Source: a virus (lineage: Duplodnaviria; Caudoviricetes). From it: a DNA stretch of 64,000 nucleotides. Shown here one piece after another: positions 1 through 64,000 of this stretch (the first letter of the stretch is position 1; every line of letters starts with the position of its first letter). The stretch covers positions 128,001-192,000 of IMG/VR virus record IMGVR_UViG_3300028588_000015; one strand, given 5' to 3'. The notes beneath the pieces are model-generated. The model saw only the letters and a program-made list of their open reading frames with translations, did not search any database and had not been told where the DNA came from. Made by a program: the position numbers and the translations under genes.

Positions 1-20
1 TCTATAAACCAGAAAGATAC

Positions 21-548
21 ATGGATCAGCAAGTTCTTAGCAATCTAAAACAACTGTTCGAGACGGTTGGCGATGGCGCCGAGAATCTATTGATTAACGC
101 CACTGTCGAAAACACGCGCATGCAGTTTGGCGAGATACAATCGCCGAACATAAAAGAAAATCCCAAATTTATCGTGGTTCATAACAACGCGGGGACTACG
201 CATTATTTCGGCGTGTTCGTCAATCTAAAAGAAACGAGCCAAGACAGCCTTGGTCGTTTCTATGGGTTTCCTGACTGCTGTATTGATTACTTCATGTCGG
301 ACGCATTCTGGGAAGACAGAAAGAATGACTATATTGCAGTTTTTGATGGTACAGGGTACATTGCGTGTCCGTGTTGCAATCAAAAGGTGAAAGACGATTT
401 GCAGGCAGAAATCAATGCCAAGCGCAGCGCTAGTGTACCCTTCCCAGAGGTTACGGATAGCAACTATTCATTAGTCTTGGAATATAGTGAATACGTCCTC
501 GCTTTCGCGCAAGGAAAACTTAATCCACCTGAGGATAAAAATACGTAG
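21..548 (+). CDS. Hypothetical Cys-rich phage protein, possibly Zn-binding
   Basis: 175-aa ORF with GFPDCCIDYF and GTGYIACPCC motifs, a pattern seen in small phage proteins. Confidence 0.7.
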   Translation: MDQQVLSNLKQLFETVGDGAENLLINATVENTRMQFGEIQSPNIKENPKFIVVHNNAGTTHYFGVFVNLKETSQDSLGRFYGFPDCCIDYFMSDAFWEDRKNDYIAVFDGTGYIACPCCNQKVKDDLQAEINAKRSASVPFPEVTDSNYSLVLEYSEYVLAFAQGKLNPPEDKNT

Positions 549-578
549 TCGCTATAATGAGTGAAGGAGGAAAGATGC

Positions 579-953
579 ATGGAACCAAAAATCATCGTGC
601 TCGACGCCGGCACGAAGGTACATGAGTTAAAGAAAGTGTGTGCAGAAGGGGTCCCTTATCTGTACGATTATCCACGCGACATCTGTTCTAACCTTGTGCG
701 CTGTGCTACCAACCGTGTGGCGCCCTATGGCGAACTGATCAAGTACGTGGCAAAAATCAAGCATGGTTCCAACGAAAACATGCCACAGGAGATGCTAGTG
801 CGATTAACCACTGTCGTAGGTGACCTGGGTTTTTCTTTGATCGAATCCATGAAACGATTAAAAACACACGACATTCAATTAGAAGAGGATGAATGGATGC
901 CGTACCACTTTCACAGTGCGCGGCGGAACGTCGTGGTACTGGCGAAAAACTGA
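579..953 (+). CDS. Hypothetical protein, paralog family A member 1
   Basis: SD aaggagg at 564-570 before ATG 579; N-terminal PKIIVLD and C-terminal Y...VVVL shared with the next four genes. Confidence 0.75.
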   Translation: MEPKIIVLDAGTKVHELKKVCAEGVPYLYDYPRDICSNLVRCATNRVAPYGELIKYVAKIKHGSNENMPQEMLVRLTTVVGDLGFSLIESMKRLKTHDIQLEEDEWMPYHFHSARRNVVVLAKN

Positions 954-960
954 GGTCACC

Positions 961-1341
961 ATGAAACAGCCTCGCTATGTGGTACTAGATTTGAAGGAAA
1001 AATTCCGGCGCTTTCGAAACTACGTGGCTGACATTCCAATGACTGTGGGTCTCGTGTCAGTATCGCAGCTACTTCAAGAAGTACTGGAGAGTATTCTCAG
1101 TGATTGCCAGTACTGGGATATATCCATTGGTACGATGTGTCGGAATTGTTTGCAGGTAGTGGACCGCTATGTGCAAAAAGGTGATTTCGAGCCGCGCTTA
1201 GACCTTTACACCGTAAGCACCGAGTTAGCGTTTGTTGTTAGACAGAAGGTGGAGAAACACAGCCTCGAAGAAGGTGACCGCTTTTTGTATGAATACAAGC
1301 AGCACAGTCCAGACGGACTCTTGGTGCTTAAACTGACGTGA
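961..1341 (+). CDS. Hypothetical protein, paralog family A member 2
   Basis: MKQPRYVVLDL start; gagg SD; C-terminal DGLLVLK. Confidence 0.75.
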   Translation: MKQPRYVVLDLKEKFRRFRNYVADIPMTVGLVSVSQLLQEVLESILSDCQYWDISIGTMCRNCLQVVDRYVQKGDFEPRLDLYTVSTELAFVVRQKVEKHSLEEGDRFLYEYKQHSPDGLLVLKLT

Positions 1342-1374
1342 AAGCCATACATGACATGATCGAATGGGGGGAAC

Positions 1375-1752
1375 ATGCGGCAGCCTAAAGTCATCATCCT
1401 CGATTTGCGCGAAGCCAGTGGTGAATTTTTAGAGAACTTGAAAACAGAATTTGCGGCACCCCAAGAAAGCTGTTTGCAAGCCCTCACAGGCACGCTCGAA
1501 GGCGCTTTCATGACAGGCATCGGGGCATTGGCGTTTCGCTCCAATGAAAGTCGAAAGTTCTTTTCGAGTACGCCTGTCGACAGTGAACGTATGTTGTTTC
1601 GTTTGTACAAGACGCGCCTAGTCAATGAACTCGGTACCAAGATGTTGCAGCACGGTATCGTAGACGTCGATGACGGTGACTACTACTTAAGTGGTGTCGT
1701 ACAACAGGGTGTTCTTGTACTCAAAGCAAAGGACACTCATGGTAAGACCTAA
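1375..1752 (+). CDS. Hypothetical protein, paralog family A member 3
   Basis: MRQPKVIILDL start; C-terminal GVLVLK. Confidence 0.75.
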   Translation: MRQPKVIILDLREASGEFLENLKTEFAAPQESCLQALTGTLEGAFMTGIGALAFRSNESRKFFSSTPVDSERMLFRLYKTRLVNELGTKMLQHGIVDVDDGDYYLSGVVQQGVLVLKAKDTHGKT

Positions 1753-2107
1753 GATCGTTTTGCTTGATACCGCAGCGGTCTTAGAGCGTTTCCAAGACCA
1801 CGTAGGGGATTACTTCGACGAGGAAGAGGAAACGCTCCTAATGACCATTGTGAGGCAAATCTGCGAGCTTTTAGAAGACTGGGACACCGCAGACTTTTTA
1901 CTCCGAGAAGTGGCCAGCGATTTGATCGAGTCACTCAACCTCAAAGAGGGGTCAGAGAAAGCGGTTGCGCTGCGTAAGGGTGTGCTGGAAATCGCGCACA
2001 CCATTATCGGTAAAATCGAGCAACACCGCTTGCTCGAAGATGGTATCCTGTATTACAACTTCAGTGGTATGCATGGGTACAATGTTGTATTACGTTCTAT
2101 TTTTTAG
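1739..2107 (+). CDS. Hypothetical protein, paralog family A member 4
   Basis: MVRPKIVLLD start at ATG 1739; HRLLEDGILYYNF...VVL C-terminus. Confidence 0.75.
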   Translation: MVRPKIVLLDTAAVLERFQDHVGDYFDEEEETLLMTIVRQICELLEDWDTADFLLREVASDLIESLNLKEGSEKAVALRKGVLEIAHTIIGKIEQHRLLEDGILYYNFSGMHGYNVVLRSIF

Positions 2108-2115
2108 GAGGTATT

Positions 2116-2574
2116 ATGGTGCCACATATTCCCGGTGCCGTGATTCTGGATATACGGCCGGCGTATCGTCAATTTATCAAAGAAGCCAACCCATTTCTCA
2201 TCGGCACCGATGTTAAACCTGAAGCAATTATTGAAGAGATTTGGGAAGCCTTCTTTGACAAAGACACGGTCGATGATCGTTTACTTGACACGGTTTGCGA
2301 CATCGGACGACGTTCTATTTTTGAACGCGCCAATAACGATTCAGAATCTTTCGTACATGTTCTCACTGACTTCGCACAGGTCATGCAGGCGCGGCTTGAG
2401 AGTCATCGTCTGTACGATGGACGCGGTTATCTGCCATTCAATATCGAGGTCGAGCCAGACGGTTTGATTGTTTTGAAACGTGATGACCATCTCGACCAGA
2501 TCCAGCAAGAATGGGACAAGGGCCAAGAAGAAGTAGAAGAGAACCCAGATGACCTTGAATACCTCGACGAATGA
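2116..2574 (+). CDS. Hypothetical protein, paralog family A member 5, with acidic tail
   Basis: ggagg SD; PGAVILD; HRLYDGRGYLPF...DGLIVLK; D/E-rich C-terminus. Confidence 0.78.
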   Translation: MVPHIPGAVILDIRPAYRQFIKEANPFLIGTDVKPEAIIEEIWEAFFDKDTVDDRLLDTVCDIGRRSIFERANNDSESFVHVLTDFAQVMQARLESHRLYDGRGYLPFNIEVEPDGLIVLKRDDHLDQIQQEWDKGQEEVEENPDDLEYLDE

Positions 2575-2620
2575 TATAGGTTCATGTATTCAGTGAACCC
2601 AATCCACTAGGGACGCTGTC

Positions 2621-2746
2621 ATGAAGTCATTCGCAGGTAAAATGTTGTTCTGGTTTATCGGTAGCTTCGTTGCCGGTAGTTTTCTTATTCTCTACGCCTG
2701 TACCGACCAAGCCGATCAGCGGGCGCTGGAGTCATCTTCGCAGTAA
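2621..2746 (+). CDS. Small 41-aa membrane protein (not in ORF track)
   Basis: Hand translation MKSFAGKMLFWFIGSFVAGSFLILYACTDQADQRALESSSQ; one hydrophobic segment; ends just before a terminator. Confidence 0.55.
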   Translation: MKSFAGKMLFWFIGSFVAGSFLILYACTDQADQRALESSSQ

Positions 2747-2752
2747 AGCGGC

Positions 2753-2808
2753 ATACACCCCCTCTCTACCCTTCCCAATAACGGGATGGCTGTAGAGAGG
2801 GGGTGTAT
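2753..2808. terminator. Bidirectional hairpin between convergent genes
   Basis: atacaccccctctctac / gtagagagggggtgtat inverted repeat flanked by CGGCATA (2749) and TATGCC (2815). Confidence 0.8.
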
Positions 2809-2845
2809 TGCTTTTATGCCTTATTTTTTGTTTCCTTGGTGCAAC

Positions 2846-3268
2846 TTACTCTTTGATGTACTGATCGAACTCACGGTCGATCAGGTGGCCTTTTTTGCTA
2901 CCGCCGATCTTTTTCTTGAACCCAGCTTTCGTGAAGACAGCAATCGATGCATGGTTATCGGACTCGATCCATGCACGGCCTTTCTTGTTCATATAGAAAA
3001 TCGTCAAAAAGCCAACGGCTACACCTTTGCCACGGTACTTGGGATCAACGAAGATTGAGTCGGTCTGGTAGTACCCATCTGATTTTCGTTTTACCCAAGC
3101 CAAACCCGCTAACTCACCCTCATGGTAGATCAGGTGCATATTGGAGTCAGGCTCTTCGAGAACGCTCTCACCCAAGAAGCGATCCTTCGACGCCATGCGG
3201 ATAAGTTCGCGGATGCGATCGTCTTCCTTGTGGCCTTCTAGCGCCATGCGCAAGTATTTACTCATCAT
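2846..3268 (-). CDS. GNAT-family acetyltransferase
   Basis: Acetyl-CoA motif A IFVDPKYRGKGVA and motif B N.ASIAVFTKAGF; ATGA overlap with upstream gene; N-terminal leader ending in ALE. Confidence 0.85.
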   Translation of the reverse strand: MMSKYLRMALEGHKEDDRIRELIRMASKDRFLGESVLEEPDSNMHLIYHEGELAGLAWVKRKSDGYYQTDSIFVDPKYRGKGVAVGFLTIFYMNKKGRAWIESDNHASIAVFTKAGFKKKIGGSKKGHLIDREFDQYIKE

Positions 3269-4002
3269 CGTGCCCAAGCCACGAGTGGATTGTCGTGACT
3301 CAACATGGCAGCGCGCAAGACCTTCTCGCCCATGTATTCCCCCTTGGTGATCGACACGGCTGTGAACTCTTGGTCGTGTTTCCAGCTTTCGGTGTTTTGG
3401 TCCACCGGGCCTTCGATCTTCCAGTACCCCTTGTCGAGGTGAATATTCTTGGAGAACCGAATTCCACCCTCCTTCACGATCTCCGCGTAAAAGGTCATGC
3501 GACCCTGCGGGGTCTTTCTTGAACGCGCCACGTACTGCAAGGAAACACAGAAGAACCGCCCCGCAGTCTCAGGAATGAATTCCGTCGTCTCGGGGCTGTA
3601 TGACACCATCCAGTGTTCATCCGAGGCCGCTTGATCGTGCACCATGCTCTTGTTGGGTTTGAGCGCAGCACCGAAGGGGAGGGCATAAATCTTGTACCCG
3701 CCTTTATAGTCCTTCTCTTCCCCGTCGGAAGCATACTCGAAGAAGTCGCTCTCGGTAGCTGCGTAACCGAGGATACAGCCCAACAGCGTCGGTGCCACAT
3801 AGACCCGTGTGATGTCCCGGCATTCGCTGGGTGCACCCCGCAGGGTCAGCTGCGGGATGAATTTGCGAATGTTGGTGTTGGTACTGATGTGGATGAAGTA
3901 GTCGATTCCCACTTCCTCCGGCGTCACCACCGTGGTGTTCTTTTGCACCCGGGCACTACAGTGCTCTAGGTGTTTTTCTAACTTATCCCGATCATTGGCC
4001 AT
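3265..4002 (-). CDS. Hypothetical phage protein, possible ADP-ribosyltransferase-like fold
   Basis: 245-aa ORF; YFIHIS...RVYVAPT...DEHWMV pattern; function is inference only. Confidence 0.6.
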   Translation of the reverse strand: MANDRDKLEKHLEHCSARVQKNTTVVTPEEVGIDYFIHISTNTNIRKFIPQLTLRGAPSECRDITRVYVAPTLLGCILGYAATESDFFEYASDGEEKDYKGGYKIYALPFGAALKPNKSMVHDQAASDEHWMVSYSPETTEFIPETAGRFFCVSLQYVARSRKTPQGRMTFYAEIVKEGGIRFSKNIHLDKGYWKIEGPVDQNTESWKHDQEFTAVSITKGEYMGEKVLRAAMLSHDNPLVAWAR

Positions 4003-4014
4003 AATTGTCCTTTT

Positions 4015-5565
4015 CTAGTGCATGCTGGCAGTTTCCCAAAACTCTTCGCCACCGCCATCAGCCGACAACGCACCGCCACCCACACGTGACAGCGTCGAGT
4101 CTTCTTTACCCACGTCATCGCGCAGTCCACCGATGGGATGGAATCCTATCACCACATGATGAAACTCTTCCGGCAGCGGATCGTTCACACGCTGCTTACC
4201 ACGCTGGATCGTAAGGTAAGATCGCCCGTTGAACTTTTCGATGTGGATGAAGATTTCGCAATCGAATTCGTTGTCGAGCGACGCACAGCCCTTGTAGTAA
4301 CCCTTGCCGACCAGTTCCTTGACAAAGCCCGAAGTGTTGAGGCGCAAGATATTACGCTTGGCATCGGTCGAGATTTGGTGCGGGGTGATCAGGGTGATCT
4401 TACGGGTGTTGCAGAATTCGCGCATCCGGGCAAACATGTCTTGCATGTCACCGCCAGCGACACCACCGCCGAAGCAACCGATCGCCGGTACCAGGCCAAG
4501 ATAGTCGAGGATCAGGGCGTGGATTTCGTAACCCATGCTCTCGTACTTGATGATCTCGTTACAGATGTCGCGGTACGTCATCTGCTTGGCCTTCATTCGC
4601 AGCATCTTGACTTTGTAGCCGTTGACACCCATCTTCAGGCGCACGTACTTGGCGATGTCTTCTGCGGAAAGACCTTGCAAATCGGCCTTCTGGCCGGTTT
4701 CATTCTCGTACAGCGACTTGTACAGGAACTCGTAGTTCTTCTCCAACGTATCTTCAAACGAGATACGCAGGATGAGTGGCTGCTTAGTGTCGGTCGCATC
4801 AAACATGAACGGCTTGTTGTACAACGCGATGTGCTTCATGAGGTTCAGCGTAAACCCCGTTTTGAAATTGTGTTGCAGCGCCGCCACGCACACCAAGTCA
4901 CCACGACGCATGCCGCCTGAGAGCATGCGGTTCACACCCTGCCAGCCGGTCTTGAGCAGGGATTCGCCGCTTTCTTCCATCTGGACTTGGGTACCGATTG
5001 CCGTCATCTCGTCGATGTTGTCCAGATCGATCTCAGCCACTAGCGCCGGGTGCTTGGTGTTGGCACTGTCAATCGTGTAGGGGTCGAGTTCCCCTTGCAA
5101 CTGTTGCAGGTACTTGGCCCAGTTGTCGATCTTCTCCGGTTCGAACTTGGCGGTACGGGCAAACTTCTGGAGAATCTCTTGCGACTTTTCAAACGCAAAA
5201 TGGTTGTTGAGTTTGCGGTTCAGGTTGATGCACGTCTTTTGCAGCGTGCGCTCGTCCATGTCGTGTTCGATACCGTCACGGACGGCTTCGTACGAGATGT
5301 TGTCTTCGCGCAGGTTCATGCGCAGTACTTGCAGCATCTCGGTCAGTTCGTAACGATGCGTTGGTGGGTCATTACACATCATGATGGCCGTGTCCTTGAG
5401 GCCTTGCAAAATGTCGCGCTCACTGTCCACACCGAGGTTAATCTCGGGCATCTTAATACGTTCCAGAACTTCGCGCACCAGCTTGTCCGATCGATCGCCG
5501 TTGTTCAGTTGACTCTGGCGATAGAGTAGGGTAATGCAGGTGATCAAGAGGAGTTTGTTCGTCAT
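4015..5565 (-). CDS. dnaB: DnaB-like replicative helicase (phiKZ gp118-like)
   Basis: LKTGWQGVNRML..G.RRGD; divergent Walker A ALQHNFKT; LILDYL Walker B; TPHQIS; QRGKQR; lies divergent from the capsid operon as in phiKZ; start placed at MTNKLLL. Confidence 0.88.
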   Translation of the reverse strand: MTNKLLLITCITLLYRQSQLNNGDRSDKLVREVLERIKMPEINLGVDSERDILQGLKDTAIMMCNDPPTHRYELTEMLQVLRMNLREDNISYEAVRDGIEHDMDERTLQKTCINLNRKLNNHFAFEKSQEILQKFARTAKFEPEKIDNWAKYLQQLQGELDPYTIDSANTKHPALVAEIDLDNIDEMTAIGTQVQMEESGESLLKTGWQGVNRMLSGGMRRGDLVCVAALQHNFKTGFTLNLMKHIALYNKPFMFDATDTKQPLILRISFEDTLEKNYEFLYKSLYENETGQKADLQGLSAEDIAKYVRLKMGVNGYKVKMLRMKAKQMTYRDICNEIIKYESMGYEIHALILDYLGLVPAIGCFGGGVAGGDMQDMFARMREFCNTRKITLITPHQISTDAKRNILRLNTSGFVKELVGKGYYKGCASLDNEFDCEIFIHIEKFNGRSYLTIQRGKQRVNDPLPEEFHHVVIGFHPIGGLRDDVGKEDSTLSRVGGGALSADGGGEEFWETASMH

Positions 5566-5712
5566 TTTCTTAAGACTTTCGTTTTTCGTGGCACTATTTA
5601 TTGTAAGGCTGTCTGCTCGGCGCAAGGTTTTCTTAGGATGACTCTTGGCTTCGTTCATACATGGAGTAACCCATTTTTTAAATTACTGTTCTACTACTTA
5701 GGGGGTTCTCAA

Positions 5713-6345
5713 GTGAGCATTGGGAATGTGAAAAACAAGCTTTCTTCGGTGATTTTTATCCCGTATTGGATTGCCGAAACCATCCAGCGAATGGGTCTGG
5801 CGTTGAGCGATGTCGTGGACTACGAAAAGATTCGCCCGACGCTCTCCATGCATGATATGGCAGGCTTCATGGCCGTGCAGTATGAATCCGACCGTTTGCT
5901 GTATTCCGGATCGCCCGGCGACGGTCCGGTCAGCTGTATGGGAAACGACCTCATCACGGTGTGGCGGTTCCTCACCCACGCTTGGCCGGTTGAGCAAGGC
6001 ACGTTCAGTGTCGGCAAAAAAACGTCGGAAGATTTCAACCGGACGTACGAATATGCGGGCGATGCCACCGTCAAAGGCGACGTTGTATCCAGATTGTATG
6101 GACAAGCTGTAAAGCAAGCGCGCTATGACCATGCCTTCGATGTGGTCAATCTGGCACCGCAAGTGGTCGGGGTGGTTGTTTATCCCGGTTACTTTGACCA
6201 AGCCAAAATCGATCTGTCCCTGCAACACCAATTGATCTGTTCCTTGATGCAAGTATTTTATGCACAAGGTGCGCCCTACGAACAAATCGCGGCTACCGCA
6301 ATTTATCGTAGACATCTCGAACTATTATCTGGCGAGCAAAGCTAA
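5713..6345 (+). CDS. Putative virion protein (phiKZ gp119-like position)
   Basis: Lies between helicase and MCP; GTG 5713 after ggggg SD-like; ORF track start 5638 is probably too far upstream. Confidence 0.65.
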   Translation: MSIGNVKNKLSSVIFIPYWIAETIQRMGLALSDVVDYEKIRPTLSMHDMAGFMAVQYESDRLLYSGSPGDGPVSCMGNDLITVWRFLTHAWPVEQGTFSVGKKTSEDFNRTYEYAGDATVKGDVVSRLYGQAVKQARYDHAFDVVNLAPQVVGVVVYPGYFDQAKIDLSLQHQLICSLMQVFYAQGAPYEQIAATAIYRRHLELLSGEQS

Positions 6346-6410
6346 GTAATACTTTGAGGCCACATGCCCCAAAAGCACATTTCCATTAACTAGGATAAGG
6401 TTCCTGAACC

Positions 6411-8606
6411 ATGTCGAAATTCTCCACCAAAGCCGGCGGTCAACGCACCGACGCTTCCCAAGCAAACCTGACCGGCCTGGCGACCATGGTGTCGCAACTG
6501 AAAGCCGACACCCAACACAAGCCGGGCGCCACGCTGGTACCGGCCTCCGTCGCCCAGACCGTCGTCGCCATGGAAGGTTACAGCGACGCCGACGTCAACG
6601 ACATGACCAGCGCCCTGAAGGGCCTGAAGTCGTCGCTGGAAAGCTATTTCGGCGGTTTCCAGATCCAGCCGACCGAACACCAGAAAGAAGCCGCCATGTT
6701 CGGCGCCGCCCTGGCTGCGGACCCGAAAGGCTCGATGAACTGGAACGCGGGCAAGAAGCAGCAGCCGGACGACAACACCGTCTACGTGAACCCGGTCGGC
6801 GGCGACATGTTCTACGAAACGCCGATGAAGAAGGCGATGGAATCGTACGACGAGCGCGACAACACCCACGTCACCACCTACTCGACGACCTACAATCTGA
6901 TGGCCTCGCGCCAGGGCCCGTTCGCCGAGATGTTCTTCCCGACCGTCATCGTCGCGCCCGACCAAGTGGGCTTCGAAACCACCATCCGCCTGAACAGCGT
7001 GATGTCCGAAGTCAAGTCGAGCATCGACGGTTCGGCCGCCGAATTCAACAAGAAGAACCTGATCCAGGCGACCATCAACCCGGACATCTTCACCCCGGAC
7101 CAGACCAAGGTCGTGCCGGTGTACCGTGACGAATCGAAAGCCAAGTTCGTCGATGCGTCGCTGATCACCCCGTACGACGTCCTGGTCGACACCGAGAAGG
7201 TCAAGTCCTCGGCCGTCAAGTTCGGCGTGCGCTTCGGCCTGATGCCGATCAGCCAGTCCGACGCCCTGCTGAAAACCGGCACCATCGACTACGGCGATGC
7301 GCTGGACACCAACGTCGAACTGGAAACCGTGTTCGTCAAGCTGAGCGGCACCGTCGGCGGCAACGCCACCACCGAAGTGTTCAAGGTCTCGACCAAGCGT
7401 CTGCCGACCGCGGTGTTCACCAAGCGCGTGCAGGGCCTGGATCGCGAAATGAACCTCGTGTTCAGCAACGATGCCTTCACCTTCACCAAGGACACCAAGA
7501 CCGCTGGCGGCAATGCGTCGGCACTGCTGGCCGTCCTGGGCACCAACCGCGTGCGCGTGCGCCTGGCTTCGACCGGTACCTGCAACCTGCAAACCTCGGA
7601 AACCCAGCTGATCGCTCACCCGATCGAAGTCGTGGCTGTCCTCGACGAAAACAACGAGCGTCAACCGCTGGACTCCGGCGCCACCGGCACCGCAGCCACC
7701 CTGGTCAACGGCGGTGAACTGATCGGCTTCACGCTGACCGCCCACCGCGTCAACACCAACCAGCGTCAACGTGGCCAGCTGCTGGACACCGTGTACTACA
7801 ACCAGGTCTACACCGTGCCGCTGCGTGCGCCGATGTCGATCCCGCGTCCGCGTACTGCCGGCGAAGAGAACGACGCAGCCGACCTGGCCGCACTGATCAC
7901 CGCCACGCACATCAAGATCAACAACGCCGCCATCGCGACGCTGCTGGAAGCTGCGGAATTCCTGGAAGAGTACTACGACGCCCGCGACACCTTCGAAACC
8001 CAACCGGCCATCCTGGGCGTGGCGCGTCACCTGGTGACCGCGTACTTCAAGCGCACCACGATCCACCTGCCGGACGTGATCCAGTCGCTGACCTCGAGCG
8101 ACAAGCGCGAGAACATCCAGCAAGCCATCGTCGGCGTGCTGCGCGACCAGGTGTTCAACGCGTACCGTGACTCGGGCTGGCAAGCGGCTGCGGACATGCT
8201 GGCTGGCGGTGACGGCGGCAAGCCGGTCATCCTGATCGGTACCGACCCGGTGATCGCTTCCTGGCTGGCGGTGACGGGCGACAACCGTCTGCTGGGTATC
8301 GACGGTTACGAAGTCGAAGTCCAATCGACGCTGAACAAGTACATGCGCGGCAAGATGATCGTCGCCTTCGGCCAGAAGAACTCGACCGGCAAGATCAACC
8401 CGATGCACTTCGGCAACATGGCCTACAAGCCGGAACTGACCCTGGTCCTGCCGACATACCGCAACGGCCAGACCAGCAAGGAACTGATGGTGGCGCCGTC
8501 GTACCTGCACGTGGTCAACTGCCCGATCATGATGGTATTCGACGTGACCGGTATCAGCCAAGTCGCAAGCGGCCAAGTGCCGGTGCCGACCAAAGAAGCC
8601 GCGTAA
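6411..8606 (+). CDS. Major capsid protein (phiKZ gp120-like)
   Basis: 731 aa; AMESYDERD...YNLMASRQGPFAEMFFPTV and FGNMAYKPEL motifs; very strong codon bias; AME/SLE protease-type sites; terminators downstream. Confidence 0.93.
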   Translation: MSKFSTKAGGQRTDASQANLTGLATMVSQLKADTQHKPGATLVPASVAQTVVAMEGYSDADVNDMTSALKGLKSSLESYFGGFQIQPTEHQKEAAMFGAALAADPKGSMNWNAGKKQQPDDNTVYVNPVGGDMFYETPMKKAMESYDERDNTHVTTYSTTYNLMASRQGPFAEMFFPTVIVAPDQVGFETTIRLNSVMSEVKSSIDGSAAEFNKKNLIQATINPDIFTPDQTKVVPVYRDESKAKFVDASLITPYDVLVDTEKVKSSAVKFGVRFGLMPISQSDALLKTGTIDYGDALDTNVELETVFVKLSGTVGGNATTEVFKVSTKRLPTAVFTKRVQGLDREMNLVFSNDAFTFTKDTKTAGGNASALLAVLGTNRVRVRLASTGTCNLQTSETQLIAHPIEVVAVLDENNERQPLDSGATGTAATLVNGGELIGFTLTAHRVNTNQRQRGQLLDTVYYNQVYTVPLRAPMSIPRPRTAGEENDAADLAALITATHIKINNAAIATLLEAAEFLEEYYDARDTFETQPAILGVARHLVTAYFKRTTIHLPDVIQSLTSSDKRENIQQAIVGVLRDQVFNAYRDSGWQAAADMLAGGDGGKPVILIGTDPVIASWLAVTGDNRLLGIDGYEVEVQSTLNKYMRGKMIVAFGQKNSTGKINPMHFGNMAYKPELTLVLPTYRNGQTSKELMVAPSYLHVVNCPIMMVFDVTGISQVASGQVPVPTKEAA

Positions 8607-8628
8607 GCGCTTCCGGCACAACATGCTG

Positions 8629-8650
8629 GTACGCCACTTCGGTGGCGTAC
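8629..8650 (+). terminator. UUCG-loop hairpin after MCP
   Basis: gtacgccac-ttcg-gtggcgtac; weak U tract. Confidence 0.65.
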
Positions 8651-8680
8651 TGGTTTGTGAGATGTCAGCTTTTGGGGCTG

Positions 8681-8723
8681 CCCCTCGTTCTCGGGCGCGC
8701 TCGGGAGCGAGGGGTTTATGCCG
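8681..8723 (+). terminator. Second hairpin after MCP, followed by TATGCCG
   Basis: cccctcgttctcg...cgggagcgagggg then tttatgccg. Confidence 0.7.
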
Positions 8724-8781
8724 CTTTATTAAAATACCGGGTCTATCTATCTCGTAGTCAATTACCTACTGGAGAATACGC

Positions 8782-9636
8782 ATGGACCTCGCCATCGAAA
8801 ACTACACCGAAAACCAAAGCGTAGCACTCTTCTTTCCGGCACAAGAAGTGCAACCGTCGACACTCTTGGAATATGAGCGTACCAACTTTTATTGCAGTGC
8901 CAAGGGTGTCGTGCCGGAAGAAAAATATTTTAGTATCATGCGCCCGGCGCGCAATTCAGATTCAGCGTTGGCTGTGGTGGCCGCGATAACGTTTACTAAT
9001 ATGGCAGTCGACGCACTCGTCGAGAGCCATGACACCCTGAACGATGCGCGCTTTCCCGTCGAGGATCGTTCGATGCCACTTTGGGCGATCGAATACGGAT
9101 TAAAACCTTTTGTATCGGACAAAGCATTTCATTTCTTCCATGATAACAAGAATGCTTTCGAGACAGTCACAAAGATCTGCACTGCGCTGAAAGAATCATT
9201 GTGGTTAATGCGTAAAGCATGTGTTACGCCTGAAACGTATCGGATGCTTGAAGAGAAGAAAAAGACTCTTCACTTCACTGTAATATGCGACGCAAAAATT
9301 CAAGCCTATTTGAATTATCTCGGTAAATTTGATACCGACAACTTCCCCTTCACTGTGAAATTTGTTTCAAGTGTGCATACCAAACTAAAGGGGCAGTTGT
9401 ACTTGTCCATCTCACTGCACGATAAAACTGTGCCAGAAAAGGTAGAACAGGCTTTTGGAGCCCTGCTCTACAACCCGTCGAGTAGGCTGGTAAAAAGTAA
9501 AGATAACTTGACATCGGATGTCCTGTTGGTAAAAGCACGTACAGTCGCAGGTTTGCCGATCTTAAGCCGCTTGAGTTTTACACTCAAGAGCATCGGCGAA
9601 GAAATGAGCACTAACCTCGCACCAAGTTTCGAATAA
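8782..9636 (+). CDS. Hypothetical conserved jumbo-phage protein (gp121-like position)
   Basis: 284-aa ORF with ggag SD, directly downstream of MCP. Confidence 0.75.
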   Translation: MDLAIENYTENQSVALFFPAQEVQPSTLLEYERTNFYCSAKGVVPEEKYFSIMRPARNSDSALAVVAAITFTNMAVDALVESHDTLNDARFPVEDRSMPLWAIEYGLKPFVSDKAFHFFHDNKNAFETVTKICTALKESLWLMRKACVTPETYRMLEEKKKTLHFTVICDAKIQAYLNYLGKFDTDNFPFTVKFVSSVHTKLKGQLYLSISLHDKTVPEKVEQAFGALLYNPSSRLVKSKDNLTSDVLLVKARTVAGLPILSRLSFTLKSIGEEMSTNLAPSFE

Positions 9637-9640
9637 GTAA

Positions 9641-9671
9641 AAGACGGGCGTAGCGTCCGTCTTTTATGCCG
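9641..9671 (+). terminator. Hairpin terminator plus TATGCCG
   Basis: aagacgggcg-tag-cgtccgtctt then ttatgccg. Confidence 0.75.
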
Positions 9672-9691
9672 CTAAGTCAAAATTCGTACAA

Positions 9692-9702
9692 TCACATATT
9701 AC
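9692..9702 (+). promoter_or_regulatory. Candidate early promoter, TCACATAT motif
   Basis: tcacatattac upstream of the operon holding the non-virion RNAP subunit; resembles the phiKZ early consensus TATATTAC; motif recurs at 29270 and 58327. Confidence 0.45.
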
Positions 9703-9765
9703 AAACCTGAGCAGGATCAACTCAGATTCTGTTGGCTTCTGTTTGATTAGATGTGAGAGTCGATT

Positions 9766-10932
9766 ATGGATAATCCACAAAACGTTGTACCTTCGCACTT
9801 TGGTTTGCCAGCGCTAACATCACAGGGCGAACTTAATACCCGCACGACGCTCTCGCCCGTACAGTATCGCGTGGAGTTTGTCAATAATCTAGGTGCGCCT
9901 GTCAGTGTTTTGATGCGTAATGGCTTGAAGTTCAATATGGATTCCGAGCCCAGCTTTACCCACCGGACATTCACCATCCGGGTGTTCATTACCATCAACT
10001 CCAGCGCGTACGGGAGCATTGTTGATTCATTGCGCGCTGCTGCTGCGGGCGATGCTCCAGAGTTGGCAGTATTGAGCCAAGCCTTTGGCATTTCCGTGGA
10101 AGGCAATATGTGGCGCGGCGGTACCTTAACCTTGGACTACGACTTGACCTTGGAGCAGTTATACGACCTGGGCGGTACAGTGTACTACCACGAAGTGGAT
10201 TACGTGGTGTCACTCGAAACCAACCACGCTCACTTGCACCATCCACATAGTGAGCAAGGCAGGAAGAATCAAGTGCTGGTCGAATGTCCTTTATTTAACG
10301 ATCGCTTTGAAAGGGAGACAGGCGGTACCCCGATCGGGTTTGGCTATTCCATCACGATGGTCAACAACGACGGCAAGAAACAAGTGCGGTATATCAACAT
10401 CGCCAATCAAGTCTACCGGATCACGCCCACGGTAGACTTGACCAAAAAGGATGGAATTTATATCGTATCGAACCATTCCATGAGTAACAAAGGAGGAAGA
10501 GGTGGTTTCGAATCACGGTGGTACGACTTTGAGAATGCAGAAGAAACCTTAGGGCTTTGGAAAACACCGGAAGAAGCAAGGCACGGCGGCGACAAGTCGA
10601 TCCTAGCGAAAGAGAACCTAGCGCGCGCCCAGGCTGAAGTTGAACGACTCAGGGCAGAACGTTCCGTGTTGGACGAACAGAACGCCATCGAGAAAGCCCA
10701 ACTGGAAGCAACCATGCGTGAACATGAAGTGAGGATGGAAAAGGAGCGTGAAGAAATTGCACGGGAACGTGCTGAACGTGAATATGAAGAGAAGGTACGT
10801 CGTCAGAAGTTAGCCGACCACTATGAAGAAAAGTCATACGTACGTAAGGACACCAGTGAGGGCTTGAAATTTTTACCAAGTCTCCTTATTGGTTTGGGAG
10901 CACTCTTTAGTGTTCTCAAACTCAGTTCCTAG
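9766..10932 (+). CDS. Coiled-coil protein with C-terminal hydrophobic anchor (gp122-like position)
   Basis: E/R-rich coiled coil in the last third; C-terminal FLPSLLIGLGALFSVLKLSS. Confidence 0.8.
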   Translation: MDNPQNVVPSHFGLPALTSQGELNTRTTLSPVQYRVEFVNNLGAPVSVLMRNGLKFNMDSEPSFTHRTFTIRVFITINSSAYGSIVDSLRAAAAGDAPELAVLSQAFGISVEGNMWRGGTLTLDYDLTLEQLYDLGGTVYYHEVDYVVSLETNHAHLHHPHSEQGRKNQVLVECPLFNDRFERETGGTPIGFGYSITMVNNDGKKQVRYINIANQVYRITPTVDLTKKDGIYIVSNHSMSNKGGRGGFESRWYDFENAEETLGLWKTPEEARHGGDKSILAKENLARAQAEVERLRAERSVLDEQNAIEKAQLEATMREHEVRMEKEREEIARERAEREYEEKVRRQKLADHYEEKSYVRKDTSEGLKFLPSLLIGLGALFSVLKLSS

Positions 10933-10952
10933 CGGCGAAGCACGACGGATAG

Positions 10953-12647
10953 GTGAAAAGAACTTTTAGAAAGGGAGAAGCTGTGCTCAACAGTGCATTT
11001 AGCGACGATGAATTCGCACGCTTGGTGGACAAGTCCACAGTCAAGATCAATCCGCTCATCGGTAATGGTTTGGCCACCACGCTCATTCCGCGTGCAGCTG
11101 ACTACATCGAGAAAGCGTTTCAATCGGTGAAGTCTGATTTTCCAGCATGCGTAATCTACGGCGGAGGATCGCGTTGTACGCCACAAGAATCGTTCGACGA
11201 GAAGACCAGGAAACGTCAGAACAAAGCGGGCAAACAAGGAAGCCGGCGCAGTTACGATATTTCGCCGTCTGACCTGTACATGATGAAGTACCGGTTCCAT
11301 TACTGGGACGGGAAAAACAAGATCGAACTAGATCCGCGTTACATTTTGCTACCCGACATCCGTGACGGCGGCATCATGCAACTGAGCGGCTCGATGTGGG
11401 TGGTGTCCGCAGTGTTGATCGACCGCGTGATCTCGGTGGGCCTGTCCAACGTCTTTGTGCAGTTGAACAAGACGCGATTCATCTTCAAGCGACTGCCACA
11501 CCGCCTGATGATCGACGGGGTGGAAGAACCTGTCCAAGTAATCTGGGCCAAGGTTCACCAAGGCAACCGTACCCAAAAGGCATCCCGGGCCGTGACGACC
11601 ATGATGCATTACCTGCTCTGCAAGTATGGTTTTGCTGAAACATTCGCGCTGTTCGGCAACTGTCATCCGGTGATTCTCACTCCGGACACCGACATGTCGT
11701 TCTTCCCGGAAAACGAGTGGGCGGTAGTGCAGAGCAGTTCGGTACGCTTAAAGAAAGCAGGGCGGGCGCACTATGAGCGTTCGCATGTGCGACTGGCGGT
11801 GCGCCGTAGTGAACTGAACCAGAAGGTGATTTCGATGTTAGGTGGGCTGTTCTACGTGGTGGACCATTTCCCACTGCGAGCGCTACCGGAAAACCTGAAC
11901 TCGAAACGGATGTGGACCATTCTTCTGGGTGAACTCATCCCGGGTGAATCGGACCACGCAGGTGTGCTGTTCGAAGAAGCCGAAAAACATTTGCGCTCAC
12001 TCGACAAGTACATTGACATGCTAACCGATGAGCGCTTGCGCAACATCGGCATGCCAGTGAAGAACATCTACGAACTCTTCTCGATCATCATCGGTAAGTT
12101 CAACGAATGGTTGCTGTCGGGGTCAGAGCGGGTGGCCAGTATGTACGACAAGGAGTTCAGTATTTTGCCGTTCGTGCTGTACAACATCGTCTCGGCAATC
12201 AACAATCTTTACTTCCGCCTCAAAGCGGCTGAAGAGAAAGCAGCAAAAGCAGGAAAAGTCTTGACGCCTGAGAACATCAATGGCATCACCTTTGATTTGC
12301 TCAAGACTGGCTTGATCTTTAACATCAACAAAGGTCATGGTGAAGTGTCCACCTTAAGTGCTCCGGGTGACAACAAAGCGTTTAAGACCACGGTGATTCT
12401 GGTTTCGCAAACCAATTCGAATAACCAATCGTCAAGCCGTGATCGTTCTGGCACAAAGGACCCAACCCGGTGGGTACACGCGTCGATCGTGGAAGTGGGG
12501 TCGGCGTGGGCACTGAAGAAAAGTGATCCGTTCGGGAAAGCGTTTGCTAACCCGACAGTGGAAATGGACCACAACTGGGTGGTCAAAAGAAAGTTAGAAC
12601 ACGTGGAGTTGTTAGACAGTGTTCAAAATAAAATCCGTCGTCGTTAA
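10953..12647 (+). CDS. Non-virion RNA polymerase beta subunit, N-terminal part (phiKZ gp123-like)
   Basis: 564 aa; LPDIRDGGIMQLSGSMWVVSAVLIDRVIS; FKTTVILVSQ...HASIVEVGS...DPFGKAFANP; synteny after MCP. Confidence 0.85.
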   Translation: MKRTFRKGEAVLNSAFSDDEFARLVDKSTVKINPLIGNGLATTLIPRAADYIEKAFQSVKSDFPACVIYGGGSRCTPQESFDEKTRKRQNKAGKQGSRRSYDISPSDLYMMKYRFHYWDGKNKIELDPRYILLPDIRDGGIMQLSGSMWVVSAVLIDRVISVGLSNVFVQLNKTRFIFKRLPHRLMIDGVEEPVQVIWAKVHQGNRTQKASRAVTTMMHYLLCKYGFAETFALFGNCHPVILTPDTDMSFFPENEWAVVQSSSVRLKKAGRAHYERSHVRLAVRRSELNQKVISMLGGLFYVVDHFPLRALPENLNSKRMWTILLGELIPGESDHAGVLFEEAEKHLRSLDKYIDMLTDERLRNIGMPVKNIYELFSIIIGKFNEWLLSGSERVASMYDKEFSILPFVLYNIVSAINNLYFRLKAAEEKAAKAGKVLTPENINGITFDLLKTGLIFNINKGHGEVSTLSAPGDNKAFKTTVILVSQTNSNNQSSSRDRSGTKDPTRWVHASIVEVGSAWALKKSDPFGKAFANPTVEMDHNWVVKRKLEHVELLDSVQNKIRRR

Positions 12648-12673
12648 CTAATACCAAGAAAGAGGAAAGAATC

Positions 12674-14578
12674 ATGTTTGCTTCAGCCCAATTAAAGTAC
12701 GATCCAACCAAGCAGTACCATCCATTCATCAACATCAACCCGTCGATGCCGCCGTACGTGACGCGCCTCCAAGGTCTTAACCAAGCGGTCGAACAGTACA
12801 AGGCGTATATCTGCGGCCTGCTGGCAAACAAGGTCCAGAAGTACGCCGGCCAGAATGCCCTGCGCATGACGCTCTTCAACCTGGCCGGCGAAAACAACTT
12901 CAACAACGAGTACTTCGACCGCATGTGTAACATGTCTGTCGATGCGGTCGCGTACCTGATGGAGCGCTCGCGCGACAGCGTGGATGTAGCGCTGGAAAAA
13001 GCCACGGAAACTGTCTGCGAATACTTCGCGGCCGCTAACGCGCGCACTTACGGGGTGCTGGGCAATTACATCGACGATCCGCATGTGCGTGGGGTAGTGC
13101 AAGAAACCATTCGCGAATTCGATACCATCGTGAACGAACTCGCGCAGTTCCGTGCGCAGAAAACGAACGGCGGCACGGGGATGGGTATGGTACAAAATGG
13201 CTTTGCCCAGCCATCGTTCAACAGCCAGTCGCAGTTCTCGGGTAACGGCGGTTCGTCGTTCGCGGCAGGTTTGACTTCGTCCAACCAAGTGTCGAGCAAC
13301 TTTTCCACGACCGTGCCGGCTGCGGCAGCACCGGACAGCAACTCGGGCTTCTCGCAGTGGCCGGGGACGACGGCACCGACGCCTGTCCCACAATCGCAAC
13401 AGCAGCAGTTCGATCCGGTCACCGAAGTGGTGGAGGCGCAGCACCTGCCCGCGCACACGGGCAATTGGGTGCCAAACTTCGCCGAAGAGCCGTACTTCTA
13501 CGCGTACGATCCGCGTGAATGGAACGCACAACTGACCGTGCTGGACTCCGGCGCCACGATCCCCGACTACACCCGCAAATCGGACCAAGAAAAAATGGAC
13601 TACAACCAACACGCTACGCCGCTCGTCCTGGGCAAGATCCCGGCCTTCCTCGACATCACCCAATCGGCGCGCACGATGCAGAAGATCAGCGCCGGCATCC
13701 AGCAACTCAACGGCGAAACCCAGGAAAGCGACGACCAAGACGTGACTACGGTCAAGACCATGGTGGCGCAGGACTGGGCGTTTGCCAACAGCGAAGCCGG
13801 CGCGTGGCTCGAAGCCAGCCTGAAGCGCCTGCAAGTCGAACCGGGCGAAAACGGCCTGCCAAATGTGTACCGGGTGTACGCACGGGTGGTGGATGCCGTG
13901 ATCACTGCCACCGACAAGACCGACGTCATCAAGAGCTTGGTCAAGTGTGAGTCGTTCGTCGGTTTGCGCGACAAGATGGAAGCCCTCGGCGGTGAAATGC
14001 CGGGTGCCCTCTTCAACGTCATCAACCGTCGCCTGACCGATATGGTCAACCGCAAGCTGCGCCTCGTGCTGAGCCTGCGCAAGATCCAGATCGAGAACTT
14101 CTACGACGACATCGGCGAACTGCCCGAGTACCTGGACAACAAGTACGGCAGCGTGGTCAAGGGCGGGTTCCTGCGGGGTCAGAAGCACGACATCGCAGTG
14201 ACCCTGCAAACTCTGACCGAAGGCATGGCAGATGCCGAAGCGGCCGTGGCAATGGCCGGCATGAAGTTCCCGGAAGACAAGAAGCCGGTGATCACGTTCG
14301 TGGCTGCAAACTACAGCCTCACGTATCTCGACTGCTCGTCCTGGGACCTGAGCATGGAATTCGGCGACGACCTCCCGGTCAAGCTGAGCCAAGAATGCAC
14401 GCCGCTGTTCTACCAGCTGGTCAAGGGCGCGTTTGACGACGCCTTGCAGTTCGAAGGCAACGGCGACATGAGCAATGCCGTGGCGCGTGTCATGCTGCGC
14501 ACCAACGACGATCGTGTGTTCGAGTGCACGATGGGCAACCTGGCCGATGAAGCGTTCCTGATCACCCTCATCAAGTGA
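12674..14578 (+). CDS. Large hypothetical protein, probably highly expressed, with Q/S/G/P-rich linker
   Basis: 634 aa; codon bias like MCP; follows the nvRNAP subunit; SD gagg. Confidence 0.85.
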   Translation: MFASAQLKYDPTKQYHPFININPSMPPYVTRLQGLNQAVEQYKAYICGLLANKVQKYAGQNALRMTLFNLAGENNFNNEYFDRMCNMSVDAVAYLMERSRDSVDVALEKATETVCEYFAAANARTYGVLGNYIDDPHVRGVVQETIREFDTIVNELAQFRAQKTNGGTGMGMVQNGFAQPSFNSQSQFSGNGGSSFAAGLTSSNQVSSNFSTTVPAAAAPDSNSGFSQWPGTTAPTPVPQSQQQQFDPVTEVVEAQHLPAHTGNWVPNFAEEPYFYAYDPREWNAQLTVLDSGATIPDYTRKSDQEKMDYNQHATPLVLGKIPAFLDITQSARTMQKISAGIQQLNGETQESDDQDVTTVKTMVAQDWAFANSEAGAWLEASLKRLQVEPGENGLPNVYRVYARVVDAVITATDKTDVIKSLVKCESFVGLRDKMEALGGEMPGALFNVINRRLTDMVNRKLRLVLSLRKIQIENFYDDIGELPEYLDNKYGSVVKGGFLRGQKHDIAVTLQTLTEGMADAEAAVAMAGMKFPEDKKPVITFVAANYSLTYLDCSSWDLSMEFGDDLPVKLSQECTPLFYQLVKGAFDDALQFEGNGDMSNAVARVMLRTNDDRVFECTMGNLADEAFLITLIK

Positions 14579-14579
14579 T

Positions 14580-14622
14580 CGGCATAAAGGAGTGGGGCAA
14601 CCCACTCCTTTTTTCTTTATGC
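14580..14622. terminator. Bidirectional terminator
   Basis: CGGCATA-aaggagtggg-gcaa-cccactcctt-tttt...tatgc. Confidence 0.8.
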
Positions 14623-14637
14623 TTAAGGAGAAAAGAG

Positions 14638-14994
14638 ATGGATAATGAACAAGATGGCGCGCACAGTGAAATAACCATCGGAGGCGGAGGAAATTTCGTT
14701 CGAATTCAAAATGCGCCTTCATTACGTGATGTAATCGAAAAGAACCAAGTGTGGGAAAAAGTGTTTAACGGCATCACGATGATGCCTGAAGCACAGGGTA
14801 TCATGGTCGACAATGCAATGGAACACTTTCAAGCTGTCGTGGCCGATACCATTCGCAAACTCGACATCGCTGGTTACGATAGCGACCGGATAGCGGAGGT
14901 CACGCAGCTCTCGGGTGAGTGCATCAACAACACCATCAATGTTCTGTTTAGAATGGAGCAGGCGATGGCGAAGGAGAAAGACCGTGGCGGATAA
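14638..14994 (+). CDS. HTH-like protein, family B member 1
   Basis: aaggag SD; AGYDSDRIAEVTQLSGECI HTH-like motif. Confidence 0.7.
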   Translation: MDNEQDGAHSEITIGGGGNFVRIQNAPSLRDVIEKNQVWEKVFNGITMMPEAQGIMVDNAMEHFQAVVADTIRKLDIAGYDSDRIAEVTQLSGECINNTINVLFRMEQAMAKEKDRGG

Positions 14995-16129
14995 ACTGAA
15001 AGAAGTTGTCGCAGGGGTCCGTGTGAATTACGGCACCGGCACCGTTCCGTCCCTGTTGGAAATCATGCGGGGGACCAACTGGTGGAAGGAAGTCTACGAC
15101 GCCGCTGCTGGCGACGTAAGAGGCTTGATGACCGAAAGCGTCGTCGACCACTTCCACGCACACTCGGTCGAAGCAGTCCAACGGTTGGATCACGCCGGTT
15201 ACACGCCCGATCAAATCTCGATGGAAACCGGCCTCATGCCAGCCAAGATCGATGTGATCTTCGAAGCCATCGGCAGCGACAAGCGGGTCGAAACACCAAG
15301 TGATACGATGGGTGAGCCGCCGTGGCCTGTGGAAAATCGTAAACTGCCGGCTTGCCATCTGTGGGAAGTCAATCACAGTTACTACGGCGAAGCCCAATAC
15401 AACGAGATGGACTTCGCCACATGGGAAGACTTTCTCGAAAGCATGGGCAATGCGGACAACGATTACAACTACTTGATCCGCTGGGATTGGAATGAACGTG
15501 ACCGTGAACTCGATATGATCACGTACAAGGGTGACGACAACGAGCGCACGGGACATGTCAAACTCATCTACCATGCCCAGCGCAAGGGCTTCACCATGAG
15601 CGCTTACGTCAAAGTGTGCCGCAATGACGAACCCAAGGTCCGCAAGTACTTGGAAGAAAAGTGGGTGTACATGGAAAACATGTGGGCACCCATCAGTAAC
15701 GGCACCTCTGAGCGTGTTCCCGATGAAGAATTATCGCCCCGTACGCCTGCGCAGATGATGGAAAACCTGTACAACGAGATCATGCACGGTGAAGACAGCG
15801 ATGAGTATAAACGAATCGTCAAGGAAGCGATGGGGGATTTCGACCCTAAAGCGGTGAACTGGGTGAAGTATATCTTCAAGGTGAATTATAAAAATCTTGA
15901 ACCAGTTGTATTTCCGCCAGCGGGTCCATTTTGGCACGACCGCATGAATCAGGCCGAAGGCACATATACCGTTACAGCCTATTTGCCGGAAGGTGTGTCC
16001 GTGCACCATTACTGGCCGTCGGCAACCATGGCCGAAGAACCTAGGCTGGTTGACCGCATCGTGTACGAGGTAAATCCCAACTATTGGGAGACAAGGGAAA
16101 GCACAAAGCCACAGTGGTGGCCGTTCTAA
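14984..16129 (+). CDS. Multidomain protein: family B HTH-like N-terminus fused to two further small phage domains
   Basis: GTG 14984 after aaggag; AGYTPDQISMETGL; HLWEVNHSYY...YLIRWDW; PVVFPPAGPFW...YWP. Confidence 0.75.
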   Translation: MADKLKEVVAGVRVNYGTGTVPSLLEIMRGTNWWKEVYDAAAGDVRGLMTESVVDHFHAHSVEAVQRLDHAGYTPDQISMETGLMPAKIDVIFEAIGSDKRVETPSDTMGEPPWPVENRKLPACHLWEVNHSYYGEAQYNEMDFATWEDFLESMGNADNDYNYLIRWDWNERDRELDMITYKGDDNERTGHVKLIYHAQRKGFTMSAYVKVCRNDEPKVRKYLEEKWVYMENMWAPISNGTSERVPDEELSPRTPAQMMENLYNEIMHGEDSDEYKRIVKEAMGDFDPKAVNWVKYIFKVNYKNLEPVVFPPAGPFWHDRMNQAEGTYTVTAYLPEGVSVHHYWPSATMAEEPRLVDRIVYEVNPNYWETRESTKPQWWPF

Positions 16130-16140
16130 TGCCGTAACGG

Positions 16141-16165
16141 GGCAACTTCGGTTGCCTATTTTTTT
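16141..16165 (+). terminator. Intrinsic terminator
   Basis: ggcaac-ttcg-gttgcc-tattttttt. Confidence 0.8.
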
Positions 16166-16185
16166 ACGTAAACAAGGAGAAGAAA

Positions 16186-16599
16186 ATGGCTGAGAAAGAA
16201 GAATTGTACGTAACAAAAGAAAACAAGCTCACGGCAAAATTCCCATTGCGCGAAGGCGTAACGCTGGATGTCGATGTGGGTTTTTGTGCAAAGAAAGGCG
16301 ACAGAGTCGTGGAAGCGTTCGGACACGTCTCGATTTACAACGTCATGTCCGATAACGTCGCGTGGAAAGGTATTTTCGAAAATGTCGCACCCCTTATGCA
16401 AAAATCGATGGTGCAAAATACCGCAGAAATTTTCAAGGCGGATGCATTCAAGGCGGTATCACGCCTGACGTTTGCCGGTCTTTCACCTGAGCAGGTCGCC
16501 GAAGAAACCGGCCTGAATGCCGAAGCCGTCGAACAACACTTGCGTTATCACGAGTTCCGCACCGGCGAAAGTGACGACGATCCATCCTACGACGAATAA
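16186..16599 (+). CDS. HTH-like protein, family B member 3
   Basis: aaggag SD; AGLSPEQVAEETGLNAEAV. Confidence 0.75.
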   Translation: MAEKEELYVTKENKLTAKFPLREGVTLDVDVGFCAKKGDRVVEAFGHVSIYNVMSDNVAWKGIFENVAPLMQKSMVQNTAEIFKADAFKAVSRLTFAGLSPEQVAEETGLNAEAVEQHLRYHEFRTGESDDDPSYDE

Positions 16600-16737
16600 G
16601 AAAGAAGATGCCAACAGTCAATTTCCTGTTGGCAAAAAAGCAAAAAAATACACAACACCGGTATAGCATAGGAAGAAAAATACTTCTCGCCTTTTATGCT
16701 CAACCATTAAAACGAAAATCAACTTAAGGAGTTTATC

Positions 16738-17256
16738 ATGCTGAGCAATATCAATGTTTCGATCACCGGTGGTGACAACGCCGAACGTGAACTGATGTCC
16801 AACGTGATCACCAACGCGCTGGTCGCCGAAGGCTACTCGAACGTGGCCTTGGTCAATACCGTGGGTGAGCCGATGGTGGGCTCGAACGTGCAGTCGCTCG
16901 CCGATGTGCTGCGCAAGAGTCACCCGGAGTTTCTGGAGCGCCAAGTGCGCGTGTGGTCGATTCCAGTGGCCAACGGCGTCGAGATGTCGCTCGACGATGT
17001 ACAGAAGGCCGCCAGCAGCGACACGCGCGCCTTCGCTGAATACGACGCCAGCATGGATGGTGCTACCACAACCGTCACGATCGCTGAGGGAAAGAATGCC
17101 TCGGCGGCCAATGCGGCATATCGCCTCGACAACGAATTCGCCGAAGACCGCGGCTACGAATACGGTTCGTCGGAACACCGCGAGTACCTCGAAAACGAAG
17201 GCGTACTCAACGGCTACGTCGATCACAATGGCGTTTTCGACAAAGCCCGTAAGTAA
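16738..17256 (+). CDS. Hypothetical protein, paralog family C member 1
   Basis: taaggag SD; strong codon bias; shared N-domain I.I.G...I.NAL..EGY...SL.DVLR..HPEFL..QV.V. Confidence 0.8.
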   Translation: MLSNINVSITGGDNAERELMSNVITNALVAEGYSNVALVNTVGEPMVGSNVQSLADVLRKSHPEFLERQVRVWSIPVANGVEMSLDDVQKAASSDTRAFAEYDASMDGATTTVTIAEGKNASAANAAYRLDNEFAEDRGYEYGSSEHREYLENEGVLNGYVDHNGVFDKARK

Positions 17257-17268
17257 TCGGAGGTACTC

Positions 17269-18003
17269 ATGAGCACGAATATCACGATCACGAGCGATGA
17301 CGTTGTCAAATCGCAGGTCATTGGCGACGTCATCGCACAGGCGCTGGAAGACAAAGGCTTCGGCCATGTCACGGCGGCATTCTCGCCACCGTTCCAGCAG
17401 CCATTGAATCTGGAAATGACGGACCTGAAGGAATCCCGTTCGGTGCTGGATGAAATCCGCGACACGTATCCGGACTTCTTGCAAGAACCGGTAACGATCC
17501 GCGCGGTGCCAGTCATGGGCCTCGACCCGAACTATAATACCGTGGATACAAACGGCAGCACAGAGACACAAGTGGCCATCGCGGTTGCCGACCAGTACAG
17601 CAAAAATAAGACGGTGCTGGATACGGTGGTAGTGTTTGAAAGTGTGGCTCAGAACCCACCTAAACGCGAGATGGCCTTCGATAGCCCGGAGGTCGCCGAT
17701 GTCATGCGCCGTGCTGCGGCCATCTGCCTCAAGGAGGGTCACACCGAGTGGGAAGAGACCTTCCCGAAAGCCGCACAGGAACTCGAGAAGGAAGGCAAGA
17801 TCAAAAACGCCCATGGTCCCTTGGACGTGATCGAGGAACACCTTATGCAACGCCGCTTAGCCGGCGTACTGGAAGTCATCAAAGACGAAACCGGCTACGG
17901 CAGTCCGGGGATCAGCGAAGAAACCATGCGCTTGATTCGTGAAGGTGCCGAAACGAAGAAACAGCAACCGCAACTCCGCCTCGTCGATAACACGGAGGAC
18001 TGA
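17269..18003 (+). CDS. Hypothetical protein, paralog family C member 2
   Basis: ggagg SD; IAQALEDKGF...SVLDEIRDTYPDFLQEPVTI. Confidence 0.8.
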   Translation: MSTNITITSDDVVKSQVIGDVIAQALEDKGFGHVTAAFSPPFQQPLNLEMTDLKESRSVLDEIRDTYPDFLQEPVTIRAVPVMGLDPNYNTVDTNGSTETQVAIAVADQYSKNKTVLDTVVVFESVAQNPPKREMAFDSPEVADVMRRAAAICLKEGHTEWEETFPKAAQELEKEGKIKNAHGPLDVIEEHLMQRRLAGVLEVIKDETGYGSPGISEETMRLIREGAETKKQQPQLRLVDNTED

Positions 18004-18004
18004 C

Positions 18005-18955
18005 ATGACGACCAACATCACGGTCGTCAGCGATGAGAAGAAGCATGGTGATCTCATTGCAGAATCCATTGCCCGTACCCTGCGCGATGAAGGGTTTAAA
18101 CAACTCTACCTCGACACCAATGACGGTATGCAAAAGGTCGACCTCGGCGGTCAATCGCTGTTGTCCGTGATACGGAAGACTCATGATCCTGAATTCCTGA
18201 ACAACGAGCAGGTGCGGATCACCGCGATGGCGATGGAAGAGATGAACATGCAGTCGATGGTCATCGTCGAGCGGAACAAGTTCACGGGTGAAACCAAGAA
18301 CCACACCATGCAGTCGCTCAGTGATGCGGTGCTCGCCAATTCTAAAGGCATCAAGGTATCCACCGACGGTGGCATGTCGTACTTTCACCCAACCGGGGCA
18401 ATTCGCATCATTTATCCAGATGCGCATAACAGCGGTGTGGACGAAGAGTCCGACCTGCATTTAATCGTCAGCGATGAAGGCATTGTTGCAGATTTGGTAG
18501 GCAACGAATCCGGCGAAGTTCTCGATACCGCTACGCTGGACATGGAAGAACTGGTTGACACCATTTTTCCAGAGTCAGGGCATGAACCGAACAACGGTCT
18601 TGTCAATGATTTTTTCGACATTGCTAGTAGCGTATCACACGAGGTAGCTGGTCAGAAATGGGAACGTATCATGACCAAGATGGAAGATCGCGGTAGCGTC
18701 ATCAAGGCGGACGAACTCGTTATTGACAATAACGAGGACGAGGCCGAAACGCAGGCAGTTCTGAAGCGGGCACGTGAAATTGGCGAGCGCACCGGCAAAC
18801 GGATGGACATCTCGAAGGCCGTAAATGAACTGAAGCGTGAAGGAGTCATCAGGCAGGATTCCCTAGCCGGTCTTGAGGCTACGGTCGTGATGGCGCAAGA
18901 ACTCGCGTGCGACATGGCCGGTCTCAAGGTCGTCGTTGAGAAGGAGAAGAAGTAA
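18005..18955 (+). CDS. Hypothetical protein, paralog family C member 3, with extra acidic domains
   Basis: ggagg SD before ATG 18005; IARTLRDEGF...SLLSVIRKTHDPEFL. Confidence 0.8.
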   Translation: MTTNITVVSDEKKHGDLIAESIARTLRDEGFKQLYLDTNDGMQKVDLGGQSLLSVIRKTHDPEFLNNEQVRITAMAMEEMNMQSMVIVERNKFTGETKNHTMQSLSDAVLANSKGIKVSTDGGMSYFHPTGAIRIIYPDAHNSGVDEESDLHLIVSDEGIVADLVGNESGEVLDTATLDMEELVDTIFPESGHEPNNGLVNDFFDIASSVSHEVAGQKWERIMTKMEDRGSVIKADELVIDNNEDEAETQAVLKRAREIGERTGKRMDISKAVNELKREGVIRQDSLAGLEATVVMAQELACDMAGLKVVVEKEKK

Positions 18956-19149
18956 TGCCGCGTTACAAGAACCATGAAGACTTCTTTAAACAAGTCGGCG
19001 AAGAAACACTGGAAACCGTGCTGCACCATAATCACAGTGCACGGTTCACCGTCGAAGAAATGTATCAGTTTTTCAAGGCACGTTACGACGCCGAGAAAGA
19101 AAAGGGAAAGTTGGATCAGTTCATCGAGGATCGGCATCGCGCGCAGTAA
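18955..19149 (+). CDS. Small hypothetical protein
   Basis: 64 aa; TAATG overlap with upstream stop; aaggag SD. Confidence 0.7.
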   Translation: MPRYKNHEDFFKQVGEETLETVLHHNHSARFTVEEMYQFFKARYDAEKEKGKLDQFIEDRHRAQ

Positions 19150-19173
19150 ACAGTAAGCAGTAAGTCGTAACGC

Positions 19174-19202
19174 ACTAGGGACTAACACTCCCTAGTTTTT
19201 TT
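19174..19202 (+). terminator. Intrinsic terminator
   Basis: actaggga-ctaacac-tccctagt-tttttt. Confidence 0.8.
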
Positions 19203-19231
19203 CTTAACATAGTTCAAAAAGGAATGTTCAG

Positions 19232-19636
19232 ATGTCGGAGCACAACCAAAACGGGATGGACGTCATCATCGAAGGTGGCAACCAAAGCGAACAATACATC
19301 GTCGGCGCAATCATCAGCAAAGCGCTCACCGAGGCGGGCTACAAGAAAACGCAGCATCACGACAAACCGGGTCACATCGTGACTCCGGAAGTCCAGACGG
19401 TCATGTATCCGTCGCTTCTCAACGTCGTTCGGCAGAATCGGCCGGACTTCCTCAACACCCCTGTGATCGTGTCAGCGTACCACGCACCGCCTGTGCCCCG
19501 AGAGCGCCGTGCGCATGACCGTGTCATGGTGCGGGCGCTCGAAACAGCATTGTCGCCGCGTGACGAGGCGGTCGAACTCGACGACGCGTGGGGCAATCTC
19601 ACCACGATTGAAAAGGAGGACCTGATCGGCGCGTAA
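19232..19636 (+). CDS. Hypothetical protein, paralog family C member 4
   Basis: IISKALTEAGY...SLLNVVRQNRPDFLNTPVIV. Confidence 0.78.
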   Translation: MSEHNQNGMDVIIEGGNQSEQYIVGAIISKALTEAGYKKTQHHDKPGHIVTPEVQTVMYPSLLNVVRQNRPDFLNTPVIVSAYHAPPVPRERRAHDRVMVRALETALSPRDEAVELDDAWGNLTTIEKEDLIGA

Positions 19637-19673
19637 GGGGGAACCAACTCAGATTAACCAAACAGGAGCAATC

Positions 19674-20018
19674 ATGGCTAATCAAATGGAACAAGAACAA
19701 CTGCGCATCGAAGTGCGCGGACCGGAACGTACCAGCAATACGTTCTTTTGCAATCTCATTGCCGACGCACTGAAAGCGGCTGGCTTGGACAATATGGAAG
19801 TCATCAATCAGCGTGGCGATGACATCGATGGCCTGCCTACCAGTGAACTCTTTGCGGCTGCGCGAGAACACAATCCCTTACTCGGTCTGGCGGGTGTTGC
19901 TATCTATGCAGAAGGTCCGGTGATGGAAGAAGTCGTGGTGTTCGACAACCCTGATCGATTCGAAGACGATGATCCGGACGTGTCGGAATTGATTTTTGAC
20001 TTTGCGCTTGAAGACTAA
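19674..20018 (+). CDS. Hypothetical protein, paralog family C member 5
   Basis: aggag SD; IEVRGP...LIADALKAAGL; acidic tail. Confidence 0.78.
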   Translation: MANQMEQEQLRIEVRGPERTSNTFFCNLIADALKAAGLDNMEVINQRGDDIDGLPTSELFAAAREHNPLLGLAGVAIYAEGPVMEEVVVFDNPDRFEDDDPDVSELIFDFALED

Positions 20019-20035
20019 CGCTTCGACAAGGAGTC

Positions 20036-20335
20036 ATGATGTTAAACAGTATCAACGATTTTGCTATTGTGCTTACGGGCGCCAATAGCGACACCCGTAG
20101 AACCGCAGCCCTGTTAATCAATCAAGCACTACAAGAGCGCGGTTTTAACATGGTCGATGTGGTGGACGACCACGGCGACCCTATCGAGTTGCCGGAAGCT
20201 GTACCCAGCGTACTGGAAAACATTCGACGCAGTTCACCCCAATTCTACGATACGTTCGTGACCATCCAAGAAGTCAAGGTCCGTACGTACGGCGATGGCT
20301 ACTACGAAGGAGTGAGAAGACATGCTTGGGATTAA
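20036..20335 (+). CDS. Hypothetical protein, paralog family C member 6
   Basis: aaggag SD; LINQALQERGF...SVLENIRRSSPQFYDTFVTI. Confidence 0.78.
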   Translation: MMLNSINDFAIVLTGANSDTRRTAALLINQALQERGFNMVDVVDDHGDPIELPEAVPSVLENIRRSSPQFYDTFVTIQEVKVRTYGDGYYEGVRRHAWD

Positions 20336-20448
20336 TGACTGACGGCACGCATCGCGTGACCTATTCAAACACTTTGGGATATCCTGAAATGAATGCTGCT
20401 GCATAGAGCCGTGATGACATAGCCGACAGCGGTATTTAACTAGAGAAA

Positions 20449-20480
20449 AAAGGAAAAGCTTCGGCTTTTCCTTTATGCCG
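20449..20480 (+). terminator. Terminator of the accessory cluster plus TATGCCG
   Basis: aaaggaaaagc-ttcg-gcttttccttt-atgccg. Confidence 0.8.
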
Positions 20481-20494
20481 CATGTTTAACTTTG

Positions 20495-20564
20495 CGGCAT
20501 AAAGGAAAAAGCACACCACCTTGATCGCACCTACCCTTGTCGGGTGAGTGTATCAAGGTGGTGT
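20495..20564 (-). terminator. Terminator of the portal gene plus TATGCCG (minus strand)
   Basis: acaccaccttgat/atcaaggtggtgt stem; A tract and CGGCATA on its left. Confidence 0.75.
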
Positions 20565-20609
20565 TACTTTACTTACTCAGACCTTTTTTTCTTGGGTCAT
20601 TTCAGTTGC

Positions 20610-23429
20610 TCAGGCTTGGTTTTGCTCGTCCTCGCCCTTGCCAGTGTCGTCGCTACTGGACTTGTCGTCACCCGTGGGCTCGTCTTCCTTGGGTTCGGTA
20701 CCGTCTTGGTTTTCAACGGGTGCGGTGTTGTCGGGAGCTTGCTCGAGCGGGTTGTCATCGTCACCTCCTAAGTTAAAGTCATCGAAACCGTCGTTACTGC
20801 CGCCGCCACCGCCGGAACCGTCATCGGTAGTGGTATCGCTACCACCGCCGCCACCTTCAACGCCATTTTCTTCCAGCGTCTTATTCGACAGTTCTTTCTG
20901 GGCCCGGAAGGATTTGAGCAAACCAGTCAACGAAGCCGAAACTGCCTGTACGTGGTCCTTCTGTGCTTGATACAAATCGAGCATCGGCTTACCAGCTTCA
21001 TCCTTCGTGGTCAGTTGAGCCAGTTCCGGCATGATGCCGTTTTCTGCCATGTAGACCCGCATGAAGTGACCCTTGACAAGTGCCTTGAGCATTTGGAACT
21101 CGCTGTTCAATTGACCGGTCGACGAATCCGTCAAACCGTCTGGTGGCAGCCATGCTTCCAGCGCCACATCGAGTGCTTTGCTATACTCATCCAGCGCCGC
21201 CATTTGATTCGTGAGCGACGCAGTGTTTGGCTTGGGCAGCGACACTTCAAAGCTGCGAATGAATTGCTCCACCACTTCCCCGATAATCAAGCCGCGCTGC
21301 TGCTTGCCGTCGTCGTTAGTGAAGTCAATCTTCTTACCTTGCTGGTCTTTCAACCAGTCTTCTTTGATTTTATCAAAGTTGTTGTCGATGATTTCTGCCA
21401 AATGACGCAGCAAACCTTCAGTGTTGCGCAGCACTTTACGGTGGTGGTCCGTCAAGAACGGTACCAGTTGTTCTTGGTGCTTCAGCGCACGTTTGGAGAG
21501 CATCAGGTTGTTGTTGTTGGCAACCGTTGCAAACTCTGCATTGTACGTCGCGTCCACCTGCTCCGGACTTACACCGAATGCCATGATCGATTGCTTGCGC
21601 AGTTGCTCGTCCAGTTCGGTATCGATCTTGACGTGGTTGTCGGCTTTCTGCTGCACGTCGATCTTCACCTCTGGCAGATTCGGGCTGCCTTCGGTGACAA
21701 ATTCATAACCCGCGCGTTGCATCCACGACACGATGTCAGCGGGGTTGTTCATCCCGAATGGCATCACCCCTTGACGGGTGTTGAGGAACTCATGCTGGAG
21801 GATTTCAAGCGACTTCTGGGCATCAGGGTCGTCCTGGTCCATCGTAAACGTCACTTGCGTGCGGCCAATGGAATTCTTCATCATGGCCGCTACGTTGGCA
21901 AACATCGTCATGACGCGGATACTGGTCAGCGTCTTCATGCGTTCCAGAATCGACTCGCCAATACCGTCACCGTTGTAGCGCACTGCCATGTAGGTCGTCA
22001 ATTCGACGGGCAGGAACAACAGTTGGGTATGTTGCTTGGCCATGGCGCGTGCCAGCATGATGCGGTAGATTTCTTCTTGCTTGGCCACGGCGACGCCGCT
22101 TGTGTATATGCCGCCATTATTCAGGCGCATGATGAGTTCTTGCTCGATCAGTTCGCCAAAGACACGCGCACTCACATCGATGTGTTGACGGTTGAATGAA
22201 TTGAAGTTGCCTTCAATTTGACCGTGCGTCTTCTTGATCATGGTGGAGGCAAAACTGTCGCCACCCGTGAATCGCGTACTCAGCTGGCGGTACTGGTCGT
22301 CCGCGTTCACTTTTGAAACTGGATTGCCTTCCGCGTCGAGTAGCACGAAGTAGCCAACGTGTTCCTCGGGTTTACCCGGTACGTGAACCGGCATCACCGA
22401 TTCCGACGGCAAGTGCAACACCAGTGGGTTGCCAATCGCGCGGCGTGACAGTTGATCCTGCGTGTAGACCCGCGCCATCGGTTTGTAGGCGAACTGCGGC
22501 GTCTTGAAAATCTGGCTGGCTACTTGCCGCTCTGTGATCGTACCGAATGTCTCGGCGGCGTACTGCGCGGTTCCGGTAGCGCGTTTGATCGCAGTGCCTG
22601 CATTGACCAGCGTGTTGACGCGCTGCTCACGCAGTTTACGCTGGATGTCAGGCAACTTCAGGACATCAGGATTGTCCAGGATCGACACCGTGGTGGGCAA
22701 TTTTGCAGCCAGGTGCCGGTCGATCACCATCATGGGGTCGATGTTACGCGGTGCCTCGTAACCATCGAATGCTTCCATTGACAGACCGGGCCGAGCGGCT
22801 GCTTCCGCCGGGGTATCCTTGACAGCATTGCCCAGCAAACCTTTGGGTTTGACGGTACCGTCGCTATCGATCGATTCTTTCAATCCTTCCAGCGTGATAC
22901 GGCCGGTACCGTTGATGAGTTGATCGATCGAGTTTTCTGGAATCACTGCGTAAACCCAGCTGCCTGTGCGGAAGAAAATATCACGCAGGATCTCGGCCAG
23001 CTGCGACTCTATTTTATAGTTCGTCTGGAAATGTTCCTTGATAGCGTCCGTCAAGGCTGCCGCAACATCGGCCGACACAATGCCTTCCCCGCCCTTGTAG
23101 ACGAGTTCGGTGGTCATCATGTCCTTCGGGGCAATGATGGCACTGATCAGAATTTCTTGCGCCAAACCGAGTTCGGGCAAGATCTCCATGACGGTTTCGG
23201 CATCCGCAATGTTAAGTGCTGTGCGGTCCGACAGGGTCTGCATCTTGCCGATATCTGGCAAGGTCTGCGATGTCTGGCTGTTGGTGGTGGCCGCCGTCGT
23301 GTGCGGCGCCGTATTCAGCTTACTGATGGTGGCGGCCATTTGCGGGTTTTCGCGTGCCATCTTCAAGGCAGGCGCGTAATTCCCTTTTTGGGCGGCAGCA
23401 ATAGCGTTAGCAAAACTTTCTCTGGACAT
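20610..23429 (-). CDS. Portal protein (phiKZ gp129-like)
   Basis: 939 aa; PELGLAQEILISAIIAPKDM; VLHLPSESVMPVHVPGKP..HVGYFVLLDAEGNP; RKQSIMAFGVSPEQVD; divergent from the gp128-like gene. Confidence 0.82.
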   Translation of the reverse strand: MSRESFANAIAAAQKGNYAPALKMARENPQMAATISKLNTAPHTTAATTNSQTSQTLPDIGKMQTLSDRTALNIADAETVMEILPELGLAQEILISAIIAPKDMMTTELVYKGGEGIVSADVAAALTDAIKEHFQTNYKIESQLAEILRDIFFRTGSWVYAVIPENSIDQLINGTGRITLEGLKESIDSDGTVKPKGLLGNAVKDTPAEAAARPGLSMEAFDGYEAPRNIDPMMVIDRHLAAKLPTTVSILDNPDVLKLPDIQRKLREQRVNTLVNAGTAIKRATGTAQYAAETFGTITERQVASQIFKTPQFAYKPMARVYTQDQLSRRAIGNPLVLHLPSESVMPVHVPGKPEEHVGYFVLLDAEGNPVSKVNADDQYRQLSTRFTGGDSFASTMIKKTHGQIEGNFNSFNRQHIDVSARVFGELIEQELIMRLNNGGIYTSGVAVAKQEEIYRIMLARAMAKQHTQLLFLPVELTTYMAVRYNGDGIGESILERMKTLTSIRVMTMFANVAAMMKNSIGRTQVTFTMDQDDPDAQKSLEILQHEFLNTRQGVMPFGMNNPADIVSWMQRAGYEFVTEGSPNLPEVKIDVQQKADNHVKIDTELDEQLRKQSIMAFGVSPEQVDATYNAEFATVANNNNLMLSKRALKHQEQLVPFLTDHHRKVLRNTEGLLRHLAEIIDNNFDKIKEDWLKDQQGKKIDFTNDDGKQQRGLIIGEVVEQFIRSFEVSLPKPNTASLTNQMAALDEYSKALDVALEAWLPPDGLTDSSTGQLNSEFQMLKALVKGHFMRVYMAENGIMPELAQLTTKDEAGKPMLDLYQAQKDHVQAVSASLTGLLKSFRAQKELSNKTLEENGVEGGGGGSDTTTDDGSGGGGGSNDGFDDFNLGGDDDNPLEQAPDNTAPVENQDGTEPKEDEPTGDDKSSSDDTGKGEDEQNQA

Positions 23430-23461
23430 TCCAACCTCTTACTATTGGGGATGATTTTTGT

Positions 23462-25765
23462 ATGGATAACCGATACCGGTTGTATCTCGATGCCGCAAAC
23501 ACCTTGGCGGAAACAATTGTAATCAAATCCGCCGCAGCGGCAGCGTCGATTAACCAGCGGGTTGTCGAAGAATATGGACCGATCGCCGTCCGTGACGAAG
23601 ACCCGAATAACTGGAAGTACTACATGAATCTGGCCGGTGAGTACCACCCGACTAATGAAGTCATGACAGTCGTATCAATGGATACACAAACGAGCATTGT
23701 GTTTTCTAAAGAGAACTTGGCGATCCACCGCGCGACGGCGCGCAGCTATGCGTACGGTACGCGGCAATACACAGAACTGGTGGCCAAGTACCCGACGCAG
23801 GAAACGTTGATTCTTGGCATTCTGTATCCCGTGGACAAAACCACAGCGATCGAAGCCCCGGATGGCACGATCCTCGGTTTTCCGCCGGGCCTGGTGGAAC
23901 CCAACGAATACAATTTTGTCTCCAAATTGCAAGCATGGATCTGGGGCTACATCTACCGCTGGGTGGTAAAAGGGTTCACTGTCACCGATTCCCTGTACAC
24001 CGCGACTTGGATGGGGATCATGTACGTCAACATGGTTCCGGCGATCTTGACTATCCGGTTGGCGGCTTGCAAAACAAACGAAGCGCATAGCTTCCATGTC
24101 AAGAAGTATTTGGCCAGCCACGGCCTGAACGAAAACCATTTGGAGTACTTGAATTTGGAGCAATCCTTGTGGTTGTACCGAAACATTGAGTACTTGCAGC
24201 GCAATCTCGGCAAGCAAGAAAACTTCGAGCTGCTGATGCAGCAGCTCATGACAAAGCGCAATCTACCGCTGGCTGAATACACCATGCGGCACGATGTACA
24301 ATTAATGCCGACTGAGATTTATCCCACAGTGGCGTTCCGCAAAAAGACACTGAATGTGGAAACGGTGGATTTGATTCCGACGTTTTTGACGCTCGATAAG
24401 TTGCTCGACAAACAAGATCAATTTGCCCGGGCTAACAAGACGATTAAAGAAGATGTGGCGCCCGTCATCAAGGAAATCATGGAGAACGCCAACTCCAATG
24501 TCTTGATGACCAAGTTCTTGGAATCAACCGTGGTGGACTATGGCGACAATACGCCGTACACCATGTACAACGTGCTGATACATCACTGGCTGCACTTAGC
24601 GACCCAAGGTCTCTACGGCGCGTTCATTACCGTGACCAACCCCCGCACGGGTGAGCGGTTCCCGTTGAACGCGCTCGATGCGTTTACCCTATCGTGGTAT
24701 GCCTTTTGGGCTGCACGAGACTATGTACTGGACGAAGTGCCGCACGTCATTGCACGACGTGTACAGCGTATCCCCACTCCATCGGTGGACGATTTATTGT
24801 CCGTGGTGGATAAAACGCTTGTGTCCCGCGAGGATGCAGTGGAAGCCTTGTCGAGACAGCCTGCATTTACACCGATCATCTCGACGGAAGCTTTCTACGC
24901 CAAATGCTTGGAAATTTACCACGCTGAACAGCACCAGCGTGGCTTGGTGTCCTACCAAGAGCATAAAGAAAAACACGCCATGATGCAAAACATGATCGCG
25001 CGCATTTACAGCGACAGCGAGTGTGTGTTGGCACCGAGCGGCGCCGACTACAGTACGTGGTTGGGTCAGCGCAACATCGACCTGAGTAATTTCGCATCCG
25101 CTGACTTCGCTCAGATGTATGAAGCGATTGTGCTCGATGCGACGGGCCTGTCTTTGATCGCCAAAGTTTCCATCAAAGACATCCAGCGCGCGATGGTGGG
25201 TTTGATGACGGGCTTGTCCAGCTACAGTATTCAAATCAACGCCGAAGTCAATGGCAGCGATTTGATGGTCAGCGATACACCCGCTATCCGGTGGGGCGAC
25301 ATTGACCAACATGGTAAAGACTTGGTACCTTTGCAAGAAGAAATTGCCGTGTTCAGTGGCGCGCCAACGCGCGGCAAGAACACGGAGCAGTACGACATCA
25401 ACCTGCCGCAAAATACAAATGTCACCGAAGTCAACAACCATGTCGGCACCATTAACTACGATATTGGCCTACCGCTTGTACTGGCGGACCGGGCGTGGAA
25501 AATGCACGTGGTTTACCCGATCGCAGACGTACGCTTTACACTAGGGGTGCCGGTGCTTGAAAACAACTTGGGCGTCATCGCGGTACCAGGTATCCCTGAA
25601 TGGTTGGCGTTGCCACCCGACCAACGTATCGATATCATCGACATGTACGATACCGGCTTGCCGCCGGTCATGCCAACGCCGGACGATGATCCGGACGACC
25701 TCGCCAATGTGATAAGTCAAAACGTACTGAGCGGTCTGCACTATGGCCCTGAACAACTCCCTTAA
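23462..25765 (+). CDS. Virion structural protein (phiKZ gp128-like)
   Basis: 767 aa; WKYYMNLAGEYH; HSFHVKKYLASH; LYRNIEYLQRNLGKQ. Confidence 0.75.
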   Translation: MDNRYRLYLDAANTLAETIVIKSAAAAASINQRVVEEYGPIAVRDEDPNNWKYYMNLAGEYHPTNEVMTVVSMDTQTSIVFSKENLAIHRATARSYAYGTRQYTELVAKYPTQETLILGILYPVDKTTAIEAPDGTILGFPPGLVEPNEYNFVSKLQAWIWGYIYRWVVKGFTVTDSLYTATWMGIMYVNMVPAILTIRLAACKTNEAHSFHVKKYLASHGLNENHLEYLNLEQSLWLYRNIEYLQRNLGKQENFELLMQQLMTKRNLPLAEYTMRHDVQLMPTEIYPTVAFRKKTLNVETVDLIPTFLTLDKLLDKQDQFARANKTIKEDVAPVIKEIMENANSNVLMTKFLESTVVDYGDNTPYTMYNVLIHHWLHLATQGLYGAFITVTNPRTGERFPLNALDAFTLSWYAFWAARDYVLDEVPHVIARRVQRIPTPSVDDLLSVVDKTLVSREDAVEALSRQPAFTPIISTEAFYAKCLEIYHAEQHQRGLVSYQEHKEKHAMMQNMIARIYSDSECVLAPSGADYSTWLGQRNIDLSNFASADFAQMYEAIVLDATGLSLIAKVSIKDIQRAMVGLMTGLSSYSIQINAEVNGSDLMVSDTPAIRWGDIDQHGKDLVPLQEEIAVFSGAPTRGKNTEQYDINLPQNTNVTEVNNHVGTINYDIGLPLVLADRAWKMHVVYPIADVRFTLGVPVLENNLGVIAVPGIPEWLALPPDQRIDIIDMYDTGLPPVMPTPDDDPDDLANVISQNVLSGLHYGPEQLP

Positions 25766-25847
25766 ACCACACGTGGAATAAAACATCATTTGTTTATTCT
25801 GTGATAGGCGTAGCAATACGCCTTTTAGCTATTGAAAAAGGAATACC

Positions 25848-26696
25848 ATGGAAGTCATTACCCGCACTGGTTACGGCGCGCACCTGCAAACTTGCATGAA
25901 GTTTCGTCGCCCCTACCCGATCTACACCAACACCACGCTCAACGAAAAGCTGAACATTCAGTCAGGCGTGAAACCGCCGGTGGGCGAATACCCGTACTGC
26001 GGTTATCTGGCAATCGGTAACGGTGGCCACAAAGTGGCACAGGGTGCGGACAACATGTCAGCCCCCGACCCGGTCGAACACATCGCCACCGACGCGGCGC
26101 CCTTCAAGATTCTGCCGTTCGTACTGCGCGAACAAACCGACGACCTGAGTGAACCGCAGCGGCGCAAGTACGCCCTGCGCCGGGAAGAAGAACACAACGG
26201 TGTGCGTTACTACGCCTACTACCTGATGCGGATGGACTTGAGTGCGCTCAATCCGACGCTGGAACTGGTGGTAGTCGATGGCGATACCAAAACCACATCG
26301 CCCTTCGTCCCCACCAGCGAAGTCCTGTCGCCTGTGCCGCAAGAACTGTCACCGACTGGCGTCAACACTGTCGATGGTGACTACCTGTCGGCCAGCGCCA
26401 AAGTGCCGATCGTGTTCACCGAAGACGACATGACCGAACTGCGCAATGTCGCCAAGGTGCTGTTCGGGGCGGACAAGTACGCGATCATTTCGGAACTGAT
26501 ACCGTGCTACGGTTACGACAAGATGGTCGATTCGCCAGCGCCGGGCAACACCACCATTCCTTTTAACGAAGCGATCGCAGTTCAAGTCGACTCGTTCATC
26601 AACACCTTTATCGCGGCCAAGTTTACCAAATCCGGTTTCGACATGTTGCTGGATGCTGGTACAAGTGAACCCTTGTTCAAGTTGACTGCACCGTAA
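25848..26696 (+). CDS. Virion structural protein (phiKZ gp139-like)
   Basis: TTLNEKLNI...YLAIGNGGH...LPFVLRE..DDL...R.KYALR; precedes RuvC. Confidence 0.75.
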   Translation: MEVITRTGYGAHLQTCMKFRRPYPIYTNTTLNEKLNIQSGVKPPVGEYPYCGYLAIGNGGHKVAQGADNMSAPDPVEHIATDAAPFKILPFVLREQTDDLSEPQRRKYALRREEEHNGVRYYAYYLMRMDLSALNPTLELVVVDGDTKTTSPFVPTSEVLSPVPQELSPTGVNTVDGDYLSASAKVPIVFTEDDMTELRNVAKVLFGADKYAIISELIPCYGYDKMVDSPAPGNTTIPFNEAIAVQVDSFINTFIAAKFTKSGFDMLLDAGTSEPLFKLTAP

Positions 26697-26712
26697 TAAA
26701 GAAAGGATCGCC

Positions 26713-27312
26713 ATGCTTTACATGCCAGAAACAGCATCGAGCACGGCGGTACTGATTGGCATCGACCCCGGCTCATCGAAGCTGGGGTTTTGTGTCATGA
26801 CGGTTAATGTGATCACGTGGGAAATCCTCTCCACCAACGCATTTACGATCGTCGGCGAGAAACTGATGAAGAAGGATGGTTTCTTAGGCCACATCCACGG
26901 CGAGCGTTTTTCCCGCATCGATGCCATAGGCCTGCGTCTCCTCGAACTCTTCAAATTGTATCAACCCAATTGGGTCGCCTCAGAATCGCCGTTCTTTAAC
27001 CCCAGTCGCCCGAACGCGTTCGAAGTGTTGGTTGAAGTGCTCTTCAAAATTCGTCAATCCCTCTGGCAATACGACCCGTGGGTGTCGCTGTACCGTATTG
27101 ACCCGCCTACCGTAAAGAATGGTGTGGGCGCCAAAGGGGGAAGTTCCAAAGACCCAGTCCGTGACGCTATTCTAGCGATGGCCCCGGAACTCAAATACAT
27201 CGGCAAGACGCCGCTCGACAAACTCGACAACAATGCCATCGACAGTATCGCGGTGGCCAAAACACGTCTCGAACTCTTAAGGGGAAACATATGTCCCAAG
27301 GTAAAGCGGTAG
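26713..27312 (+). CDS. ruvC: RuvC-like Holliday junction resolvase
   Basis: LIGIDPG, ESPFF, K..V, AIDSIAVA acidic catalytic pattern. Confidence 0.88.
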   Translation: MLYMPETASSTAVLIGIDPGSSKLGFCVMTVNVITWEILSTNAFTIVGEKLMKKDGFLGHIHGERFSRIDAIGLRLLELFKLYQPNWVASESPFFNPSRPNAFEVLVEVLFKIRQSLWQYDPWVSLYRIDPPTVKNGVGAKGGSSKDPVRDAILAMAPELKYIGKTPLDKLDNNAIDSIAVAKTRLELLRGNICPKVKR

Positions 27313-27794
27313 CATTACTCATTCTGGCGGCTATCCTGGCCATCGGTGGTTGGGTTATCTACGACCAATCCAGCAAGATCGCCGAGTTGAATGTCACCGT
27401 CAAAACGTACGAGAAGACGATCAACAGTCTGAACGACCAGATCGATCTCGACAAGAGTGGTGACGCAATCGACAATAAGGTCACGGCGGCGGCGGCGCAA
27501 GAGAACCAACAAATTCACACCTCAGCGGATGCACGCAAAAGCGTGACTGACAACAAAGAAGATGCCATCCGCAAGAAGTACGACAAGCTCGTGGCCGACG
27601 CAACCGCTCGCGCTCAAACAACCACACCGACTGTAACTGCGCTGCATGTGGCAACCGAAGTCGAATTGCTCCAACAACAAGCGGCGCAGGCAATCAGTGC
27701 CAATCGACTCGATGGCTTGTGGGAAGAATACTGCGCCACCAACGCGTCCAAAGACTGTCCGGTGACGCCCAACATAAAGGAAGAAACATCATGA
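27291..27794 (+). CDS. Putative i-spanin
   Basis: Single N-terminal TM segment then predicted coiled coil; overlaps the downstream lipoprotein gene. Confidence 0.65.
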   Translation: MSQGKAVALLILAAILAIGGWVIYDQSSKIAELNVTVKTYEKTINSLNDQIDLDKSGDAIDNKVTAAAAQENQQIHTSADARKSVTDNKEDAIRKKYDKLVADATARAQTTTPTVTALHVATEVELLQQQAAQAISANRLDGLWEEYCATNASKDCPVTPNIKEETS

Positions 27795-28099
27795 AGAAAA
27801 TCGTGACATTGCTGGTTGCTGCGCTGTTGGTAGGCTGCACGACCCCTGAAATCAAGATCGAGACGAAGTACATCTTCCGCGAAACACCGGCAGTGCTCTT
27901 GATCACTTATGACGGCGTCCCACCACCCAACAAAGAGCAGTATCTCGAACTGTCTTGCGATGCTCGGGAAAAGGTGTGGACTGACATCTATCGAGAACAG
28001 AACACAGTCAACACCCTGTACCGTAACCAAACGCTCAACCAGATCGAATGGAACAAACAACAGAAATCACTTTACGAAGAACACAAAGGGGTACCGTGA
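27791..28099 (+). CDS. Putative o-spanin lipoprotein
   Basis: MKKIVTLLVAALLVG|C lipobox; Pro-rich; ATGA overlap with the i-spanin gene. Confidence 0.7.
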   Translation: MKKIVTLLVAALLVGCTTPEIKIETKYIFRETPAVLLITYDGVPPPNKEQYLELSCDAREKVWTDIYREQNTVNTLYRNQTLNQIEWNKQQKSLYEEHKGVP

Positions 28100-28563
28100 T
28101 GTCGCTCATGGAAGACATCCTCCACCGCGTGGATGACCGAGAACGCGTGATCGAGCGAATGGAGCGCTCGCCCGCGCTCAAGCAGCTGGTGGAAGATTAC
28201 CAGAAGTACACGCGGGACGACGCAACGTTGCACAACATCACCATGTTCACCACAGGTGCCGATTTGAAGATGGCAATTCGGCGCTTGGAACCTGACACCC
28301 AGTTGACGCTGCTCAAGAAGTACAGCGATACCATTCGTGGTGTGGTGCACGGCGAACCCTTGGGTCAAGTAGAAGAACGTCGCACTCGGCACTGGCTGAT
28401 TAAACTCTTCGGTGTGGTTGCATCGTCTATCCTACTGATCATGGTAACCGCCGTGGTGTCGGCAATGTTTCGGACCAACACTACTGCCAACACAAGTGTG
28501 ACCACCTCCATTTTTTCAACAATAGGAGAGATCGTTAAGTTGATCCTCCTCGGTACCAAGTAA
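28099..28563 (+). CDS. Membrane protein, possible holin
   Basis: Soluble N-terminus and two C-terminal hydrophobic segments; follows the spanin pair. Confidence 0.55.
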   Translation: MSLMEDILHRVDDRERVIERMERSPALKQLVEDYQKYTRDDATLHNITMFTTGADLKMAIRRLEPDTQLTLLKKYSDTIRGVVHGEPLGQVEERRTRHWLIKLFGVVASSILLIMVTAVVSAMFRTNTTANTSVTTSIFSTIGEIVKLILLGTK

Positions 28564-28578
28564 ACCCAAGGATTTCTT

Positions 28579-29211
28579 ATGTTACATAACCTTTCCCGGG
28601 AATTGCGCCTCGCCCTCGAAGACGTCGCGGACGGTAAGGCCCACCTCGAACAAGAGCACGTCCTCTACGCACGCTGCGTGGACTTCGCGTTCTTGAAAAA
28701 CGCGTCTAAGATGGAACACCACGAACAGTGGGAACTGAAGTATCCCAAAACCGAAGAGAACGCTGGTTCGATGCGGATTCGCGCCCGGAAGACAGTCAGG
28801 CCCGGCCTCGACCCGGAATACACCCAGACGTCGAAAACGATCGATCCCGAGACCAAGGGTAACAACGAAGTGACGTTGCCGATCACGGAAGCCCTGTTCC
28901 AACAATTCCGCATCGGCTCGACCAACGGCATGCGCAAGGACCGCTACTTCTTCCCGGTGGACGACGACAGTGGCCTGGTGTACGAAGTCGACATGTTCCT
29001 GAAACATGGCACCCAAGCCGGGGCGGAACAGTACTACGAGTGGTGCAAGATCGATCTTGAGGTCAACGACATGACGACGGCACTGCCGCCGCTGCCGCAA
29101 GGCTTCACGGACATCATTTCGGCACCGTTCGGCAAGCGCACGGACGCTGAAGAAGCCCGCGTCACGGCGCTGTACCATAACGAGTTCACTGCCAAGAACA
29201 TGTTCCTGTAA
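28579..29211 (+). CDS. CYTH-domain (triphosphate tunnel metalloenzyme) protein
   Basis: EQE, RIRARK, RKDRYFF, YEVDMF, IDLEV motifs; N-terminal leader ending in ALE. Confidence 0.75.
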   Translation: MLHNLSRELRLALEDVADGKAHLEQEHVLYARCVDFAFLKNASKMEHHEQWELKYPKTEENAGSMRIRARKTVRPGLDPEYTQTSKTIDPETKGNNEVTLPITEALFQQFRIGSTNGMRKDRYFFPVDDDSGLVYEVDMFLKHGTQAGAEQYYEWCKIDLEVNDMTTALPPLPQGFTDIISAPFGKRTDAEEARVTALYHNEFTAKNMFL

Positions 29212-29218
29212 GGATAAT

Positions 29219-29251
29219 AAAGGCCACCCACTACGGGTGGCCTTTATGACG
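29219..29251 (+). terminator. Hairpin with variant TATGACG
   Basis: aaggccaccc-actac-gggtggcctt-tatgacg. Confidence 0.75.
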
Positions 29252-29269
29252 GATTCAAAAAAACTATGG

Positions 29270-29280
29270 TCACATATACT
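29270..29280 (+). promoter_or_regulatory. Candidate early promoter, TCACATAT motif
   Basis: Second copy, heading the 29.3-33.2 kb accessory cluster. Confidence 0.45.
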
Positions 29281-29340
29281 TAGAAGGAATAAGAGCTGAT
29301 ACCTCTTTCCCATACCCCATTCTTAAGGAGAATAGCAACT

Positions 29341-29688
29341 ATGGCAAACACTATCAACCAAGCCGCTGTTACCGTCGCCAATCTGCTCGACGGTCTTCCT
29401 TGGGTGGATTCGATCGACTTCCTGACGGATGCCGAAGCCGCTGCTGACTACGTCAACATGCGCTCGGACGACGCCGCGAAGTTCGTCCAATCGATCGATT
29501 GGAAGAGTGCCTCGCATGACTGCGAAGTGACGAAAATTTACGGTGTTACCATCGTAAAACACGTCACCGAATCAGCTGGTCGCGTGTGGGGGCAACTGTT
29601 CAAGTACAAGGGTCTCGATGTCGTCGAGGAAAAGACCTTCGGGACTTTCGAGCAGTTTGTCGCCTACATGCTGGCCAGGTACTGGTAA
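29341..29688 (+). CDS. Hypothetical protein, domain Y only
   Basis: taaggag SD; C-terminus YGV.IV...WGQLF...TFEQFVAYMLARYW shared with 30690. Confidence 0.8.
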   Translation: MANTINQAAVTVANLLDGLPWVDSIDFLTDAEAAADYVNMRSDDAAKFVQSIDWKSASHDCEVTKIYGVTIVKHVTESAGRVWGQLFKYKGLDVVEEKTFGTFEQFVAYMLARYW

Positions 29689-29760
29689 GCAGTGCGAAGG
29701 AGGGGTGGCGCCCCTCCATTTCATCAATCAGGTTAACTAGCTTCTATGGAGAAACAAAAA

Positions 29761-30369
29761 ATGAACAACTACACCAACGACCACTTCATGACCCTGGAAC
29801 AAGTTCTGGGTAACGCAATCGCTAAGACTTGCTACGCTTACGATTACGAAGAACTGCGTTTCAATTGCCAAGACAAGTATCGTCGCGATGGCGCCGGCCC
29901 GCTGCGCGCTTACCGCTTGTCGTGCAACTACGCCCTGGCTTTGGATGAAGCCATTAAAACTCATCCGGAATTGCGTGACGAAGCCTATCACGCATGCAGT
30001 GGTTCGGACGTTGCTAAACTCGGCATGCGGGTGATCCAGCACGTGCCGGTCGACCGTAGCAGGGTCAATGCTTACGTCGAACTGCTGGAGCGCGTGTCCA
30101 ATACGAACATGGACCGCGCGCTGGACGACGATCGCATCATGGCCAAGCACAACGAAGCACTGGCCGAGTTGTCGAAGGCACGTGAATCGCATCCGATCTA
30201 CTTCTTGATCGGCGCGCTGTACAGCATGGTGCACTATGAAACCACCATCTGGAAACCGTCCCCGCACGGCAGCCGTACGCACGACCAAATCCAGCCGACC
30301 TTGGGTCGCCGCCTGCTGGATGAACTGCGCGTCCTGTGCGGACACGCATCGCGGCCTCTCGCTGCGTAA
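29761..30369 (+). CDS. Hypothetical protein
   Basis: ggag SD places the start at 29761; good codon bias. Confidence 0.78.
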   Translation: MNNYTNDHFMTLEQVLGNAIAKTCYAYDYEELRFNCQDKYRRDGAGPLRAYRLSCNYALALDEAIKTHPELRDEAYHACSGSDVAKLGMRVIQHVPVDRSRVNAYVELLERVSNTNMDRALDDDRIMAKHNEALAELSKARESHPIYFLIGALYSMVHYETTIWKPSPHGSRTHDQIQPTLGRRLLDELRVLCGHASRPLAA

Positions 30370-30430
30370 TACGTTGTGACCCAAGGGGAGGGGGTGAGTC
30401 CTCCCCAATAGTAGCTATGGAGAAACAGAA

Positions 30431-30598
30431 ATGAACAATGAAGAAAACAAAGAAGTGTCCGAAGAAAAGGTAAGTGTTGTTACTTATCAACACCGCTGTG
30501 GATACTGTGGCTCCACCGAGCCCTTGATTCCATACGAGCAGATGTTCGGCCCCGGTGCCATGGGGTGGGACTGCTGCCCTGACTGTGGTGGTGTTTAA
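30431..30598 (+). CDS. Small Zn-ribbon protein, 55 aa (not in ORF track)
   Basis: ggag SD; MNNEENKEVSEEKVSVVTYQHRCGYCGSTEPLIPYEQMFGPGAMGWDCCPDCGGV with CxxC...CxxC. Confidence 0.7.
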   Translation: MNNEENKEVSEEKVSVVTYQHRCGYCGSTEPLIPYEQMFGPGAMGWDCCPDCGGV

Positions 30599-30689
30599 TA
30601 ACTGATAACCAAGGGTTTATCGGCGAGGGCACTGCGCCCTCCTCGATGCATCTTTGCATCATTAACAAACTAAAAGGAAAATTGTAACT

Positions 30690-31412
30690 ATGAGTACAAA
30701 TATCAGCGAACAAACCCGTCGCAACATGATCGACCTCCTCGCCGTCATGCCCGGTGTGCTCACTAAAGATATTCCCGCTCACATGCACAGCATAGTAACG
30801 ACGCCGGGGTTCGATGAAGGCACCTATCGTCGCAACATCAACCTCAGCGATTGGACGCTCAGTCGTCACAATCGACAAATGGAAACCGATGTTCGCGACT
30901 GGTGGATCATGGGAGACCGCATGGGTGACTCGGCCGCCACGACTCTCGACATGTTCGTGCACTTCGAAGACGACACCTACAGCCAGCGCGTGATCGGCAG
31001 CGATGTCAATACGAATCGCATCTTGTGCCGCGATGGCAAGGTGTACCAGCTGGGCCGCCGCTTGGTGGCGCCGATCGAAGTTGCAGTCACGCGCGAGAAG
31101 CCTTTCGGTTTGCCGGTTGGCGCCGATCTGCTCGCAAGTAATGCATTGCTCGCCAAGAAGTACGTGGAACGTCGTCACCAAGAAGCCATGCAGTTCTTTA
31201 AGAGCCTGTCGTGGACCCCGTGGGCTTACTGTGGGTTCTCGGTCATGGCCGAAGTCTACGGCGTGCGCATCGTGCATGAGATGCAAGAAGGTTCGCTGCA
31301 TGCCGGCAAGACCTGGGGTGAACTGTTCTTCTTGAATGACAAGGACCGTGAACCGATCATCTTCCAGACGTTTGAGAATTTCCTCGCCTATATGCTGGCG
31401 AAAAACTGGTAA
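30690..31412 (+). CDS. Hypothetical protein, fusion of domains X and Y
   Basis: N-half resembles 31467 (NRILC.DG.VY.L.RR); C-half resembles 29341. Confidence 0.8.
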   Translation: MSTNISEQTRRNMIDLLAVMPGVLTKDIPAHMHSIVTTPGFDEGTYRRNINLSDWTLSRHNRQMETDVRDWWIMGDRMGDSAATTLDMFVHFEDDTYSQRVIGSDVNTNRILCRDGKVYQLGRRLVAPIEVAVTREKPFGLPVGADLLASNALLAKKYVERRHQEAMQFFKSLSWTPWAYCGFSVMAEVYGVRIVHEMQEGSLHAGKTWGELFFLNDKDREPIIFQTFENFLAYMLAKNW

Positions 31413-31421
31413 CACAAACCC

Positions 31422-31444
31422 GAGGGCTACGGCCCTCCTTTTTT
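31422..31444 (+). terminator. Intrinsic terminator
   Basis: gagggc-tacg-gccctc-cttttttt. Confidence 0.7.
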
Positions 31445-31466
31445 GATTATTTCTTATGGAGATCAC

Positions 31467-31925
31467 ATGGGTACCATGGATACGCACATTATGAAGGAAG
31501 AACAAAAGCGCATGATGGTCGACATCATCCGCGTCTACAAACATCACTCGGCAGCTGACGCCGAGTATTGGGGTGGCCTGCTGGTCGCCATTCCGGGCTT
31601 CAGCCTGTACTACTACCGTACCCATTTGCAGCTGGGCGAGCGCAGCATCTACCGCACCAATGCCCGTGCGGAAAACAAGCAGATGGACAAGATCATGCCG
31701 GTGGACTGGTACATCCCGAACCTGACCGAGGAGGTACGGATGGAGTACCTCCTCGACCGGCGCATATATTTGGTCGACGGTATTGTGACCGAACCCATTC
31801 TCGGCGTGGATGTATTGTTCAACCGCATTCTGTGCGGCGGCGGACAGGTGTATGAACTGCGCCGCCGCGTCGACCCGCCTAAGAAAGTGCTGACGGCGGC
31901 TTTGCTGCAAAAGCCGAACTCGTAA
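31467..31925 (+). CDS. Hypothetical protein, domain X only
   Basis: ggag SD; ILGVDVLFNRILCGGGQVYELRRRVDPP. Confidence 0.78.
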   Translation: MGTMDTHIMKEEQKRMMVDIIRVYKHHSAADAEYWGGLLVAIPGFSLYYYRTHLQLGERSIYRTNARAENKQMDKIMPVDWYIPNLTEEVRMEYLLDRRIYLVDGIVTEPILGVDVLFNRILCGGGQVYELRRRVDPPKKVLTAALLQKPNS

Positions 31926-31985
31926 TTTTGAATCACTGAGCAGTCTTCATCTCAATTAGTAACAATAAATAAAGGAAAAGAAATC

Positions 31986-32375
31986 ATGACCATCAACTTC
32001 AACAACAACATCCTCGGCACCATCGCGACCGTCCAGCTTGGCGAACCGAGCGACTCCTACTGGTGCCCGAACGCGCAAGTCCTGCTGCTGGCACCGGAAC
32101 CGAACTTCCACCGCCTGACCTTCCTCGGCCTGGCCAAAAAAGACAACGGTGACCTGCTGCTCCTTGAAGGACTGTCGCACAACCGCATGGCGGCCGTCCA
32201 GCCGGAAGAAGGATTGGGCGATCTGATTAGCTCCCGTGCAATGACTTTCAGTAACGGCCAATACCGCAAGTACTGCTCGGTGCAACGCCAACGCGACATC
32301 GACGATGCCGTGCACTTCCACCGCGCCGTGATCGAGAAACTGGAAGCCTTTTCGTACCTCACTAAAGTCAATTGA
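31986..32375 (+). CDS. Hypothetical protein
   Basis: aaggaaa SD; strong codon bias. Confidence 0.78.
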   Translation: MTINFNNNILGTIATVQLGEPSDSYWCPNAQVLLLAPEPNFHRLTFLGLAKKDNGDLLLLEGLSHNRMAAVQPEEGLGDLISSRAMTFSNGQYRKYCSVQRQRDIDDAVHFHRAVIEKLEAFSYLTKVN

Positions 32376-32391
32376 AAGGAAAATAGCCACT

Positions 32392-32784
32392 ATGAATACG
32401 CCAGCCAACATCATCCGTTTGCTCGACAACGGTAGCCTCAAAGACGTGCTCGAGTTGCAACGCCATAACACCGCCCATATGCTGGCCAAGTTGCATGTGC
32501 CTTTGACGCCAACGGAGATCGAAGAAATCGTCACCTACTTGGACGAAGAAATCGGTATCTGTCTGTCGCCGGTACAGGTGGAGCGCCTGTTCAACTTGTA
32601 TCCGGAGTACCGTGTGCGCATCATCGACGCAGGCATGGACACCGAAGCGCGCGAAGCCGTCAGCGGCGCTGTTGCCAAATTCTTCTTGAATTGCAAATGG
32701 CCGGCTTATGGCGACGGTATCGATTTCAACAAGTTCAACGCGGCGCTGCAACACGCGGTACCGCTCATGCGGCCGTTGCTGTAA
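32392..32784 (+). CDS. Hypothetical protein
   Basis: aagga SD; 130 aa ending in a WPAYGD motif. Confidence 0.75.
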   Translation: MNTPANIIRLLDNGSLKDVLELQRHNTAHMLAKLHVPLTPTEIEEIVTYLDEEIGICLSPVQVERLFNLYPEYRVRIIDAGMDTEAREAVSGAVAKFFLNCKWPAYGDGIDFNKFNAALQHAVPLMRPLL

Positions 32785-32826
32785 TTTCCCACAGGTTCAA
32801 TCGTAACTATCTAGGAGGAGAACATC

Positions 32827-33057
32827 ATGAGTCACTTGCAAAAAGGTTTCATCGCCAAAGCCAAAGCCAAGATGCACAAAGGTCCGCAACACATGTCCAA
32901 CGGCATGATCAAACGCGAAGCCACCAAGGTGGACGTCGTCGGGCCGATCGGCAGCAAGAAGAACCCGAAGAAGCGCACGCACGGCTGCGCATTCGCGCCG
33001 TACTGGATCAACTTCACGGCCTCCCCCAGCTACCTCCAATTCACCCTGAAAAAGTAA
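32827..33057 (+). CDS. Small Lys-rich basic protein
   Basis: aggagg SD; strong codon bias; many K, almost no acidic residues. Confidence 0.75.
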   Translation: MSHLQKGFIAKAKAKMHKGPQHMSNGMIKREATKVDVVGPIGSKKNPKKRTHGCAFAPYWINFTASPSYLQFTLKK

Positions 33058-33073
33058 GAAGGAAAAAGAAACT

Positions 33074-33211
33074 ATGAAAACGAAATTCACCGTACTGTTG
33101 TTGAAAGTGCTGTACTGGGTGGGCGCGGCCGACGTCAAGGCGACGATTGTCGTAGTCCCGCCTCTGCCCGGAAAACCGTTCATCCACACCGCGCGGCGCC
33201 GCTTGAAATAA
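33074..33211 (+). CDS. Small 45-aa hydrophobic/basic protein (not in ORF track)
   Basis: aagga SD; MKTKFTVLLLKVLYWVGAADVKATIVVVPPLPGKPFIHTARRRLK; ends at the terminator. Confidence 0.55.
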   Translation: MKTKFTVLLLKVLYWVGAADVKATIVVVPPLPGKPFIHTARRRLK

Positions 33212-33212
33212 A

Positions 33213-33264
33213 CGGCATAGAGCCCAGAGAGCTAACCACTCTCTGGGCTCTTTTTTTTTTGCCG
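33213..33264. terminator. Bidirectional terminator
   Basis: CGGCATA-gagcccagagag...ctctctgggctct-T10-gccg. Confidence 0.85.
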
Positions 33265-33268
33265 TTTT

Positions 33269-33985
33269 CTATGGATTCTTGTACATGTACGGCCTGTACT
33301 TGTCCATCCGGTTCAGGATACGCCCCGGGTACTTGCTGTTGATCTGGCAAAAAGATTCACCATACCCAGCTTGCTTCACATTGGACGCAGCGCATTGCTT
33401 TTCCAAATGCCCATCCCACACCCGGGGGTTGCAGTCGGCTTTGGTACGGCACATGCGAATGCGGGCTGAGAAACCACCCAAGCCGCCATTGTAAGCCGCA
33501 CCGTCGCACTTCTTCACATCAGTCAGGTTCGCCATCCACACCTTGCAAGAACGTTCGTTCTGCTTGAGTTTCAGGATCATGCCCCGCAATTGGAACCGCG
33601 CATTGTAACAGTCAGTCCAATTCCACGCTGCCAAGGACTTGTCCAGTCGCTTGGTCTCTTCCAGTGCATCGAAGCGCACACTCCCATTGGCATTGAAAGT
33701 CCGGGTGAATTGGCCAAAGCCGCAGCCGAATTCACGCGAAGTTTTCAATGTCGCTTTGAGCTTCCACAAACTCTCTTGCTCCACCAAACCTGCCGAGAAT
33801 TCCCGCATGTCCATGTCCGCCCAATAGGCGTCGATCTCTTCAACCAACACCGGCAGGTAGGTCGTCGCATCGTTCGGTAGCTTCACCGATGCTGCGTAGG
33901 CTTGGCCGATTGCCATGATGGTAGCAAATGCCAACCACAGCGATGTGATCAAAACGGGACGATTCTTCGCAATGTACGCTTTCAT
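33269..33985 (-). CDS. Lytic transglycosylase (SLT-like endolysin) with N-terminal signal peptide
   Basis: EQES catalytic Glu motif, G.GQF, AAYNGGLG; hydrophobic N-terminus ending AYA|A; ATGA overlap with the upstream gene. Confidence 0.82.
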   Translation of the reverse strand: MKAYIAKNRPVLITSLWLAFATIMAIGQAYAASVKLPNDATTYLPVLVEEIDAYWADMDMREFSAGLVEQESLWKLKATLKTSREFGCGFGQFTRTFNANGSVRFDALEETKRLDKSLAAWNWTDCYNARFQLRGMILKLKQNERSCKVWMANLTDVKKCDGAAYNGGLGGFSARIRMCRTKADCNPRVWDGHLEKQCAASNVKQAGYGESFCQINSKYPGRILNRMDKYRPYMYKNP

Positions 33986-34365
33986 TTCAGGAAGTCGCAC
34001 AGTTGCAGCAGGATCACCATGCGCACCACCCAGGTGAACTTGCTGGCCCAGTAGATATGGGCGGCGCCGATGGGGTCTTGCATGGCCTTCTTGGCGGCCG
34101 ACTGGATATCGACGCCCGGCTGGGTGGACATGCGAATCCAGAAGATCGACAGTTCGAGCCAGGTGAGGATCGCCACCGCCCGGAAGATGATCAGGATTTC
34201 CGGGTAACGGTCCGGCACGCTGCTGCCGTGAAACCGCGCCAGATCGATCAGAGTATCGAGAATACCCGTCGCGGTCAAAAGCAGGATACCCAGCACCAGC
34301 GAGCGCAGGAAAGCGCGCTGGAGAACTTGCCAGGTCTTGTCGTTGAAACTTTTCAGAATGGACAT
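33982..34365 (-). CDS. Multi-TM membrane protein coupled to the transglycosylase (holin/antiholin-like)
   Basis: 2-3 hydrophobic segments; translationally coupled to the SLT gene. Confidence 0.6.
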   Translation of the reverse strand: MSILKSFNDKTWQVLQRAFLRSLVLGILLLTATGILDTLIDLARFHGSSVPDRYPEILIIFRAVAILTWLELSIFWIRMSTQPGVDIQSAAKKAMQDPIGAAHIYWASKFTWVVRMVILLQLCDFLK

Positions 34366-34383
34366 TTTTATTTCCCTAGTTAA

Positions 34384-34418
34384 AATAAAAGAAGAGGAGA
34401 GGGCAGTTACCCTCTCCT
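34384..34418 (-). terminator. Terminator after the fibre operon
   Basis: aggagaggg-cagtta-ccctctcct with an A-rich tract on the left. Confidence 0.65.
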
Positions 34419-34425
34419 TACAGCG

Positions 34426-34902
34426 TTAACTGAGGTTGTGCGTCAAGATATACTTGTCGCCCAACTTAACTTCCAAGGTATCGAGGTCTTCCACGTTCAG
34501 TGCCACAAACGTTGTCGGTACATCGATCCTTTTCACACTAATGACTGGAATCAACTCGCGATTCATCGAGACAAACGCGTCACCGACCACCACATCGCCT
34601 GCTTCTTTCCAGCGGTAGACGTTGAGCGCTTTGTCGTACACGAAGTGCGTGTGCGTCAGCGTCGAATGCAATCCATTCAGTTTCACAGATTTATTTAACA
34701 CGAAGCGTTTGCACTGCCTCACCGAAGACACCTCGTTTACGCTCACGCGTGAAATGTTTTCTACCGTCCAGCTTTCCCAGTTATGTACACTGGAATCGAG
34801 CATGGTCGGTTCTGAGAAACTTGACACCATATCGCCTTCAACCAGATCGTCGACTAGGCGATCACCCAAAGGTGTATGCAGCACTGTCCCTAAGGCAAAA
34901 CA
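34426..34902 (-). other. Hint (intein-like/BIL) domain
   Basis: Block A CFALGTVLHTPLGDRLVDDLVEGD; block B LTHTHFV; W..A.D...GD; block F/G FVALNVEDLDT...ILTHN. Confidence 0.8.
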
Positions 34903-37848
34903 GCGCCCATCGACAACAAGACTGAAGCTGATCGTCGTCGCCACCGATGGGTCATTGGCTTGGCGAACATTGATCGTCACTGTCGCGTTGACCGCGTCGT
35001 CGGGACTACTGTCTCGAGAATCGACCAACAGACCGCTGCTTAACGTACCCCACGTGCCGTGGGGAATAGACGAGTTTACAAACCCGTTATCCGGGTTGTT
35101 ATAGTAATCCACCATCACCATGGCTTCGAAGCCGGCTGCATTGCCGTTCAGGAAGCGGCCCGACTGCGATGGCGTTTTGTCACCCGTACCTTGTCCCGCA
35201 ATAGCCCACGTACCGTCAGCATTCAGCCTGAACGTCATGGTGGCCATGGAACCAGGACTGTACGAATACAGGTTAGCCGGAATGTTGTTAATCCCGCTGC
35301 TGAAAGGATTCACATAGCCGCAATACGCGCTCTTGGCTTCCAGCAACTGTGCATAGCTACCGCCATTGCCGTCGGCGACAGATTGGTACTTGTCGTACTC
35401 TTGGCAGTATACGCTCAGGACTGTGCCCGCTGGCGGGTATTCATCCCATCCGGTGATAAATGACACCGCATCGGAATACGGTGAGTTAATTTGTCCCGCA
35501 GCGCTGGTGGCATAGTAATGCGCGTAGACCGTATACGTCTTGTGGTTTTGCAACGCATTCGAGGGGATACTGATACTGCCAGGATCGCCTGCGACGGTGA
35601 CGTGATCGTAGACTAAATTACCATCGCTGTCGTATACATTGCAGCGTGAGCCGCCATACGCCACGGTCCCATCGTTATTGTTGATAACCATGGGATTTAA
35701 ACGAAGCGCGAGGGCGGCGTCTTTACTCGACAAGACAACGCCATTCGGCGACCACCACGTGGGTTTCGCGAGCGACGGTACTGGTGGTGGTGTATAGCCG
35801 CAGGTCGGGCTGTTGGTCTGGTACAGTTGGTTGTATGAACCGCCGTTGCCATCGGCATATGTACGCCACAGATCAAAACCCTGACAGTACTGGTTCAGCA
35901 CGGTGCCTGCTGCCGGGGGCGAATAACCGCAGATCGTCGCATTCGTTTCCACCAAGACCGTGGTGTAACCACCATTGCCGTCAGCGATCTTATTGTACTT
36001 ATCGTATTCTACGCATGTGTAGCCGATCACAGTGCCTTGTGGTGGATACTGTGGCGGTGGAACGTAGCCACAGTCAAGGCTGTTCTGTTCCAGCAACTGC
36101 TCGTGGTCAGTGCCGTCACCATTGGCAATGCGTTGGTACTTGTCTGTTCCTTTGCAATACGTGGCCAGAACAGTACCAGCGGCAGGTGGTGGTACATAGC
36201 CGCATTGAAGGCTATTGATCTCCTTGACAATGTCGGTTTCACCGCCAAGACCGTCAGCGTAGACTACGTGCAGGGTGAATGTCCCATACTCGCAATAACG
36301 ACGCAGCTCTGTGCCCGCAGCTGGCGGCGGGATGTAGCCACACTCTATGCTCTTTGGTTGAATGAGTTGATCATACTGACCATAGTTACCGTCAGCGTAC
36401 GTACCCCATAGTTCGGTCGTGCCGGGCTTGCAGTAGCGACCAAGTTCAGTGCCTGGCGGCGTCGGTGGTACATAACCACAATCACCACTCTTGGCAGCGA
36501 TGATCTGCTCGAACTCACCATAATTACCATTAGCGTAAATGCCCCACAGGTCCACACCCTTGCAGAAGCGGCGCAGTTCAGTCCCGTATGGGATCGGTGG
36601 CACATAACCGCATTCGAGACTCTTGGGGTCGATGACCTGCTGGTACTCGCCATAGTTACCGTCCGCATAGGCGCCCCATTTTTCCACACCTTGGCAATAC
36701 GTACGCAGCAGCGTGCCATACGGGATGGGTGGGATGTACCCACACTCAAGACTCTTTTCTTCCCACAGCTGTTCGTATTCCCCATTGCGGCCATCCGCGT
36801 AGACGTGCCACATCTGGATATCTTTACAATACGTTCGCAGGAGTGTTCCGGCGGCCGGGTATGGCGGCACCGTGTCGAATGCCGCAGCAGCCGACCAGTC
36901 GGAATAGGCACCTTCGACGTCCGTATACCTGAAACGCCAGTAGTACCGCTTTGATCCTTGAAGAAGCTCCGGCGGCTGATATGATTGCACGGACGCGTCA
37001 ACAGTTGCGAGAAATTGAATGTCCGTAAAATCCGACGAGAGCGCCACATGAATCTGCGCTTGTTTTAGTGCGATACCGAAGAGTGAGTAATAATGCGAAC
37101 CCTCAAACGGTGTTTCTAATTTTACGCCAGTCGCGCCATTTGCCGGTACAAGCGCTTTTGGCCGGCGCACTGCGGGCAAAGTCGTGACAAGGTCTGACTT
37201 TTTGGCAAACTGGGGATGTGGGTCGGCATTTGCAATGTGCCCCGCCATGAGCGCGTCCACGCCCTCTTTGATATGCGTGGCGGAAGTACTGCGCAAGTTT
37301 TGAATCACACCCGTCACTTGCAACCGCGCTGCATCTTCGCCAACACTACTGGCCGACTGCATCCGGTGGATCGCGTCTTCCAAATACTCGGTGCCGTAAA
37401 CTTCCGATACGTGGTGCAGGTGGGGTGCCGGATTAAAGCGTTCGGGCTTATCGATGATGTCTTCCCAGCGGACATTCTCTTCACCCGACCCCAACTGGGT
37501 CAATGCTTCGATCAATTTCTTTTTCGAGTAACTGTCCCAGCGCCCCATTGCTTGGTAAGTAATGGTGATGTTATTGCTGACAGCCGGATCGGTAATCAAA
37601 ACGATGGTGCAAATACGACGGCCGTATTTCTTGGTTTCTTCGGCCAGCATCTCGCCGGCGCGGTACTGCTGACTTGTCAGTGTTTTACCGGTATCCGCGT
37701 CTTTAACAATCAAACTGGCGACAAAGAAAGCACCGTAATCGGGCACTGCAATACGAACAGGGCGATTAACCAGCACATGCGGCTCATTCGCCACCTTGTT
37801 TGAAGGCGCTTTGCCGCTTCGGTCCAACGGGAAATAAATAGAATCCAT
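34426..37848 (-). CDS. Tail fibre-like protein with Cys repeats and C-terminal Hint domain
   Basis: N-domain shared with three adjacent paralogs (phiKZ gp131-like); FN3-like YYWR...WS domain; nine repeats; C-terminal CFALGT...TxxH...THN. Confidence 0.85.
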   Translation of the reverse strand: MDSIYFPLDRSGKAPSNKVANEPHVLVNRPVRIAVPDYGAFFVASLIVKDADTGKTLTSQQYRAGEMLAEETKKYGRRICTIVLITDPAVSNNITITYQAMGRWDSYSKKKLIEALTQLGSGEENVRWEDIIDKPERFNPAPHLHHVSEVYGTEYLEDAIHRMQSASSVGEDAARLQVTGVIQNLRSTSATHIKEGVDALMAGHIANADPHPQFAKKSDLVTTLPAVRRPKALVPANGATGVKLETPFEGSHYYSLFGIALKQAQIHVALSSDFTDIQFLATVDASVQSYQPPELLQGSKRYYWRFRYTDVEGAYSDWSAAAAFDTVPPYPAAGTLLRTYCKDIQMWHVYADGRNGEYEQLWEEKSLECGYIPPIPYGTLLRTYCQGVEKWGAYADGNYGEYQQVIDPKSLECGYVPPIPYGTELRRFCKGVDLWGIYANGNYGEFEQIIAAKSGDCGYVPPTPPGTELGRYCKPGTTELWGTYADGNYGQYDQLIQPKSIECGYIPPPAAGTELRRYCEYGTFTLHVVYADGLGGETDIVKEINSLQCGYVPPPAAGTVLATYCKGTDKYQRIANGDGTDHEQLLEQNSLDCGYVPPPQYPPQGTVIGYTCVEYDKYNKIADGNGGYTTVLVETNATICGYSPPAAGTVLNQYCQGFDLWRTYADGNGGSYNQLYQTNSPTCGYTPPPVPSLAKPTWWSPNGVVLSSKDAALALRLNPMVINNNDGTVAYGGSRCNVYDSDGNLVYDHVTVAGDPGSISIPSNALQNHKTYTVYAHYYATSAAGQINSPYSDAVSFITGWDEYPPAGTVLSVYCQEYDKYQSVADGNGGSYAQLLEAKSAYCGYVNPFSSGINNIPANLYSYSPGSMATMTFRLNADGTWAIAGQGTGDKTPSQSGRFLNGNAAGFEAMVMVDYYNNPDNGFVNSSIPHGTWGTLSSGLLVDSRDSSPDDAVNATVTINVRQANDPSVATTISFSLVVDGRCFALGTVLHTPLGDRLVDDLVEGDMVSSFSEPTMLDSSVHNWESWTVENISRVSVNEVSSVRQCKRFVLNKSVKLNGLHSTLTHTHFVYDKALNVYRWKEAGDVVVGDAFVSMNRELIPVISVKRIDVPTTFVALNVEDLDTLEVKLGDKYILTHNLS
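35783..36862 (-). repeat. Eight tandem 43-46-aa two-cysteine repeats; a ninth lies at about 35311-35445
   Basis: Consensus P.GT.L..YC....W..YADG.GG.Y.Q.....S..CGY.PP read from the translation. Confidence 0.9.
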
Positions 37849-37862
37849 ACCAACTCCCTAAG

Positions 37863-38852
37863 TTACGAAGTGGTGAACGATGTCGCGGTAGACCACGGGG
37901 ACCATTCGCCTTCGGTATTTTGATAAGACACGCGCCAGAAGTAACGCGTATTTGCAGACAGCGCCGACGCGTGTGTGTAGTTCTGTACTGCACCCAAGGT
38001 AACATCGGCGACCATGTTCGTGAAGTCACGCGCCAAAGCGATTTGAATCCGCATCGCCTTTTGCGGAATACCGTAAAGGGCACGATAGGCATTGCAAGCA
38101 AAGGCCACGTTATTGCGGGTGACCGTTTTGGTTTGGTCCCCTGGGCTGACGTTCTTGGGGCGGCGCACTTGGGCGTATGCCAATAGCAGGGCGTTGCCAA
38201 CTTCCGACTTCTTCAGGTAATACGGGTGAGCATTCGCGTCGCCCACGTGCGCATCCATGAGGCCTTGTGCGTCTGTCGGGATGCCCGTGCCATATGGACC
38301 CAAAATGTCACTGGCGTACTTCAACACCGCGTCGTAGGTGGACACCCTACCATTGACGATCGTGCCGCTCACTGCGTTCATTGCATTTTCCAGACTGGCA
38401 AAACCGAATTCATCGTCCGTAAAGTCAGCAGGGGTGAGTGCAGGTGGGTGGGGCAGAACGTCCGTCCATGCGGGTGACCGGGCACTGGCCAAACGGCGGG
38501 TAAGCATGGCAACCACGTCCGTTTCTGGCACACTGTACGGGCCGCCGACCACTTGGTAATTCACCTTGACCGTATTGCTCACTGCGGGATCAGTAATGAC
38601 AATCAAGCCGCAAATGTCTTTCTTGTACTTTGAGGTGGGTATGTTGTAACGCCATGCGGCGTAGTACTGGCTTTTTGCCAGAGGCTGATTGTTGGCAGTA
38701 TCTACCAGTACCAGCGAGGTAGCGAAGAATGCACCAAAACGCAGCGCGAAAACCCGCAGACCTGTGTTCGGCACAGCACAGACTTCCCCTTGGACCAAAT
38801 TGTTGACACTGGTACCGCTAGGGTCAAGTGGGTAAGTATCGAGAGACGACAT
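37863..38852 (-). CDS. Tail fibre family virion protein
   Basis: YPLDPSG...N.V..E...FGAFF..SL...ITDPAVSN N-domain; HVGDANAHP motif; C-terminal FN3-like YFWRV...WSPWS. Confidence 0.82.
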   Translation of the reverse strand: MSSLDTYPLDPSGTSVNNLVQGEVCAVPNTGLRVFALRFGAFFATSLVLVDTANNQPLAKSQYYAAWRYNIPTSKYKKDICGLIVITDPAVSNTVKVNYQVVGGPYSVPETDVVAMLTRRLASARSPAWTDVLPHPPALTPADFTDDEFGFASLENAMNAVSGTIVNGRVSTYDAVLKYASDILGPYGTGIPTDAQGLMDAHVGDANAHPYYLKKSEVGNALLLAYAQVRRPKNVSPGDQTKTVTRNNVAFACNAYRALYGIPQKAMRIQIALARDFTNMVADVTLGAVQNYTHASALSANTRYFWRVSYQNTEGEWSPWSTATSFTTS

Positions 38853-38867
38853 GACGACTCCTTCTTA

Positions 38868-39866
38868 TTAAACGGCGCGGGTACTGAAGTACGTCACGGC
38901 ACTCCAGTCTGACCACGACAGGTCGTCCGACTGGTACCGGGCGCGCCAAAAGAACATGGTGTTGGCGGTTAGCAAACTGTCGATTTGGTAGGTATCCGTA
39001 ACCCCTTCCAGTACAACATCTTTTTCGAGCGTGCCAAACGAATTGTCGCGGGCAATTTGGACTTGGATTGCTTTTTGCGGATTGCGGTACATCGAATAAT
39101 ACGGCGATAGCTTGAATGCCAGATTACGCTGCACACCCGCTGCACCCTGTGAGGGTGTGATTCCCGCAGGAGTGCGTACCGTGAAGACGACGCTGTCGAC
39201 TTTAGTGCGCAAAATGTACTGGCTATGTGCCATGGGGTCGACCGCGTGTTTGGCCAGCAGTTTCGATGCCAAAGCCGATGCAACTGCGGCGAGCGACTGC
39301 TTCATCGTGTCGACGTAGCGATAGTAGTTGTCGTAATCGATTACCGAAGAAACTTCCATGGCCATGCGCGCACGCTCTACCGCATGAACAACTGGTTCGA
39401 AACCATAGATATCGCCGAGATCGTGAAGGTGGCGGACGGGGTTGAATTCAGTTGGGCGATTTTCGATTGCCATGTATTCGACAGAACGGCTATCGAGTTT
39501 TGCGATCTCGATCATGTCTAGAATTGGCAACAGTAAGTCTTCGTATTCGCCACCCACCACTTGGTACTGCAATTCCACGGTGTTACTGACGTGCGGGTCG
39601 GTAATCACAATTACTGCGCTGACCTCTTGACTAAAGCGTGCTGTCGGCTCAGCAATAATTCGGCTAATGATGTAATGCACACCACGCTCCAGTACGGTGT
39701 TACTGGCGCTGTCACGGATTTTCAGCGAGGCGGAGAAGAAAGCACCATAGGTCGGCACGATTGCTCGCCGTGCACGGCTTTCAAGGGTACGTGCTTCTCT
39801 TTGGACGAGATTACCCGGACTCTTTCCGGATGGATCGAGTGGATAACGGTGAAGATATCGGGACAT
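38868..39866 (-). CDS. Tail fibre family virion protein
   Basis: Same N-domain and C-terminal FWRARY...WSDWS as the neighbours. Confidence 0.82.
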   Translation of the reverse strand: MSRYLHRYPLDPSGKSPGNLVQREARTLESRARRAIVPTYGAFFSASLKIRDSASNTVLERGVHYIISRIIAEPTARFSQEVSAVIVITDPHVSNTVELQYQVVGGEYEDLLLPILDMIEIAKLDSRSVEYMAIENRPTEFNPVRHLHDLGDIYGFEPVVHAVERARMAMEVSSVIDYDNYYRYVDTMKQSLAAVASALASKLLAKHAVDPMAHSQYILRTKVDSVVFTVRTPAGITPSQGAAGVQRNLAFKLSPYYSMYRNPQKAIQVQIARDNSFGTLEKDVVLEGVTDTYQIDSLLTANTMFFWRARYQSDDLSWSDWSAVTYFSTRAV

Positions 39867-39952
39867 AAGGGCTCCGGATTAAAAGGTTACTATGCGAAAT
39901 AAACCAGCAACATGGCACTGTAGGCCACGCTGCTGGTTGGCATAGAAAGAAA

Positions 39953-40654
39953 TCAGGTATGGTAAGCCTGCACGTGGGCGGCTATCGCATCGGCTGCTGC
40001 CTTCGTCGCCATGGCTTGTGCTTGGGCATTCGTGGGTGCATCCAGCTGGGCGGCCGTCGTACCGTGGGGGTTGTTCTTGTCGCTCTTGTGACTGGCCAAG
40101 TCTTGACCGCCGCGCTGCGCAATTGTTGCAGTCATGGCGTTCAGGGCTGTTACCAGCGCTTCCATGCCTTTGAGATCGATGAGGCTGTATTCATGATCGA
40201 TCACCGGGAAAGCATTGGGTAGGTTGATGAGTTGTTCCCACGACGTCACGCGCGGGTTACCGATACGATTGGCCAGCAATTCAGCCAGTTCGGTATCACT
40301 TGGGACCCATCCACCACCGACCGTATTGTAGACCAAGGTGACCTTGCCGACCAACGCGGTGTTCAAAAAGCTAATGGAACCCCAGATCGGTTTGGCAGTG
40401 CTGTAGGACGCGTCGACAAAAGGATGAGAACAATAGTAGTCGATGTTCTTGTCCAGCGTACGCGGTGTATTCGTGACGCTGTCAACAAACACAATCGACA
40501 ATGAATCTTCAAAGAACGGCGCGACCTTGGGGACGATGAAGTAGTAATCACGCGGATTGGCGCCCGACAGGATTTGCTGTTCCCCGGTGATCTTGTTAGA
40601 GACTTTCGTACCCGTCGGATCGAACGGATACGACGTGGCGGTAATTGTGGACAT
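39953..40654 (-). CDS. Tail fibre family virion protein (gp130-like)
   Basis: YPFDPTG..SNKI..E; VPKVAPFF; FPVIDHE; HKSDKNNPHGTT motif. Confidence 0.8.
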   Translation of the reverse strand: MSTITATSYPFDPTGTKVSNKITGEQQILSGANPRDYYFIVPKVAPFFEDSLSIVFVDSVTNTPRTLDKNIDYYCSHPFVDASYSTAKPIWGSISFLNTALVGKVTLVYNTVGGGWVPSDTELAELLANRIGNPRVTSWEQLINLPNAFPVIDHEYSLIDLKGMEALVTALNAMTATIAQRGGQDLASHKSDKNNPHGTTAAQLDAPTNAQAQAMATKAAADAIAAHVQAYHT

Positions 40655-40747
40655 CTAGAAGCCCTCCAGGGGTAATCCGATATGTTATGGGCTCGACTGA
40701 GCAACTATATAATTTGTAAATTGCACCTTTCAAAGGCGAAATTCATC

Positions 40748-41983
40748 ATGTACACATTGGTTGAAGCAATCGCACGACCCATCGGCGGTGGTGGACGATG
40801 GACGGCCATCGCACTGGGAGACATGCTTCTCCCAAGCGTATTTTCCACTTATGACCAAGTGCTGGCGACCTTGACCAACCCGTACCTGTCGGGCAAGGTC
40901 TGTCTCGATCTGGCCACGATCCGAGCTGATTATGGCAGCCAAGACATTACCTTCAATAGTTTCTTGGAAGTTCAGGGTAATGTAACGCTGGACACAAGCG
41001 ATACATTACCGGTCCTCAAGACCCGCTATGCCAAGTATAACGACGCGATCCGCGCCAAGTACCACGTCCAATCGATCCATCCGAGCGCGGCGCTCGACGC
41101 ACAGTTGCCGGCTTCGGAGCGTACGTGGCTCCTGATGACCAAAGCAGGACTGGATTACAATCTCTTCTATGAAAGCGCCTTGGTGTCGGTCAATGGGTTC
41201 ATCCATCCGACCGACGTAAGCCAGGACGGTATCTACGTCAAAGAAGGCATGGTGTCACGCAACATGTCGGGCAAAGCGGAGATTGGTGTGTACTCGTTCC
41301 GCGAGCTTGGCAAACTCAGCTTTGTGCCGATCACGCCCGAGATGGTCTACAAGCAAGACGCGTCGCAACTCTTCAAAGACCGTGCTCACGTTGACCTCGG
41401 TATCGATGTGTCGAACAAAACGGTGATGCTGGTCCTGGGAGGCTACTTCCATGTCCTGGATGAACGCACCTTCTACCGTGTTAGTGATTCGGCTTTTGCT
41501 GTCGTCTTCAACAACTTGCCACTGTTCGACCGCTTTTACGATTCACGCAAGTACATCGATCTGAGTTCCCTGAATGTGGAAATCAGCGATAACAATCCGT
41601 CGCACTTTTCGGTAGAAGATTTGTTGTCTGACGCCGCCTTGCGCGCATACCTGACTCTGCCGCAATCGTTCTTCGTGATCCTCGACAACCCGAACGTATT
41701 CGTCGAATACGCGCCCGTGCGCACCACCATGTTGCCGGGCCTATACATCAGCGATGTGCCGCCAGCGTACCCACTCCTGTCGGAAATCGGAAAGATGGTG
41801 AACTACTGGTATCACTATGAGAATGAGCAATACTCGATTACCGCCACCGATGCTTACCGTCACGACTACAATTACCGTACTGTGGCTGCTCGTAATGCGT
41901 TGAGTCTCGGCGATACTCGGAATACGGCTCGGCCTCTCGCCAATGGCGATTTGCGGTACTTACAGATTGGTGCTGATCTCTAG
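40748..41983 (+). CDS. Conserved phiKZ-like virion structural protein
   Basis: ALVSVNGFIH; VMLVLGGYFH; YLTLPQSFFV; convergent with the spike gene. Confidence 0.72.
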   Translation: MYTLVEAIARPIGGGGRWTAIALGDMLLPSVFSTYDQVLATLTNPYLSGKVCLDLATIRADYGSQDITFNSFLEVQGNVTLDTSDTLPVLKTRYAKYNDAIRAKYHVQSIHPSAALDAQLPASERTWLLMTKAGLDYNLFYESALVSVNGFIHPTDVSQDGIYVKEGMVSRNMSGKAEIGVYSFRELGKLSFVPITPEMVYKQDASQLFKDRAHVDLGIDVSNKTVMLVLGGYFHVLDERTFYRVSDSAFAVVFNNLPLFDRFYDSRKYIDLSSLNVEISDNNPSHFSVEDLLSDAALRAYLTLPQSFFVILDNPNVFVEYAPVRTTMLPGLYISDVPPAYPLLSEIGKMVNYWYHYENEQYSITATDAYRHDYNYRTVAARNALSLGDTRNTARPLANGDLRYLQIGADL

Positions 41984-41997
41984 TTTTTTTGGTGCCA

Positions 41998-42045
41998 CCT
42001 ACGGCTTACCCGTCAGTTCGGGGTAAGCCGTAGGGCTGTATGCCG
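41998..42045. terminator. Hairpin between convergent genes plus TATGCCG
   Basis: cctacggcttaccc / gggtaagccgtagg; no U tract on either side. Confidence 0.65.
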
Positions 42046-42046
42046 T

Positions 42047-43066
42047 TTATCGAATATTCGGTGCCGTGACGTTGCCAGTTGACTTGATCGAGTCTACCGC
42101 CAACATGCCGCCACCCGCAAAGTCAAAACCACCACTCAGCGAGGAGATGCTACCGCCCACCGCGAAGCCGCCCGAGAAGGTGGCTTTCTGCGTGACATTA
42201 AGTTTACCACTGATGCTGTAGTCACCTTTATGGTTGGTCTTGGCGGTGATAGTGTTGTCATCCGCTGTCAACTCATTGGTGGACGCCGTGATGACGTTCT
42301 TGGTCGCTTTCAAGGTATTGTTGGTAATCGTACCAATCATGTCAGTGGCGTCGATCGTGACCTTTTTGGATTTAAGAGCAATCAAGTCTTCAGCTTCAAA
42401 GTGAATCTCGCGCTTGTCAATCAGGACTCTGGAGCCATCGTTGTTGAGCATCTCCAGCTGCCGCTCAATCGAATTGAGCATAAACGACTGGCCGAGCGTA
42501 TCTTGGATTTGCAGGAAGCCTTCGGCGCCATTGATCTGGATATCGAAACCGGCTTTTTCTTTATTGGCCACCGAGGTATGTAAGTGGATGATTTTGGTAT
42601 GGGTCGACAATTCGATGAAGTAACAGTTGTTGATGTCGAATGGCGCCTTTTCATCAGGATTGGCACTGAACGCCCAGACCACTGTTTCCAACTTACGCAG
42701 CCCAAGGTCATCCATCTCGGTCCAGTAATACGGTTCGGCTTCATCGAACTGCCAGACCATCACTCGTGAACCGCGACGCAAGTCCGGCGGCGACAAACGG
42801 TTGCCGCGGGCAAAAGGTAGCCAGATGGCCTTGATAGAGTTAGAGGTATCGGTCTCAACACTATACGCAGAACCATCCATGTCGGTGCCGGATGCCTTCA
42901 GCTTTTCGATATTGTCCGACAACTCACCATCGACCATCTGGAGTTGCTCGACCAAGACCACTTCAATTTCTTCGTTAAACGGTTTCTTGGGGTCGCCTGA
43001 CGCTAGGGGTTTGTTGGCGGCCACATAGCCAATCGAGCGAAATACCAAACGAGATGGACTCAACAT
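42047..43066 (-). CDS. Baseplate central spike protein (gp5/gpV-like)
   Basis: OB-fold-like PPDLRRGSRVMVW followed by beta-helix-type T/N/I repeats and a Gly-rich tip. Confidence 0.7.
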   Translation of the reverse strand: MLSPSRLVFRSIGYVAANKPLASGDPKKPFNEEIEVVLVEQLQMVDGELSDNIEKLKASGTDMDGSAYSVETDTSNSIKAIWLPFARGNRLSPPDLRRGSRVMVWQFDEAEPYYWTEMDDLGLRKLETVVWAFSANPDEKAPFDINNCYFIELSTHTKIIHLHTSVANKEKAGFDIQINGAEGFLQIQDTLGQSFMLNSIERQLEMLNNDGSRVLIDKREIHFEAEDLIALKSKKVTIDATDMIGTITNNTLKATKNVITASTNELTADDNTITAKTNHKGDYSISGKLNVTQKATFSGGFAVGGSISSLSGGFDFAGGGMLAVDSIKSTGNVTAPNIR

Positions 43067-43137
43067 TTTCTTTTATTCCTTATCAAAAATTACGCACTTG
43101 GCACATGCTGTAGGCAAGCAAAACCAATAAGGCTAAC

Positions 43138-45690
43138 ATGAGATACATTTCAATCGAAGTCAATCTACTCAAGCGTTTGCGCTTGAGTGGCATTCGGCGT
43201 CTCAAAATGACTTTCGAAGAAGTCATGCAACTTATCCTCGGCTCGAATGGCAGCGGTAAGTCCTCGTTACTATACGAGGTGTCGATGTTGCCCGCAGAAC
43301 CTTCGCGTTACGAGAAGGGTGGTAGCGCGATCGTGACGGCCGAAGCCGACGATGGTTACACTTATACCGCCACCACTGTGTTTGAACCTTCGACACGCTG
43401 TAAACTCGTGCGACACACCGACGAGGGGGATGTTGTTCTGAATAACTGGGGCACAGCATCGGCGCAGCGTTCTGAAGTTGAAAAGATTTTCAAGATGACG
43501 CCCGAGGTACGTAACTTGATCCTCGGTAAAGAACGTTTGACCCGCTTCGGGCCGGGTAAACGACGTGAGTGGTTCATGCGGTTGAACAACGCGAACTATG
43601 ATTATGCGCTGGCGGTATTTGACCGCGCTAAGAAAGAATTCAACGATCTCTCCGCTACGCTGCGTAAGACAAAAGAACGGTTGGTGGCAGAACAAGGTAA
43701 GGTCGTCTCACCAGAAGAGGCTAAGAAGCTGCAAGACGAAGTCGACCAAATGTATCGTGACATGGAAATGTTGTCCGAGAACCGGGCACCTGTCACGCGG
43801 GCCTCGCAAACCTACGAGAGCGAACAGAAGCAGCAGCTGGCGGAACTGGATGCACTCACGAAACAACTTTTCAGGTTGCGGTTTGTGGCGCCGTACGCCG
43901 GTCACGCACTGTCCCGGGAACGTCCGTCGTTTGGTTCCTTGATCGAAATCAATGCCGAGATCGAGCGCTTGAAAGGTGAACTCATTTCGCGTAACGCTTT
44001 GATCGACAAAGCAGTGAAAGAGCATGACCGCCTGCAACAGCAATTCGATGTGTTGTCCAAGACCGGTGAACAGGGTTTGGTAGCACTGCATCAGCGCTTT
44101 AAGGCAGTGCATTTGCGTAAAATCGATGTCCTCGCCACGAGGACGCTGGTGGACGTGATCGAGAAACTGGACAGCATCCACCCCATCAATGGTTTGGGCG
44201 CACTGGAGTCGCTCTGGGACACGCTGGAAGACCTTTCCAGTTCTATACCGGATAACAATGAACGTATCTATGGCCAAGCCAAGATTCCAGCACTGACGGA
44301 AGAAATGATGCAGGCCACGCGTGCGTTCAATACCGCCCAAAATGCGTTGGAGAAACTGCAAGCCCGTAAAGTGCATGCGGAGCAACATCGCGGCAACGGT
44401 GAAACCACTTGCCCCAAGTGCGCTTACCGCTGGACGATCGGGTATAACGAAGACGAATACAAACGGCTACTCAACGGGATCGCTGTCTACGAAGAACAAG
44501 TTGTGCAAGCCAAAGCGGGCATGCGTGACGTAGAAGAACGCATCGCTAAGAATTACGAGTACGGGGAAAAGTACCGCAGCTTCATCCGGCTGACCCAAGC
44601 TTGGCCAGTCCTTGCCCCGCTCTGGGACTATTTGATCGCCAACGAATACATGGTCACCAAAGCACGGATGACCATGGGTTTTGTCGATCGTTTCCGTCAT
44701 GACCTACAAATCATGAAGGACGCACTGAGACTGGACGCTGAACTCGGTGAGATTGCCCAATTGATCGAATCGGCAGAAAAGCTCGGGGATGCGTCGCTAA
44801 CCGACGTGCGTTTGGGACTGGAGCAATGGAACCATGAAGTCGAACACCTGAGCCAAGAACGGGTGGCCTTGCAAAAAGACATCAACGACTACCAGACGTA
44901 CTACCGCCAAATGAGCGAAGGTATCGAACTGGGCCGCCGCATCCGCCAATTGCGCAGTGACGTGGTGAATGTCAACCAAGAGTGGATTGAGATGTTGCGC
45001 CGGGAAACCATCCTGCACTGCATCAATCAGTTGCGCACGTCGCTACTGCGTAAGGAAGAAACCCTATCTTACATGACCACGCAAAAAGCCCGGGTGGAAG
45101 ACATTGAAGAACAGATTCGCCAACTCACCATCGAAGAAGAAGCAGCGCGCTTGGTGGTACGTGAACTGTCACCCACCGAAGGCTTGATCGCCGAAGGGTT
45201 GCTGGGTTTCATTCAGCACTTTGTTGGCCAGATGAACGTTGTTATCAAGCGCATCTGGTCGTACCCGCTGGTGGTGCAAGATTGCGCGATCGAGACGTCG
45301 GGCGGCACGGAACTGGATTACAAGTTCCCGGTGGTGGTCAATGATCAAGATGAGCCAATCGACGATGTGGCCGACGGCAGTACCGGCATCATGGAAATCA
45401 TTGACTTGGCGTTTCGTATTACCGCCATGCAGTCTTTGGGCTTGGCCAACAGTCCACTCTTCCTGGATGAATTTGGTGCCAGCTTTGACAAGTACCACCA
45501 AAACGCAGCTACCATGACGATTCTGAATATCATGGAGGAACGTCAATTCACCCAACTCTTCATGGTGTCGCACTATGAAGCCAGTTACGGTGCAATGACC
45601 AACGCAGACATCTGTGTGCTGTGCCCGAGTAACATCACTGTGCCGAGTGACGGCCTTTACAACCAACATGTAGAAATGGAGTACGCATGA
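43138..45690 (+). CDS. sbcC: SbcC/Rad50-like ATPase (phiKZ gp165-like)
   Basis: Walker A GSNGSGKSS; long coiled coil with CPKC hook; signature DGSTG; Walker B LFLDEFG; MVSH. Confidence 0.92.
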   Translation: MRYISIEVNLLKRLRLSGIRRLKMTFEEVMQLILGSNGSGKSSLLYEVSMLPAEPSRYEKGGSAIVTAEADDGYTYTATTVFEPSTRCKLVRHTDEGDVVLNNWGTASAQRSEVEKIFKMTPEVRNLILGKERLTRFGPGKRREWFMRLNNANYDYALAVFDRAKKEFNDLSATLRKTKERLVAEQGKVVSPEEAKKLQDEVDQMYRDMEMLSENRAPVTRASQTYESEQKQQLAELDALTKQLFRLRFVAPYAGHALSRERPSFGSLIEINAEIERLKGELISRNALIDKAVKEHDRLQQQFDVLSKTGEQGLVALHQRFKAVHLRKIDVLATRTLVDVIEKLDSIHPINGLGALESLWDTLEDLSSSIPDNNERIYGQAKIPALTEEMMQATRAFNTAQNALEKLQARKVHAEQHRGNGETTCPKCAYRWTIGYNEDEYKRLLNGIAVYEEQVVQAKAGMRDVEERIAKNYEYGEKYRSFIRLTQAWPVLAPLWDYLIANEYMVTKARMTMGFVDRFRHDLQIMKDALRLDAELGEIAQLIESAEKLGDASLTDVRLGLEQWNHEVEHLSQERVALQKDINDYQTYYRQMSEGIELGRRIRQLRSDVVNVNQEWIEMLRRETILHCINQLRTSLLRKEETLSYMTTQKARVEDIEEQIRQLTIEEEAARLVVRELSPTEGLIAEGLLGFIQHFVGQMNVVIKRIWSYPLVVQDCAIETSGGTELDYKFPVVVNDQDEPIDDVADGSTGIMEIIDLAFRITAMQSLGLANSPLFLDEFGASFDKYHQNAATMTILNIMEERQFTQLFMVSHYEASYGAMTNADICVLCPSNITVPSDGLYNQHVEMEYA

Positions 45691-46760
45691 ACCAAGAACC
45701 CAAACAAGACGCCAATGAAGTTGTAGGTCTGCGCGAGGCCATCCTGCGTCTGGCGAGCGCCCAGAACCAAGTGGCGGAGGCCATGTTGGCGATCTACCAG
45801 TTGACGAAAGCACAAGGACTCGTGCTCGACCTACTGGTGTCCGAGAAACACATCCCGATGGGTGACGCGGGTGGTATGGTGACGACGCTGGTGCCGGAAA
45901 TCACGACACCAGTACCAGAACAAGATGTTACGCTGGATGACGCGACCACGGAGAAGCCGGGCCTAGTCCGTCTCATCATGGCCGCAGGTGCCGGCGAGAA
46001 AGAAGCCATCCACCTCTACAATGAAGTTGCTAGGGATGCCAAACAAAACGACGTCAGCCCGACACAAAAAGAATCTGGCGATACGGGCGCCGCCGATAAT
46101 TTCCGCGCCCAGATGACATTCGAAAGCCCGCCACTGGGTGGCCCAAAGCCGATCGGTTTTGGCGACAACGCTCTGGACAGCGCAGTCGAGAAAGTCAGCG
46201 TCCACTATGAAGAGGAAATGGGCGCGCGTCGGACTGAAGTAGCCAAACGGCTTGCTGAAGGCACGATTCCAGTCGAGGATACCGTCCCGATGCCCGAAGA
46301 AATGCCGCACCCGCAACCTGACCCAGCCGCAAAAAGTTTCAACTATGTGGCACGGCAGTTGCGGCCCATGCTTCAAGAGTTGTTGTCGCATCACGTGATC
46401 GAGAATGGTAAAGGTAATGTCGCGATGAAACACTACAACGCCGACATTATGAAAGTGTCGCAGGATCACTGCTTCCGTTGGCCGTCCGGCTTTTACCGTT
46501 CCGATGTCGACAACACTGTCCAATTATTCCTGAATATCAAGGAAAACAACAGGACGGTATTGTTGATACTGCCTTCGTTATATTCGGCCGGCAAATACCA
46601 ACAATTGTACGTGACCGAAATGCAGCCGGCCACTATTCTCTGGCGAGACGATGGTGGAGTTATCCGGGTAATCAACGACGAGACGCAGATCACTATCCGC
46701 GAGACCCTGATGCCATCCTTCGAAAACCTGTTCCGGACGTATCTCGAAAACCTGAAGTAA
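45687..46760 (+). CDS. Hypothetical acidic protein
   Basis: 357 aa; ATGA overlap with sbcC. Confidence 0.78.
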   Translation: MNQEPKQDANEVVGLREAILRLASAQNQVAEAMLAIYQLTKAQGLVLDLLVSEKHIPMGDAGGMVTTLVPEITTPVPEQDVTLDDATTEKPGLVRLIMAAGAGEKEAIHLYNEVARDAKQNDVSPTQKESGDTGAADNFRAQMTFESPPLGGPKPIGFGDNALDSAVEKVSVHYEEEMGARRTEVAKRLAEGTIPVEDTVPMPEEMPHPQPDPAAKSFNYVARQLRPMLQELLSHHVIENGKGNVAMKHYNADIMKVSQDHCFRWPSGFYRSDVDNTVQLFLNIKENNRTVLLILPSLYSAGKYQQLYVTEMQPATILWRDDGGVIRVINDETQITIRETLMPSFENLFRTYLENLK

Positions 46761-46766
46761 TCTATC

Positions 46767-46814
46767 CGGCATAAAAAGACCAGCACCTATTTCCAAGGTG
46801 CTGGTCTTATGCCG
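46767..46814. terminator. Bidirectional hairpin flanked by CGGCATA and TATGCCG
   Basis: aagaccagcacct-atttcca-aggtgctggtctt between convergent genes. Confidence 0.85.
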
Positions 46815-46816
46815 CA

Positions 46817-47446
46817 TTATGGACGGACGGACGGATTCAACTGCGTTTGGATGTAATTCGTGAGCGCAGTCACTTGTTGCTGTAAACTGTCTGCTCGGTC
46901 GCGCTCGGCAAGAAAACGACCGTAGTCGGTGGTGGTCACCGTCATGTTGTTTTCTCGTGTAGACTCGATGATGACGTGGTCATCGTACGTTTTCAAAAGC
47001 GGCAAAGTGGTGACGATGGTCTTACTGAGTGCATCCACCCCGATCGTCTCTTTCACCGTTTCTGTCAGACGGAGTTTCAGTGGCGCGATATCGAAATCCA
47101 TGGGCAGGATAGACAGGTCCAAGGCCACCATCAGGCCTTGGTATTTCACGCCATCCACCTGGGGCATCTCGATGAAGTAGGACGATGGCACCACAATCGG
47201 CTCACTCACACCCGACTGCAATGTTACCAGAACAGCCCCGGCCACCACATCGCGTACGAAATCTGCTTGGCTTAATTCTAGGGGCGTATAGAACATCTCT
47301 ACCACATCGATGCCATTACCGGAAGCGTCACTGATCGTACGCACGCCGGTACAGGTGTATTCCAGTTCCGGGTTGAGCAGATTGTCAAGAGGTGCGTCGA
47401 GGCGGAACTGCCCCTTGGCACCTACATTGGGCATATAGATCGACAC
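46817..47446 (-). CDS. Conserved jumbo-phage protein, putative virion
   Basis: 209 aa; co-oriented with the gp157-like gene. Confidence 0.72.
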   Translation of the reverse strand: MSIYMPNVGAKGQFRLDAPLDNLLNPELEYTCTGVRTISDASGNGIDVVEMFYTPLELSQADFVRDVVAGAVLVTLQSGVSEPIVVPSSYFIEMPQVDGVKYQGLMVALDLSILPMDFDIAPLKLRLTETVKETIGVDALSKTIVTTLPLLKTYDDHVIIESTRENNMTVTTTDYGRFLAERDRADSLQQQVTALTNYIQTQLNPSVRP

Positions 47447-47448
47447 GA

Positions 47449-48780
47449 TTAGCCTCCCTGCGCCGGTACGAACTCGTCAGCGTAGTTAGCCCGTACCGCC
47501 ATCAGGAAGTTAACGTTGCCGACGTTGGTCACCAAGTAAATGGTACCGTTGCGTTTGCTACGCGTCATCCCGTGCGGCACGCTGGAGAACTCGGTCATCT
47601 TCTCAGCTTCCACCAGTTGGCGTTGCAAAATGTCGAGCCAGTCCTTCGTTGCCTGGGCCATGCGGTTGTAATCCTGACTGGCGGTCGGAACCGACAAGTA
47701 ATCTGGATAAAAGTCCGTGATTTTGAACTTGCCTTCACGGTTGTCTGGGCTACCCACGACAATGAGGGAAAGCGAATTGTACGGGTGTCCCATCACCGTG
47801 GTGTTCTCATTAATATGAGCATCGGTGTATGCCGGCGCCAGTTCCTTGACTCGTGCTACGATCTTATTGATCGACAGCACGGGGGAGTAGACGCCGCCTG
47901 GTTGCGTCATGCGCGGACTGATCGCATACTGGAACCACGACGGGATGATCAGGCATTCCGTGCGCCGAAACAAATCTGGCAGGATTTGGCTCCACTCTTC
48001 CCTGGTATGCGTGCTGTGACCAAGGATGTAGTCGATGAGTGCATCGCTGATGCTGTCGACGTTATTGCCCGCCGCGCCGTAAATCAGCAGACCCCAGTTC
48101 GAGGGGACGCGGTGCGAAGGAAAAAGTGGATCGACGTAATCGTACGTTGCATCCGTCATGATGGTGTAGGGCTTGCCGTTGCTTGCATCCTGCATGCGCG
48201 CCACCATGGTCTTGATCGTCAGGCTCGAGAGCATGAGATCGACTTCGGTACCGGTCTTGAAGAAGTTGTCCAGCACGTCGGTAGGTGGCACCACGGTGAT
48301 TTCGAATTCGTCGTATTGGAGACGGAAGTTTTCGTCAGCGAACCAGATGCGCAGCTCGTTGCTGTCCACTCCTGCGATATTTTTGGCTTTCCATGCGAGC
48401 CATTCCGGCACGTAGTACTGGCCATCGGTAACCATCTCGCCACAGGTAAACGCTTCGCCGCTGGTGGCGAAGTCAGCGAACAGATTCTCCAGCAAAACAT
48501 CGCTGAAGACTTCGCCCGAATTGTTCAGGGTGTTGCTATAGACATACTTGGCCACCGCCAGTACATGGGCCACCAGCGCCGGCGGAATGGTCGTGGCGAC
48601 CCCGTCCTGTTTGCAGAAGAAACTGTGCAGCGTGAGGTTGGGGGAAGCATCCGAGATGTATTGGCCAACGTCCCGGGCATAAGTTGCCGCTTCCGTGGAC
48701 AGTTCACCAAACGGGGCAATCGTGTCCGCTTGGTTGTTCACGAATTGCGAATGAGGGATAAAACCTTTCAGTACCAGCAT
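47449..48780 (-). CDS. Virion structural protein (phiKZ gp157-like)
   Basis: 443 aa; APFGELS...RIWF.D..F..QYDEFEITVVPP; PDLFRRTE; synteny near RNase H. Confidence 0.72.
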   Translation of the reverse strand: MLVLKGFIPHSQFVNNQADTIAPFGELSTEAATYARDVGQYISDASPNLTLHSFFCKQDGVATTIPPALVAHVLAVAKYVYSNTLNNSGEVFSDVLLENLFADFATSGEAFTCGEMVTDGQYYVPEWLAWKAKNIAGVDSNELRIWFADENFRLQYDEFEITVVPPTDVLDNFFKTGTEVDLMLSSLTIKTMVARMQDASNGKPYTIMTDATYDYVDPLFPSHRVPSNWGLLIYGAAGNNVDSISDALIDYILGHSTHTREEWSQILPDLFRRTECLIIPSWFQYAISPRMTQPGGVYSPVLSINKIVARVKELAPAYTDAHINENTTVMGHPYNSLSLIVVGSPDNREGKFKITDFYPDYLSVPTASQDYNRMAQATKDWLDILQRQLVEAEKMTEFSSVPHGMTRSKRNGTIYLVTNVGNVNFLMAVRANYADEFVPAQGG

Positions 48781-48914
48781 TGGGGTCTCCTGCGTGTGAA
48801 CACGCGTGAAGGATAAGAAATATCAAATATCTTGACAAAAGGAAACCATTCTGCTGTACTACGCAAAATGGTAAAACCGAACTATAAAATACTGAGAGAA
48901 GGCGCAAACACACT

Positions 48915-49349
48915 ATGTTAACTGCATTCAAAATCTTGACGATGCTCTGGCCCTTCGTCAAAGAAATGCTCTTTGGCCAGAAAAAAGCAGGACAAATCCT
49001 TACCGAACACAAAGCCATGGTGGCGATGATGGTATTGATTGTTGCGTCGGTAGCGTTAAACGCTTTTCTCATCAAACGTGTCGTGGGTATTTCGCAAGAA
49101 TATCTGATTCTCAAGAAACATGTCAAGGAAGTAGAATCGGCGCCCATTCCGATCAAGGAAAAGAAAGAAATACCGGCAATGATTACGCCACCCCGCCAGT
49201 CCAATGATTCGCACCCCGAGGTCAAAGTCACTCCGGTGGTAGTGACACCAAAAAAGAAACGGGATGCGCGCCGGTATCGGCAACTGCAAAATTCCTTTAC
49301 GACGATTCAGGAGCGTGAAGGTAAAGAACTCTCTACCCCAGCTGAATGA
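48915..49349 (+). CDS. Membrane protein with one TM and a Pro-rich tail (i-spanin-like)
   Basis: AMVAMMVLIVASVALNAFLI hydrophobic segment; precedes a lipoprotein gene. Confidence 0.65.
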   Translation: MLTAFKILTMLWPFVKEMLFGQKKAGQILTEHKAMVAMMVLIVASVALNAFLIKRVVGISQEYLILKKHVKEVESAPIPIKEKKEIPAMITPPRQSNDSHPEVKVTPVVVTPKKKRDARRYRQLQNSFTTIQEREGKELSTPAE

Positions 49350-49359
49350 AGGAGCCATC

Positions 49360-49746
49360 GTGATCAAGCGACCTTATCTCACCATTCCCGCAATGCTTGT
49401 GTTCGCATTACTGGGGTGCAGTAGTTTTAACAGTTACCAGTACCCACCACCCATTGTGGTGGTGGGTAACACCGATACACCAAGTGCACCAGCCACGGCA
49501 ATAACGGTGGCAGACGCGTGTGTTTACCCAAGACGTGAACGCGACACGCCTCCAGAAGTACCGCTTAAGGAGTTGGCCAAGGTTGATCCATTCGACGACG
49601 CTGCATTGGATGCGATCCAGCAAAAGCATATCAGAGAATTACGGGCATTTATCCAGCAAGAACGAAAGGCTGAAGAAGATGCTTACCAAGCTTACTTGAA
49701 ACGTTGCGAAAACTACCTACGGATGACCGTAAAAAATACGGGGTAG
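49360..49746 (+). CDS. Lipoprotein (o-spanin-like)
   Basis: GTG after aaggag; LVFALLG|C lipobox; Pro-rich then helical. Confidence 0.68.
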   Translation: MIKRPYLTIPAMLVFALLGCSSFNSYQYPPPIVVVGNTDTPSAPATAITVADACVYPRRERDTPPEVPLKELAKVDPFDDAALDAIQQKHIRELRAFIQQERKAEEDAYQAYLKRCENYLRMTVKNTG

Positions 49747-49786
49747 GCAGATTTTGTAGAGTAGGCTTAATTATGAGGAAAAAAGG

Positions 49787-51349
49787 ATGAGTGAAGAAAA
49801 TGCAGTAGATCAGGGGATGGTCTGGTACTCCGATGGCGGCTGCCGCCCGAAGTCACGTGGCTTTGGTGGCTACGGTATCCACGGTTTCTTGTACAAAGTC
49901 ACCCCGCCGAAAAAGGGTATTGGTTTGTCGGGGGTCATGACCACCGACGAAGGCTACAAAGACAAAGCTGAACTGGAATCGCCAGATGTTTCCGAAGAAT
50001 TCCTTGACGGTGAAATGACGGCGGCGGAATACAAGAAAGCCAATGCACCGACGTTCAGTCCGGTAACACCACTCCAATACTTCGACGGCATGGGTTCACT
50101 TGGCACGGACGATAACCCGGTAACCAACAACTACGCGGAAGTCATGGGTGCCATGCGGGCGTTCCAAGAAGCTGCCAAGTTCGATGTCAAGCGCGTCGTG
50201 CTGTATAGCGACAGCGAATACGTGATCCAAGGCTTGGAGAAGAATGCGGCCAACTGGGCCAAGGCAGGATGGGTCAAACCGGATGGTGAACCACGCCCCA
50301 ATGCCGAGACCTGGAAAGAACTGCTCGCCTGGCGTGACACACTGGTCGAACGCGGGGTGTCGATCGAAGCCAAATGGGTACGGGGGCACAACGATGATGT
50401 TGGCAACGAGCGTGCCGATAGCTACGCTACCATCGGCGTCATGCACAGCATGGCGGGTGAGCAAAAGGAAACGCTGGAGCGTTCTCCCGCAGACGGTTAC
50501 TGGGGCTACGAAGCCACCCGTGATCCTCTCCTGTTCCAGCGTCGTATCTATTTCAATACCGATACCAACCATTTCAAGCCGGGCGAGTACTTTACCGGCA
50601 GCCATGGCAAAGACGACGAAGACGTCGGTATCCGTACTGCGGAAGCGTGTTGCGGCATCGTGCGCTTGCACAAACCCGACAGCGTGATCGATGCAGTCCG
50701 AGTCCACCAAGCCAAGGTGTGCGACAACGTCGGCTACGTGGCCATGATCAAGGTCGACAGTCTGTTCCGGCCTGACACGCATCGTCAAGTGAGCGCGTAT
50801 GGGCCCTTCGCCACGGTGCGTCCGCGGCCCTACAAGTTCGATCTCGAATGTACCGACGAAGAACCGATGACCCGGGTGTTCGTCCCGCCACGCACCTCGA
50901 TGCGTGTGATCGAGGCCTTGACCAGCCTCGATGAAAAGCTGGCGTGGTACCTGGCAAAGGACCCACGGATCGTTATTACGGACATGACACCTATCTTGTA
51001 TGAGACGGTCGTTAAAACCCCCAAGAGCGGTCCACCGACTACCCATCAGGTCCTGAAAGACATCTACAACGTGGGATACGCTGCATTGCGTCTGGAGGCC
51101 AACTACAAGTCGGTCGACGGAACCATTCAGGCTGTGCCGATTACCCTCAATCTCGGCGTGGACATGCCTGACCGCAATGCACTGAAACGGATGGAGGTTA
51201 ACACCCCCGTCGTCACGTTGATCAGCTGGGAAGAAGCCGACTACGTTTTCCGCTATGCGGTCGTGGTCGAAACCACCAGCGGGATGGGTATTTACGCCGG
51301 CGTGTACAGTAACATCCGCATGTTGGAACGTGCTGACAAACCGAAGTAA
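49787..51349 (+). CDS. rnhA: Ribonuclease HI with large C-terminal extension (phiKZ gp155-like)
   Basis: YSDGG, TNNYAE, SDSEY, WVRGH...GNERAD catalytic D-E-D-D set. Confidence 0.92.
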   Translation: MSEENAVDQGMVWYSDGGCRPKSRGFGGYGIHGFLYKVTPPKKGIGLSGVMTTDEGYKDKAELESPDVSEEFLDGEMTAAEYKKANAPTFSPVTPLQYFDGMGSLGTDDNPVTNNYAEVMGAMRAFQEAAKFDVKRVVLYSDSEYVIQGLEKNAANWAKAGWVKPDGEPRPNAETWKELLAWRDTLVERGVSIEAKWVRGHNDDVGNERADSYATIGVMHSMAGEQKETLERSPADGYWGYEATRDPLLFQRRIYFNTDTNHFKPGEYFTGSHGKDDEDVGIRTAEACCGIVRLHKPDSVIDAVRVHQAKVCDNVGYVAMIKVDSLFRPDTHRQVSAYGPFATVRPRPYKFDLECTDEEPMTRVFVPPRTSMRVIEALTSLDEKLAWYLAKDPRIVITDMTPILYETVVKTPKSGPPTTHQVLKDIYNVGYAALRLEANYKSVDGTIQAVPITLNLGVDMPDRNALKRMEVNTPVVTLISWEEADYVFRYAVVVETTSGMGIYAGVYSNIRMLERADKPK

Positions 51350-51383
51350 CGTCACACAGGGCTTTCCTTTCTTTAACCTAAAC

Positions 51384-51869
51384 ATGACTCACCGAGTGTT
51401 CCAAAACCGCTCGGTAGGTCTTTGGAGTTTCTTTGCCATGAGTTTATCCAATCTGCGGGAGGTAGCAAAACAGAAAGCTGTCCGCTTTTTTGGCGCGCAT
51501 TTACCGGTTCGTATGAAACGGCTGGTACACATTGCGTCACTCGGAGCCTATCTCAAAGGCTCGACGTCCCTCGACGACGCCACGATGAACAAGCTCAATA
51601 CCGTCATGGGATTGGGCAGCAACGCTAAGGCCCTGAAACTGCCTGTGTTGCTATCACGCGTGATATGGGATGGCAAGATCCAGACACATGATCTCAAAAT
51701 GGAGACACCGCTGACAGTTACGCCGGAAGTCATGGCGCAAATGAAAGCACGCTGCATGAAGGGTACACCCCGATGGCTGCGTTATGGTGAGGACACGCTG
51801 ATCGAAAGCGAAGTGGGCAAACTGCTGACGATGTTCCAAAGTTCGCAGGAAGTGAAATCTTCGTCATAA
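51384..51869 (+). CDS. Conserved hypothetical protein
   Basis: Follows RNase H; start refined to ATG 51384. Confidence 0.7.
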   Translation: MTHRVFQNRSVGLWSFFAMSLSNLREVAKQKAVRFFGAHLPVRMKRLVHIASLGAYLKGSTSLDDATMNKLNTVMGLGSNAKALKLPVLLSRVIWDGKIQTHDLKMETPLTVTPEVMAQMKARCMKGTPRWLRYGEDTLIESEVGKLLTMFQSSQEVKSSS

Positions 51870-51873
51870 AAGT

Positions 51874-51923
51874 AAAACACCTATCCCGGACTGGCGGAGT
51901 CCCGGGATAGGTGTTTTATGCCG
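51874..51923. terminator. Bidirectional terminator plus TATGCCG
   Basis: aaaacacctatcccgg / ccgggataggtgtttt-atgccg. Confidence 0.85.
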
Positions 51924-51929
51924 CCTACA

Positions 51930-52748
51930 TTACTTCTTCTTCATGACCTTGTCGAAATGCTCCACGGTCTGGTTGACGCAGGTGATGAAGACTTCTGCCT
52001 TGTAGTAAGCGATGGCGTAGAACTCCAGTTCGCTCGCTGCTTGGAATGCTCCGTCGGCCAGGTTCAGGACGGTTTGATTAGCAACCTTTCCGACTTTGCC
52101 TTCCCGGGCCATCTTCAGGATGACTTCGAGGTGGGCGTTGCACTCGTTAACTTTCTTGAGCAGCACGCCGCGGTCAATGCGGTTGATAACGTCGGTGATG
52201 TCACGGCAACGCTGGAACACATCCTTCCAGTCCGCATTACGCTTGACCACGTCGCCGAGGGCGGCTTCTGACTTGGTCGACCCCTTCTTGAAGCAGGCAC
52301 CGAGTTCTTCGTTGATGCGCTTGCGTTCTTCTTCGAGCAGTTTGAATTCCGACTCGAAGCTCTTGGTCGACAGGCCCGCTTCACGGTCCATCACGAGTTG
52401 AGCCAGGTAGGTACTGTAAGGCGCGAGCACGTCCATGATCTTACTGGCATGCTGGACTGCCTCGTACAGCACTTCGGCGTAGTCGATGTACGGCACATCC
52501 AGACCTTCGGGCACATACGCGGTTACTTGCGAGACGCCCATGTAGGTGTGGTTGTTCAGTTCCTTTTCGAAGTCTTTTTGTTTCGAGGTGAACTGGATCG
52601 TGTGCTGCTTGGGATTGAAGCGGGCAACGAAGTCGGTGAACGATTCGCTCAGGGCCGGCATCACGCTTTGGAAGTACGAAGTCACGTCACGCATCGAGAA
52701 CGCTTCGAGGGCGACTCCTTGACGGAGGGTATGGAGTTTTTGGGGCAT
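51930..52748 (-). CDS. Virion head protein (phiKZ gp153-like)
   Basis: N-terminal leader ending in VALE; VPEGL..Y motif; helical. Confidence 0.72.
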   Translation of the reverse strand: MPQKLHTLRQGVALEAFSMRDVTSYFQSVMPALSESFTDFVARFNPKQHTIQFTSKQKDFEKELNNHTYMGVSQVTAYVPEGLDVPYIDYAEVLYEAVQHASKIMDVLAPYSTYLAQLVMDREAGLSTKSFESEFKLLEEERKRINEELGACFKKGSTKSEAALGDVVKRNADWKDVFQRCRDITDVINRIDRGVLLKKVNECNAHLEVILKMAREGKVGKVANQTVLNLADGAFQAASELEFYAIAYYKAEVFITCVNQTVEHFDKVMKKK

Positions 52749-52876
52749 GATAGCGATTCCGTGTGGGGGGAAGAGGCACCTTCTCTAGCGACTAAAGAAG
52801 AGTAAGAATAATTAACTACAGGACATAAAATAAAACGCAGACGACGAATGATGTGTAGTGAAAGGAGTCAATTGCC

Positions 52877-53131
52877 ATGTTCACAGACGAAACGCGCTGT
52901 CACCCCAAGAGTGGCAACAAAAAATTCGAAGTTGTTCCGATCACTAGCATCGACGACGCTTATTTGTACACAAACAGGAATTTGGTCTCGATGCTAAAGA
53001 AAATCATCCATAATGAAACTGGAAAACCTATTGAGGTAGGCGGTTTTGTTGTGTCAGCACACAATCAGTCGGTGTATCCCTTCTATATCACCAAAGAACA
53101 AGCAGCGGAATACGTGCCCGTCCAACGCTAA
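52877..53131 (+). CDS. Hypothetical protein
   Basis: aaaggag SD; 84 aa. Confidence 0.7.
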   Translation: MFTDETRCHPKSGNKKFEVVPITSIDDAYLYTNRNLVSMLKKIIHNETGKPIEVGGFVVSAHNQSVYPFYITKEQAAEYVPVQR

Positions 53132-53146
53132 AACTAGGATGCTGCC

Positions 53147-53491
53147 ATGTCATCGTCGACCATCAAATACAGTCTGTACGGGATTGTCCAACGCATCGAT
53201 AAGCCACATAGCCGTGAGCACCGCGGGATGCGCATCTTGACGCTGCATTCCCCGGGAGAATACACCACCCAAGTGATGGTGAGCGAAAAGTTCGTCAACA
53301 CCCATAAACTGGAAGTGGGCCAAGTGCTCTTAAAGCAACTCGATGGTTCGACCATCGTGGTGACTCAAGAAGAATTCGCCAAGGCGGTTTTCGTGCGCCA
53401 AGAAGTGCGGCCGATGGACGAGAGCGAAATTACCAATGAACTTCATAACAACGCGCGGCGTTATCTGGACCGCAAGGTGAATCATGTCTAA
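53147..53491 (+). CDS. Hypothetical protein
   Basis: 114 aa; in operon with uvsX. Confidence 0.72.
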   Translation: MSSSTIKYSLYGIVQRIDKPHSREHRGMRILTLHSPGEYTTQVMVSEKFVNTHKLEVGQVLLKQLDGSTIVVTQEEFAKAVFVRQEVRPMDESEITNELHNNARRYLDRKVNHV

Positions 53492-53774
53492 AAAGAAGAT
53501 TTTGGAATCGTGGAGGATCGGCGGTATCTACTGGCCGAGGCAGGATGACTTCGAAGGCTATATCGAACCGCACTATGACCACAATCCGGTGTTTGATGTA
53601 AAGAATGGCCGGGTACCTAATTTTGTGGTGAAAATCAGATTCCCAGTATCGTTCTTTGCCAATCCCAAAATCAAAAGAATGAACTACCTCGTGCAATATA
53701 CCGATAACACCTACGAGGTGTTTACGCCGCAAGAATACAAACAACTTAAGAAAGAAGGCAATCATGGGCTTTAA
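53484..53774 (+). CDS. Hypothetical protein
   Basis: 96 aa; overlaps both neighbours. Confidence 0.68.
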   Translation: MSKKKILESWRIGGIYWPRQDDFEGYIEPHYDHNPVFDVKNGRVPNFVVKIRFPVSFFANPKIKRMNYLVQYTDNTYEVFTPQEYKQLKKEGNHGL

Positions 53775-55254
53775 CTCTTCATTTACTCCGGCACCGGATG
53801 TCAAAGTCAAGATCAATATCGGTTGCGGCTGGGACATTCCGACGGGGCGTTTTGTTACTGGCGCCCGTAATGAATCCTTGCTCAACGGCGGTTTGGCAGC
53901 CACGACAGGATTCATCGGCACCGGCAATCTGTTCAAGTCCACCCAGATGCACTATCAGGTGCTGACCGCACTGTCGCGCGTGCATGGCTCAGAAGGTGGT
54001 ACTTACGACACCGAGGTCAGCGTCGAACACGAACGCATGGCCAACTTCTCGGTCAACAGTATTCGCGACTTCAACGGTGAAGACGTGATTAGTACCGGGC
54101 GCTGGCAAATCACCGACACCACGGTGTACAGTGGCAACAAATGGTGGGATCTGGAAAAAAGCGTTCTGCGGGACAAACCCAAAGAAAAGAACATCATGAT
54201 CCGTACACCGTTCATGAATTACAACCGGACCGAATCCTTTAAGATGCTGCGGCCGACATTCCGTGAAGTCGACTCGCTATCGGCCTGGAAATCGGATCGT
54301 GTCGAGAAAGTGTACGAAGACACTGAGATTGGCGACAAAGAAGCCAACATGGTGTACATGATGGGCGGCAACGACAAAACTCGTCTGGTGGAAGAACTGC
54401 CATCGATCACGGGCCGCTACAATCACTACATGTTGTTGTCGGCTCACCTCGGACAAAAGTTCAACCTCGACCCGCGCGCGCCCGTGCGGTCACAGTTGCA
54501 ACATATTCCGCGCGACTTCAAGATCAAAGGCGCCCCGGAAAAGTTCACCTTCCACATGAATAACGCTTGGCTTTGCATCAGTGCCGACCTGATGCAACAG
54601 CAAGACAGCGAAAAGAAGGTCGAATACCCGCGCGATTCGAACGATGATAACAAGAAGGAAACCGACCTGAACTTGATCTGGGTCGTCCAGACTCGTGGTA
54701 AAAACGGTCCTTCCGGCATGCCGCTCGGGATTGTGGTGTCACAAGAAGAAGGCATCCTGCCGTCCTTGTCCGAATTCCACATGTGCAAACTGAACGATCG
54801 GTTCGGTATCCATGGTTCGGCTAGCGCGGCGGACACCAAGAACTACTTCATGGAAATGGTGCCTGAATTCAAGTTGTCGCGCACCACTGTTCGTCGCAAA
54901 ATCGATTCCGATCACCGGCTGCGCCAAGCTATTCTCTTCACATCACAGATGTGCCAGATCAGCCAACTCTGGCACGATGACATCACGAAGATGTTGATGT
55001 GCACGCCGGGTGAACTGGCGATGGACCTACATAAGAAGGGTTACAACTGGGAAGTGCTGCTTGATACCCGTGGTTGGGTTGGGCTCGATATGGACGCCGA
55101 GTACGATCGCCATTACCTGTCGACGATGGACCTGCTGCGCATGCGTCTGCCACACGACCACAAACTGGCCTATCACCCGTACTGGATGGCGCCGCGCAAT
55201 GCCGATGGCTCGGTCACGACGAACGAGATCATCGAAGTCAAGAAACTGCCGTAA
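53764..55254 (+). CDS. uvsX: UvsX/RecA-like recombinase (phiKZ gp152-like)
   Basis: INIGCGWDIPTG; P-loop GTGNLFKST; YDTE; EVDSLS; TRGKNGPSG. Confidence 0.85.
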   Translation: MGFNSSFTPAPDVKVKINIGCGWDIPTGRFVTGARNESLLNGGLAATTGFIGTGNLFKSTQMHYQVLTALSRVHGSEGGTYDTEVSVEHERMANFSVNSIRDFNGEDVISTGRWQITDTTVYSGNKWWDLEKSVLRDKPKEKNIMIRTPFMNYNRTESFKMLRPTFREVDSLSAWKSDRVEKVYEDTEIGDKEANMVYMMGGNDKTRLVEELPSITGRYNHYMLLSAHLGQKFNLDPRAPVRSQLQHIPRDFKIKGAPEKFTFHMNNAWLCISADLMQQQDSEKKVEYPRDSNDDNKKETDLNLIWVVQTRGKNGPSGMPLGIVVSQEEGILPSLSEFHMCKLNDRFGIHGSASAADTKNYFMEMVPEFKLSRTTVRRKIDSDHRLRQAILFTSQMCQISQLWHDDITKMLMCTPGELAMDLHKKGYNWEVLLDTRGWVGLDMDAEYDRHYLSTMDLLRMRLPHDHKLAYHPYWMAPRNADGSVTTNEIIEVKKLP

Positions 55255-55346
55255 ACCACAATTCAAAATGGATGGATACGTCTGTATCCATCCATAGTGT
55301 GCATCTATTGCTCACTGTTAACTTATTCAACTAGGAACCTGAAACC

Positions 55347-55697
55347 ATGACCACTGCAACTGCACAGAAAAGCGAGGCTTACGTCGAGTCCGCCAATGCC
55401 GAAGAAGTTTTCGACAAAGTGACCCAACTGCTGACCGACGCCAATCACCCGAACCCATCCGCCTGGGTGAACGACCTCGTCAAAACCATGGGCGAACAAG
55501 TCAAGCAAGAACAGGCACCGGTGGCGCGCGTCGCCGTGAACAGCTACTGGGCGCACAAGCTCGGCATGCTGGGCATCAACAAGCGCATCGACACCGCCAA
55601 CGAGCGCTTCTGTCTCGAAGACCGCTGCTCGGAAAAGGAATGGCACGAACTGATGAAGAAGATCGTGACACCGACGATCGCCGCGCACGCCCTGTGA
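55347..55697 (+). CDS. Conserved hypothetical protein, probably highly expressed
   Basis: 116 aa; strong codon bias; followed by a terminator. Confidence 0.8.
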   Translation: MTTATAQKSEAYVESANAEEVFDKVTQLLTDANHPNPSAWVNDLVKTMGEQVKQEQAPVARVAVNSYWAHKLGMLGINKRIDTANERFCLEDRCSEKEWHELMKKIVTPTIAAHAL

Positions 55698-55703
55698 GGC
55701 GTT

Positions 55704-55762
55704 ACTCCCATGTAGCCGTTACCGTGAGGTAGCCCCTACATGGGAGTCTTTCTTTTATGCCG
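55704..55762 (+). terminator. Terminator plus TATGCCG
   Basis: actcccatgtag / ctacatgggagt-ctttctttt-atgccg. Confidence 0.8.
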
Positions 55763-55849
55763 CAGCCAGCCAATTCATCTTATGGTTTTTTGGAGGGAGC
55801 GACAATGCTCATTTCCATTACATGCATGAATTATCCAAAGGAAAATAAG

Positions 55850-56539
55850 ATGGCTGGTAACCGCAAGAAAGCCGAGCAGGAATTGCTCGAAGGAATAGAA
55901 AGTATACTCCCCGGCTCCGATAACGTTCGTATTTACAAAGAACTGTTTGCCGGTATGAATGACAAGCAGTTTGAAGACTTCATGAAAGGGCTGGAAGACG
56001 GCAGCATCATTCCCGCCATCATCGTACCGAATCGGGTCAAGCCTGATCCCAAAGTGCCGCGTTTGAGTACCAAACGTAATTTGGCACTGGCCAAGAAATG
56101 GGGACACAACTTCTTCGAAAAGATTTGGTTCAACCATGGAGACGACCGGCCGCCGTACCTGTCAAACGAAACCTATCTGATCGTGGACTTACCGCTGCGC
56201 CGACAAGCGCAGTTGCTGACGAAAAAGATTTCGATCCCCGAAGACAACAAGTCGGTCGACGATTTCACCGGTCAAGCCACGGGTAAATCCAAAGGCAGTC
56301 GTCTGTCGTATCCGGAGATTCAATTGCTGGCGGCTTGGGGCTTGGATAACTCCATTCTCGAACTCATCAAGATGCGAGGCGGTGATGTTGGTATGTTCAA
56401 TGCCTCCAACGCCATGGCGAGCCGCACGGGCACCGTGAGCCAGAAAGTGGTGGAACCTTTCGGTGGTACTGTCAAGTCAACCCAGATGCTGCACACGCTA
56501 TTTACTTGCATGCACTACAAGAGCACCTTGCTAAAGTAA
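55850..56539 (+). CDS. Virion RNA polymerase beta subunit, C-terminal fragment (phiKZ gp149-like)
   Basis: LPLRRQAQLL.KKISIPED...D.FTGQ.TG.SKGSRLSYPE...ELIKMRGGD corresponds to the RpoB C-terminus; aagga SD at 55850. Confidence 0.87.
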   Translation: MAGNRKKAEQELLEGIESILPGSDNVRIYKELFAGMNDKQFEDFMKGLEDGSIIPAIIVPNRVKPDPKVPRLSTKRNLALAKKWGHNFFEKIWFNHGDDRPPYLSNETYLIVDLPLRRQAQLLTKKISIPEDNKSVDDFTGQATGKSKGSRLSYPEIQLLAAWGLDNSILELIKMRGGDVGMFNASNAMASRTGTVSQKVVEPFGGTVKSTQMLHTLFTCMHYKSTLLK

Positions 56540-56551
56540 AGAAAGAAGAAC

Positions 56552-57061
56552 ATGAACAAACACAATTTCACACCCAACGAGATGGAAGGCATCGGCGAAG
56601 TGTTGCGCAATGCATACCTCGCTGCATTTCTGAATCTGGGAGAAGAGAGGCAAGTAGACGTAACGCAATTTTGGCGAGAACACCTAATGACCGCCAAGCC
56701 TTACCTGATGGTAACGGAAAAAGGTGTGGTAGAAGCTTCCCGAAGAATCTTCTCGAATGAAACCTTGTTGGACTTCATGTTGCAGTTCACCAACAATTTC
56801 TTCATGCTCTGGGGGGCAGATCACAATACCCGCGTTGCATTTGTCGACCACGTATCCGTTGGTCTTTGCAATGAGATGGGTATCGCTACCGGCAAGGTGA
56901 GCAGCTACACTGCCGCGCACAAGGATGTGTATCAGCGCATGGCCACCGTCGATGACGTAAAGAATGTGCTGTCACGCAACACGTGGCTGTTGGTATTGGT
57001 CATCTCACCGACTTACTTGTCGTTCCGAGAATACGACCAAGAAAAGGGTAAGAAGAAATGA
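56552..57061 (+). CDS. Hypothetical protein
   Basis: 169 aa in operon. Confidence 0.75.
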   Translation: MNKHNFTPNEMEGIGEVLRNAYLAAFLNLGEERQVDVTQFWREHLMTAKPYLMVTEKGVVEASRRIFSNETLLDFMLQFTNNFFMLWGADHNTRVAFVDHVSVGLCNEMGIATGKVSSYTAAHKDVYQRMATVDDVKNVLSRNTWLLVLVISPTYLSFREYDQEKGKKK

Positions 57062-57774
57062 AAGCGCTGGAAGGGCAGGCCGATATCTACATCAGTCTCG
57101 ACGAACTGCTCGATACCCGTCGGGGCACCTTGGAACTGATGGACCCGGCGCTCAACGAACAGATCGACGAAGAGGCGTACCAGAAACGCGCCTCGGATGT
57201 GTTTCCTGGTGTAAACCGAACAGACTTTCGAGAACGCTACAAGAATCGCGACGGCGACACGCTGATGGTCAGTGTCATGACCAATGCGATCAAATTGCTG
57301 CGCAAACTCGTGGCTACGGCTGCCGAGCAAATGGACTCCCGGCCGTACTACAGCCAATGCTCGATCGTCGTGAACTGCCACCCGTACAACCTGCATCAGG
57401 CTGTGGTTGACGCTCTGCACCAAGCTCTGCAAGTGCGCATCGGGGTGGACCTCCCGATCAAGATGGTCAACTGGCCCATCTCGGTCCTCACGCCGGAGAA
57501 ATGTAAAAAAGAGTTTGGTATCCTCATTATGTACAACCCGGAAGAGTGGTTTAATACGCACATGCCGGCGTTGGAACGTAACCCGATGCCAGAAGTCATC
57601 ATGTTGGCCCCGATGATCCATCACGTGCTGGAACCAAATGACAAAGAATTGGGGCAACTCAAAGCGGCAGGTGCTGCCCCGTTCTTAGCGTTCGAAATGA
57701 TGGCGCGGCCGTTGGTGTCACTTGACATGATTGAAGTGGAATTCTTTTCCATTTTAAATGCAAACGGCATATAG
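57058..57774 (+). CDS. Conserved jumbo-phage protein (gp147-like), possible HAD-like fold
   Basis: IYISLDELLDTRRGTL N-terminal motif. Confidence 0.72.
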   Translation: MKALEGQADIYISLDELLDTRRGTLELMDPALNEQIDEEAYQKRASDVFPGVNRTDFRERYKNRDGDTLMVSVMTNAIKLLRKLVATAAEQMDSRPYYSQCSIVVNCHPYNLHQAVVDALHQALQVRIGVDLPIKMVNWPISVLTPEKCKKEFGILIMYNPEEWFNTHMPALERNPMPEVIMLAPMIHHVLEPNDKELGQLKAAGAAPFLAFEMMARPLVSLDMIEVEFFSILNANGI

Positions 57775-57802
57775 CCTAGTGGGGCATTTTGCCCCACTAG
57801 GC
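57765..57802. terminator. Hairpin between convergent genes with CGGCATA overlapping the stop codon
   Basis: gcctagtggggc-atttt-gccccactaggc. Confidence 0.8.
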
Positions 57803-57803
57803 C

Positions 57804-58265
57804 TTATTCTGCTGCACTGGGTAGTGGCGTGGTGACAACCGTATTTTGCGTGAATTCTTGGTAAGACAATTGACGCGGATTGACCGACGTTTCGCCGTCA
57901 ACGAGGTTGATACCTACTAAGTGATCCGGCACGGTGGGAATCATACCCACACCGGCGCCAGTGGGTCGCTCGTTCACGTCAACCAGGTAAGGGTTCTTTT
58001 GACCGCTGACACTTTGCAGCACGTGGGCGAGCAAACGTGCCACTTGCTCTTGGCCAGCACTGGCGCGGTCGTCCGCTTTGATGCGCATGCGACCTAGGGC
58101 AACTTTGTCGTTGCCATCCAGTGCTTTCAGGATGAGAGCTTTGTCTTTTGGATCTTCAGGGAGTTTGCCGTCTGGCATCAACAGTTGGATAAATGATTTT
58201 CGTTGGTCGACACTTTCGTCCAACAAGATTTCATCCACCGTCTTGGCGTCATTTTCGGGTAACAT
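57804..58265 (-). CDS. Hypothetical protein
   Basis: Start refined to ATG 58265 (MLPEND). Confidence 0.72.
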   Translation of the reverse strand: MLPENDAKTVDEILLDESVDQRKSFIQLLMPDGKLPEDPKDKALILKALDGNDKVALGRMRIKADDRASAGQEQVARLLAHVLQSVSGQKNPYLVDVNERPTGAGVGMIPTVPDHLVGINLVDGETSVNPRQLSYQEFTQNTVVTTPLPSAAE

Positions 58266-58326
58266 GGTGTATTCCTTAGAGAGTATATCGATGCTTTGAT
58301 ACCGAACCACTTCCAGAATAGTTCAG

Positions 58327-58337
58327 TCACATATCAT
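58327..58337 (+). promoter_or_regulatory. Candidate early promoter, TCACATAT motif
   Basis: Third copy, heading the 58.4-60.3 kb cluster. Confidence 0.45.
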
Positions 58338-58393
58338 CAATTTGAAATATCATACAAGATATTCAAAACTAACTTTAAGAAGGAGTCAAAGAA

Positions 58394-58750
58394 ATGGCAA
58401 AATCGAAAGAGCAAAAACGCCGCGAAGCAATTGAGCGTGCAAGGAAGAACGTGGTGGATGTATTGATCCCCCGATATACTGAGGCGTCCACAACCGTTAA
58501 TCCGGGCAGCACGTTCCCTCTGCCGCTCTTTAATAGAGCACTGGTGTATGGCGCCTACGCTGCGCACTGTGACCGCCATGGCAACCCGCTCGACTGGCAG
58601 TACTACGAAAAGGCGACTCGGGCAACCGGACAGAACCCTGACCCACTGTACCTGGCCACCACGCACCAGTTGCTCGCGCCGGAAATACTCAAGGGTATTT
58701 ATCATCGCGAAGAACTGCGCTCGTTGTACGACGTAGCGTTTGGCGTGTAA
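58394..58750 (+). CDS. Hypothetical protein
   Basis: aaggag SD; CDRHGNP motif. Confidence 0.75.
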   Translation: MAKSKEQKRREAIERARKNVVDVLIPRYTEASTTVNPGSTFPLPLFNRALVYGAYAAHCDRHGNPLDWQYYEKATRATGQNPDPLYLATTHQLLAPEILKGIYHREELRSLYDVAFGV

Positions 58751-58755
58751 ACACC

Positions 58756-59283
58756 ATGTGGGTGAAATACAAGATGAGACTGACCAAGTGGTTTCTACGG
58801 GGACGTTTTAACCGCACTAAAAAGCAGATCGAAAACCAGCGCGAGTTGATGAACGAGCGTGGTCGCTGCACGGTAATGCTGAACGAAATTACAACGGCGC
58901 AGTTCGCCTTGTACCACGTCAGTAGCGGCAATGCGTACACCGTCAAAGTACCCGAACGCAGTATCGACGGCTACATCGAACGGCTGCGTAAAGCCCGCAC
59001 TACCGTGCACCTGGACCGCATTTTAAATGCGAATGACTTCAATTGGGACGCAGTAACGGTCACCGTTGACGAATTCTTTATTTCATCTGACGGCTATTAT
59101 CAAGACGTCGAAAAAGCAGTAGAACGGCTGAAGAAGGCAGCCCTTGATTTATGTGCTGAAAGCGAAAAAACCGATGACGCTGAATATGGTATCCACGAAC
59201 ATAACCGGCGCCTCTTAACGAAGCTGTTTATCAATCTTCAAGAACTGTCCGAAGCATTGATCGACGTAAGCCTTACGAATTAG
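58756..59283 (+). CDS. Hypothetical protein
   Basis: 175 aa in operon. Confidence 0.75.
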   Translation: MWVKYKMRLTKWFLRGRFNRTKKQIENQRELMNERGRCTVMLNEITTAQFALYHVSSGNAYTVKVPERSIDGYIERLRKARTTVHLDRILNANDFNWDAVTVTVDEFFISSDGYYQDVEKAVERLKKAALDLCAESEKTDDAEYGIHEHNRRLLTKLFINLQELSEALIDVSLTN

Positions 59284-59319
59284 CCAATTCACTGGATTGG
59301 TCAAAGAAAGGATTAAGAA

Positions 59320-59781
59320 ATGAGAAAGAACAAGTCAAACCCTATACAGCAATTGCTGATACGCCAAGGGAAAGGAAAATCCGAACCCTCCGGAGTAAAG
59401 GGACAGTTGGCCGCGCTTTACCGCTCGATCCTCGACGACATCAGTATGAATACGATGTGGTGGGAAAACCTCATGAACGAATTCTTGTCGGATTACGCCA
59501 AAGGGGTGACTGCCAGTCGCAAGAAGATCACCAGCATGCGCGGTAACCTCATAAAGGAACTGGGGAAAGACGAAATGACCTGGAAGGTGTTTTACAAAGG
59601 TCTGCGTTATCTCCAACCCATCCGTGCTGAATTTTCTGTGCGCATTCACTGGCGCAGCAAACGCATTACCGAACATACCAAAATGCTCGAATTCGGCGAT
59701 CGTGCCAACTTGGCCGAACTCCTTGACGAACTTAAGGAAACCGACGAAGACGAAAAAGACGATAAGGAAGACAAAGAATGA
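59320..59781 (+). CDS. Hypothetical protein
   Basis: RGNLIKELGKDEMTWKVFYKGLRYL; acidic tail. Confidence 0.75.
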   Translation: MRKNKSNPIQQLLIRQGKGKSEPSGVKGQLAALYRSILDDISMNTMWWENLMNEFLSDYAKGVTASRKKITSMRGNLIKELGKDEMTWKVFYKGLRYLQPIRAEFSVRIHWRSKRITEHTKMLEFGDRANLAELLDELKETDEDEKDDKEDKE

Positions 59782-60347
59782 TGACCAGTAATAAAAAGAC
59801 CACGCCCGACGTGACTCACTACCCCTCCGTGGCACCTGTACCAGCCATCGTCCCCGAAAAAGACAACATCACCCACATCAACATCTATAAATACAGCGCC
59901 TCTGAGTTGGGTAAACTCTTGGCACCGGTGACGCACATGCCCTTCGTCCATCCGACACTCGGTTCGTTCCAGAACCTACAAGGTTTCTGGGAATGGATCA
60001 GATCCAAAGACAGGCCGGATGCGCTGCGCTTTGCGTCAGGCAGCCGGGCAATCGGTATCGGCCGCAGTCTTGTGAAGATTCGGGTGGACGATTTCGAAGC
60101 AATCTTTCTGGAGGCCAGCTTCTGCCGGATCGACCAGAACCAAAAGCTGCGCGAACTCTTCTTGCGTTCTACGCTACCCTTCGACATGTATTTTCTCATG
60201 GACCCCAATAACCCCGAGTCGCTGGCTCAGCGACCGGGGTCACGCGATATCGTCGTGGACACCTTCACGAAATTGCGTACCATGATGTCATTCGATGAAA
60301 TGCCGCCGGGTTTTGGAAACTACCGCCGCCCCCTGAGTTCGCGCTAA
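59778..60347 (+). CDS. NADAR-like (T4 gp30.3-like) protein
   Basis: HINIY...ELGKLL...PFVHP.LG.F.NLQGFWEWIR...LRFASG.RA..IGR resembles the NADAR core; divergent. Confidence 0.55.
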   Translation: MMTSNKKTTPDVTHYPSVAPVPAIVPEKDNITHINIYKYSASELGKLLAPVTHMPFVHPTLGSFQNLQGFWEWIRSKDRPDALRFASGSRAIGIGRSLVKIRVDDFEAIFLEASFCRIDQNQKLRELFLRSTLPFDMYFLMDPNNPESLAQRPGSRDIVVDTFTKLRTMMSFDEMPPGFGNYRRPLSSR

Positions 60348-60368
60348 GCGAACTTGCACCACTTCAAG

Positions 60369-60392
60369 AGAGGGCTTTGGCCCTCTTTTTTT
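60369..60392 (+). terminator. Intrinsic terminator
   Basis: agagggc-tttg-gccctct-tttttt. Confidence 0.8.
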
Positions 60393-60415
60393 CTTTGTTT
60401 TAAGGATACCCCACG

Positions 60416-61939
60416 ATGGCCACTACTCTGGCAAAAACCACCTTCGCCGCTGGGCCGCTCGACAGCGTGGCCACAGTGGACGTCTATACGCAGCGCAGCA
60501 ACAGTGTTATTAATAATCGACCCGATACCTTGGCTAACTCTGGACTGAGTCTTGCCAGTTCTTTGTTTGGCGGCAAAGGCATGTTGGCGTCGCTGCCGCT
60601 GGGTGGCGGTGTCAGTGGCCTTCTCAATGACGTCACCAAAAATTTAACGTCACAACTTGGGATCACGAATCCGAAATTAGCCAAAGCGGTTAATGCGCTG
60701 ACACCAATCGTCACCAAAGAAATTGAAAAGAAATTACCGACTGCCAAGATCAACACCATGATCGCGACAGCGGGTGGCATCGAACGCGCGATTAACATGG
60801 TCAGTAATGGCAATGTTTCAGGCGTAGTAAGTTCGGTCAATTCGATCGCACAAACTGCGGGTGTGCCGGGGATTACGATCAAAGACCCTAAGGGGTTGAT
60901 CGCCCTCAGTACCGGGTTGGTGGACCAAGGCGTCAAGAACGGTGTGCCGGGTGTATTGACAACATTGAAAAGCAGTAACATCATCACGAGTAATGCCCAG
61001 ATGAATGCCGTGGTTAAAGGTGTATTGCCGAGTATTATCCAAAAAGGCGATCTCGGGACCTTGAAAGAAATTACCACCGTAGCGCCCAGTTCGTTATCTA
61101 CGCTGGACGATAAAGCGCTCAATGAGTTTGCCAAGTATTACCCAGCGCCCGATTCACCCAAATCGATTGCACAGTACCAATCAGATTTCGGTGACACCAA
61201 GTCGACTTTTGCTGCAATTAAACCGGACTGGTTGAGCGCACCGCGCACGGCGAGCAACGGCACCACAGACGATGCATTGAATTTGGGCACGCTTAACAGT
61301 GCATCGTCGGAGTTCAAAAAAATGGTTTCCATCGGGGCATTAACTAGCGGCAATCCTGATGACAAATGGCTGCTGGCGGCCACCGCAACGCCAGTACCTG
61401 AATACACTGCCGAACAAAAAGCTGCGTGGGACGGTATCACGATCACTGCTGGAGAAACCAAGTTCACGCCATTTAACCAAGAAGAATCCGAAGCCAAGTA
61501 CGCTGCTTATCTGAAGCAGTACCCGACGCCAGAAGCACGGGCCGCCATGCTGTATCCGGCGGCCAATGGTAAGACATCGGTCAGCCAACCGCCAGTTGAC
61601 CCACGCGCGCTGGCCGAAGTGGAACGTCTTAAAACAGTACAGTCTGGCCAAAAAGCACCCGTTACCACGGTGCGCGCGCCGGGTTTCATTCAGGGTGATA
61701 TGGACCGCACCATGGACCAGTGGACTGCGGAACTTAAAACGAGTTACGAACCAGAACGAGCACTCATCGCAGCCTATACACAACAGTACGGTAAAGACTC
61801 TGTCCAAGTCCGTGCTCAAACGGCAAAAGCCGAGTCCATTAAAGTCGCCATTGACGATAAATGGAAACGGATCTACGATGCGTACTCGACCGAGTTCACA
61901 GCGGCGGTGGCTGTTTACGATCAAACAACTATTACGTGA
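60416..61939 (+). CDS. Putative virion/tail structural protein
   Basis: TTF..GP.DSVATVDVY N-terminus; convergent with the gp27-like gene. Confidence 0.65.
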   Translation: MATTLAKTTFAAGPLDSVATVDVYTQRSNSVINNRPDTLANSGLSLASSLFGGKGMLASLPLGGGVSGLLNDVTKNLTSQLGITNPKLAKAVNALTPIVTKEIEKKLPTAKINTMIATAGGIERAINMVSNGNVSGVVSSVNSIAQTAGVPGITIKDPKGLIALSTGLVDQGVKNGVPGVLTTLKSSNIITSNAQMNAVVKGVLPSIIQKGDLGTLKEITTVAPSSLSTLDDKALNEFAKYYPAPDSPKSIAQYQSDFGDTKSTFAAIKPDWLSAPRTASNGTTDDALNLGTLNSASSEFKKMVSIGALTSGNPDDKWLLAATATPVPEYTAEQKAAWDGITITAGETKFTPFNQEESEAKYAAYLKQYPTPEARAAMLYPAANGKTSVSQPPVDPRALAEVERLKTVQSGQKAPVTTVRAPGFIQGDMDRTMDQWTAELKTSYEPERALIAAYTQQYGKDSVQVRAQTAKAESIKVAIDDKWKRIYDAYSTEFTAAVAVYDQTTIT

Positions 61940-61940
61940 T

Positions 61941-61989
61941 CGGCAAAAAAAGAAGAGTCCGGGTGGACTCTTCTTTTTCTTTTATGCCG
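61941..61989. terminator. Bidirectional terminator plus TATGCCG
   Basis: cggcaaaaaa-agaagagtcc-gggt-ggactcttct-ttttc-tttatgccg. Confidence 0.85.
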
Positions 61990-61990
61990 A

Positions 61991-64000
61991 CTACCGTGTG
62001 ACACCTTTGTAGAACATCGACAACATGCGCGCAGGCGGCGCATCGCCAATGAAGCTGGCAAAGTGTGTCGCACTGAAAAACGAATCCAGATTCTTCATAC
62101 TGCGGGTAAGGTTCAGTTTGAACTTACGCCACGAATAGATTTGGTCCGGCAAGCTTTGACTGGCGAGCACAGCGCAGTAATCACTGAACATGGTATCGTC
62201 CGAGAACGCACCCTTCCAAGCCGCAATGGCGGCCACACCTGCGTCGACTACCGCACCAGCAGCACCAAAGACCGCAGCACCGGTGGCGCCGCCCGCTGCG
62301 GCGCCCGCACCAGCACCTGCCACACCACCTGCCACAGTTCCCACAGGACCGATCACCGAGCCAGCACTACCTCCGACAACGCCACCAGCTACACCTCCTA
62401 CGACGCCACCCGATACTGCACCAAACGTGGCACCGGCAGCTGCACCTGTCCAAGTCATGCCTTCAGAAATCGGCATGGCCATGATGGACGAGAGGTCGGT
62501 CACCGTGATGGTCACGTCAATACCCATTGGCACACCGTTTGAATCGAAACCCAAATTGCCTTCACCACGCGAGACTGTCAGATTGGTGATCATTGCCAAT
62601 CGCGACTGACAGCGACCTTGGTCATAGAACTCACAGATGAAGGGACTTGTGTACGAGTGCTTGCCAGTAGACAACGGCAAAGCGCCTGCCAGCAACATAC
62701 AGAGCGGTGCGTAGATATTGACAAGACGCGAGATGGGATTGTTGGTCCAACTGCGCAGTGGGATCGTGTATGACATCTGCGGCATGTCCGCCGTCGAACT
62801 CGTCCAGTGTTTCGGAATATCGACAAAGGCCGCGCCACCCAGTGCTGCCAAACCAGATGCCCCTACACCTGCTGCGATACCACTGGCGGCGTCTTTAACC
62901 ACATTGGCAATACTACCCAACACATCCCCCACCACCCCACCCACGATATTGCCGTTGGCGATTGAGAAGTTGGTTGAACGCGAAGAACTTGACATGCTGT
63001 TAATTTGGTTTTGCAAATCCGATTCCGCCACTTGGCTGGAAAAGGTTTCACTGACTGCGCCGGTGGAATTGACCGAGAATGTCGCAAACGCGCCGCCATC
63101 GTTCAGTTCCGTTTGCAACAGTTCGAGCCAGTTGGCAGTCTTGTCTGCGCTGTTGTTAGCGCTTTCGGTATTGACATCGGTTTTACCGTCTGCCGTTTTG
63201 GGTTGCGATACCAAGGCGCCAAACCACTTTTGCATGTACGCCTTAAACCCAACCGGTTTATCGTCGAGCTTGACATTTTGCAGTTCGATCACCCGATCAC
63301 GCAGCTCCCCAAGATCGTCGCGGTCGAAGATCGACTGCACGGCAGCACGACGTCGTTGCGCCAGACGCTGCGCACGGGTGGCCATCGCGAAGACATCGAT
63401 ACCGCCGCCCGGGGCAAAGATACTTGGCATCTTGTCCGAGATCGCCTTCAAGCCGTCTTTGTCGAACTCATACTTTTCGCCAAAGCGCTTGTTGCCATCA
63501 TCTTCACCGAAAATACGCGGCACCACACCCATGTTGACTGCGATCTGGTTCAGCATGGTTTGCACCGCATTCCAATATAGCGGCATGGTCGGCTTCAAGT
63601 AGTAAAACTTGGTGGACGGCTTTTGTAAGAAGAAACGCAAGCCGTTACCAACTACGTTTGCCACAAGAAGCGGCCAATACACAATACTGGCTACAAAGCC
63701 TGCGGCCAAGCCAAGCGTGTAGAAGAAGTTCTTGGCGCGACCGGTACGTGCCAGTTGACCTGCTTCGGCATTGTAAAAGCCGGTGAAGAAAGTTGAGAGC
63801 GCGTTGAATTCCGGGACTCCAAAACGAAAACTCACCCGCTGCGCGTTGTTGTTAATCGCTTCCCCGTAATACCGCCCCATGCCCTTACTGCCCGGGAACA
63901 TGGAATAGATTTCCGTGGAGTCCCCATGCTCATCCATCAGGGTGGCCTTAGGGTCAGCAAACCGGGTGAACTGGGGTGGCGGGTTGATCGACAAATTACC
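61991..64000 (-). CDS. Virion structural protein (phiKZ gp27-like), 5' end outside the window
   Basis: NPPPQFTRFADP; GMGRYYGEAI; VSFRFGVPEFN; LAGALPLSTG...YTSPF; frame stays open to the window edge. Confidence 0.8.
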   Translation of the reverse strand, partial: GNLSINPPPQFTRFADPKATLMDEHGDSTEIYSMFPGSKGMGRYYGEAINNNAQRVSFRFGVPEFNALSTFFTGFYNAEAGQLARTGRAKNFFYTLGLAAGFVASIVYWPLLVANVVGNGLRFFLQKPSTKFYYLKPTMPLYWNAVQTMLNQIAVNMGVVPRIFGEDDGNKRFGEKYEFDKDGLKAISDKMPSIFAPGGGIDVFAMATRAQRLAQRRRAAVQSIFDRDDLGELRDRVIELQNVKLDDKPVGFKAYMQKWFGALVSQPKTADGKTDVNTESANNSADKTANWLELLQTELNDGGAFATFSVNSTGAVSETFSSQVAESDLQNQINSMSSSSRSTNFSIANGNIVGGVVGDVLGSIANVVKDAASGIAAGVGASGLAALGGAAFVDIPKHWTSSTADMPQMSYTIPLRSWTNNPISRLVNIYAPLCMLLAGALPLSTGKHSYTSPFICEFYDQGRCQSRLAMITNLTVSRGEGNLGFDSNGVPMGIDVTITVTDLSSIMAMPISEGMTWTGAAAGATFGAVSGGVVGGVAGGVVGGSAGSVIGPVGTVAGGVAGAGAGAAAGGATGAAVFGAAGAVVDAGVAAIAAWKGAFSDDTMFSDYCAVLASQSLPDQIYSWRKFKLNLTRSMKNLDSFFSATHFASFIGDAPPARMLSMFYKGVTR

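Follow-up and report, generated by a model that had tools for sequence, protein, structure and literature searches.

We analyzed a window of 64,000 nucleotides of a 225.5 kb phage contig (genome GC 53%), which carries genes for a phiKZ-type major head protein, a gp129-like virion protein, and a homolog of phiKZ GP123, a beta-like subunit of the non-virion RNA polymerase (nvRNAP), together with repeated copies of the heptamer TATGCCG between genes. The tail-fibre gene had no megablast match among phage records, and tblastn was needed to place the phage: the homologs of gp129, the major head protein, and GP123 had their best matches in Burkholderia phage FLC9, Ralstonia phages RP12/RP31, and phiKZ; the GP123 homolog lies in the phiKZ/RP31 gene order; and the gp129-like virion protein is 30% identical to that of phiKZ and 43% identical to that of FLC9. 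These homologies make it a jumbo phage of the phiKZ-like group (Chimalliviridae), distantly related to phiKZ, uncultivated and from leaf litter.

An earlier note on the window had listed 14 exact copies of TATGCCG and five near variants. All 14 were found at the coordinates and on the strands given there, as were the variants at 2815 (TATGCCT), 14618 (TATGCTT), 29245 (TATGACG), 33258 (TTTGCCG), and 61941(-) (TTTGCCG). Four extra exact copies (17114-, 22107+, 35853-, and 47828+) are intragenic, have no strong hairpin beside them, and seem to be there by chance. The excess over chance that the note had claimed was borne out, with 18 copies in the window against 6.92 ± 2.72 expected and none of 100 dinucleotide shuffles reaching 18. 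Genome-wide, TATGCCG occurs 59 times compared to 35 for the reversed control word, and the intergenic bias proposed in the note extends to the whole contig (39 of the 59 lie between genes, compared to about 5 expected from the 9.2% intergenic fraction). The most intergenic-enriched 8-mer of the genome is TTATGCCG, with 33 of its 41 copies between genes. The repetition of TATGCCG is thus real and far above chance.

Table 1. Predicted terminators and related features of the window. ΔG values are in kcal/mol; a point in the strand column marks sites read both ways.
Position	Strand	Feature	Context
2749..2805	-	Predicted terminator: hairpin 2756-2805, TATGCCG 2749-2755	Ends gene 2846-3268; ΔG -37, gap 0
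2756..2821	+	Plus reading of the 2756-2805 hairpin; variant TATGCCT 2815-2821 after ~9 nt	Behind 41-codon ORF ending at 2746
8680..8723	+	Predicted terminator: hairpin 8680-8715 + TTTATGCCG	Behind major head protein gene 6411-8606; ΔG -29
9640..9671	+	Predicted terminator: hairpin 9640-9664 + TATGCCG	Behind gene 8782-9636; promoter-like CACATAT after it, at 9693
10983..12647	+	phiKZ GP123 homolog (nvRNAP beta-like subunit)	Pocket core residues conserved
14580..14624	.	Two-way hairpin 14581/14587-14610/14616; minus TATGCCG 14580-14586	Between tandem + genes
14580..14624	+	Plus side of the same hairpin: TTTTCTT + TATGCTT (14618-14624)	Behind gene 12674-14578
20450..20480	+	Predicted terminator: hairpin 20450-20473 + TATGCCG	Behind gene 20036-20335
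20495..20526	-	TATGCCG 20495-20501, preceded by T-rich run and weak stem	Behind gp129-like virion gene 20610-23429
29220..29251	+	Predicted terminator, variant tail TATGACG	Behind gene 28579-29211; promoter-like CACATAT at 29271
33213..33264	.	Predicted two-way terminator, hairpin 33219/33220-33250/33251; minus tail exact TATGCCG 33213-33219, no T tract; plus tail T9 run + GCCG (TTTGCCG 33258)	Convergent junction
41994..42045	+	Predicted terminator: hairpin 41994-42036 + TG + TATGCCG, no T tract	Behind gene 40748-41983; ΔG -28
46767..46814	.	Predicted two-way terminator: CGGCATA, hairpin 46776-46808, TATGCCG	Convergent junction; exact on both strands
51875..51923	+	Predicted terminator: hairpin 51875-51916 + TATGCCG	Behind gene 51438-51869; minus variant TATGACG
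55706..55762	+	Predicted terminator: hairpin 55706-55745 + CTTTCTTT + TATGCCG	Behind gene 55347-55697; longest spacer of the window, 10 nt
57765..57803	-	Predicted terminator: hairpin 57773-57803 + A + TATGCCG	Behind minus gene 57804-58265
61941..61989	.	Predicted two-way terminator, hairpin 61947-61978; plus CTTT + TATGCCG 61983-61989; minus TTTGCCG 61941-61947	Convergent junction
8311-8461		Metatranscriptome contig, 151 nt	
18097-18247		Metatranscriptome contig, 151 nt	
19771-19921		Metatranscriptome contig, 151 nt	

The note had also placed a stem-loop close upstream of every listed copy. A strong hairpin (ΔG -12 to -37 kcal/mol, gap 0–10 nt) precedes 13 of the 14, and the copy at 20495(-) has a weak stem only; four of the five near variants have a strong hairpin 0–6 nt before them, and the variant at 2815 follows the 2756–2805 hairpin by about 9 nt. 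Across the genome, a strong hairpin lies directly before about 40 of the 59 copies, and the distance from the stem end to TATG is 0–5 nt in 47 of the 50 hairpin-linked copies. This spacing was taken from folds that left the motif out because, when it is included, its GCCG pairs with an upstream CGGC and blurs the distance. A T precedes the tail at position -1 in 34 of 45 sites and at -2 in 35 of 45, but the spacer before TATG holds 0–4 T in most copies rather than the approximately 7–9 nt of a canonical U tract, and none or one T separates stem and TATG in the copies at 2749, 33213, and 42039. The tail itself varies to TATGTCG, TATGACG, TATGCTG, and TTTGCCG. A mobile (MITE-like) repeat was ruled out, as the hairpin sequences differ per copy, without a common arm sequence, and only the tail is common to them. 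The genome additionally holds a second class of about 23 terminator-like hairpins, which carry a long T run and lack TATG, and the tail is thus not obligatory.

The position of the copies relative to genes is equally regular. Of the 39 intergenic copies, 33 lie downstream of the end of a same-strand gene, and an exact copy is present in 15 of 16 convergent junctions compared to none of 15 divergent junctions. In 11 of the 16 convergent junctions both strands carry a copy with at most one mismatch, and 16 intergenic copies face the end of a gene that converges on them. The motif marks gene ends, rather than gene starts. Several particulars of the note agree with these results: under the present gene calls the copies are oriented with the gene that ends there, the exception at 14580 is antisense within a tandem plus-strand junction, the copy at 57765 does lie inside a coding end, copies on both strands are common at convergent junctions, and the motif persists at 42039, where the T tract is nearly absent. 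The motif at 57765 overlaps the last codons of the plus-strand gene 57058–57774.

These features match a published signal. In phiKZ, 61 mapped intrinsic terminators share "hairpin + TTAT-KYYG-T" (Putzeys et al. 2024, microLife, PMC10914365). The motif, which was derived from RNA 3′-end mapping, consists of a C-rich/G-rich hairpin and, after it, YTTATKYYGT (PMC10914365). Motif A of phage 201phi2-1 resembles it and likewise coincides with mapped RNA 3′ ends; eight 201phi2-1 terminators are active in vivo, and in a reporter trap the terminators of this phage stop the host polymerase as well (PMC11512511). As in phiKZ, the element here is a GC-rich hairpin with TTAT-K-Y-Y-G right after it (TTATGCCG is one spelling of TTATKYYG), is placed behind genes with two-way pairs between convergent genes, and belongs to a phage with phiKZ-type polymerases. 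It differs in that the tail is nearly fixed as TATGCCG, whereas phiKZ mostly has TATGTTG, TATGTCG, or TATGCTG; in that the final T of TTAT-K-Y-Y-G(-T) is not conserved; and in that the stems have no common sequence and lack the CCYCCCC...GGGRRGG arms of phiKZ. The divergence between the clades concerns the stem arms and not the tail. The signal is known here from sequence and in phiKZ from mapped 3′ ends; the comparison identifies the element as the already described phiKZ-type terminator signal, now in a new uncultivated relative.

The resemblance to canonical Rho-independent terminators lies in the GC-rich stem-loop followed by U-rich sequence and in the two-way versions at convergent genes, but here the U tract is cut to 0–5 U and a fixed UAUGCCG stands in its place, while ordinary terminators have no such conserved sequence. 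The class II termination signal of T7 RNA polymerase, ATCTGTT, is hairpin-independent and acts on a single-subunit polymerase; the tail described here would be like it as a candidate short conserved sequence at which a phage polymerase stops or pauses.

The tail is also shared among relatives. Hairpin-TATG-YYG tails are found in phiKZ, FLC9, RP31, and Xoo-sp14, and among 4-mers in the hairpin tails of these four phages and of the present one TATG ranks first or second by enrichment. In RSL1, a jumbo phage outside the chimalliviruses, none of 12 hairpin tails contains it. The terminator of the major capsid gene occupies an equivalent position in the present phage, phiKZ, RP31, and Xoo-sp14. Phages with hosts in Pseudomonas, Burkholderia, Ralstonia, and Xanthomonas have kept the tail, at GC contents from 37% to over 55%.

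We conclude that TATGCCG is very probably the conserved 3′ tail of the transcription terminators of this phage. Transcription units would end with a GC-rich hairpin and then (T)TTATG-YY-G within 0–5 nt, as in phiKZ and 201phi2-1, the tail standing where ordinary bacterial terminators have a long U tract. Convergent gene pairs would share one hairpin, or two adjacent ones, with CGGCATA to the left and TATGCCG to the right, an arrangement that would stop transcripts arriving from either side. If the function is the same as in those phages, which we infer, the RNA would end inside or just after UAUGCCG, 7–9 nt past the stem. The suggestion of the earlier note that the motif is a termination-linked signal of phages with their own RNA polymerases is supported by the match to the published phiKZ/201phi2-1 motif and by the tracking of gene ends. 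Some observations count against a terminator: the stems vary in sequence, the class of hairpins with long T runs does without the tail, the G/C-rich end of the RNA–DNA hybrid (..AUGCC) is odd for a classical hybrid-melting mechanism, and six intergenic copies are antisense to both genes of a tandem junction, with no annotated gene there to be stopped. A search of sequencing runs listed no RNA dataset for window positions 6000–15900, and a second one listed a single leaf-litter metatranscriptome, which shared a small part of the sequence words; over window positions 2000–21900 it yielded three contigs of 151 nt (Table 1), which do not come close to any site.

The tail also spells TATG, the late-promoter core read by nvRNAP. 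At phiKZ late promoters transcription starts with the G of TATG (+1), and nvRNAP no longer transcribes if any one of the four bases is changed (Yakunina et al. 2015, PMC4666361). The same four bases and a GP123 homolog with a conserved pocket core are present here, and the note had raised the possibility of a promoter firing directly after terminators; the tail would then also be a working late promoter, with reinitiation at the G and antisense RNA at convergent junctions. Beyond the identity of the tail with the phiKZ core, this scheme can draw on the same-strand genes that lie 26–241 nt downstream of 17 of the 39 intergenic copies, a few of which have no other recognisable promoter (e.g., genome position 37228, 26 nt before a start codon). 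However, a late promoter has to precede its gene and face it, a position that these 17 copies alone could occupy, whereas the element of this phage goes with hairpins and gene ends. It is never found at the divergent junctions, where a CACATAT promoter-like motif occurs, and is densest at convergent junctions, where a restart would be pointless. A separate motif (..TTACagtCACATAT..) behaves as a promoter, and a promoter-like element follows several tandem copies of TATGCCG by 15–25 nt. In addition, the reference late promoter P119L has neither an upstream hairpin nor a YYG tail, and TATG alone is insufficient for nvRNAP initiation (PMC4666361). TATGCCG does not appear to be a gene promoter; this alternative of the note is not supported, and we consider reinitiation at the tail very unlikely. 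Leaderless mRNAs beginning at the ATG within TATGCCG were likewise rejected: only 55757 opens a long ORF, for which a better-scoring call starts at 55850. Judged by eye, about 10 of the units that begin at CACATAT-type promoters run to a T-run terminator and about 7 to a TATGCCG terminator, a distribution too mixed for a claim that the two terminator types belong to separate promoter classes.

The same four bases could act at the terminator itself, as a polymerase-specific stop signal at which the enzyme pauses and the hairpin then releases the RNA, a reading that refines the terminator explanation and does not replace it. TATG is essential for phiKZ nvRNAP at late promoters (PMC4666361), and the four non-template promoter bases are bound in a pocket of GP123 (PMC12809450). 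In the GP123 homolog, pocket residues S144, F151, H331, S334, and Q466 are invariant and K158R, H185, N186Q, and Y406F are conservative, so the pocket core is kept at an overall identity of only 27%; the tail, for its part, is kept across the four host genera and GC range given above and persists where the T tract is absent. Against this, the structural study describes an incomplete pocket for the complex during transcription (PMC12809450), 5 of 14 pocket contacts are unconserved in the homolog, and UUUAU in itself amounts to a short U tract. The 201phi2-1 terminators, moreover, stop the host polymerase too in the trap assay (PMC11512511), and phage-specific reading is therefore unneeded for activity. 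We regard such a stop signal as a possibility, if an unlikely one, and it is quite unlikely that TATG is more than a short U tract in the wider sense of one word marking both starts and stops, as a chimallivirus polymerase-specific pause/termination signal. Conservation of the tail beyond the needs of a U tract, together with the requirement that chimallivirus mRNAs exit the phage nucleus (PMC11077065), could also point to a tag at the RNA level, with UAUGCCG at the mRNA 3′ end as a binding or processing site for a nuclease, a 3′-end protecting factor, or phage-nucleus export. Yet most of the tail would lie outside the RNA if termination occurs 7–9 nt past the stem. The mRNA-export tag proposed in the note is unsupported, since ChmC, the known mRNA-binding protein of chimalliviruses, shows no motif and has its crosslinks close to start codons (PMC11077065), and we hold an RNA-level role to be extremely improbable.

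Taken as a terminator tail, the hairpin + TATGCCG rule would mark the ends of transcription units, mainly of value for annotation; combined with the CACATAT-type promoter motif, it would allow an operon map to be drawn from sequence alone. The phiKZ tail is kept almost letter for letter despite about 30% protein identity and a much higher GC content. Its conservation in a distant, GC-richer lineage suggests selection by something common to the phages. The source of that selection is testable in phiKZ with existing reagents and is most plausibly the phages' own polymerases, not their differing hosts.

The earlier note had listed 14 exact TATGCCG positions in the window, and a pattern search on both strands found every one of them as stated, among a total of 18 copies. 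Dinucleotide-preserving shuffles of the window gave 6.92 ± 2.72 copies, and 18 was reached in none of 100. The four further copies (17114-, 22107+, 35853-, 47828+) are intragenic, with no strong hairpin found in their sequence context. A stable stem-loop precedes the motif at 13 of the 14 listed copies (dG -12 to -37 kcal/mol, gap 0-10 nt); the copy at 20495(-) has a weak stem only, with a T-rich run alongside. The five near variants were likewise recovered, each behind a hairpin.

Enrichment extends to the parent contig (225,547 bases, IMG/VR; the window spans its bases 128001-192000), on which we counted 59 copies of TATGCCG versus 35 of the reversed control word. Using our own gene calls (codon-usage model trained on long ORFs; 242 genes, 90.8% of the contig), the intergenic-versus-coding count suggested in the note places 39 of the 59 copies within the 9.2% intergenic share. 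The most intergenic-enriched 8-mer of all is TTATGCCG (33 of 41 copies intergenic, 3.8 expected), and the longer consensus around the motif is yTT-TATGCCG. A strong hairpin lies directly before about 40 of the 59 copies; the distance from stem end to TATG is 0-5 nt in 47 of 50 hairpin-linked copies.

Features of the motif, promoter-like words, terminator-like hairpins and marker genes
Feature	Coordinates	Position	Strand	Remark
Near variant TATGCCT	window	2815		hairpin before
Near variant TATGCTT	window	14618		hairpin before
Near variant TATGACG	window	29245		hairpin before
Near variant TTTGCCG	window	33258		hairpin before
Near variant TTTGCCG	window	61941	-	hairpin before
Promoter-like CACATAT	window	9693-9699	+	
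Promoter-like CACATAT	window	29271-29277	+	
Promoter-like CACATAT	window	58328-58334	+	
T-run hairpin	window	60366-60389	+	no TATG
T-run hairpin	G000:C1 (whole contig)	13492-13519		no TATG
T-run hairpin	G000:C1	19960-19989		no TATG
T-run hairpin	G000:C1	22206-22249		no TATG
T-run hairpin	G000:C1	205066-205105		no TATG
phiKZ gp129-type virion protein	window	20610-23429	-	identity 43% Burkholderia phage FLC9, 35% Ralstonia RP12/RP31, 30% phiKZ
phiKZ-type major head protein	window	6411-8606		
phiKZ GP123 homolog, nvRNAP beta-like subunit	window	10983-12647	+	

By the same gene calls, 33 of the 39 intergenic copies have a same-strand gene end upstream and only 17 a same-strand gene downstream; 16 are aimed at the 3' end of a converging gene, 6 lie antisense within tandem junctions, and none occupies a promoter-only position. 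Exact TATGCCG occurs in 15 of 16 convergent junctions (19 copies in 2,160 nt) and in none of 15 divergent junctions (1,933 nt). With up to one mismatch, 11 of the 16 convergent junctions carry a copy on both strands. Thus, of the two readings offered in the note, the termination-linked one is supported, since the motif tracks gene ends, and the promoter one is disfavored by orientation and by its absence from divergent junctions. At window 2621-2746 (+), an uncalled 41-codon ORF (MKSFAGKMLFWFIGSFVAGSFLILYAC...) with a hydrophobic stretch stops 2 nt short of a two-way terminator, which makes the junction there convergent.

The second enriched intergenic word, CACATAT, is part of a longer motif (..AAAAT..TTACagtCACATAT[A/C/T]AC). 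This promoter-like motif, ..AAAAT..TTAC(a)GT-CACATAT-[A/C/T]AC, has 19 intergenic copies genome-wide, lies 40-100 nt 5' of genes, is oriented toward the gene that follows in 17 of the 19, and is present at divergent junctions too; it looks similar to phiKZ middle promoters, described as an A-rich run plus TAC(T). In several tandem junctions, CACATAT or a similar AAAAT-rich element follows TATGCCG by 15-25 nt, a terminator-then-promoter layout that marks TATGCCG as the gene-end element. The sole TATGCCG joined to the promoter-like word (..aaaaacaaacgaCACATATGCCG; G000:C1:35623-35633 (-), outside the window) lacks a hairpin; it is flanked by two plus-strand genes, to which it runs antisense, and may be an antisense promoter. 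Also outside the window, a gene-free stretch of ~700 nt (G000:C1:9094-9793) holds CACATAT at 9537 and is closed by a strong hairpin plus TTTTATGCCG terminator (9741-9793).

About 23 terminator-like hairpins genome-wide, mostly at tandem junctions, carry long T runs without TATG, so the TATG-tailed form is one of two terminator designs; it is found at nearly every convergent junction. We found no clean link between terminator class and promoter class.

We conclude that the hairpin with TATGCCG is a new member of an already published kind of terminator. Putzeys et al. 2024 mapped phiKZ transcript 3' ends with ONT-cappable-seq and reported, for 61 predicted intrinsic terminators, a conserved stem-loop followed by a TTAT region (BCCYCCCCHWWDGGGRRGGBYTTATKYYGT), as well as six regions in which a two-way terminator separates convergent genes (PMC10914365). 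The main 201phi2-1 terminator motif strongly resembles that of phiKZ, and a reporter trap in the host showed activity for eight 201phi2-1 terminators (PMC11512511). TTATGCCG is among the sequences that the phiKZ consensus TTATKYYG allows. In 42-kb stretches of phiKZ, FLC9, RP31 and Xoo-sp14, we found TTATGTTG, TTATGTCG, TATGCCG, CTATGCC and the like 3' of strong hairpins, often on both strands; the terminator 3' of the capsid gene in phiKZ, RP31 and Xoo-sp14 is the positional counterpart of 8680-8723 here. Among hairpin-tail 4-mers, TATG ranks first or second in enrichment in these four phages and the present one (z 9-21), and a small control, the non-chimallivirus Ralstonia jumbo phage RSL1, had it in 0 of 12 tails. 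Hairpin and tail would act as a factor-independent terminator with UUUAUGCCG in place of the usual U tract. With TATG starting 0-4 nt past the stem, release at the usual distance of 7-9 nt from it would probably fall within or just after UAUGCCG, and between convergent genes CGGCATAAA-stem-loop-stem-TTTATGCCG would work both ways.

The gp129-type, head-protein and GP123 homologs, together with a helicase/gp119-like/capsid/.../GP123 gene order that agrees with phiKZ and RP31, identify the contig, whose source run is a leaf-litter metagenome, as a distant, uncultivated chimallivirus. In a leaf-litter metatranscriptome (run X2), three identical 151-nt contigs match the phage at 8311-8461, 18097-18247 and 19771-19921; these matches, one within the capsid gene, place phage sequence in an RNA library, and no more.

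The phiKZ late-promoter core is also TATG (+1 = G), and initiation by the nvRNAP (non-virion RNA polymerase) needs all four bases, which alone do not suffice (PMC4666361); in a 2026 structure, a GP123 pocket holds the four non-template bases (PMC12809450). Aligning GP123 homologs from five distant chimalliviruses, we found 5 of the 14 phiKZ pocket side chains invariant (S144, F151, H331, S334, Q466); in the present phage, K158, H185, N186 and Y406 are either identical or conservatively substituted despite an overall identity of only 27%, and K190, S330, N398, Y399 and S402 are not kept. This conservation fits a family-wide TATG-reading polymerase, which might re-read TATG at terminators as a pause signal. 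We consider such re-reading unlikely, because the transcribing complex reportedly lacks a complete pocket (PMC12809450), 201phi2-1 terminators likewise stop the host polymerase (PMC11512511), and UUUAU may be merely a short U tract. Still less probable is that the tail doubles as a promoter, so that transcription stops and restarts: the orientation counts speak against it, and the reference late promoter P119L has neither a hairpin nor a YYG tail. The export or processing tag proposed in the note found no support, as ChmC crosslinks lie near start codons and show no sequence motif (PMC11077065). Beyond a phiKZ-type terminator, the remaining interest lies in a possible connection of the terminator tail with the TATG pocket of the polymerase.

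What the first reader, a model, noticed from the sequence alone, without database searches (positions are those of the whole stretch)
34426..34902. Splicing-incompetent Hint domain capping a jumbo-phage tail fibre
Seen: the last 158 residues of the 1140-aa fibre start at GR|CFALGT, have block-B TxxH (LTHTH) and end in THN-L-S-stop. Established: Hint domains use Cys1 for an N-S acyl shift and His-Asn for C-terminal cleavage, while splicing also needs C/S/T at +1; here +1 is Leu with only two residues after it. Inference: the domain cleaves itself off the fibre, either as an intramolecular chaperone functionally like the unrelated S74 fibre chaperones, or by leaving a thioester at Arg that is ligated to a nucleophile, as in Hedgehog cholesteroylation. 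The second option would be a self-catalysed covalent modification of the fibre tip.
Basis: partly seen in the sequence, partly recalled or inferred. Interest (0 to 1): 0.78.

Follow-up and report, generated by a model that had tools for sequence, protein, structure and literature searches.

The report
Self-cleaving Hint cap on phage fibre
The long tail-fibre protein of this uncultured giant phage ends in a small intein-like (Hint) domain with every catalytic residue intact and only two residues after it; it most likely cuts itself off the fibre tip, a way of maturing phage fibres that I found described in no paper.

Summary
The ORF at window 34426-37848 (-) encodes 1140 aa. Residues 983-1140 begin at Cys983 after VDGR, carry T1063-x-x-H1066, and end His1137-Asn1138-Leu-Ser-stop. 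A terminator hairpin follows directly.

Pfam alone is sub-threshold (Hint_2, E 0.002). An exhaustive search found 144 relatives. With 104 of them as the alignment, AlphaFold gives a Hint fold at pLDDT 95. [quoted passage not shown]

Cys1 and the terminal His-Asn are invariant in the 104 aligned caps. In 124 of 149 proteins whose terminal His-Asn could be located, only 1-13 residues follow it. The carriers are phage tail fibres and tail-tip proteins; the nearest structure clusters are 99-100% viral. Among orthologous fibres the Hint is the best-conserved segment (51-59% identity) and the adjacent tip the most variable (30-33%).

Best reading (0.68): a BIL-A-like self-removing cap. A Cys983 thioester detaches the fibre at Arg982, and Asn1138 cyclisation sheds Leu-Ser.

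"Splicing-incompetent" is too strong, because type-A BILs ligate without a +1 nucleophile. The tails carry Lys (93 Lys against 8 Arg) or Ser/Cys at their very end, so capture of the thioester by the tail stays open.

This scan has noted the same module before in other phages.

The parts
34426..37848 (-). Whole gene: 1140-aa tail-fibre-like protein (P0001)
   Evidence: Residues 6-211 match phrog_2163 (E 7e-43), with weaker tail and tail-fibre PHROG matches.
34435..34902 (-). Hint domain, Cys983 to Asn1138 (156 aa)
   Evidence: AlphaFold2 pLDDT 95. Foldseek top hit 2LWY, E 6e-9, TM 0.81 by target. Family profile against 2LWY, E 2.5e-15. 144 relatives found.
34900..34902 (-). Cys983, the Cys1 nucleophile. 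The scissile bond is Arg982|Cys983.
   Evidence: Invariant in 104 of 104 aligned caps.
34768..34809 (-). Family-specific loop P1014-x-M-x-D-x(5)-W1024-x-x-W1027, between blocks A and B. It is extra relative to the 138-aa BIL 2LWY.
   Evidence: D1018 82%, W1024 86%, W1027 87% conserved. Modelled at high confidence with little regular secondary structure.
34651..34662 (-). Block B: T1063-L-T-H1066
   Evidence: Thr 91% (the rest Ser) and His 97% of 104 sequences.
34477..34494 (-). Block F: V1119-E1120-D-L-D1123-T1124
   Evidence: E1120 96% and D1123 97% conserved. It aligns with V-D-D-F-H-T of 2LWY.
34435..34440 (-). Block G: His1137-Asn1138, the site of Asn cyclisation
   Evidence: Invariant in 104 of 104.
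34429..34434 (-). Two-residue tail Leu1139-Ser1140. Ser at +2 is nearly invariant in the close subfamily.
   Evidence: Ser at +2 in at least 90% of 23 sequences. One orthologue has Cys there, ending HN-A-C.
34395..34418 (-). Terminator-like hairpin directly after the stop codon
34903..35298 (-). Tip domain, residues 851-982, ending in the conserved A/V-D-G-x just before Cys1. Probable receptor-binding part.
   Evidence: The most divergent segment among orthologues, 30-33% identity. It recurs in front of the Hint in shorter proteins. No match in Pfam, among cultured phages or in the Atlas.
35779..36858 (-). Eight tandem ~45-aa repeats with two Cys each (residues 331-690). Probable shaft.
35299..35433 (-). 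Ninth copy of the two-Cys repeat (residues 806-850)
37216..37848 (-). N-terminal anchor domain shared with three upstream paralogues (residues 1-211)
   Evidence: phrog_2163
36871..37062 (-). Ig/FN3-like domain (residues 263-326)
   Evidence: PF25788 Ig_Rha78A_N, E 3.9e-5, below the cut-off. Above the cut-off in the paralogue at 37863-38852.
37863..40654 (-). Three shorter paralogues (329, 332 and 233 aa) with the same N-terminal domain and no Hint

Best explanation
Residues 983-1138 are a catalytically competent Hint domain of the type-A bacterial-intein-like (BIL) kind. It is used as a self-removing C-terminal cap on the fibre. The proposed course follows.

1. The fibre is made as an 1140-aa precursor.
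2. Cys983, assisted by Thr1063 and His1066, makes an N-to-S acyl shift. This turns the Arg982-Cys983 peptide bond into a thioester.
3. The thioester is resolved, by water or a cytoplasmic thiol or possibly by the tail. This frees a mature fibre of about 982 residues that ends at the variable tip domain.
4. Asn1138, assisted by His1137, cyclises and sheds the Leu-Ser dipeptide.

The cap is a conserved module placed behind a fast-evolving receptor-binding tip. Its likely benefit is transient: it may help or police folding and assembly of the tip, or mask it until assembly, and it supplies a conserved 3' end next to an exchangeable tip.

Shown here: the fold, the full catalytic residue set, the terminal position, the family-wide conservation and the phage tail context. 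Inferred: that cleavage happens, when it happens, and what it is for.
For: Fold: AlphaFold2 on a 104-sequence alignment gives pLDDT 95.1. The best solved matches are the C. thermocellum BIL 2LWY (E 6e-9) and the Tetrahymena BUBL BIL2, followed by inteins and Hedgehog 1AT0.

Sequence: the family profile hits 2LWY at E 2.5e-15. Of 104 members, 67 hit PT-HINT, 50 Intein_splicing, 39 Hint_2 and 32 Hint.

Catalytic set: Cys1 and His-Asn are 100% conserved, block-B Thr 91% and His 97%, and block-F Glu 96% and Asp 97%.

Terminal position: in 124 of 149 proteins whose terminal His-Asn was located, 1-13 residues follow the Asn. In the first 122 of these, +1 is Cys, Ser or Thr in only 9.

Selection: among orthologous fibres the Hint is 51-59% identical, the most conserved segment, while the adjacent tip is 30-33%.

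Context: the caps sit on phrog_2163 jumbo-phage fibre paralogues, on tail-fibre PHROGs and on central-fibre-J-like proteins. The nearest Atlas structure clusters (TM 0.86-0.90) are 99-100% viral, some with Laminin_G_3, fn3 or DUF642 domains. Cultured carriers are Phage NCTB, Dickeya phage AD1 gp108 and Alexandra-like Erwinia phages.

Established chemistry: BIL domains without a +1 nucleophile give mainly N- and C-cleaved products (PMC7664689; PMC4031507).
Against: There is no biochemical or proteomic evidence for cleavage in any member. If only release of the fibre mattered, the terminal His-Asn should be free to drift, as it is in Hedgehog-type domains (own knowledge). It is invariant, so the C-terminal junction must matter in some way this model does not explain. 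Nothing shows that a Hint domain assists folding or trimerisation. Ninety of 97 proteins with the same shaft repeat carry other tips without a Hint, so the cap is not needed for this fibre type as such.
Confidence: 0.68

Rival explanations
1. Thioester capture. The Arg982 thioester is not simply hydrolysed but passed to a defined nucleophile. The nearest candidate is the protein's own tail: Ser1140, or after Asn cyclisation the free amine of Leu1139, as in type-A BIL ligation. That would leave the fibre ending in R-L-S, or in an ester- or isopeptide-linked tail. Less likely acceptors are another chain of the fibre, another virion protein, or a host-surface molecule.
For: His-Asn is invariant although at most 13 residues follow it. 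Tails are strongly enriched in Lys but not Arg: 93 Lys against 8 Arg, with backgrounds of 3.2% and 2.9%. Lys lies in the last two residues in 54 of 124 tails, against 7.8 expected and 7 of 90 in Hint-less control proteins. Ser or Cys lies there in 31 more. In the window's subfamily Ser at +2 is at least 90% conserved, and one orthologue has Cys instead; Ser/Cys is the exchange typical of intein nucleophile positions. Type-A BILs can ligate without a side-chain nucleophile (PMC4031507).
Against: A nucleophile at +2, or at varying distances from the Asn, has no known precedent in Hint chemistry. Adding one to 13 residues to a fibre has no evident use. Lys or Ser at a C-terminus could serve stability or solubility instead. 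No adduct-recognition region follows the Hint. The sequences are related to one another, so the counts are not independent events.
Confidence: 0.2
2. Retained structural domain. The Hint stays on the fibre uncleaved and serves as the distal knob or a binding module.
For: Some Hint-fold domains have lost catalysis and act as binding modules; 11 of 104 members also hit the AXH family in Pfam. PHROG 38766, which contains this domain, is labelled 'virion structural protein'.
Against: An uncleaved structural role gives no reason to keep Cys1, Thr-x-x-His and His-Asn invariant or nearly so across sequences that are only 21-58% identical to the window's domain. The variable segment expected of a receptor binder is the tip in front of the Hint, not the Hint itself.
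Confidence: 0.07
3. Stranded selfish element. A mini-intein or BIL lost its downstream extein and persists without benefit because it removes itself.
For: Hint domains are mobile, and phage genomes of this size accumulate inteins (PMC7824862). The cap occurs on unrelated tail proteins.
Against: There is no homing endonuclease. The same terminal layout recurs in 124 diverged proteins, with subfamily-specific conserved tails. The family shares its own conserved Trp-x-x-Trp loop. The domain is the most conserved part of the orthologous fibres. G+C content shows no break at the domain.
Confidence: 0.05

Closest known systems
Type-A bacterial intein-like (BIL) domains (Amitai 2003; Dassa 2004; C. 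thermocellum BIL, PDB 2LWY)
   Same: Best match by sequence profile and by fold. Shared features are Cys1, block-B TxxH, an x-T-Y-type block F, a C-terminal His-Asn, no +1 nucleophile and no endonuclease. They give mainly cleavage products and can ligate by aminolysis (PMC4031507, PMC7664689).
   Different: BIL-A domains are described as internal domains in variable regions of secreted bacterial proteins, with a real C-terminal flank. This domain is in a phage, sits at the extreme C-terminus with a 2-residue flank, has an extra ~20-residue Trp-x-x-Trp loop, and has Asp where 2LWY has His in block F.
Pretoxin HINT (PF07591) of polymorphic toxins
   Same: The Pfam family hit by most members, 67 of 104. 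It is a self-cleaving Hint placed near the C-terminus of long filamentous proteins, some of which contain tail-fibre repeats (PMC3482391).
   Different: PT-HINT releases a toxin domain that follows it. Here nothing follows but Leu-Ser.
Hedgehog/Hog autoprocessing domain
   Same: A C-terminal Hint whose Cys1 thioester releases the functional N-terminal part of the protein. Same fold (1AT0).
   Different: Hog domains carry a sterol-recognition region after the Hint and need no terminal His-Asn (own knowledge). This domain has no such region, and its His-Asn is invariant.
Intramolecular chaperone (peptidase S74) domains of endosialidases, tailspikes and the T5 L-shaped fibre
   Same: A working analogy only: a conserved, self-cleaving C-terminal module placed behind a variable receptor-binding part.
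   Different: An unrelated fold and chemistry, with Ser/Lys-dependent cleavage inside a trimer (own knowledge). No S74 match in Pfam. A chaperone role for the Hint is not shown.
Class-1 mini-inteins
   Same: Fold and blocks A, B, F and G.
   Different: No Cys, Ser or Thr at +1, no C-extein to join, and not inserted at a conserved site of a housekeeping protein.

Membership tests
Hint superfamily | Hint (horseshoe beta) fold | tested here: met
   pLDDT 95 model. Forty PDB matches at E <= 0.001; all 40 listed are inteins, BIL domains or Hedgehog.
Hint superfamily | N-terminal Cys/Ser nucleophile and block-B Thr-x-x-His | tested here: met
   Cys983, Thr1063 and His1066, conserved at 100%, 91% and 97%.
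Hint superfamily | Significant match to a curated Hint profile | tested here: inconclusive
   The window protein alone scores 19 bits on Hint_2 against a cut-off of 28.4. At family level the match is clear.
Type-A BIL | C-terminal His-Asn | tested here: met
   His1137-Asn1138, invariant.
Type-A BIL | No nucleophilic residue at +1 | tested here: met
   Leu1139. In the first 122 short-tailed proteins, +1 is Cys, Ser or Thr in 9.
Type-A BIL | Closest relatives are BIL-A rather than inteins or Hog domains | tested here: met
   2LWY ranks first by profile (E 2.5e-15) and by fold.
Type-A BIL | Internal position in a variable region of a secreted bacterial protein, with a C-terminal flank | tested here: not met
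   Phage protein, extreme C-terminus, 2-residue flank.
Type-A BIL | Autocatalytic N- and C-terminal cleavage | not testable with these tools
   Needs expression and mass spectrometry.
Class-1 intein | Cys, Ser or Thr at +1 and a C-extein to be ligated | tested here: not met
   Leu at +1, followed only by Leu-Ser and the stop.
Hedgehog/Hog domain | Adduct (sterol) recognition region after the Hint | tested here: not met
   Two residues follow the Hint.
Pretoxin HINT | A toxin domain C-terminal to the Hint | tested here: not met
   No domain follows.
Peptidase S74 intramolecular chaperone | S74 sequence or fold | tested here: not met
   No Pfam match. The fold is Hint.

The most novel reading that the evidence does not exclude
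The cap is a ligase rather than a mere self-remover. The thioester made at the fibre's last residue would be captured by the conserved nucleophile at the very end of the tail: Ser or Cys at +2 in this subfamily, Lys elsewhere. Alternatively it would be captured by a neighbouring chain or a receptor-side nucleophile. Either route gives a self-catalysed covalent modification or cross-link of the fibre tip, which would be a Hint reaction with no precedent.
Probability: 0.2. Interest if true: 0.85.

Novelty: new variant of a known kind. Interest (0 to 1): 0.62.

Why it matters
Phage receptor-binding fibres are the main determinants of host range. Their maturation is known to use separate chaperones or S74-type self-cleaving chaperone domains. 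A Hint/BIL thioester module as the terminal cap of fibres from many unrelated tailed phages would be a third route, and I found no paper that describes it. It is directly testable, because cultured phages carry it (Dickeya phage AD1 gp108, Alexandra-like Erwinia phages, Phage NCTB). It also matters for annotation and engineering: the mature tip would end about 158 residues before the annotated C-terminus. The family is a natural set of compact, endonuclease-free Hint domains that work at a protein's very end, which is of interest for protein-ligation tools. The Lys and Ser/Cys tail rule raises a specific chemical question about what resolves the thioester.

Tried and rejected
- **Single-sequence AlphaFold2 of residues 940-1140.** pLDDT 38, unusable. 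It was replaced by the run with an alignment.
- **Megablast of the gene, and tblastn of residues 325-690 and 690-982, against cultured phages.** No match. The window's Hint alone found only Phage NCTB.
- **The search for related loci with the broad alignment A2.** With the close alignment A3 it returned four viral loci, two of them on contigs of 224 and 257 kb.
- **Atlas look-up of the tip domain.** Nothing usable.
- **Cluster names for ten family members.** Nine carried no name; one was called only 'hypothetical protein'.
- **Complex prediction on three copies of residues 851-1140.** Intended to see whether tip plus cap trimerise. It returned 'no answer' (score 0.00), which is evidence neither for nor against.
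- **Split-Hint idea.** Several metagenomic 'stand-alone' Hint proteins start M-x-D-G at profile position 13. In the one inspected (L011) the Cys1 strand lies in frame upstream, behind a scaffold gap, so the short protein is a gene-calling artefact.
- **A second Hint-capped protein in this phage.** None found.
- **Literature.** Searches for Hint, intein-like, tail fibre and jumbo phage found only terminase and RNR inteins, the polymorphic-toxin HINT, and S74-type caps. The Erwinia phage Y3 virion-proteome paper is not in the held library.

Full report
**Observation.** The window holds one 1140-aa ORF on the minus strand at 34426-37848. Its last 158 residues start at Cys983, preceded by V-D-G-R, and contain T1063-L-T-H1066. 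They end His1137-Asn1138-Leu-Ser-stop. A 10-bp hairpin with a T-rich tail lies on the same strand at 34395-34418, directly after the stop. Five orthologues end in the same register: HN-E-S, HN-L-S, HN-L-S, HN-R-S and HN-A-C. The two-residue end is therefore a real gene end.

**Is it a Hint domain?** The window protein alone is below threshold in Pfam. Hint_2 scores E 0.002 and 19 bits against a cut-off of 28.4, over the first 28 residues only. It also matches phrog_38766 at E 2e-7. Single-sequence folding failed.

An exhaustive phmmer search of 1.84 billion representative proteins found 144 relatives, 33 of them below 1e-10. With 104 of these as the alignment, AlphaFold2 gives pLDDT 95.1 and pTM 0.89. 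Foldseek then returns only Hint-fold proteins:
- first the C. thermocellum type-A BIL domain 2LWY (E 6e-9, TM 0.81 by target);
- then the Tetrahymena BUBL BIL2 domain;
- then many inteins and Hedgehog 1AT0.

The family profile hits 2LWY at E 2.5e-15 by sequence. Of the 104 members, 67 hit PT-HINT, 50 Intein_splicing, 39 Hint_2 and 32 Hint in Pfam.

**Catalytic residues.** Conservation across the 104 aligned caps, which are 21-58% identical to the window's domain:

| Residue (window numbering) | Conservation |
|---|---|
| Cys983 (Cys1) | 100% |
| Asn1058 | 95% |
| Thr1063 (block B) | 91%, the rest Ser |
| His1066 (block B) | 97% |
| Asp1090 | 92% |
| Glu1120 / Asp1123 (block F) | 96% / 97% |
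| His1137, Asn1138 | 100% |

The family also shares a loop between blocks A and B, P-x-M-x-D-x(5)-W-x-x-W, with the two Trp residues about 87% conserved. The 138-residue BIL lacks this loop.

**A family of terminal caps.** The terminal His-Asn could be located in 149 proteins. In 124 of them only 1-13 residues follow it. Among the first 122 of these, +1 is Cys, Ser or Thr in only 9; Ala (29) and Lys (25) are the commonest. Position -1 is Gly in 47 of 104, often as the end of a poly-Gly run. In the window's subfamily the junction is instead A/V-D-G-x|C, fused directly to the tip domain.

The carriers are phage tail proteins. They include phrog_2163 jumbo-phage fibre paralogues, several tail-fibre PHROGs and central-fibre-J-like proteins. 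The nearest ESM-Atlas structure clusters (TM 0.86-0.90) are 99-100% Uroviricota; some of them carry Laminin_G_3, fn3 or DUF642 domains. The best BFVD matches are proteins of Phage NCTB and of uncultured Caudovirales.

Cultured carriers exist:
- Phage NCTB has a 1304-aa 'large intein domain protein' ending G6|C...HN-APVDQKH, and a 506-aa collagen-like tail protein ending HN-AVMVAKK.
- Dickeya phage AD1 gp108 is a 'putative tail protein' ending HN-TDIVAKAEKK.
- About twenty Alexandra-like Erwinia phages also carry it.

**Context in this phage.** The record is 225,547 bp and carries only this one Hint. The neighbouring genes are phiKZ-type core genes. The best cultured relatives, Burkholderia phage FLC9 and Ralstonia RP12-like phages, are only 35-43% identical in a conserved virion protein.

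The gene is the last of four tandem paralogues that share the phrog_2163 N-terminal domain, and these lie next to a baseplate gene. The 1140-aa protein is built as follows:
- the anchor plus an Ig-like domain, residues 1-330, which equals the whole of the 329- and 332-aa paralogues;
- eight ~45-aa two-Cys repeats;
- an intervening region and a ninth repeat;
- a 132-aa tip domain with no detectable relatives outside this group;
- the Hint.

Two 224-kb metagenomic phages are syntenic and keep the cap. Identity of the window protein to orthologues P0002 and P0007, by segment, with the more distant P0011 added for the tip and the Hint:

| Segment | Identity |
|---|---|
| Anchor (1-330) | 53-54% |
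| Shaft repeats (331-690) | 54-57% |
| Middle (691-850) | 35-40% |
| Tip (851-982) | 30-33% |
| Hint (983-1140) | 51-59% |

The Hint is the best-conserved part and sits directly behind the most variable part. This is the pattern expected of a functional module behind a receptor-binding domain. G+C content shows no break at the domain.

**Mechanism.** Established Hint chemistry predicts three things. Cys983, with Thr1063 and His1066, converts the Arg982-Cys983 bond into a thioester. Asn1138, with His1137, cyclises to cut after itself. With Leu at +1 the class-1 trans-esterification cannot occur. BIL domains in this situation give mainly N- and C-cleaved products (PMC7664689; PMC4031507).

I therefore read the domain as a self-removing cap that leaves a fibre of about 982 residues (confidence 0.68). 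What the cap is for is inference. Possible roles are a transient aid to, or check on, folding and assembly of the tip, masking of the tip, and a conserved 3' flank next to an exchangeable tip.

Type-A BILs can ligate without a side-chain nucleophile, through the amine freed by Asn cyclisation (PMC4031507). A fibre ending R-L-S therefore cannot be excluded.

**An unexplained regularity that bears on the mechanism.** His-Asn is invariant although almost nothing follows it. That is hard to explain if only N-terminal release matters. The tails are also not random:
- Lys makes up 15% of tail residues against 3.2% in the same proteins overall. Arg is not enriched: 93 Lys against 8 Arg.
- Lys is among the last two residues in 54 of 124 tails, against 7.8 expected and 7 of 90 in Hint-less proteins with the same shaft repeat.
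- Nearly all tails without Lys are x-Ser or x-Ser-Ala, as in this window. One orthologue has Cys in place of the Ser.

The tail therefore offers a nucleophile-type residue at the very C-terminus. This keeps alive the reading that the tail, or something else, captures the thioester (0.2). The sequences are related, so the counts are not independent events, and a role in stability is also possible.

Against a Hedgehog-like transfer to a small molecule, no adduct-recognition region follows the Hint.

**Other rivals.** A retained, uncleaved structural knob (0.07) does not explain the invariant catalytic residues. A stranded selfish mini-intein (0.05) fits poorly for several reasons: there is no endonuclease, the terminal layout recurs in 124 diverged proteins, the family has its own conserved loop, and the domain is the best-conserved part of the orthologues.

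**Novelty.** Hint, BIL and PT-HINT autoprocessing is well known. GenBank and UniProt already label a few of these proteins 'intein domain' or 'Hint domain'. I found no paper that describes a terminal Hint cap on phage fibres or tests its processing.

Earlier notes of this scan report the same module on fibres of other, unrelated phages (e1-3482894, e1-3318316, e1-3506166). My results agree with them independently and add three points: the conservation gradient among orthologues, the Ser/Cys tail class, and the Lys-against-Arg count.

I class the finding as a new variant of a known kind.

Noticed in passing
window 35779-36858 and 35299-35433 (-), P0001 residues 331-690 and 806-850: Nine copies of a ~45-aa repeat with two Cys each (G-T-x-L-x-x-Y-C ... 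Y-A-D-G-N-G-G ... C-G-Y-x-P-P). No Pfam match. The repeat recurs in about 100 metagenomic proteins, many on contigs of jumbo-phage size. Most of them end in SPRY or other tips; only 7 of 97 carry a Hint.
   Followed up: partly
window 37863-40654 (-): Three shorter paralogues (329, 332 and 233 aa) share the fibre's N-terminal phrog_2163 domain. Two also share its Ig-like domain. With the long fibre they form a four-gene array next to a baseplate gene at 42047-43066.
   Followed up: partly
window 33269-34365 (-): Directly downstream of the fibre terminator lie a 127-aa hydrophobic, membrane-type protein and a 243-aa protein with a weak endolysin PHROG match (phrog_669, E 3e-10). This may be a lysis cassette. 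It is syntenic in two related phages.
   Followed up: no
P0054, P0055, P0056, P0105, P0110, P0075, P0119, P0144 (metagenomic and bacterial proteins): Arrays of two to four Hint domains placed back to back, each joined to the next by only K-G-G (...H-N-K-G-G-C-F...), followed by Gly/Ser-rich regions. P0056 lies in a bacterial assembly and has a Tim44-like C-terminal domain. Their purpose is unknown.
   Followed up: partly
L001:768-1229 and L010:1159-2679 (Phage NCTB, LT598654): The Hint-capped tail protein BN7874_136 is followed immediately by a stand-alone 153-aa Hint (BN7874_135). This lacks the Cys1 strand but keeps the terminal H-N, ending H-N-K-V-D.
   Followed up: partly
L011:1049-1756: Metagenomic 'stand-alone' Hint proteins that begin M-x-D-G start at a conserved internal Met. 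In the one inspected, the Cys1 strand lies in frame upstream, behind a scaffold gap. At least this one is a gene-calling artefact rather than a split Hint.
   Followed up: yes
L003:6397-9053 (375-kb metagenomic contig): A 350-aa protein made of a tip-like domain plus the Hint cap sits in a three-gene island on the opposite strand to its neighbours, away from any recognisable tail module. The first gene of the island has a weak GT4-conflict Pfam hit.
   Followed up: no
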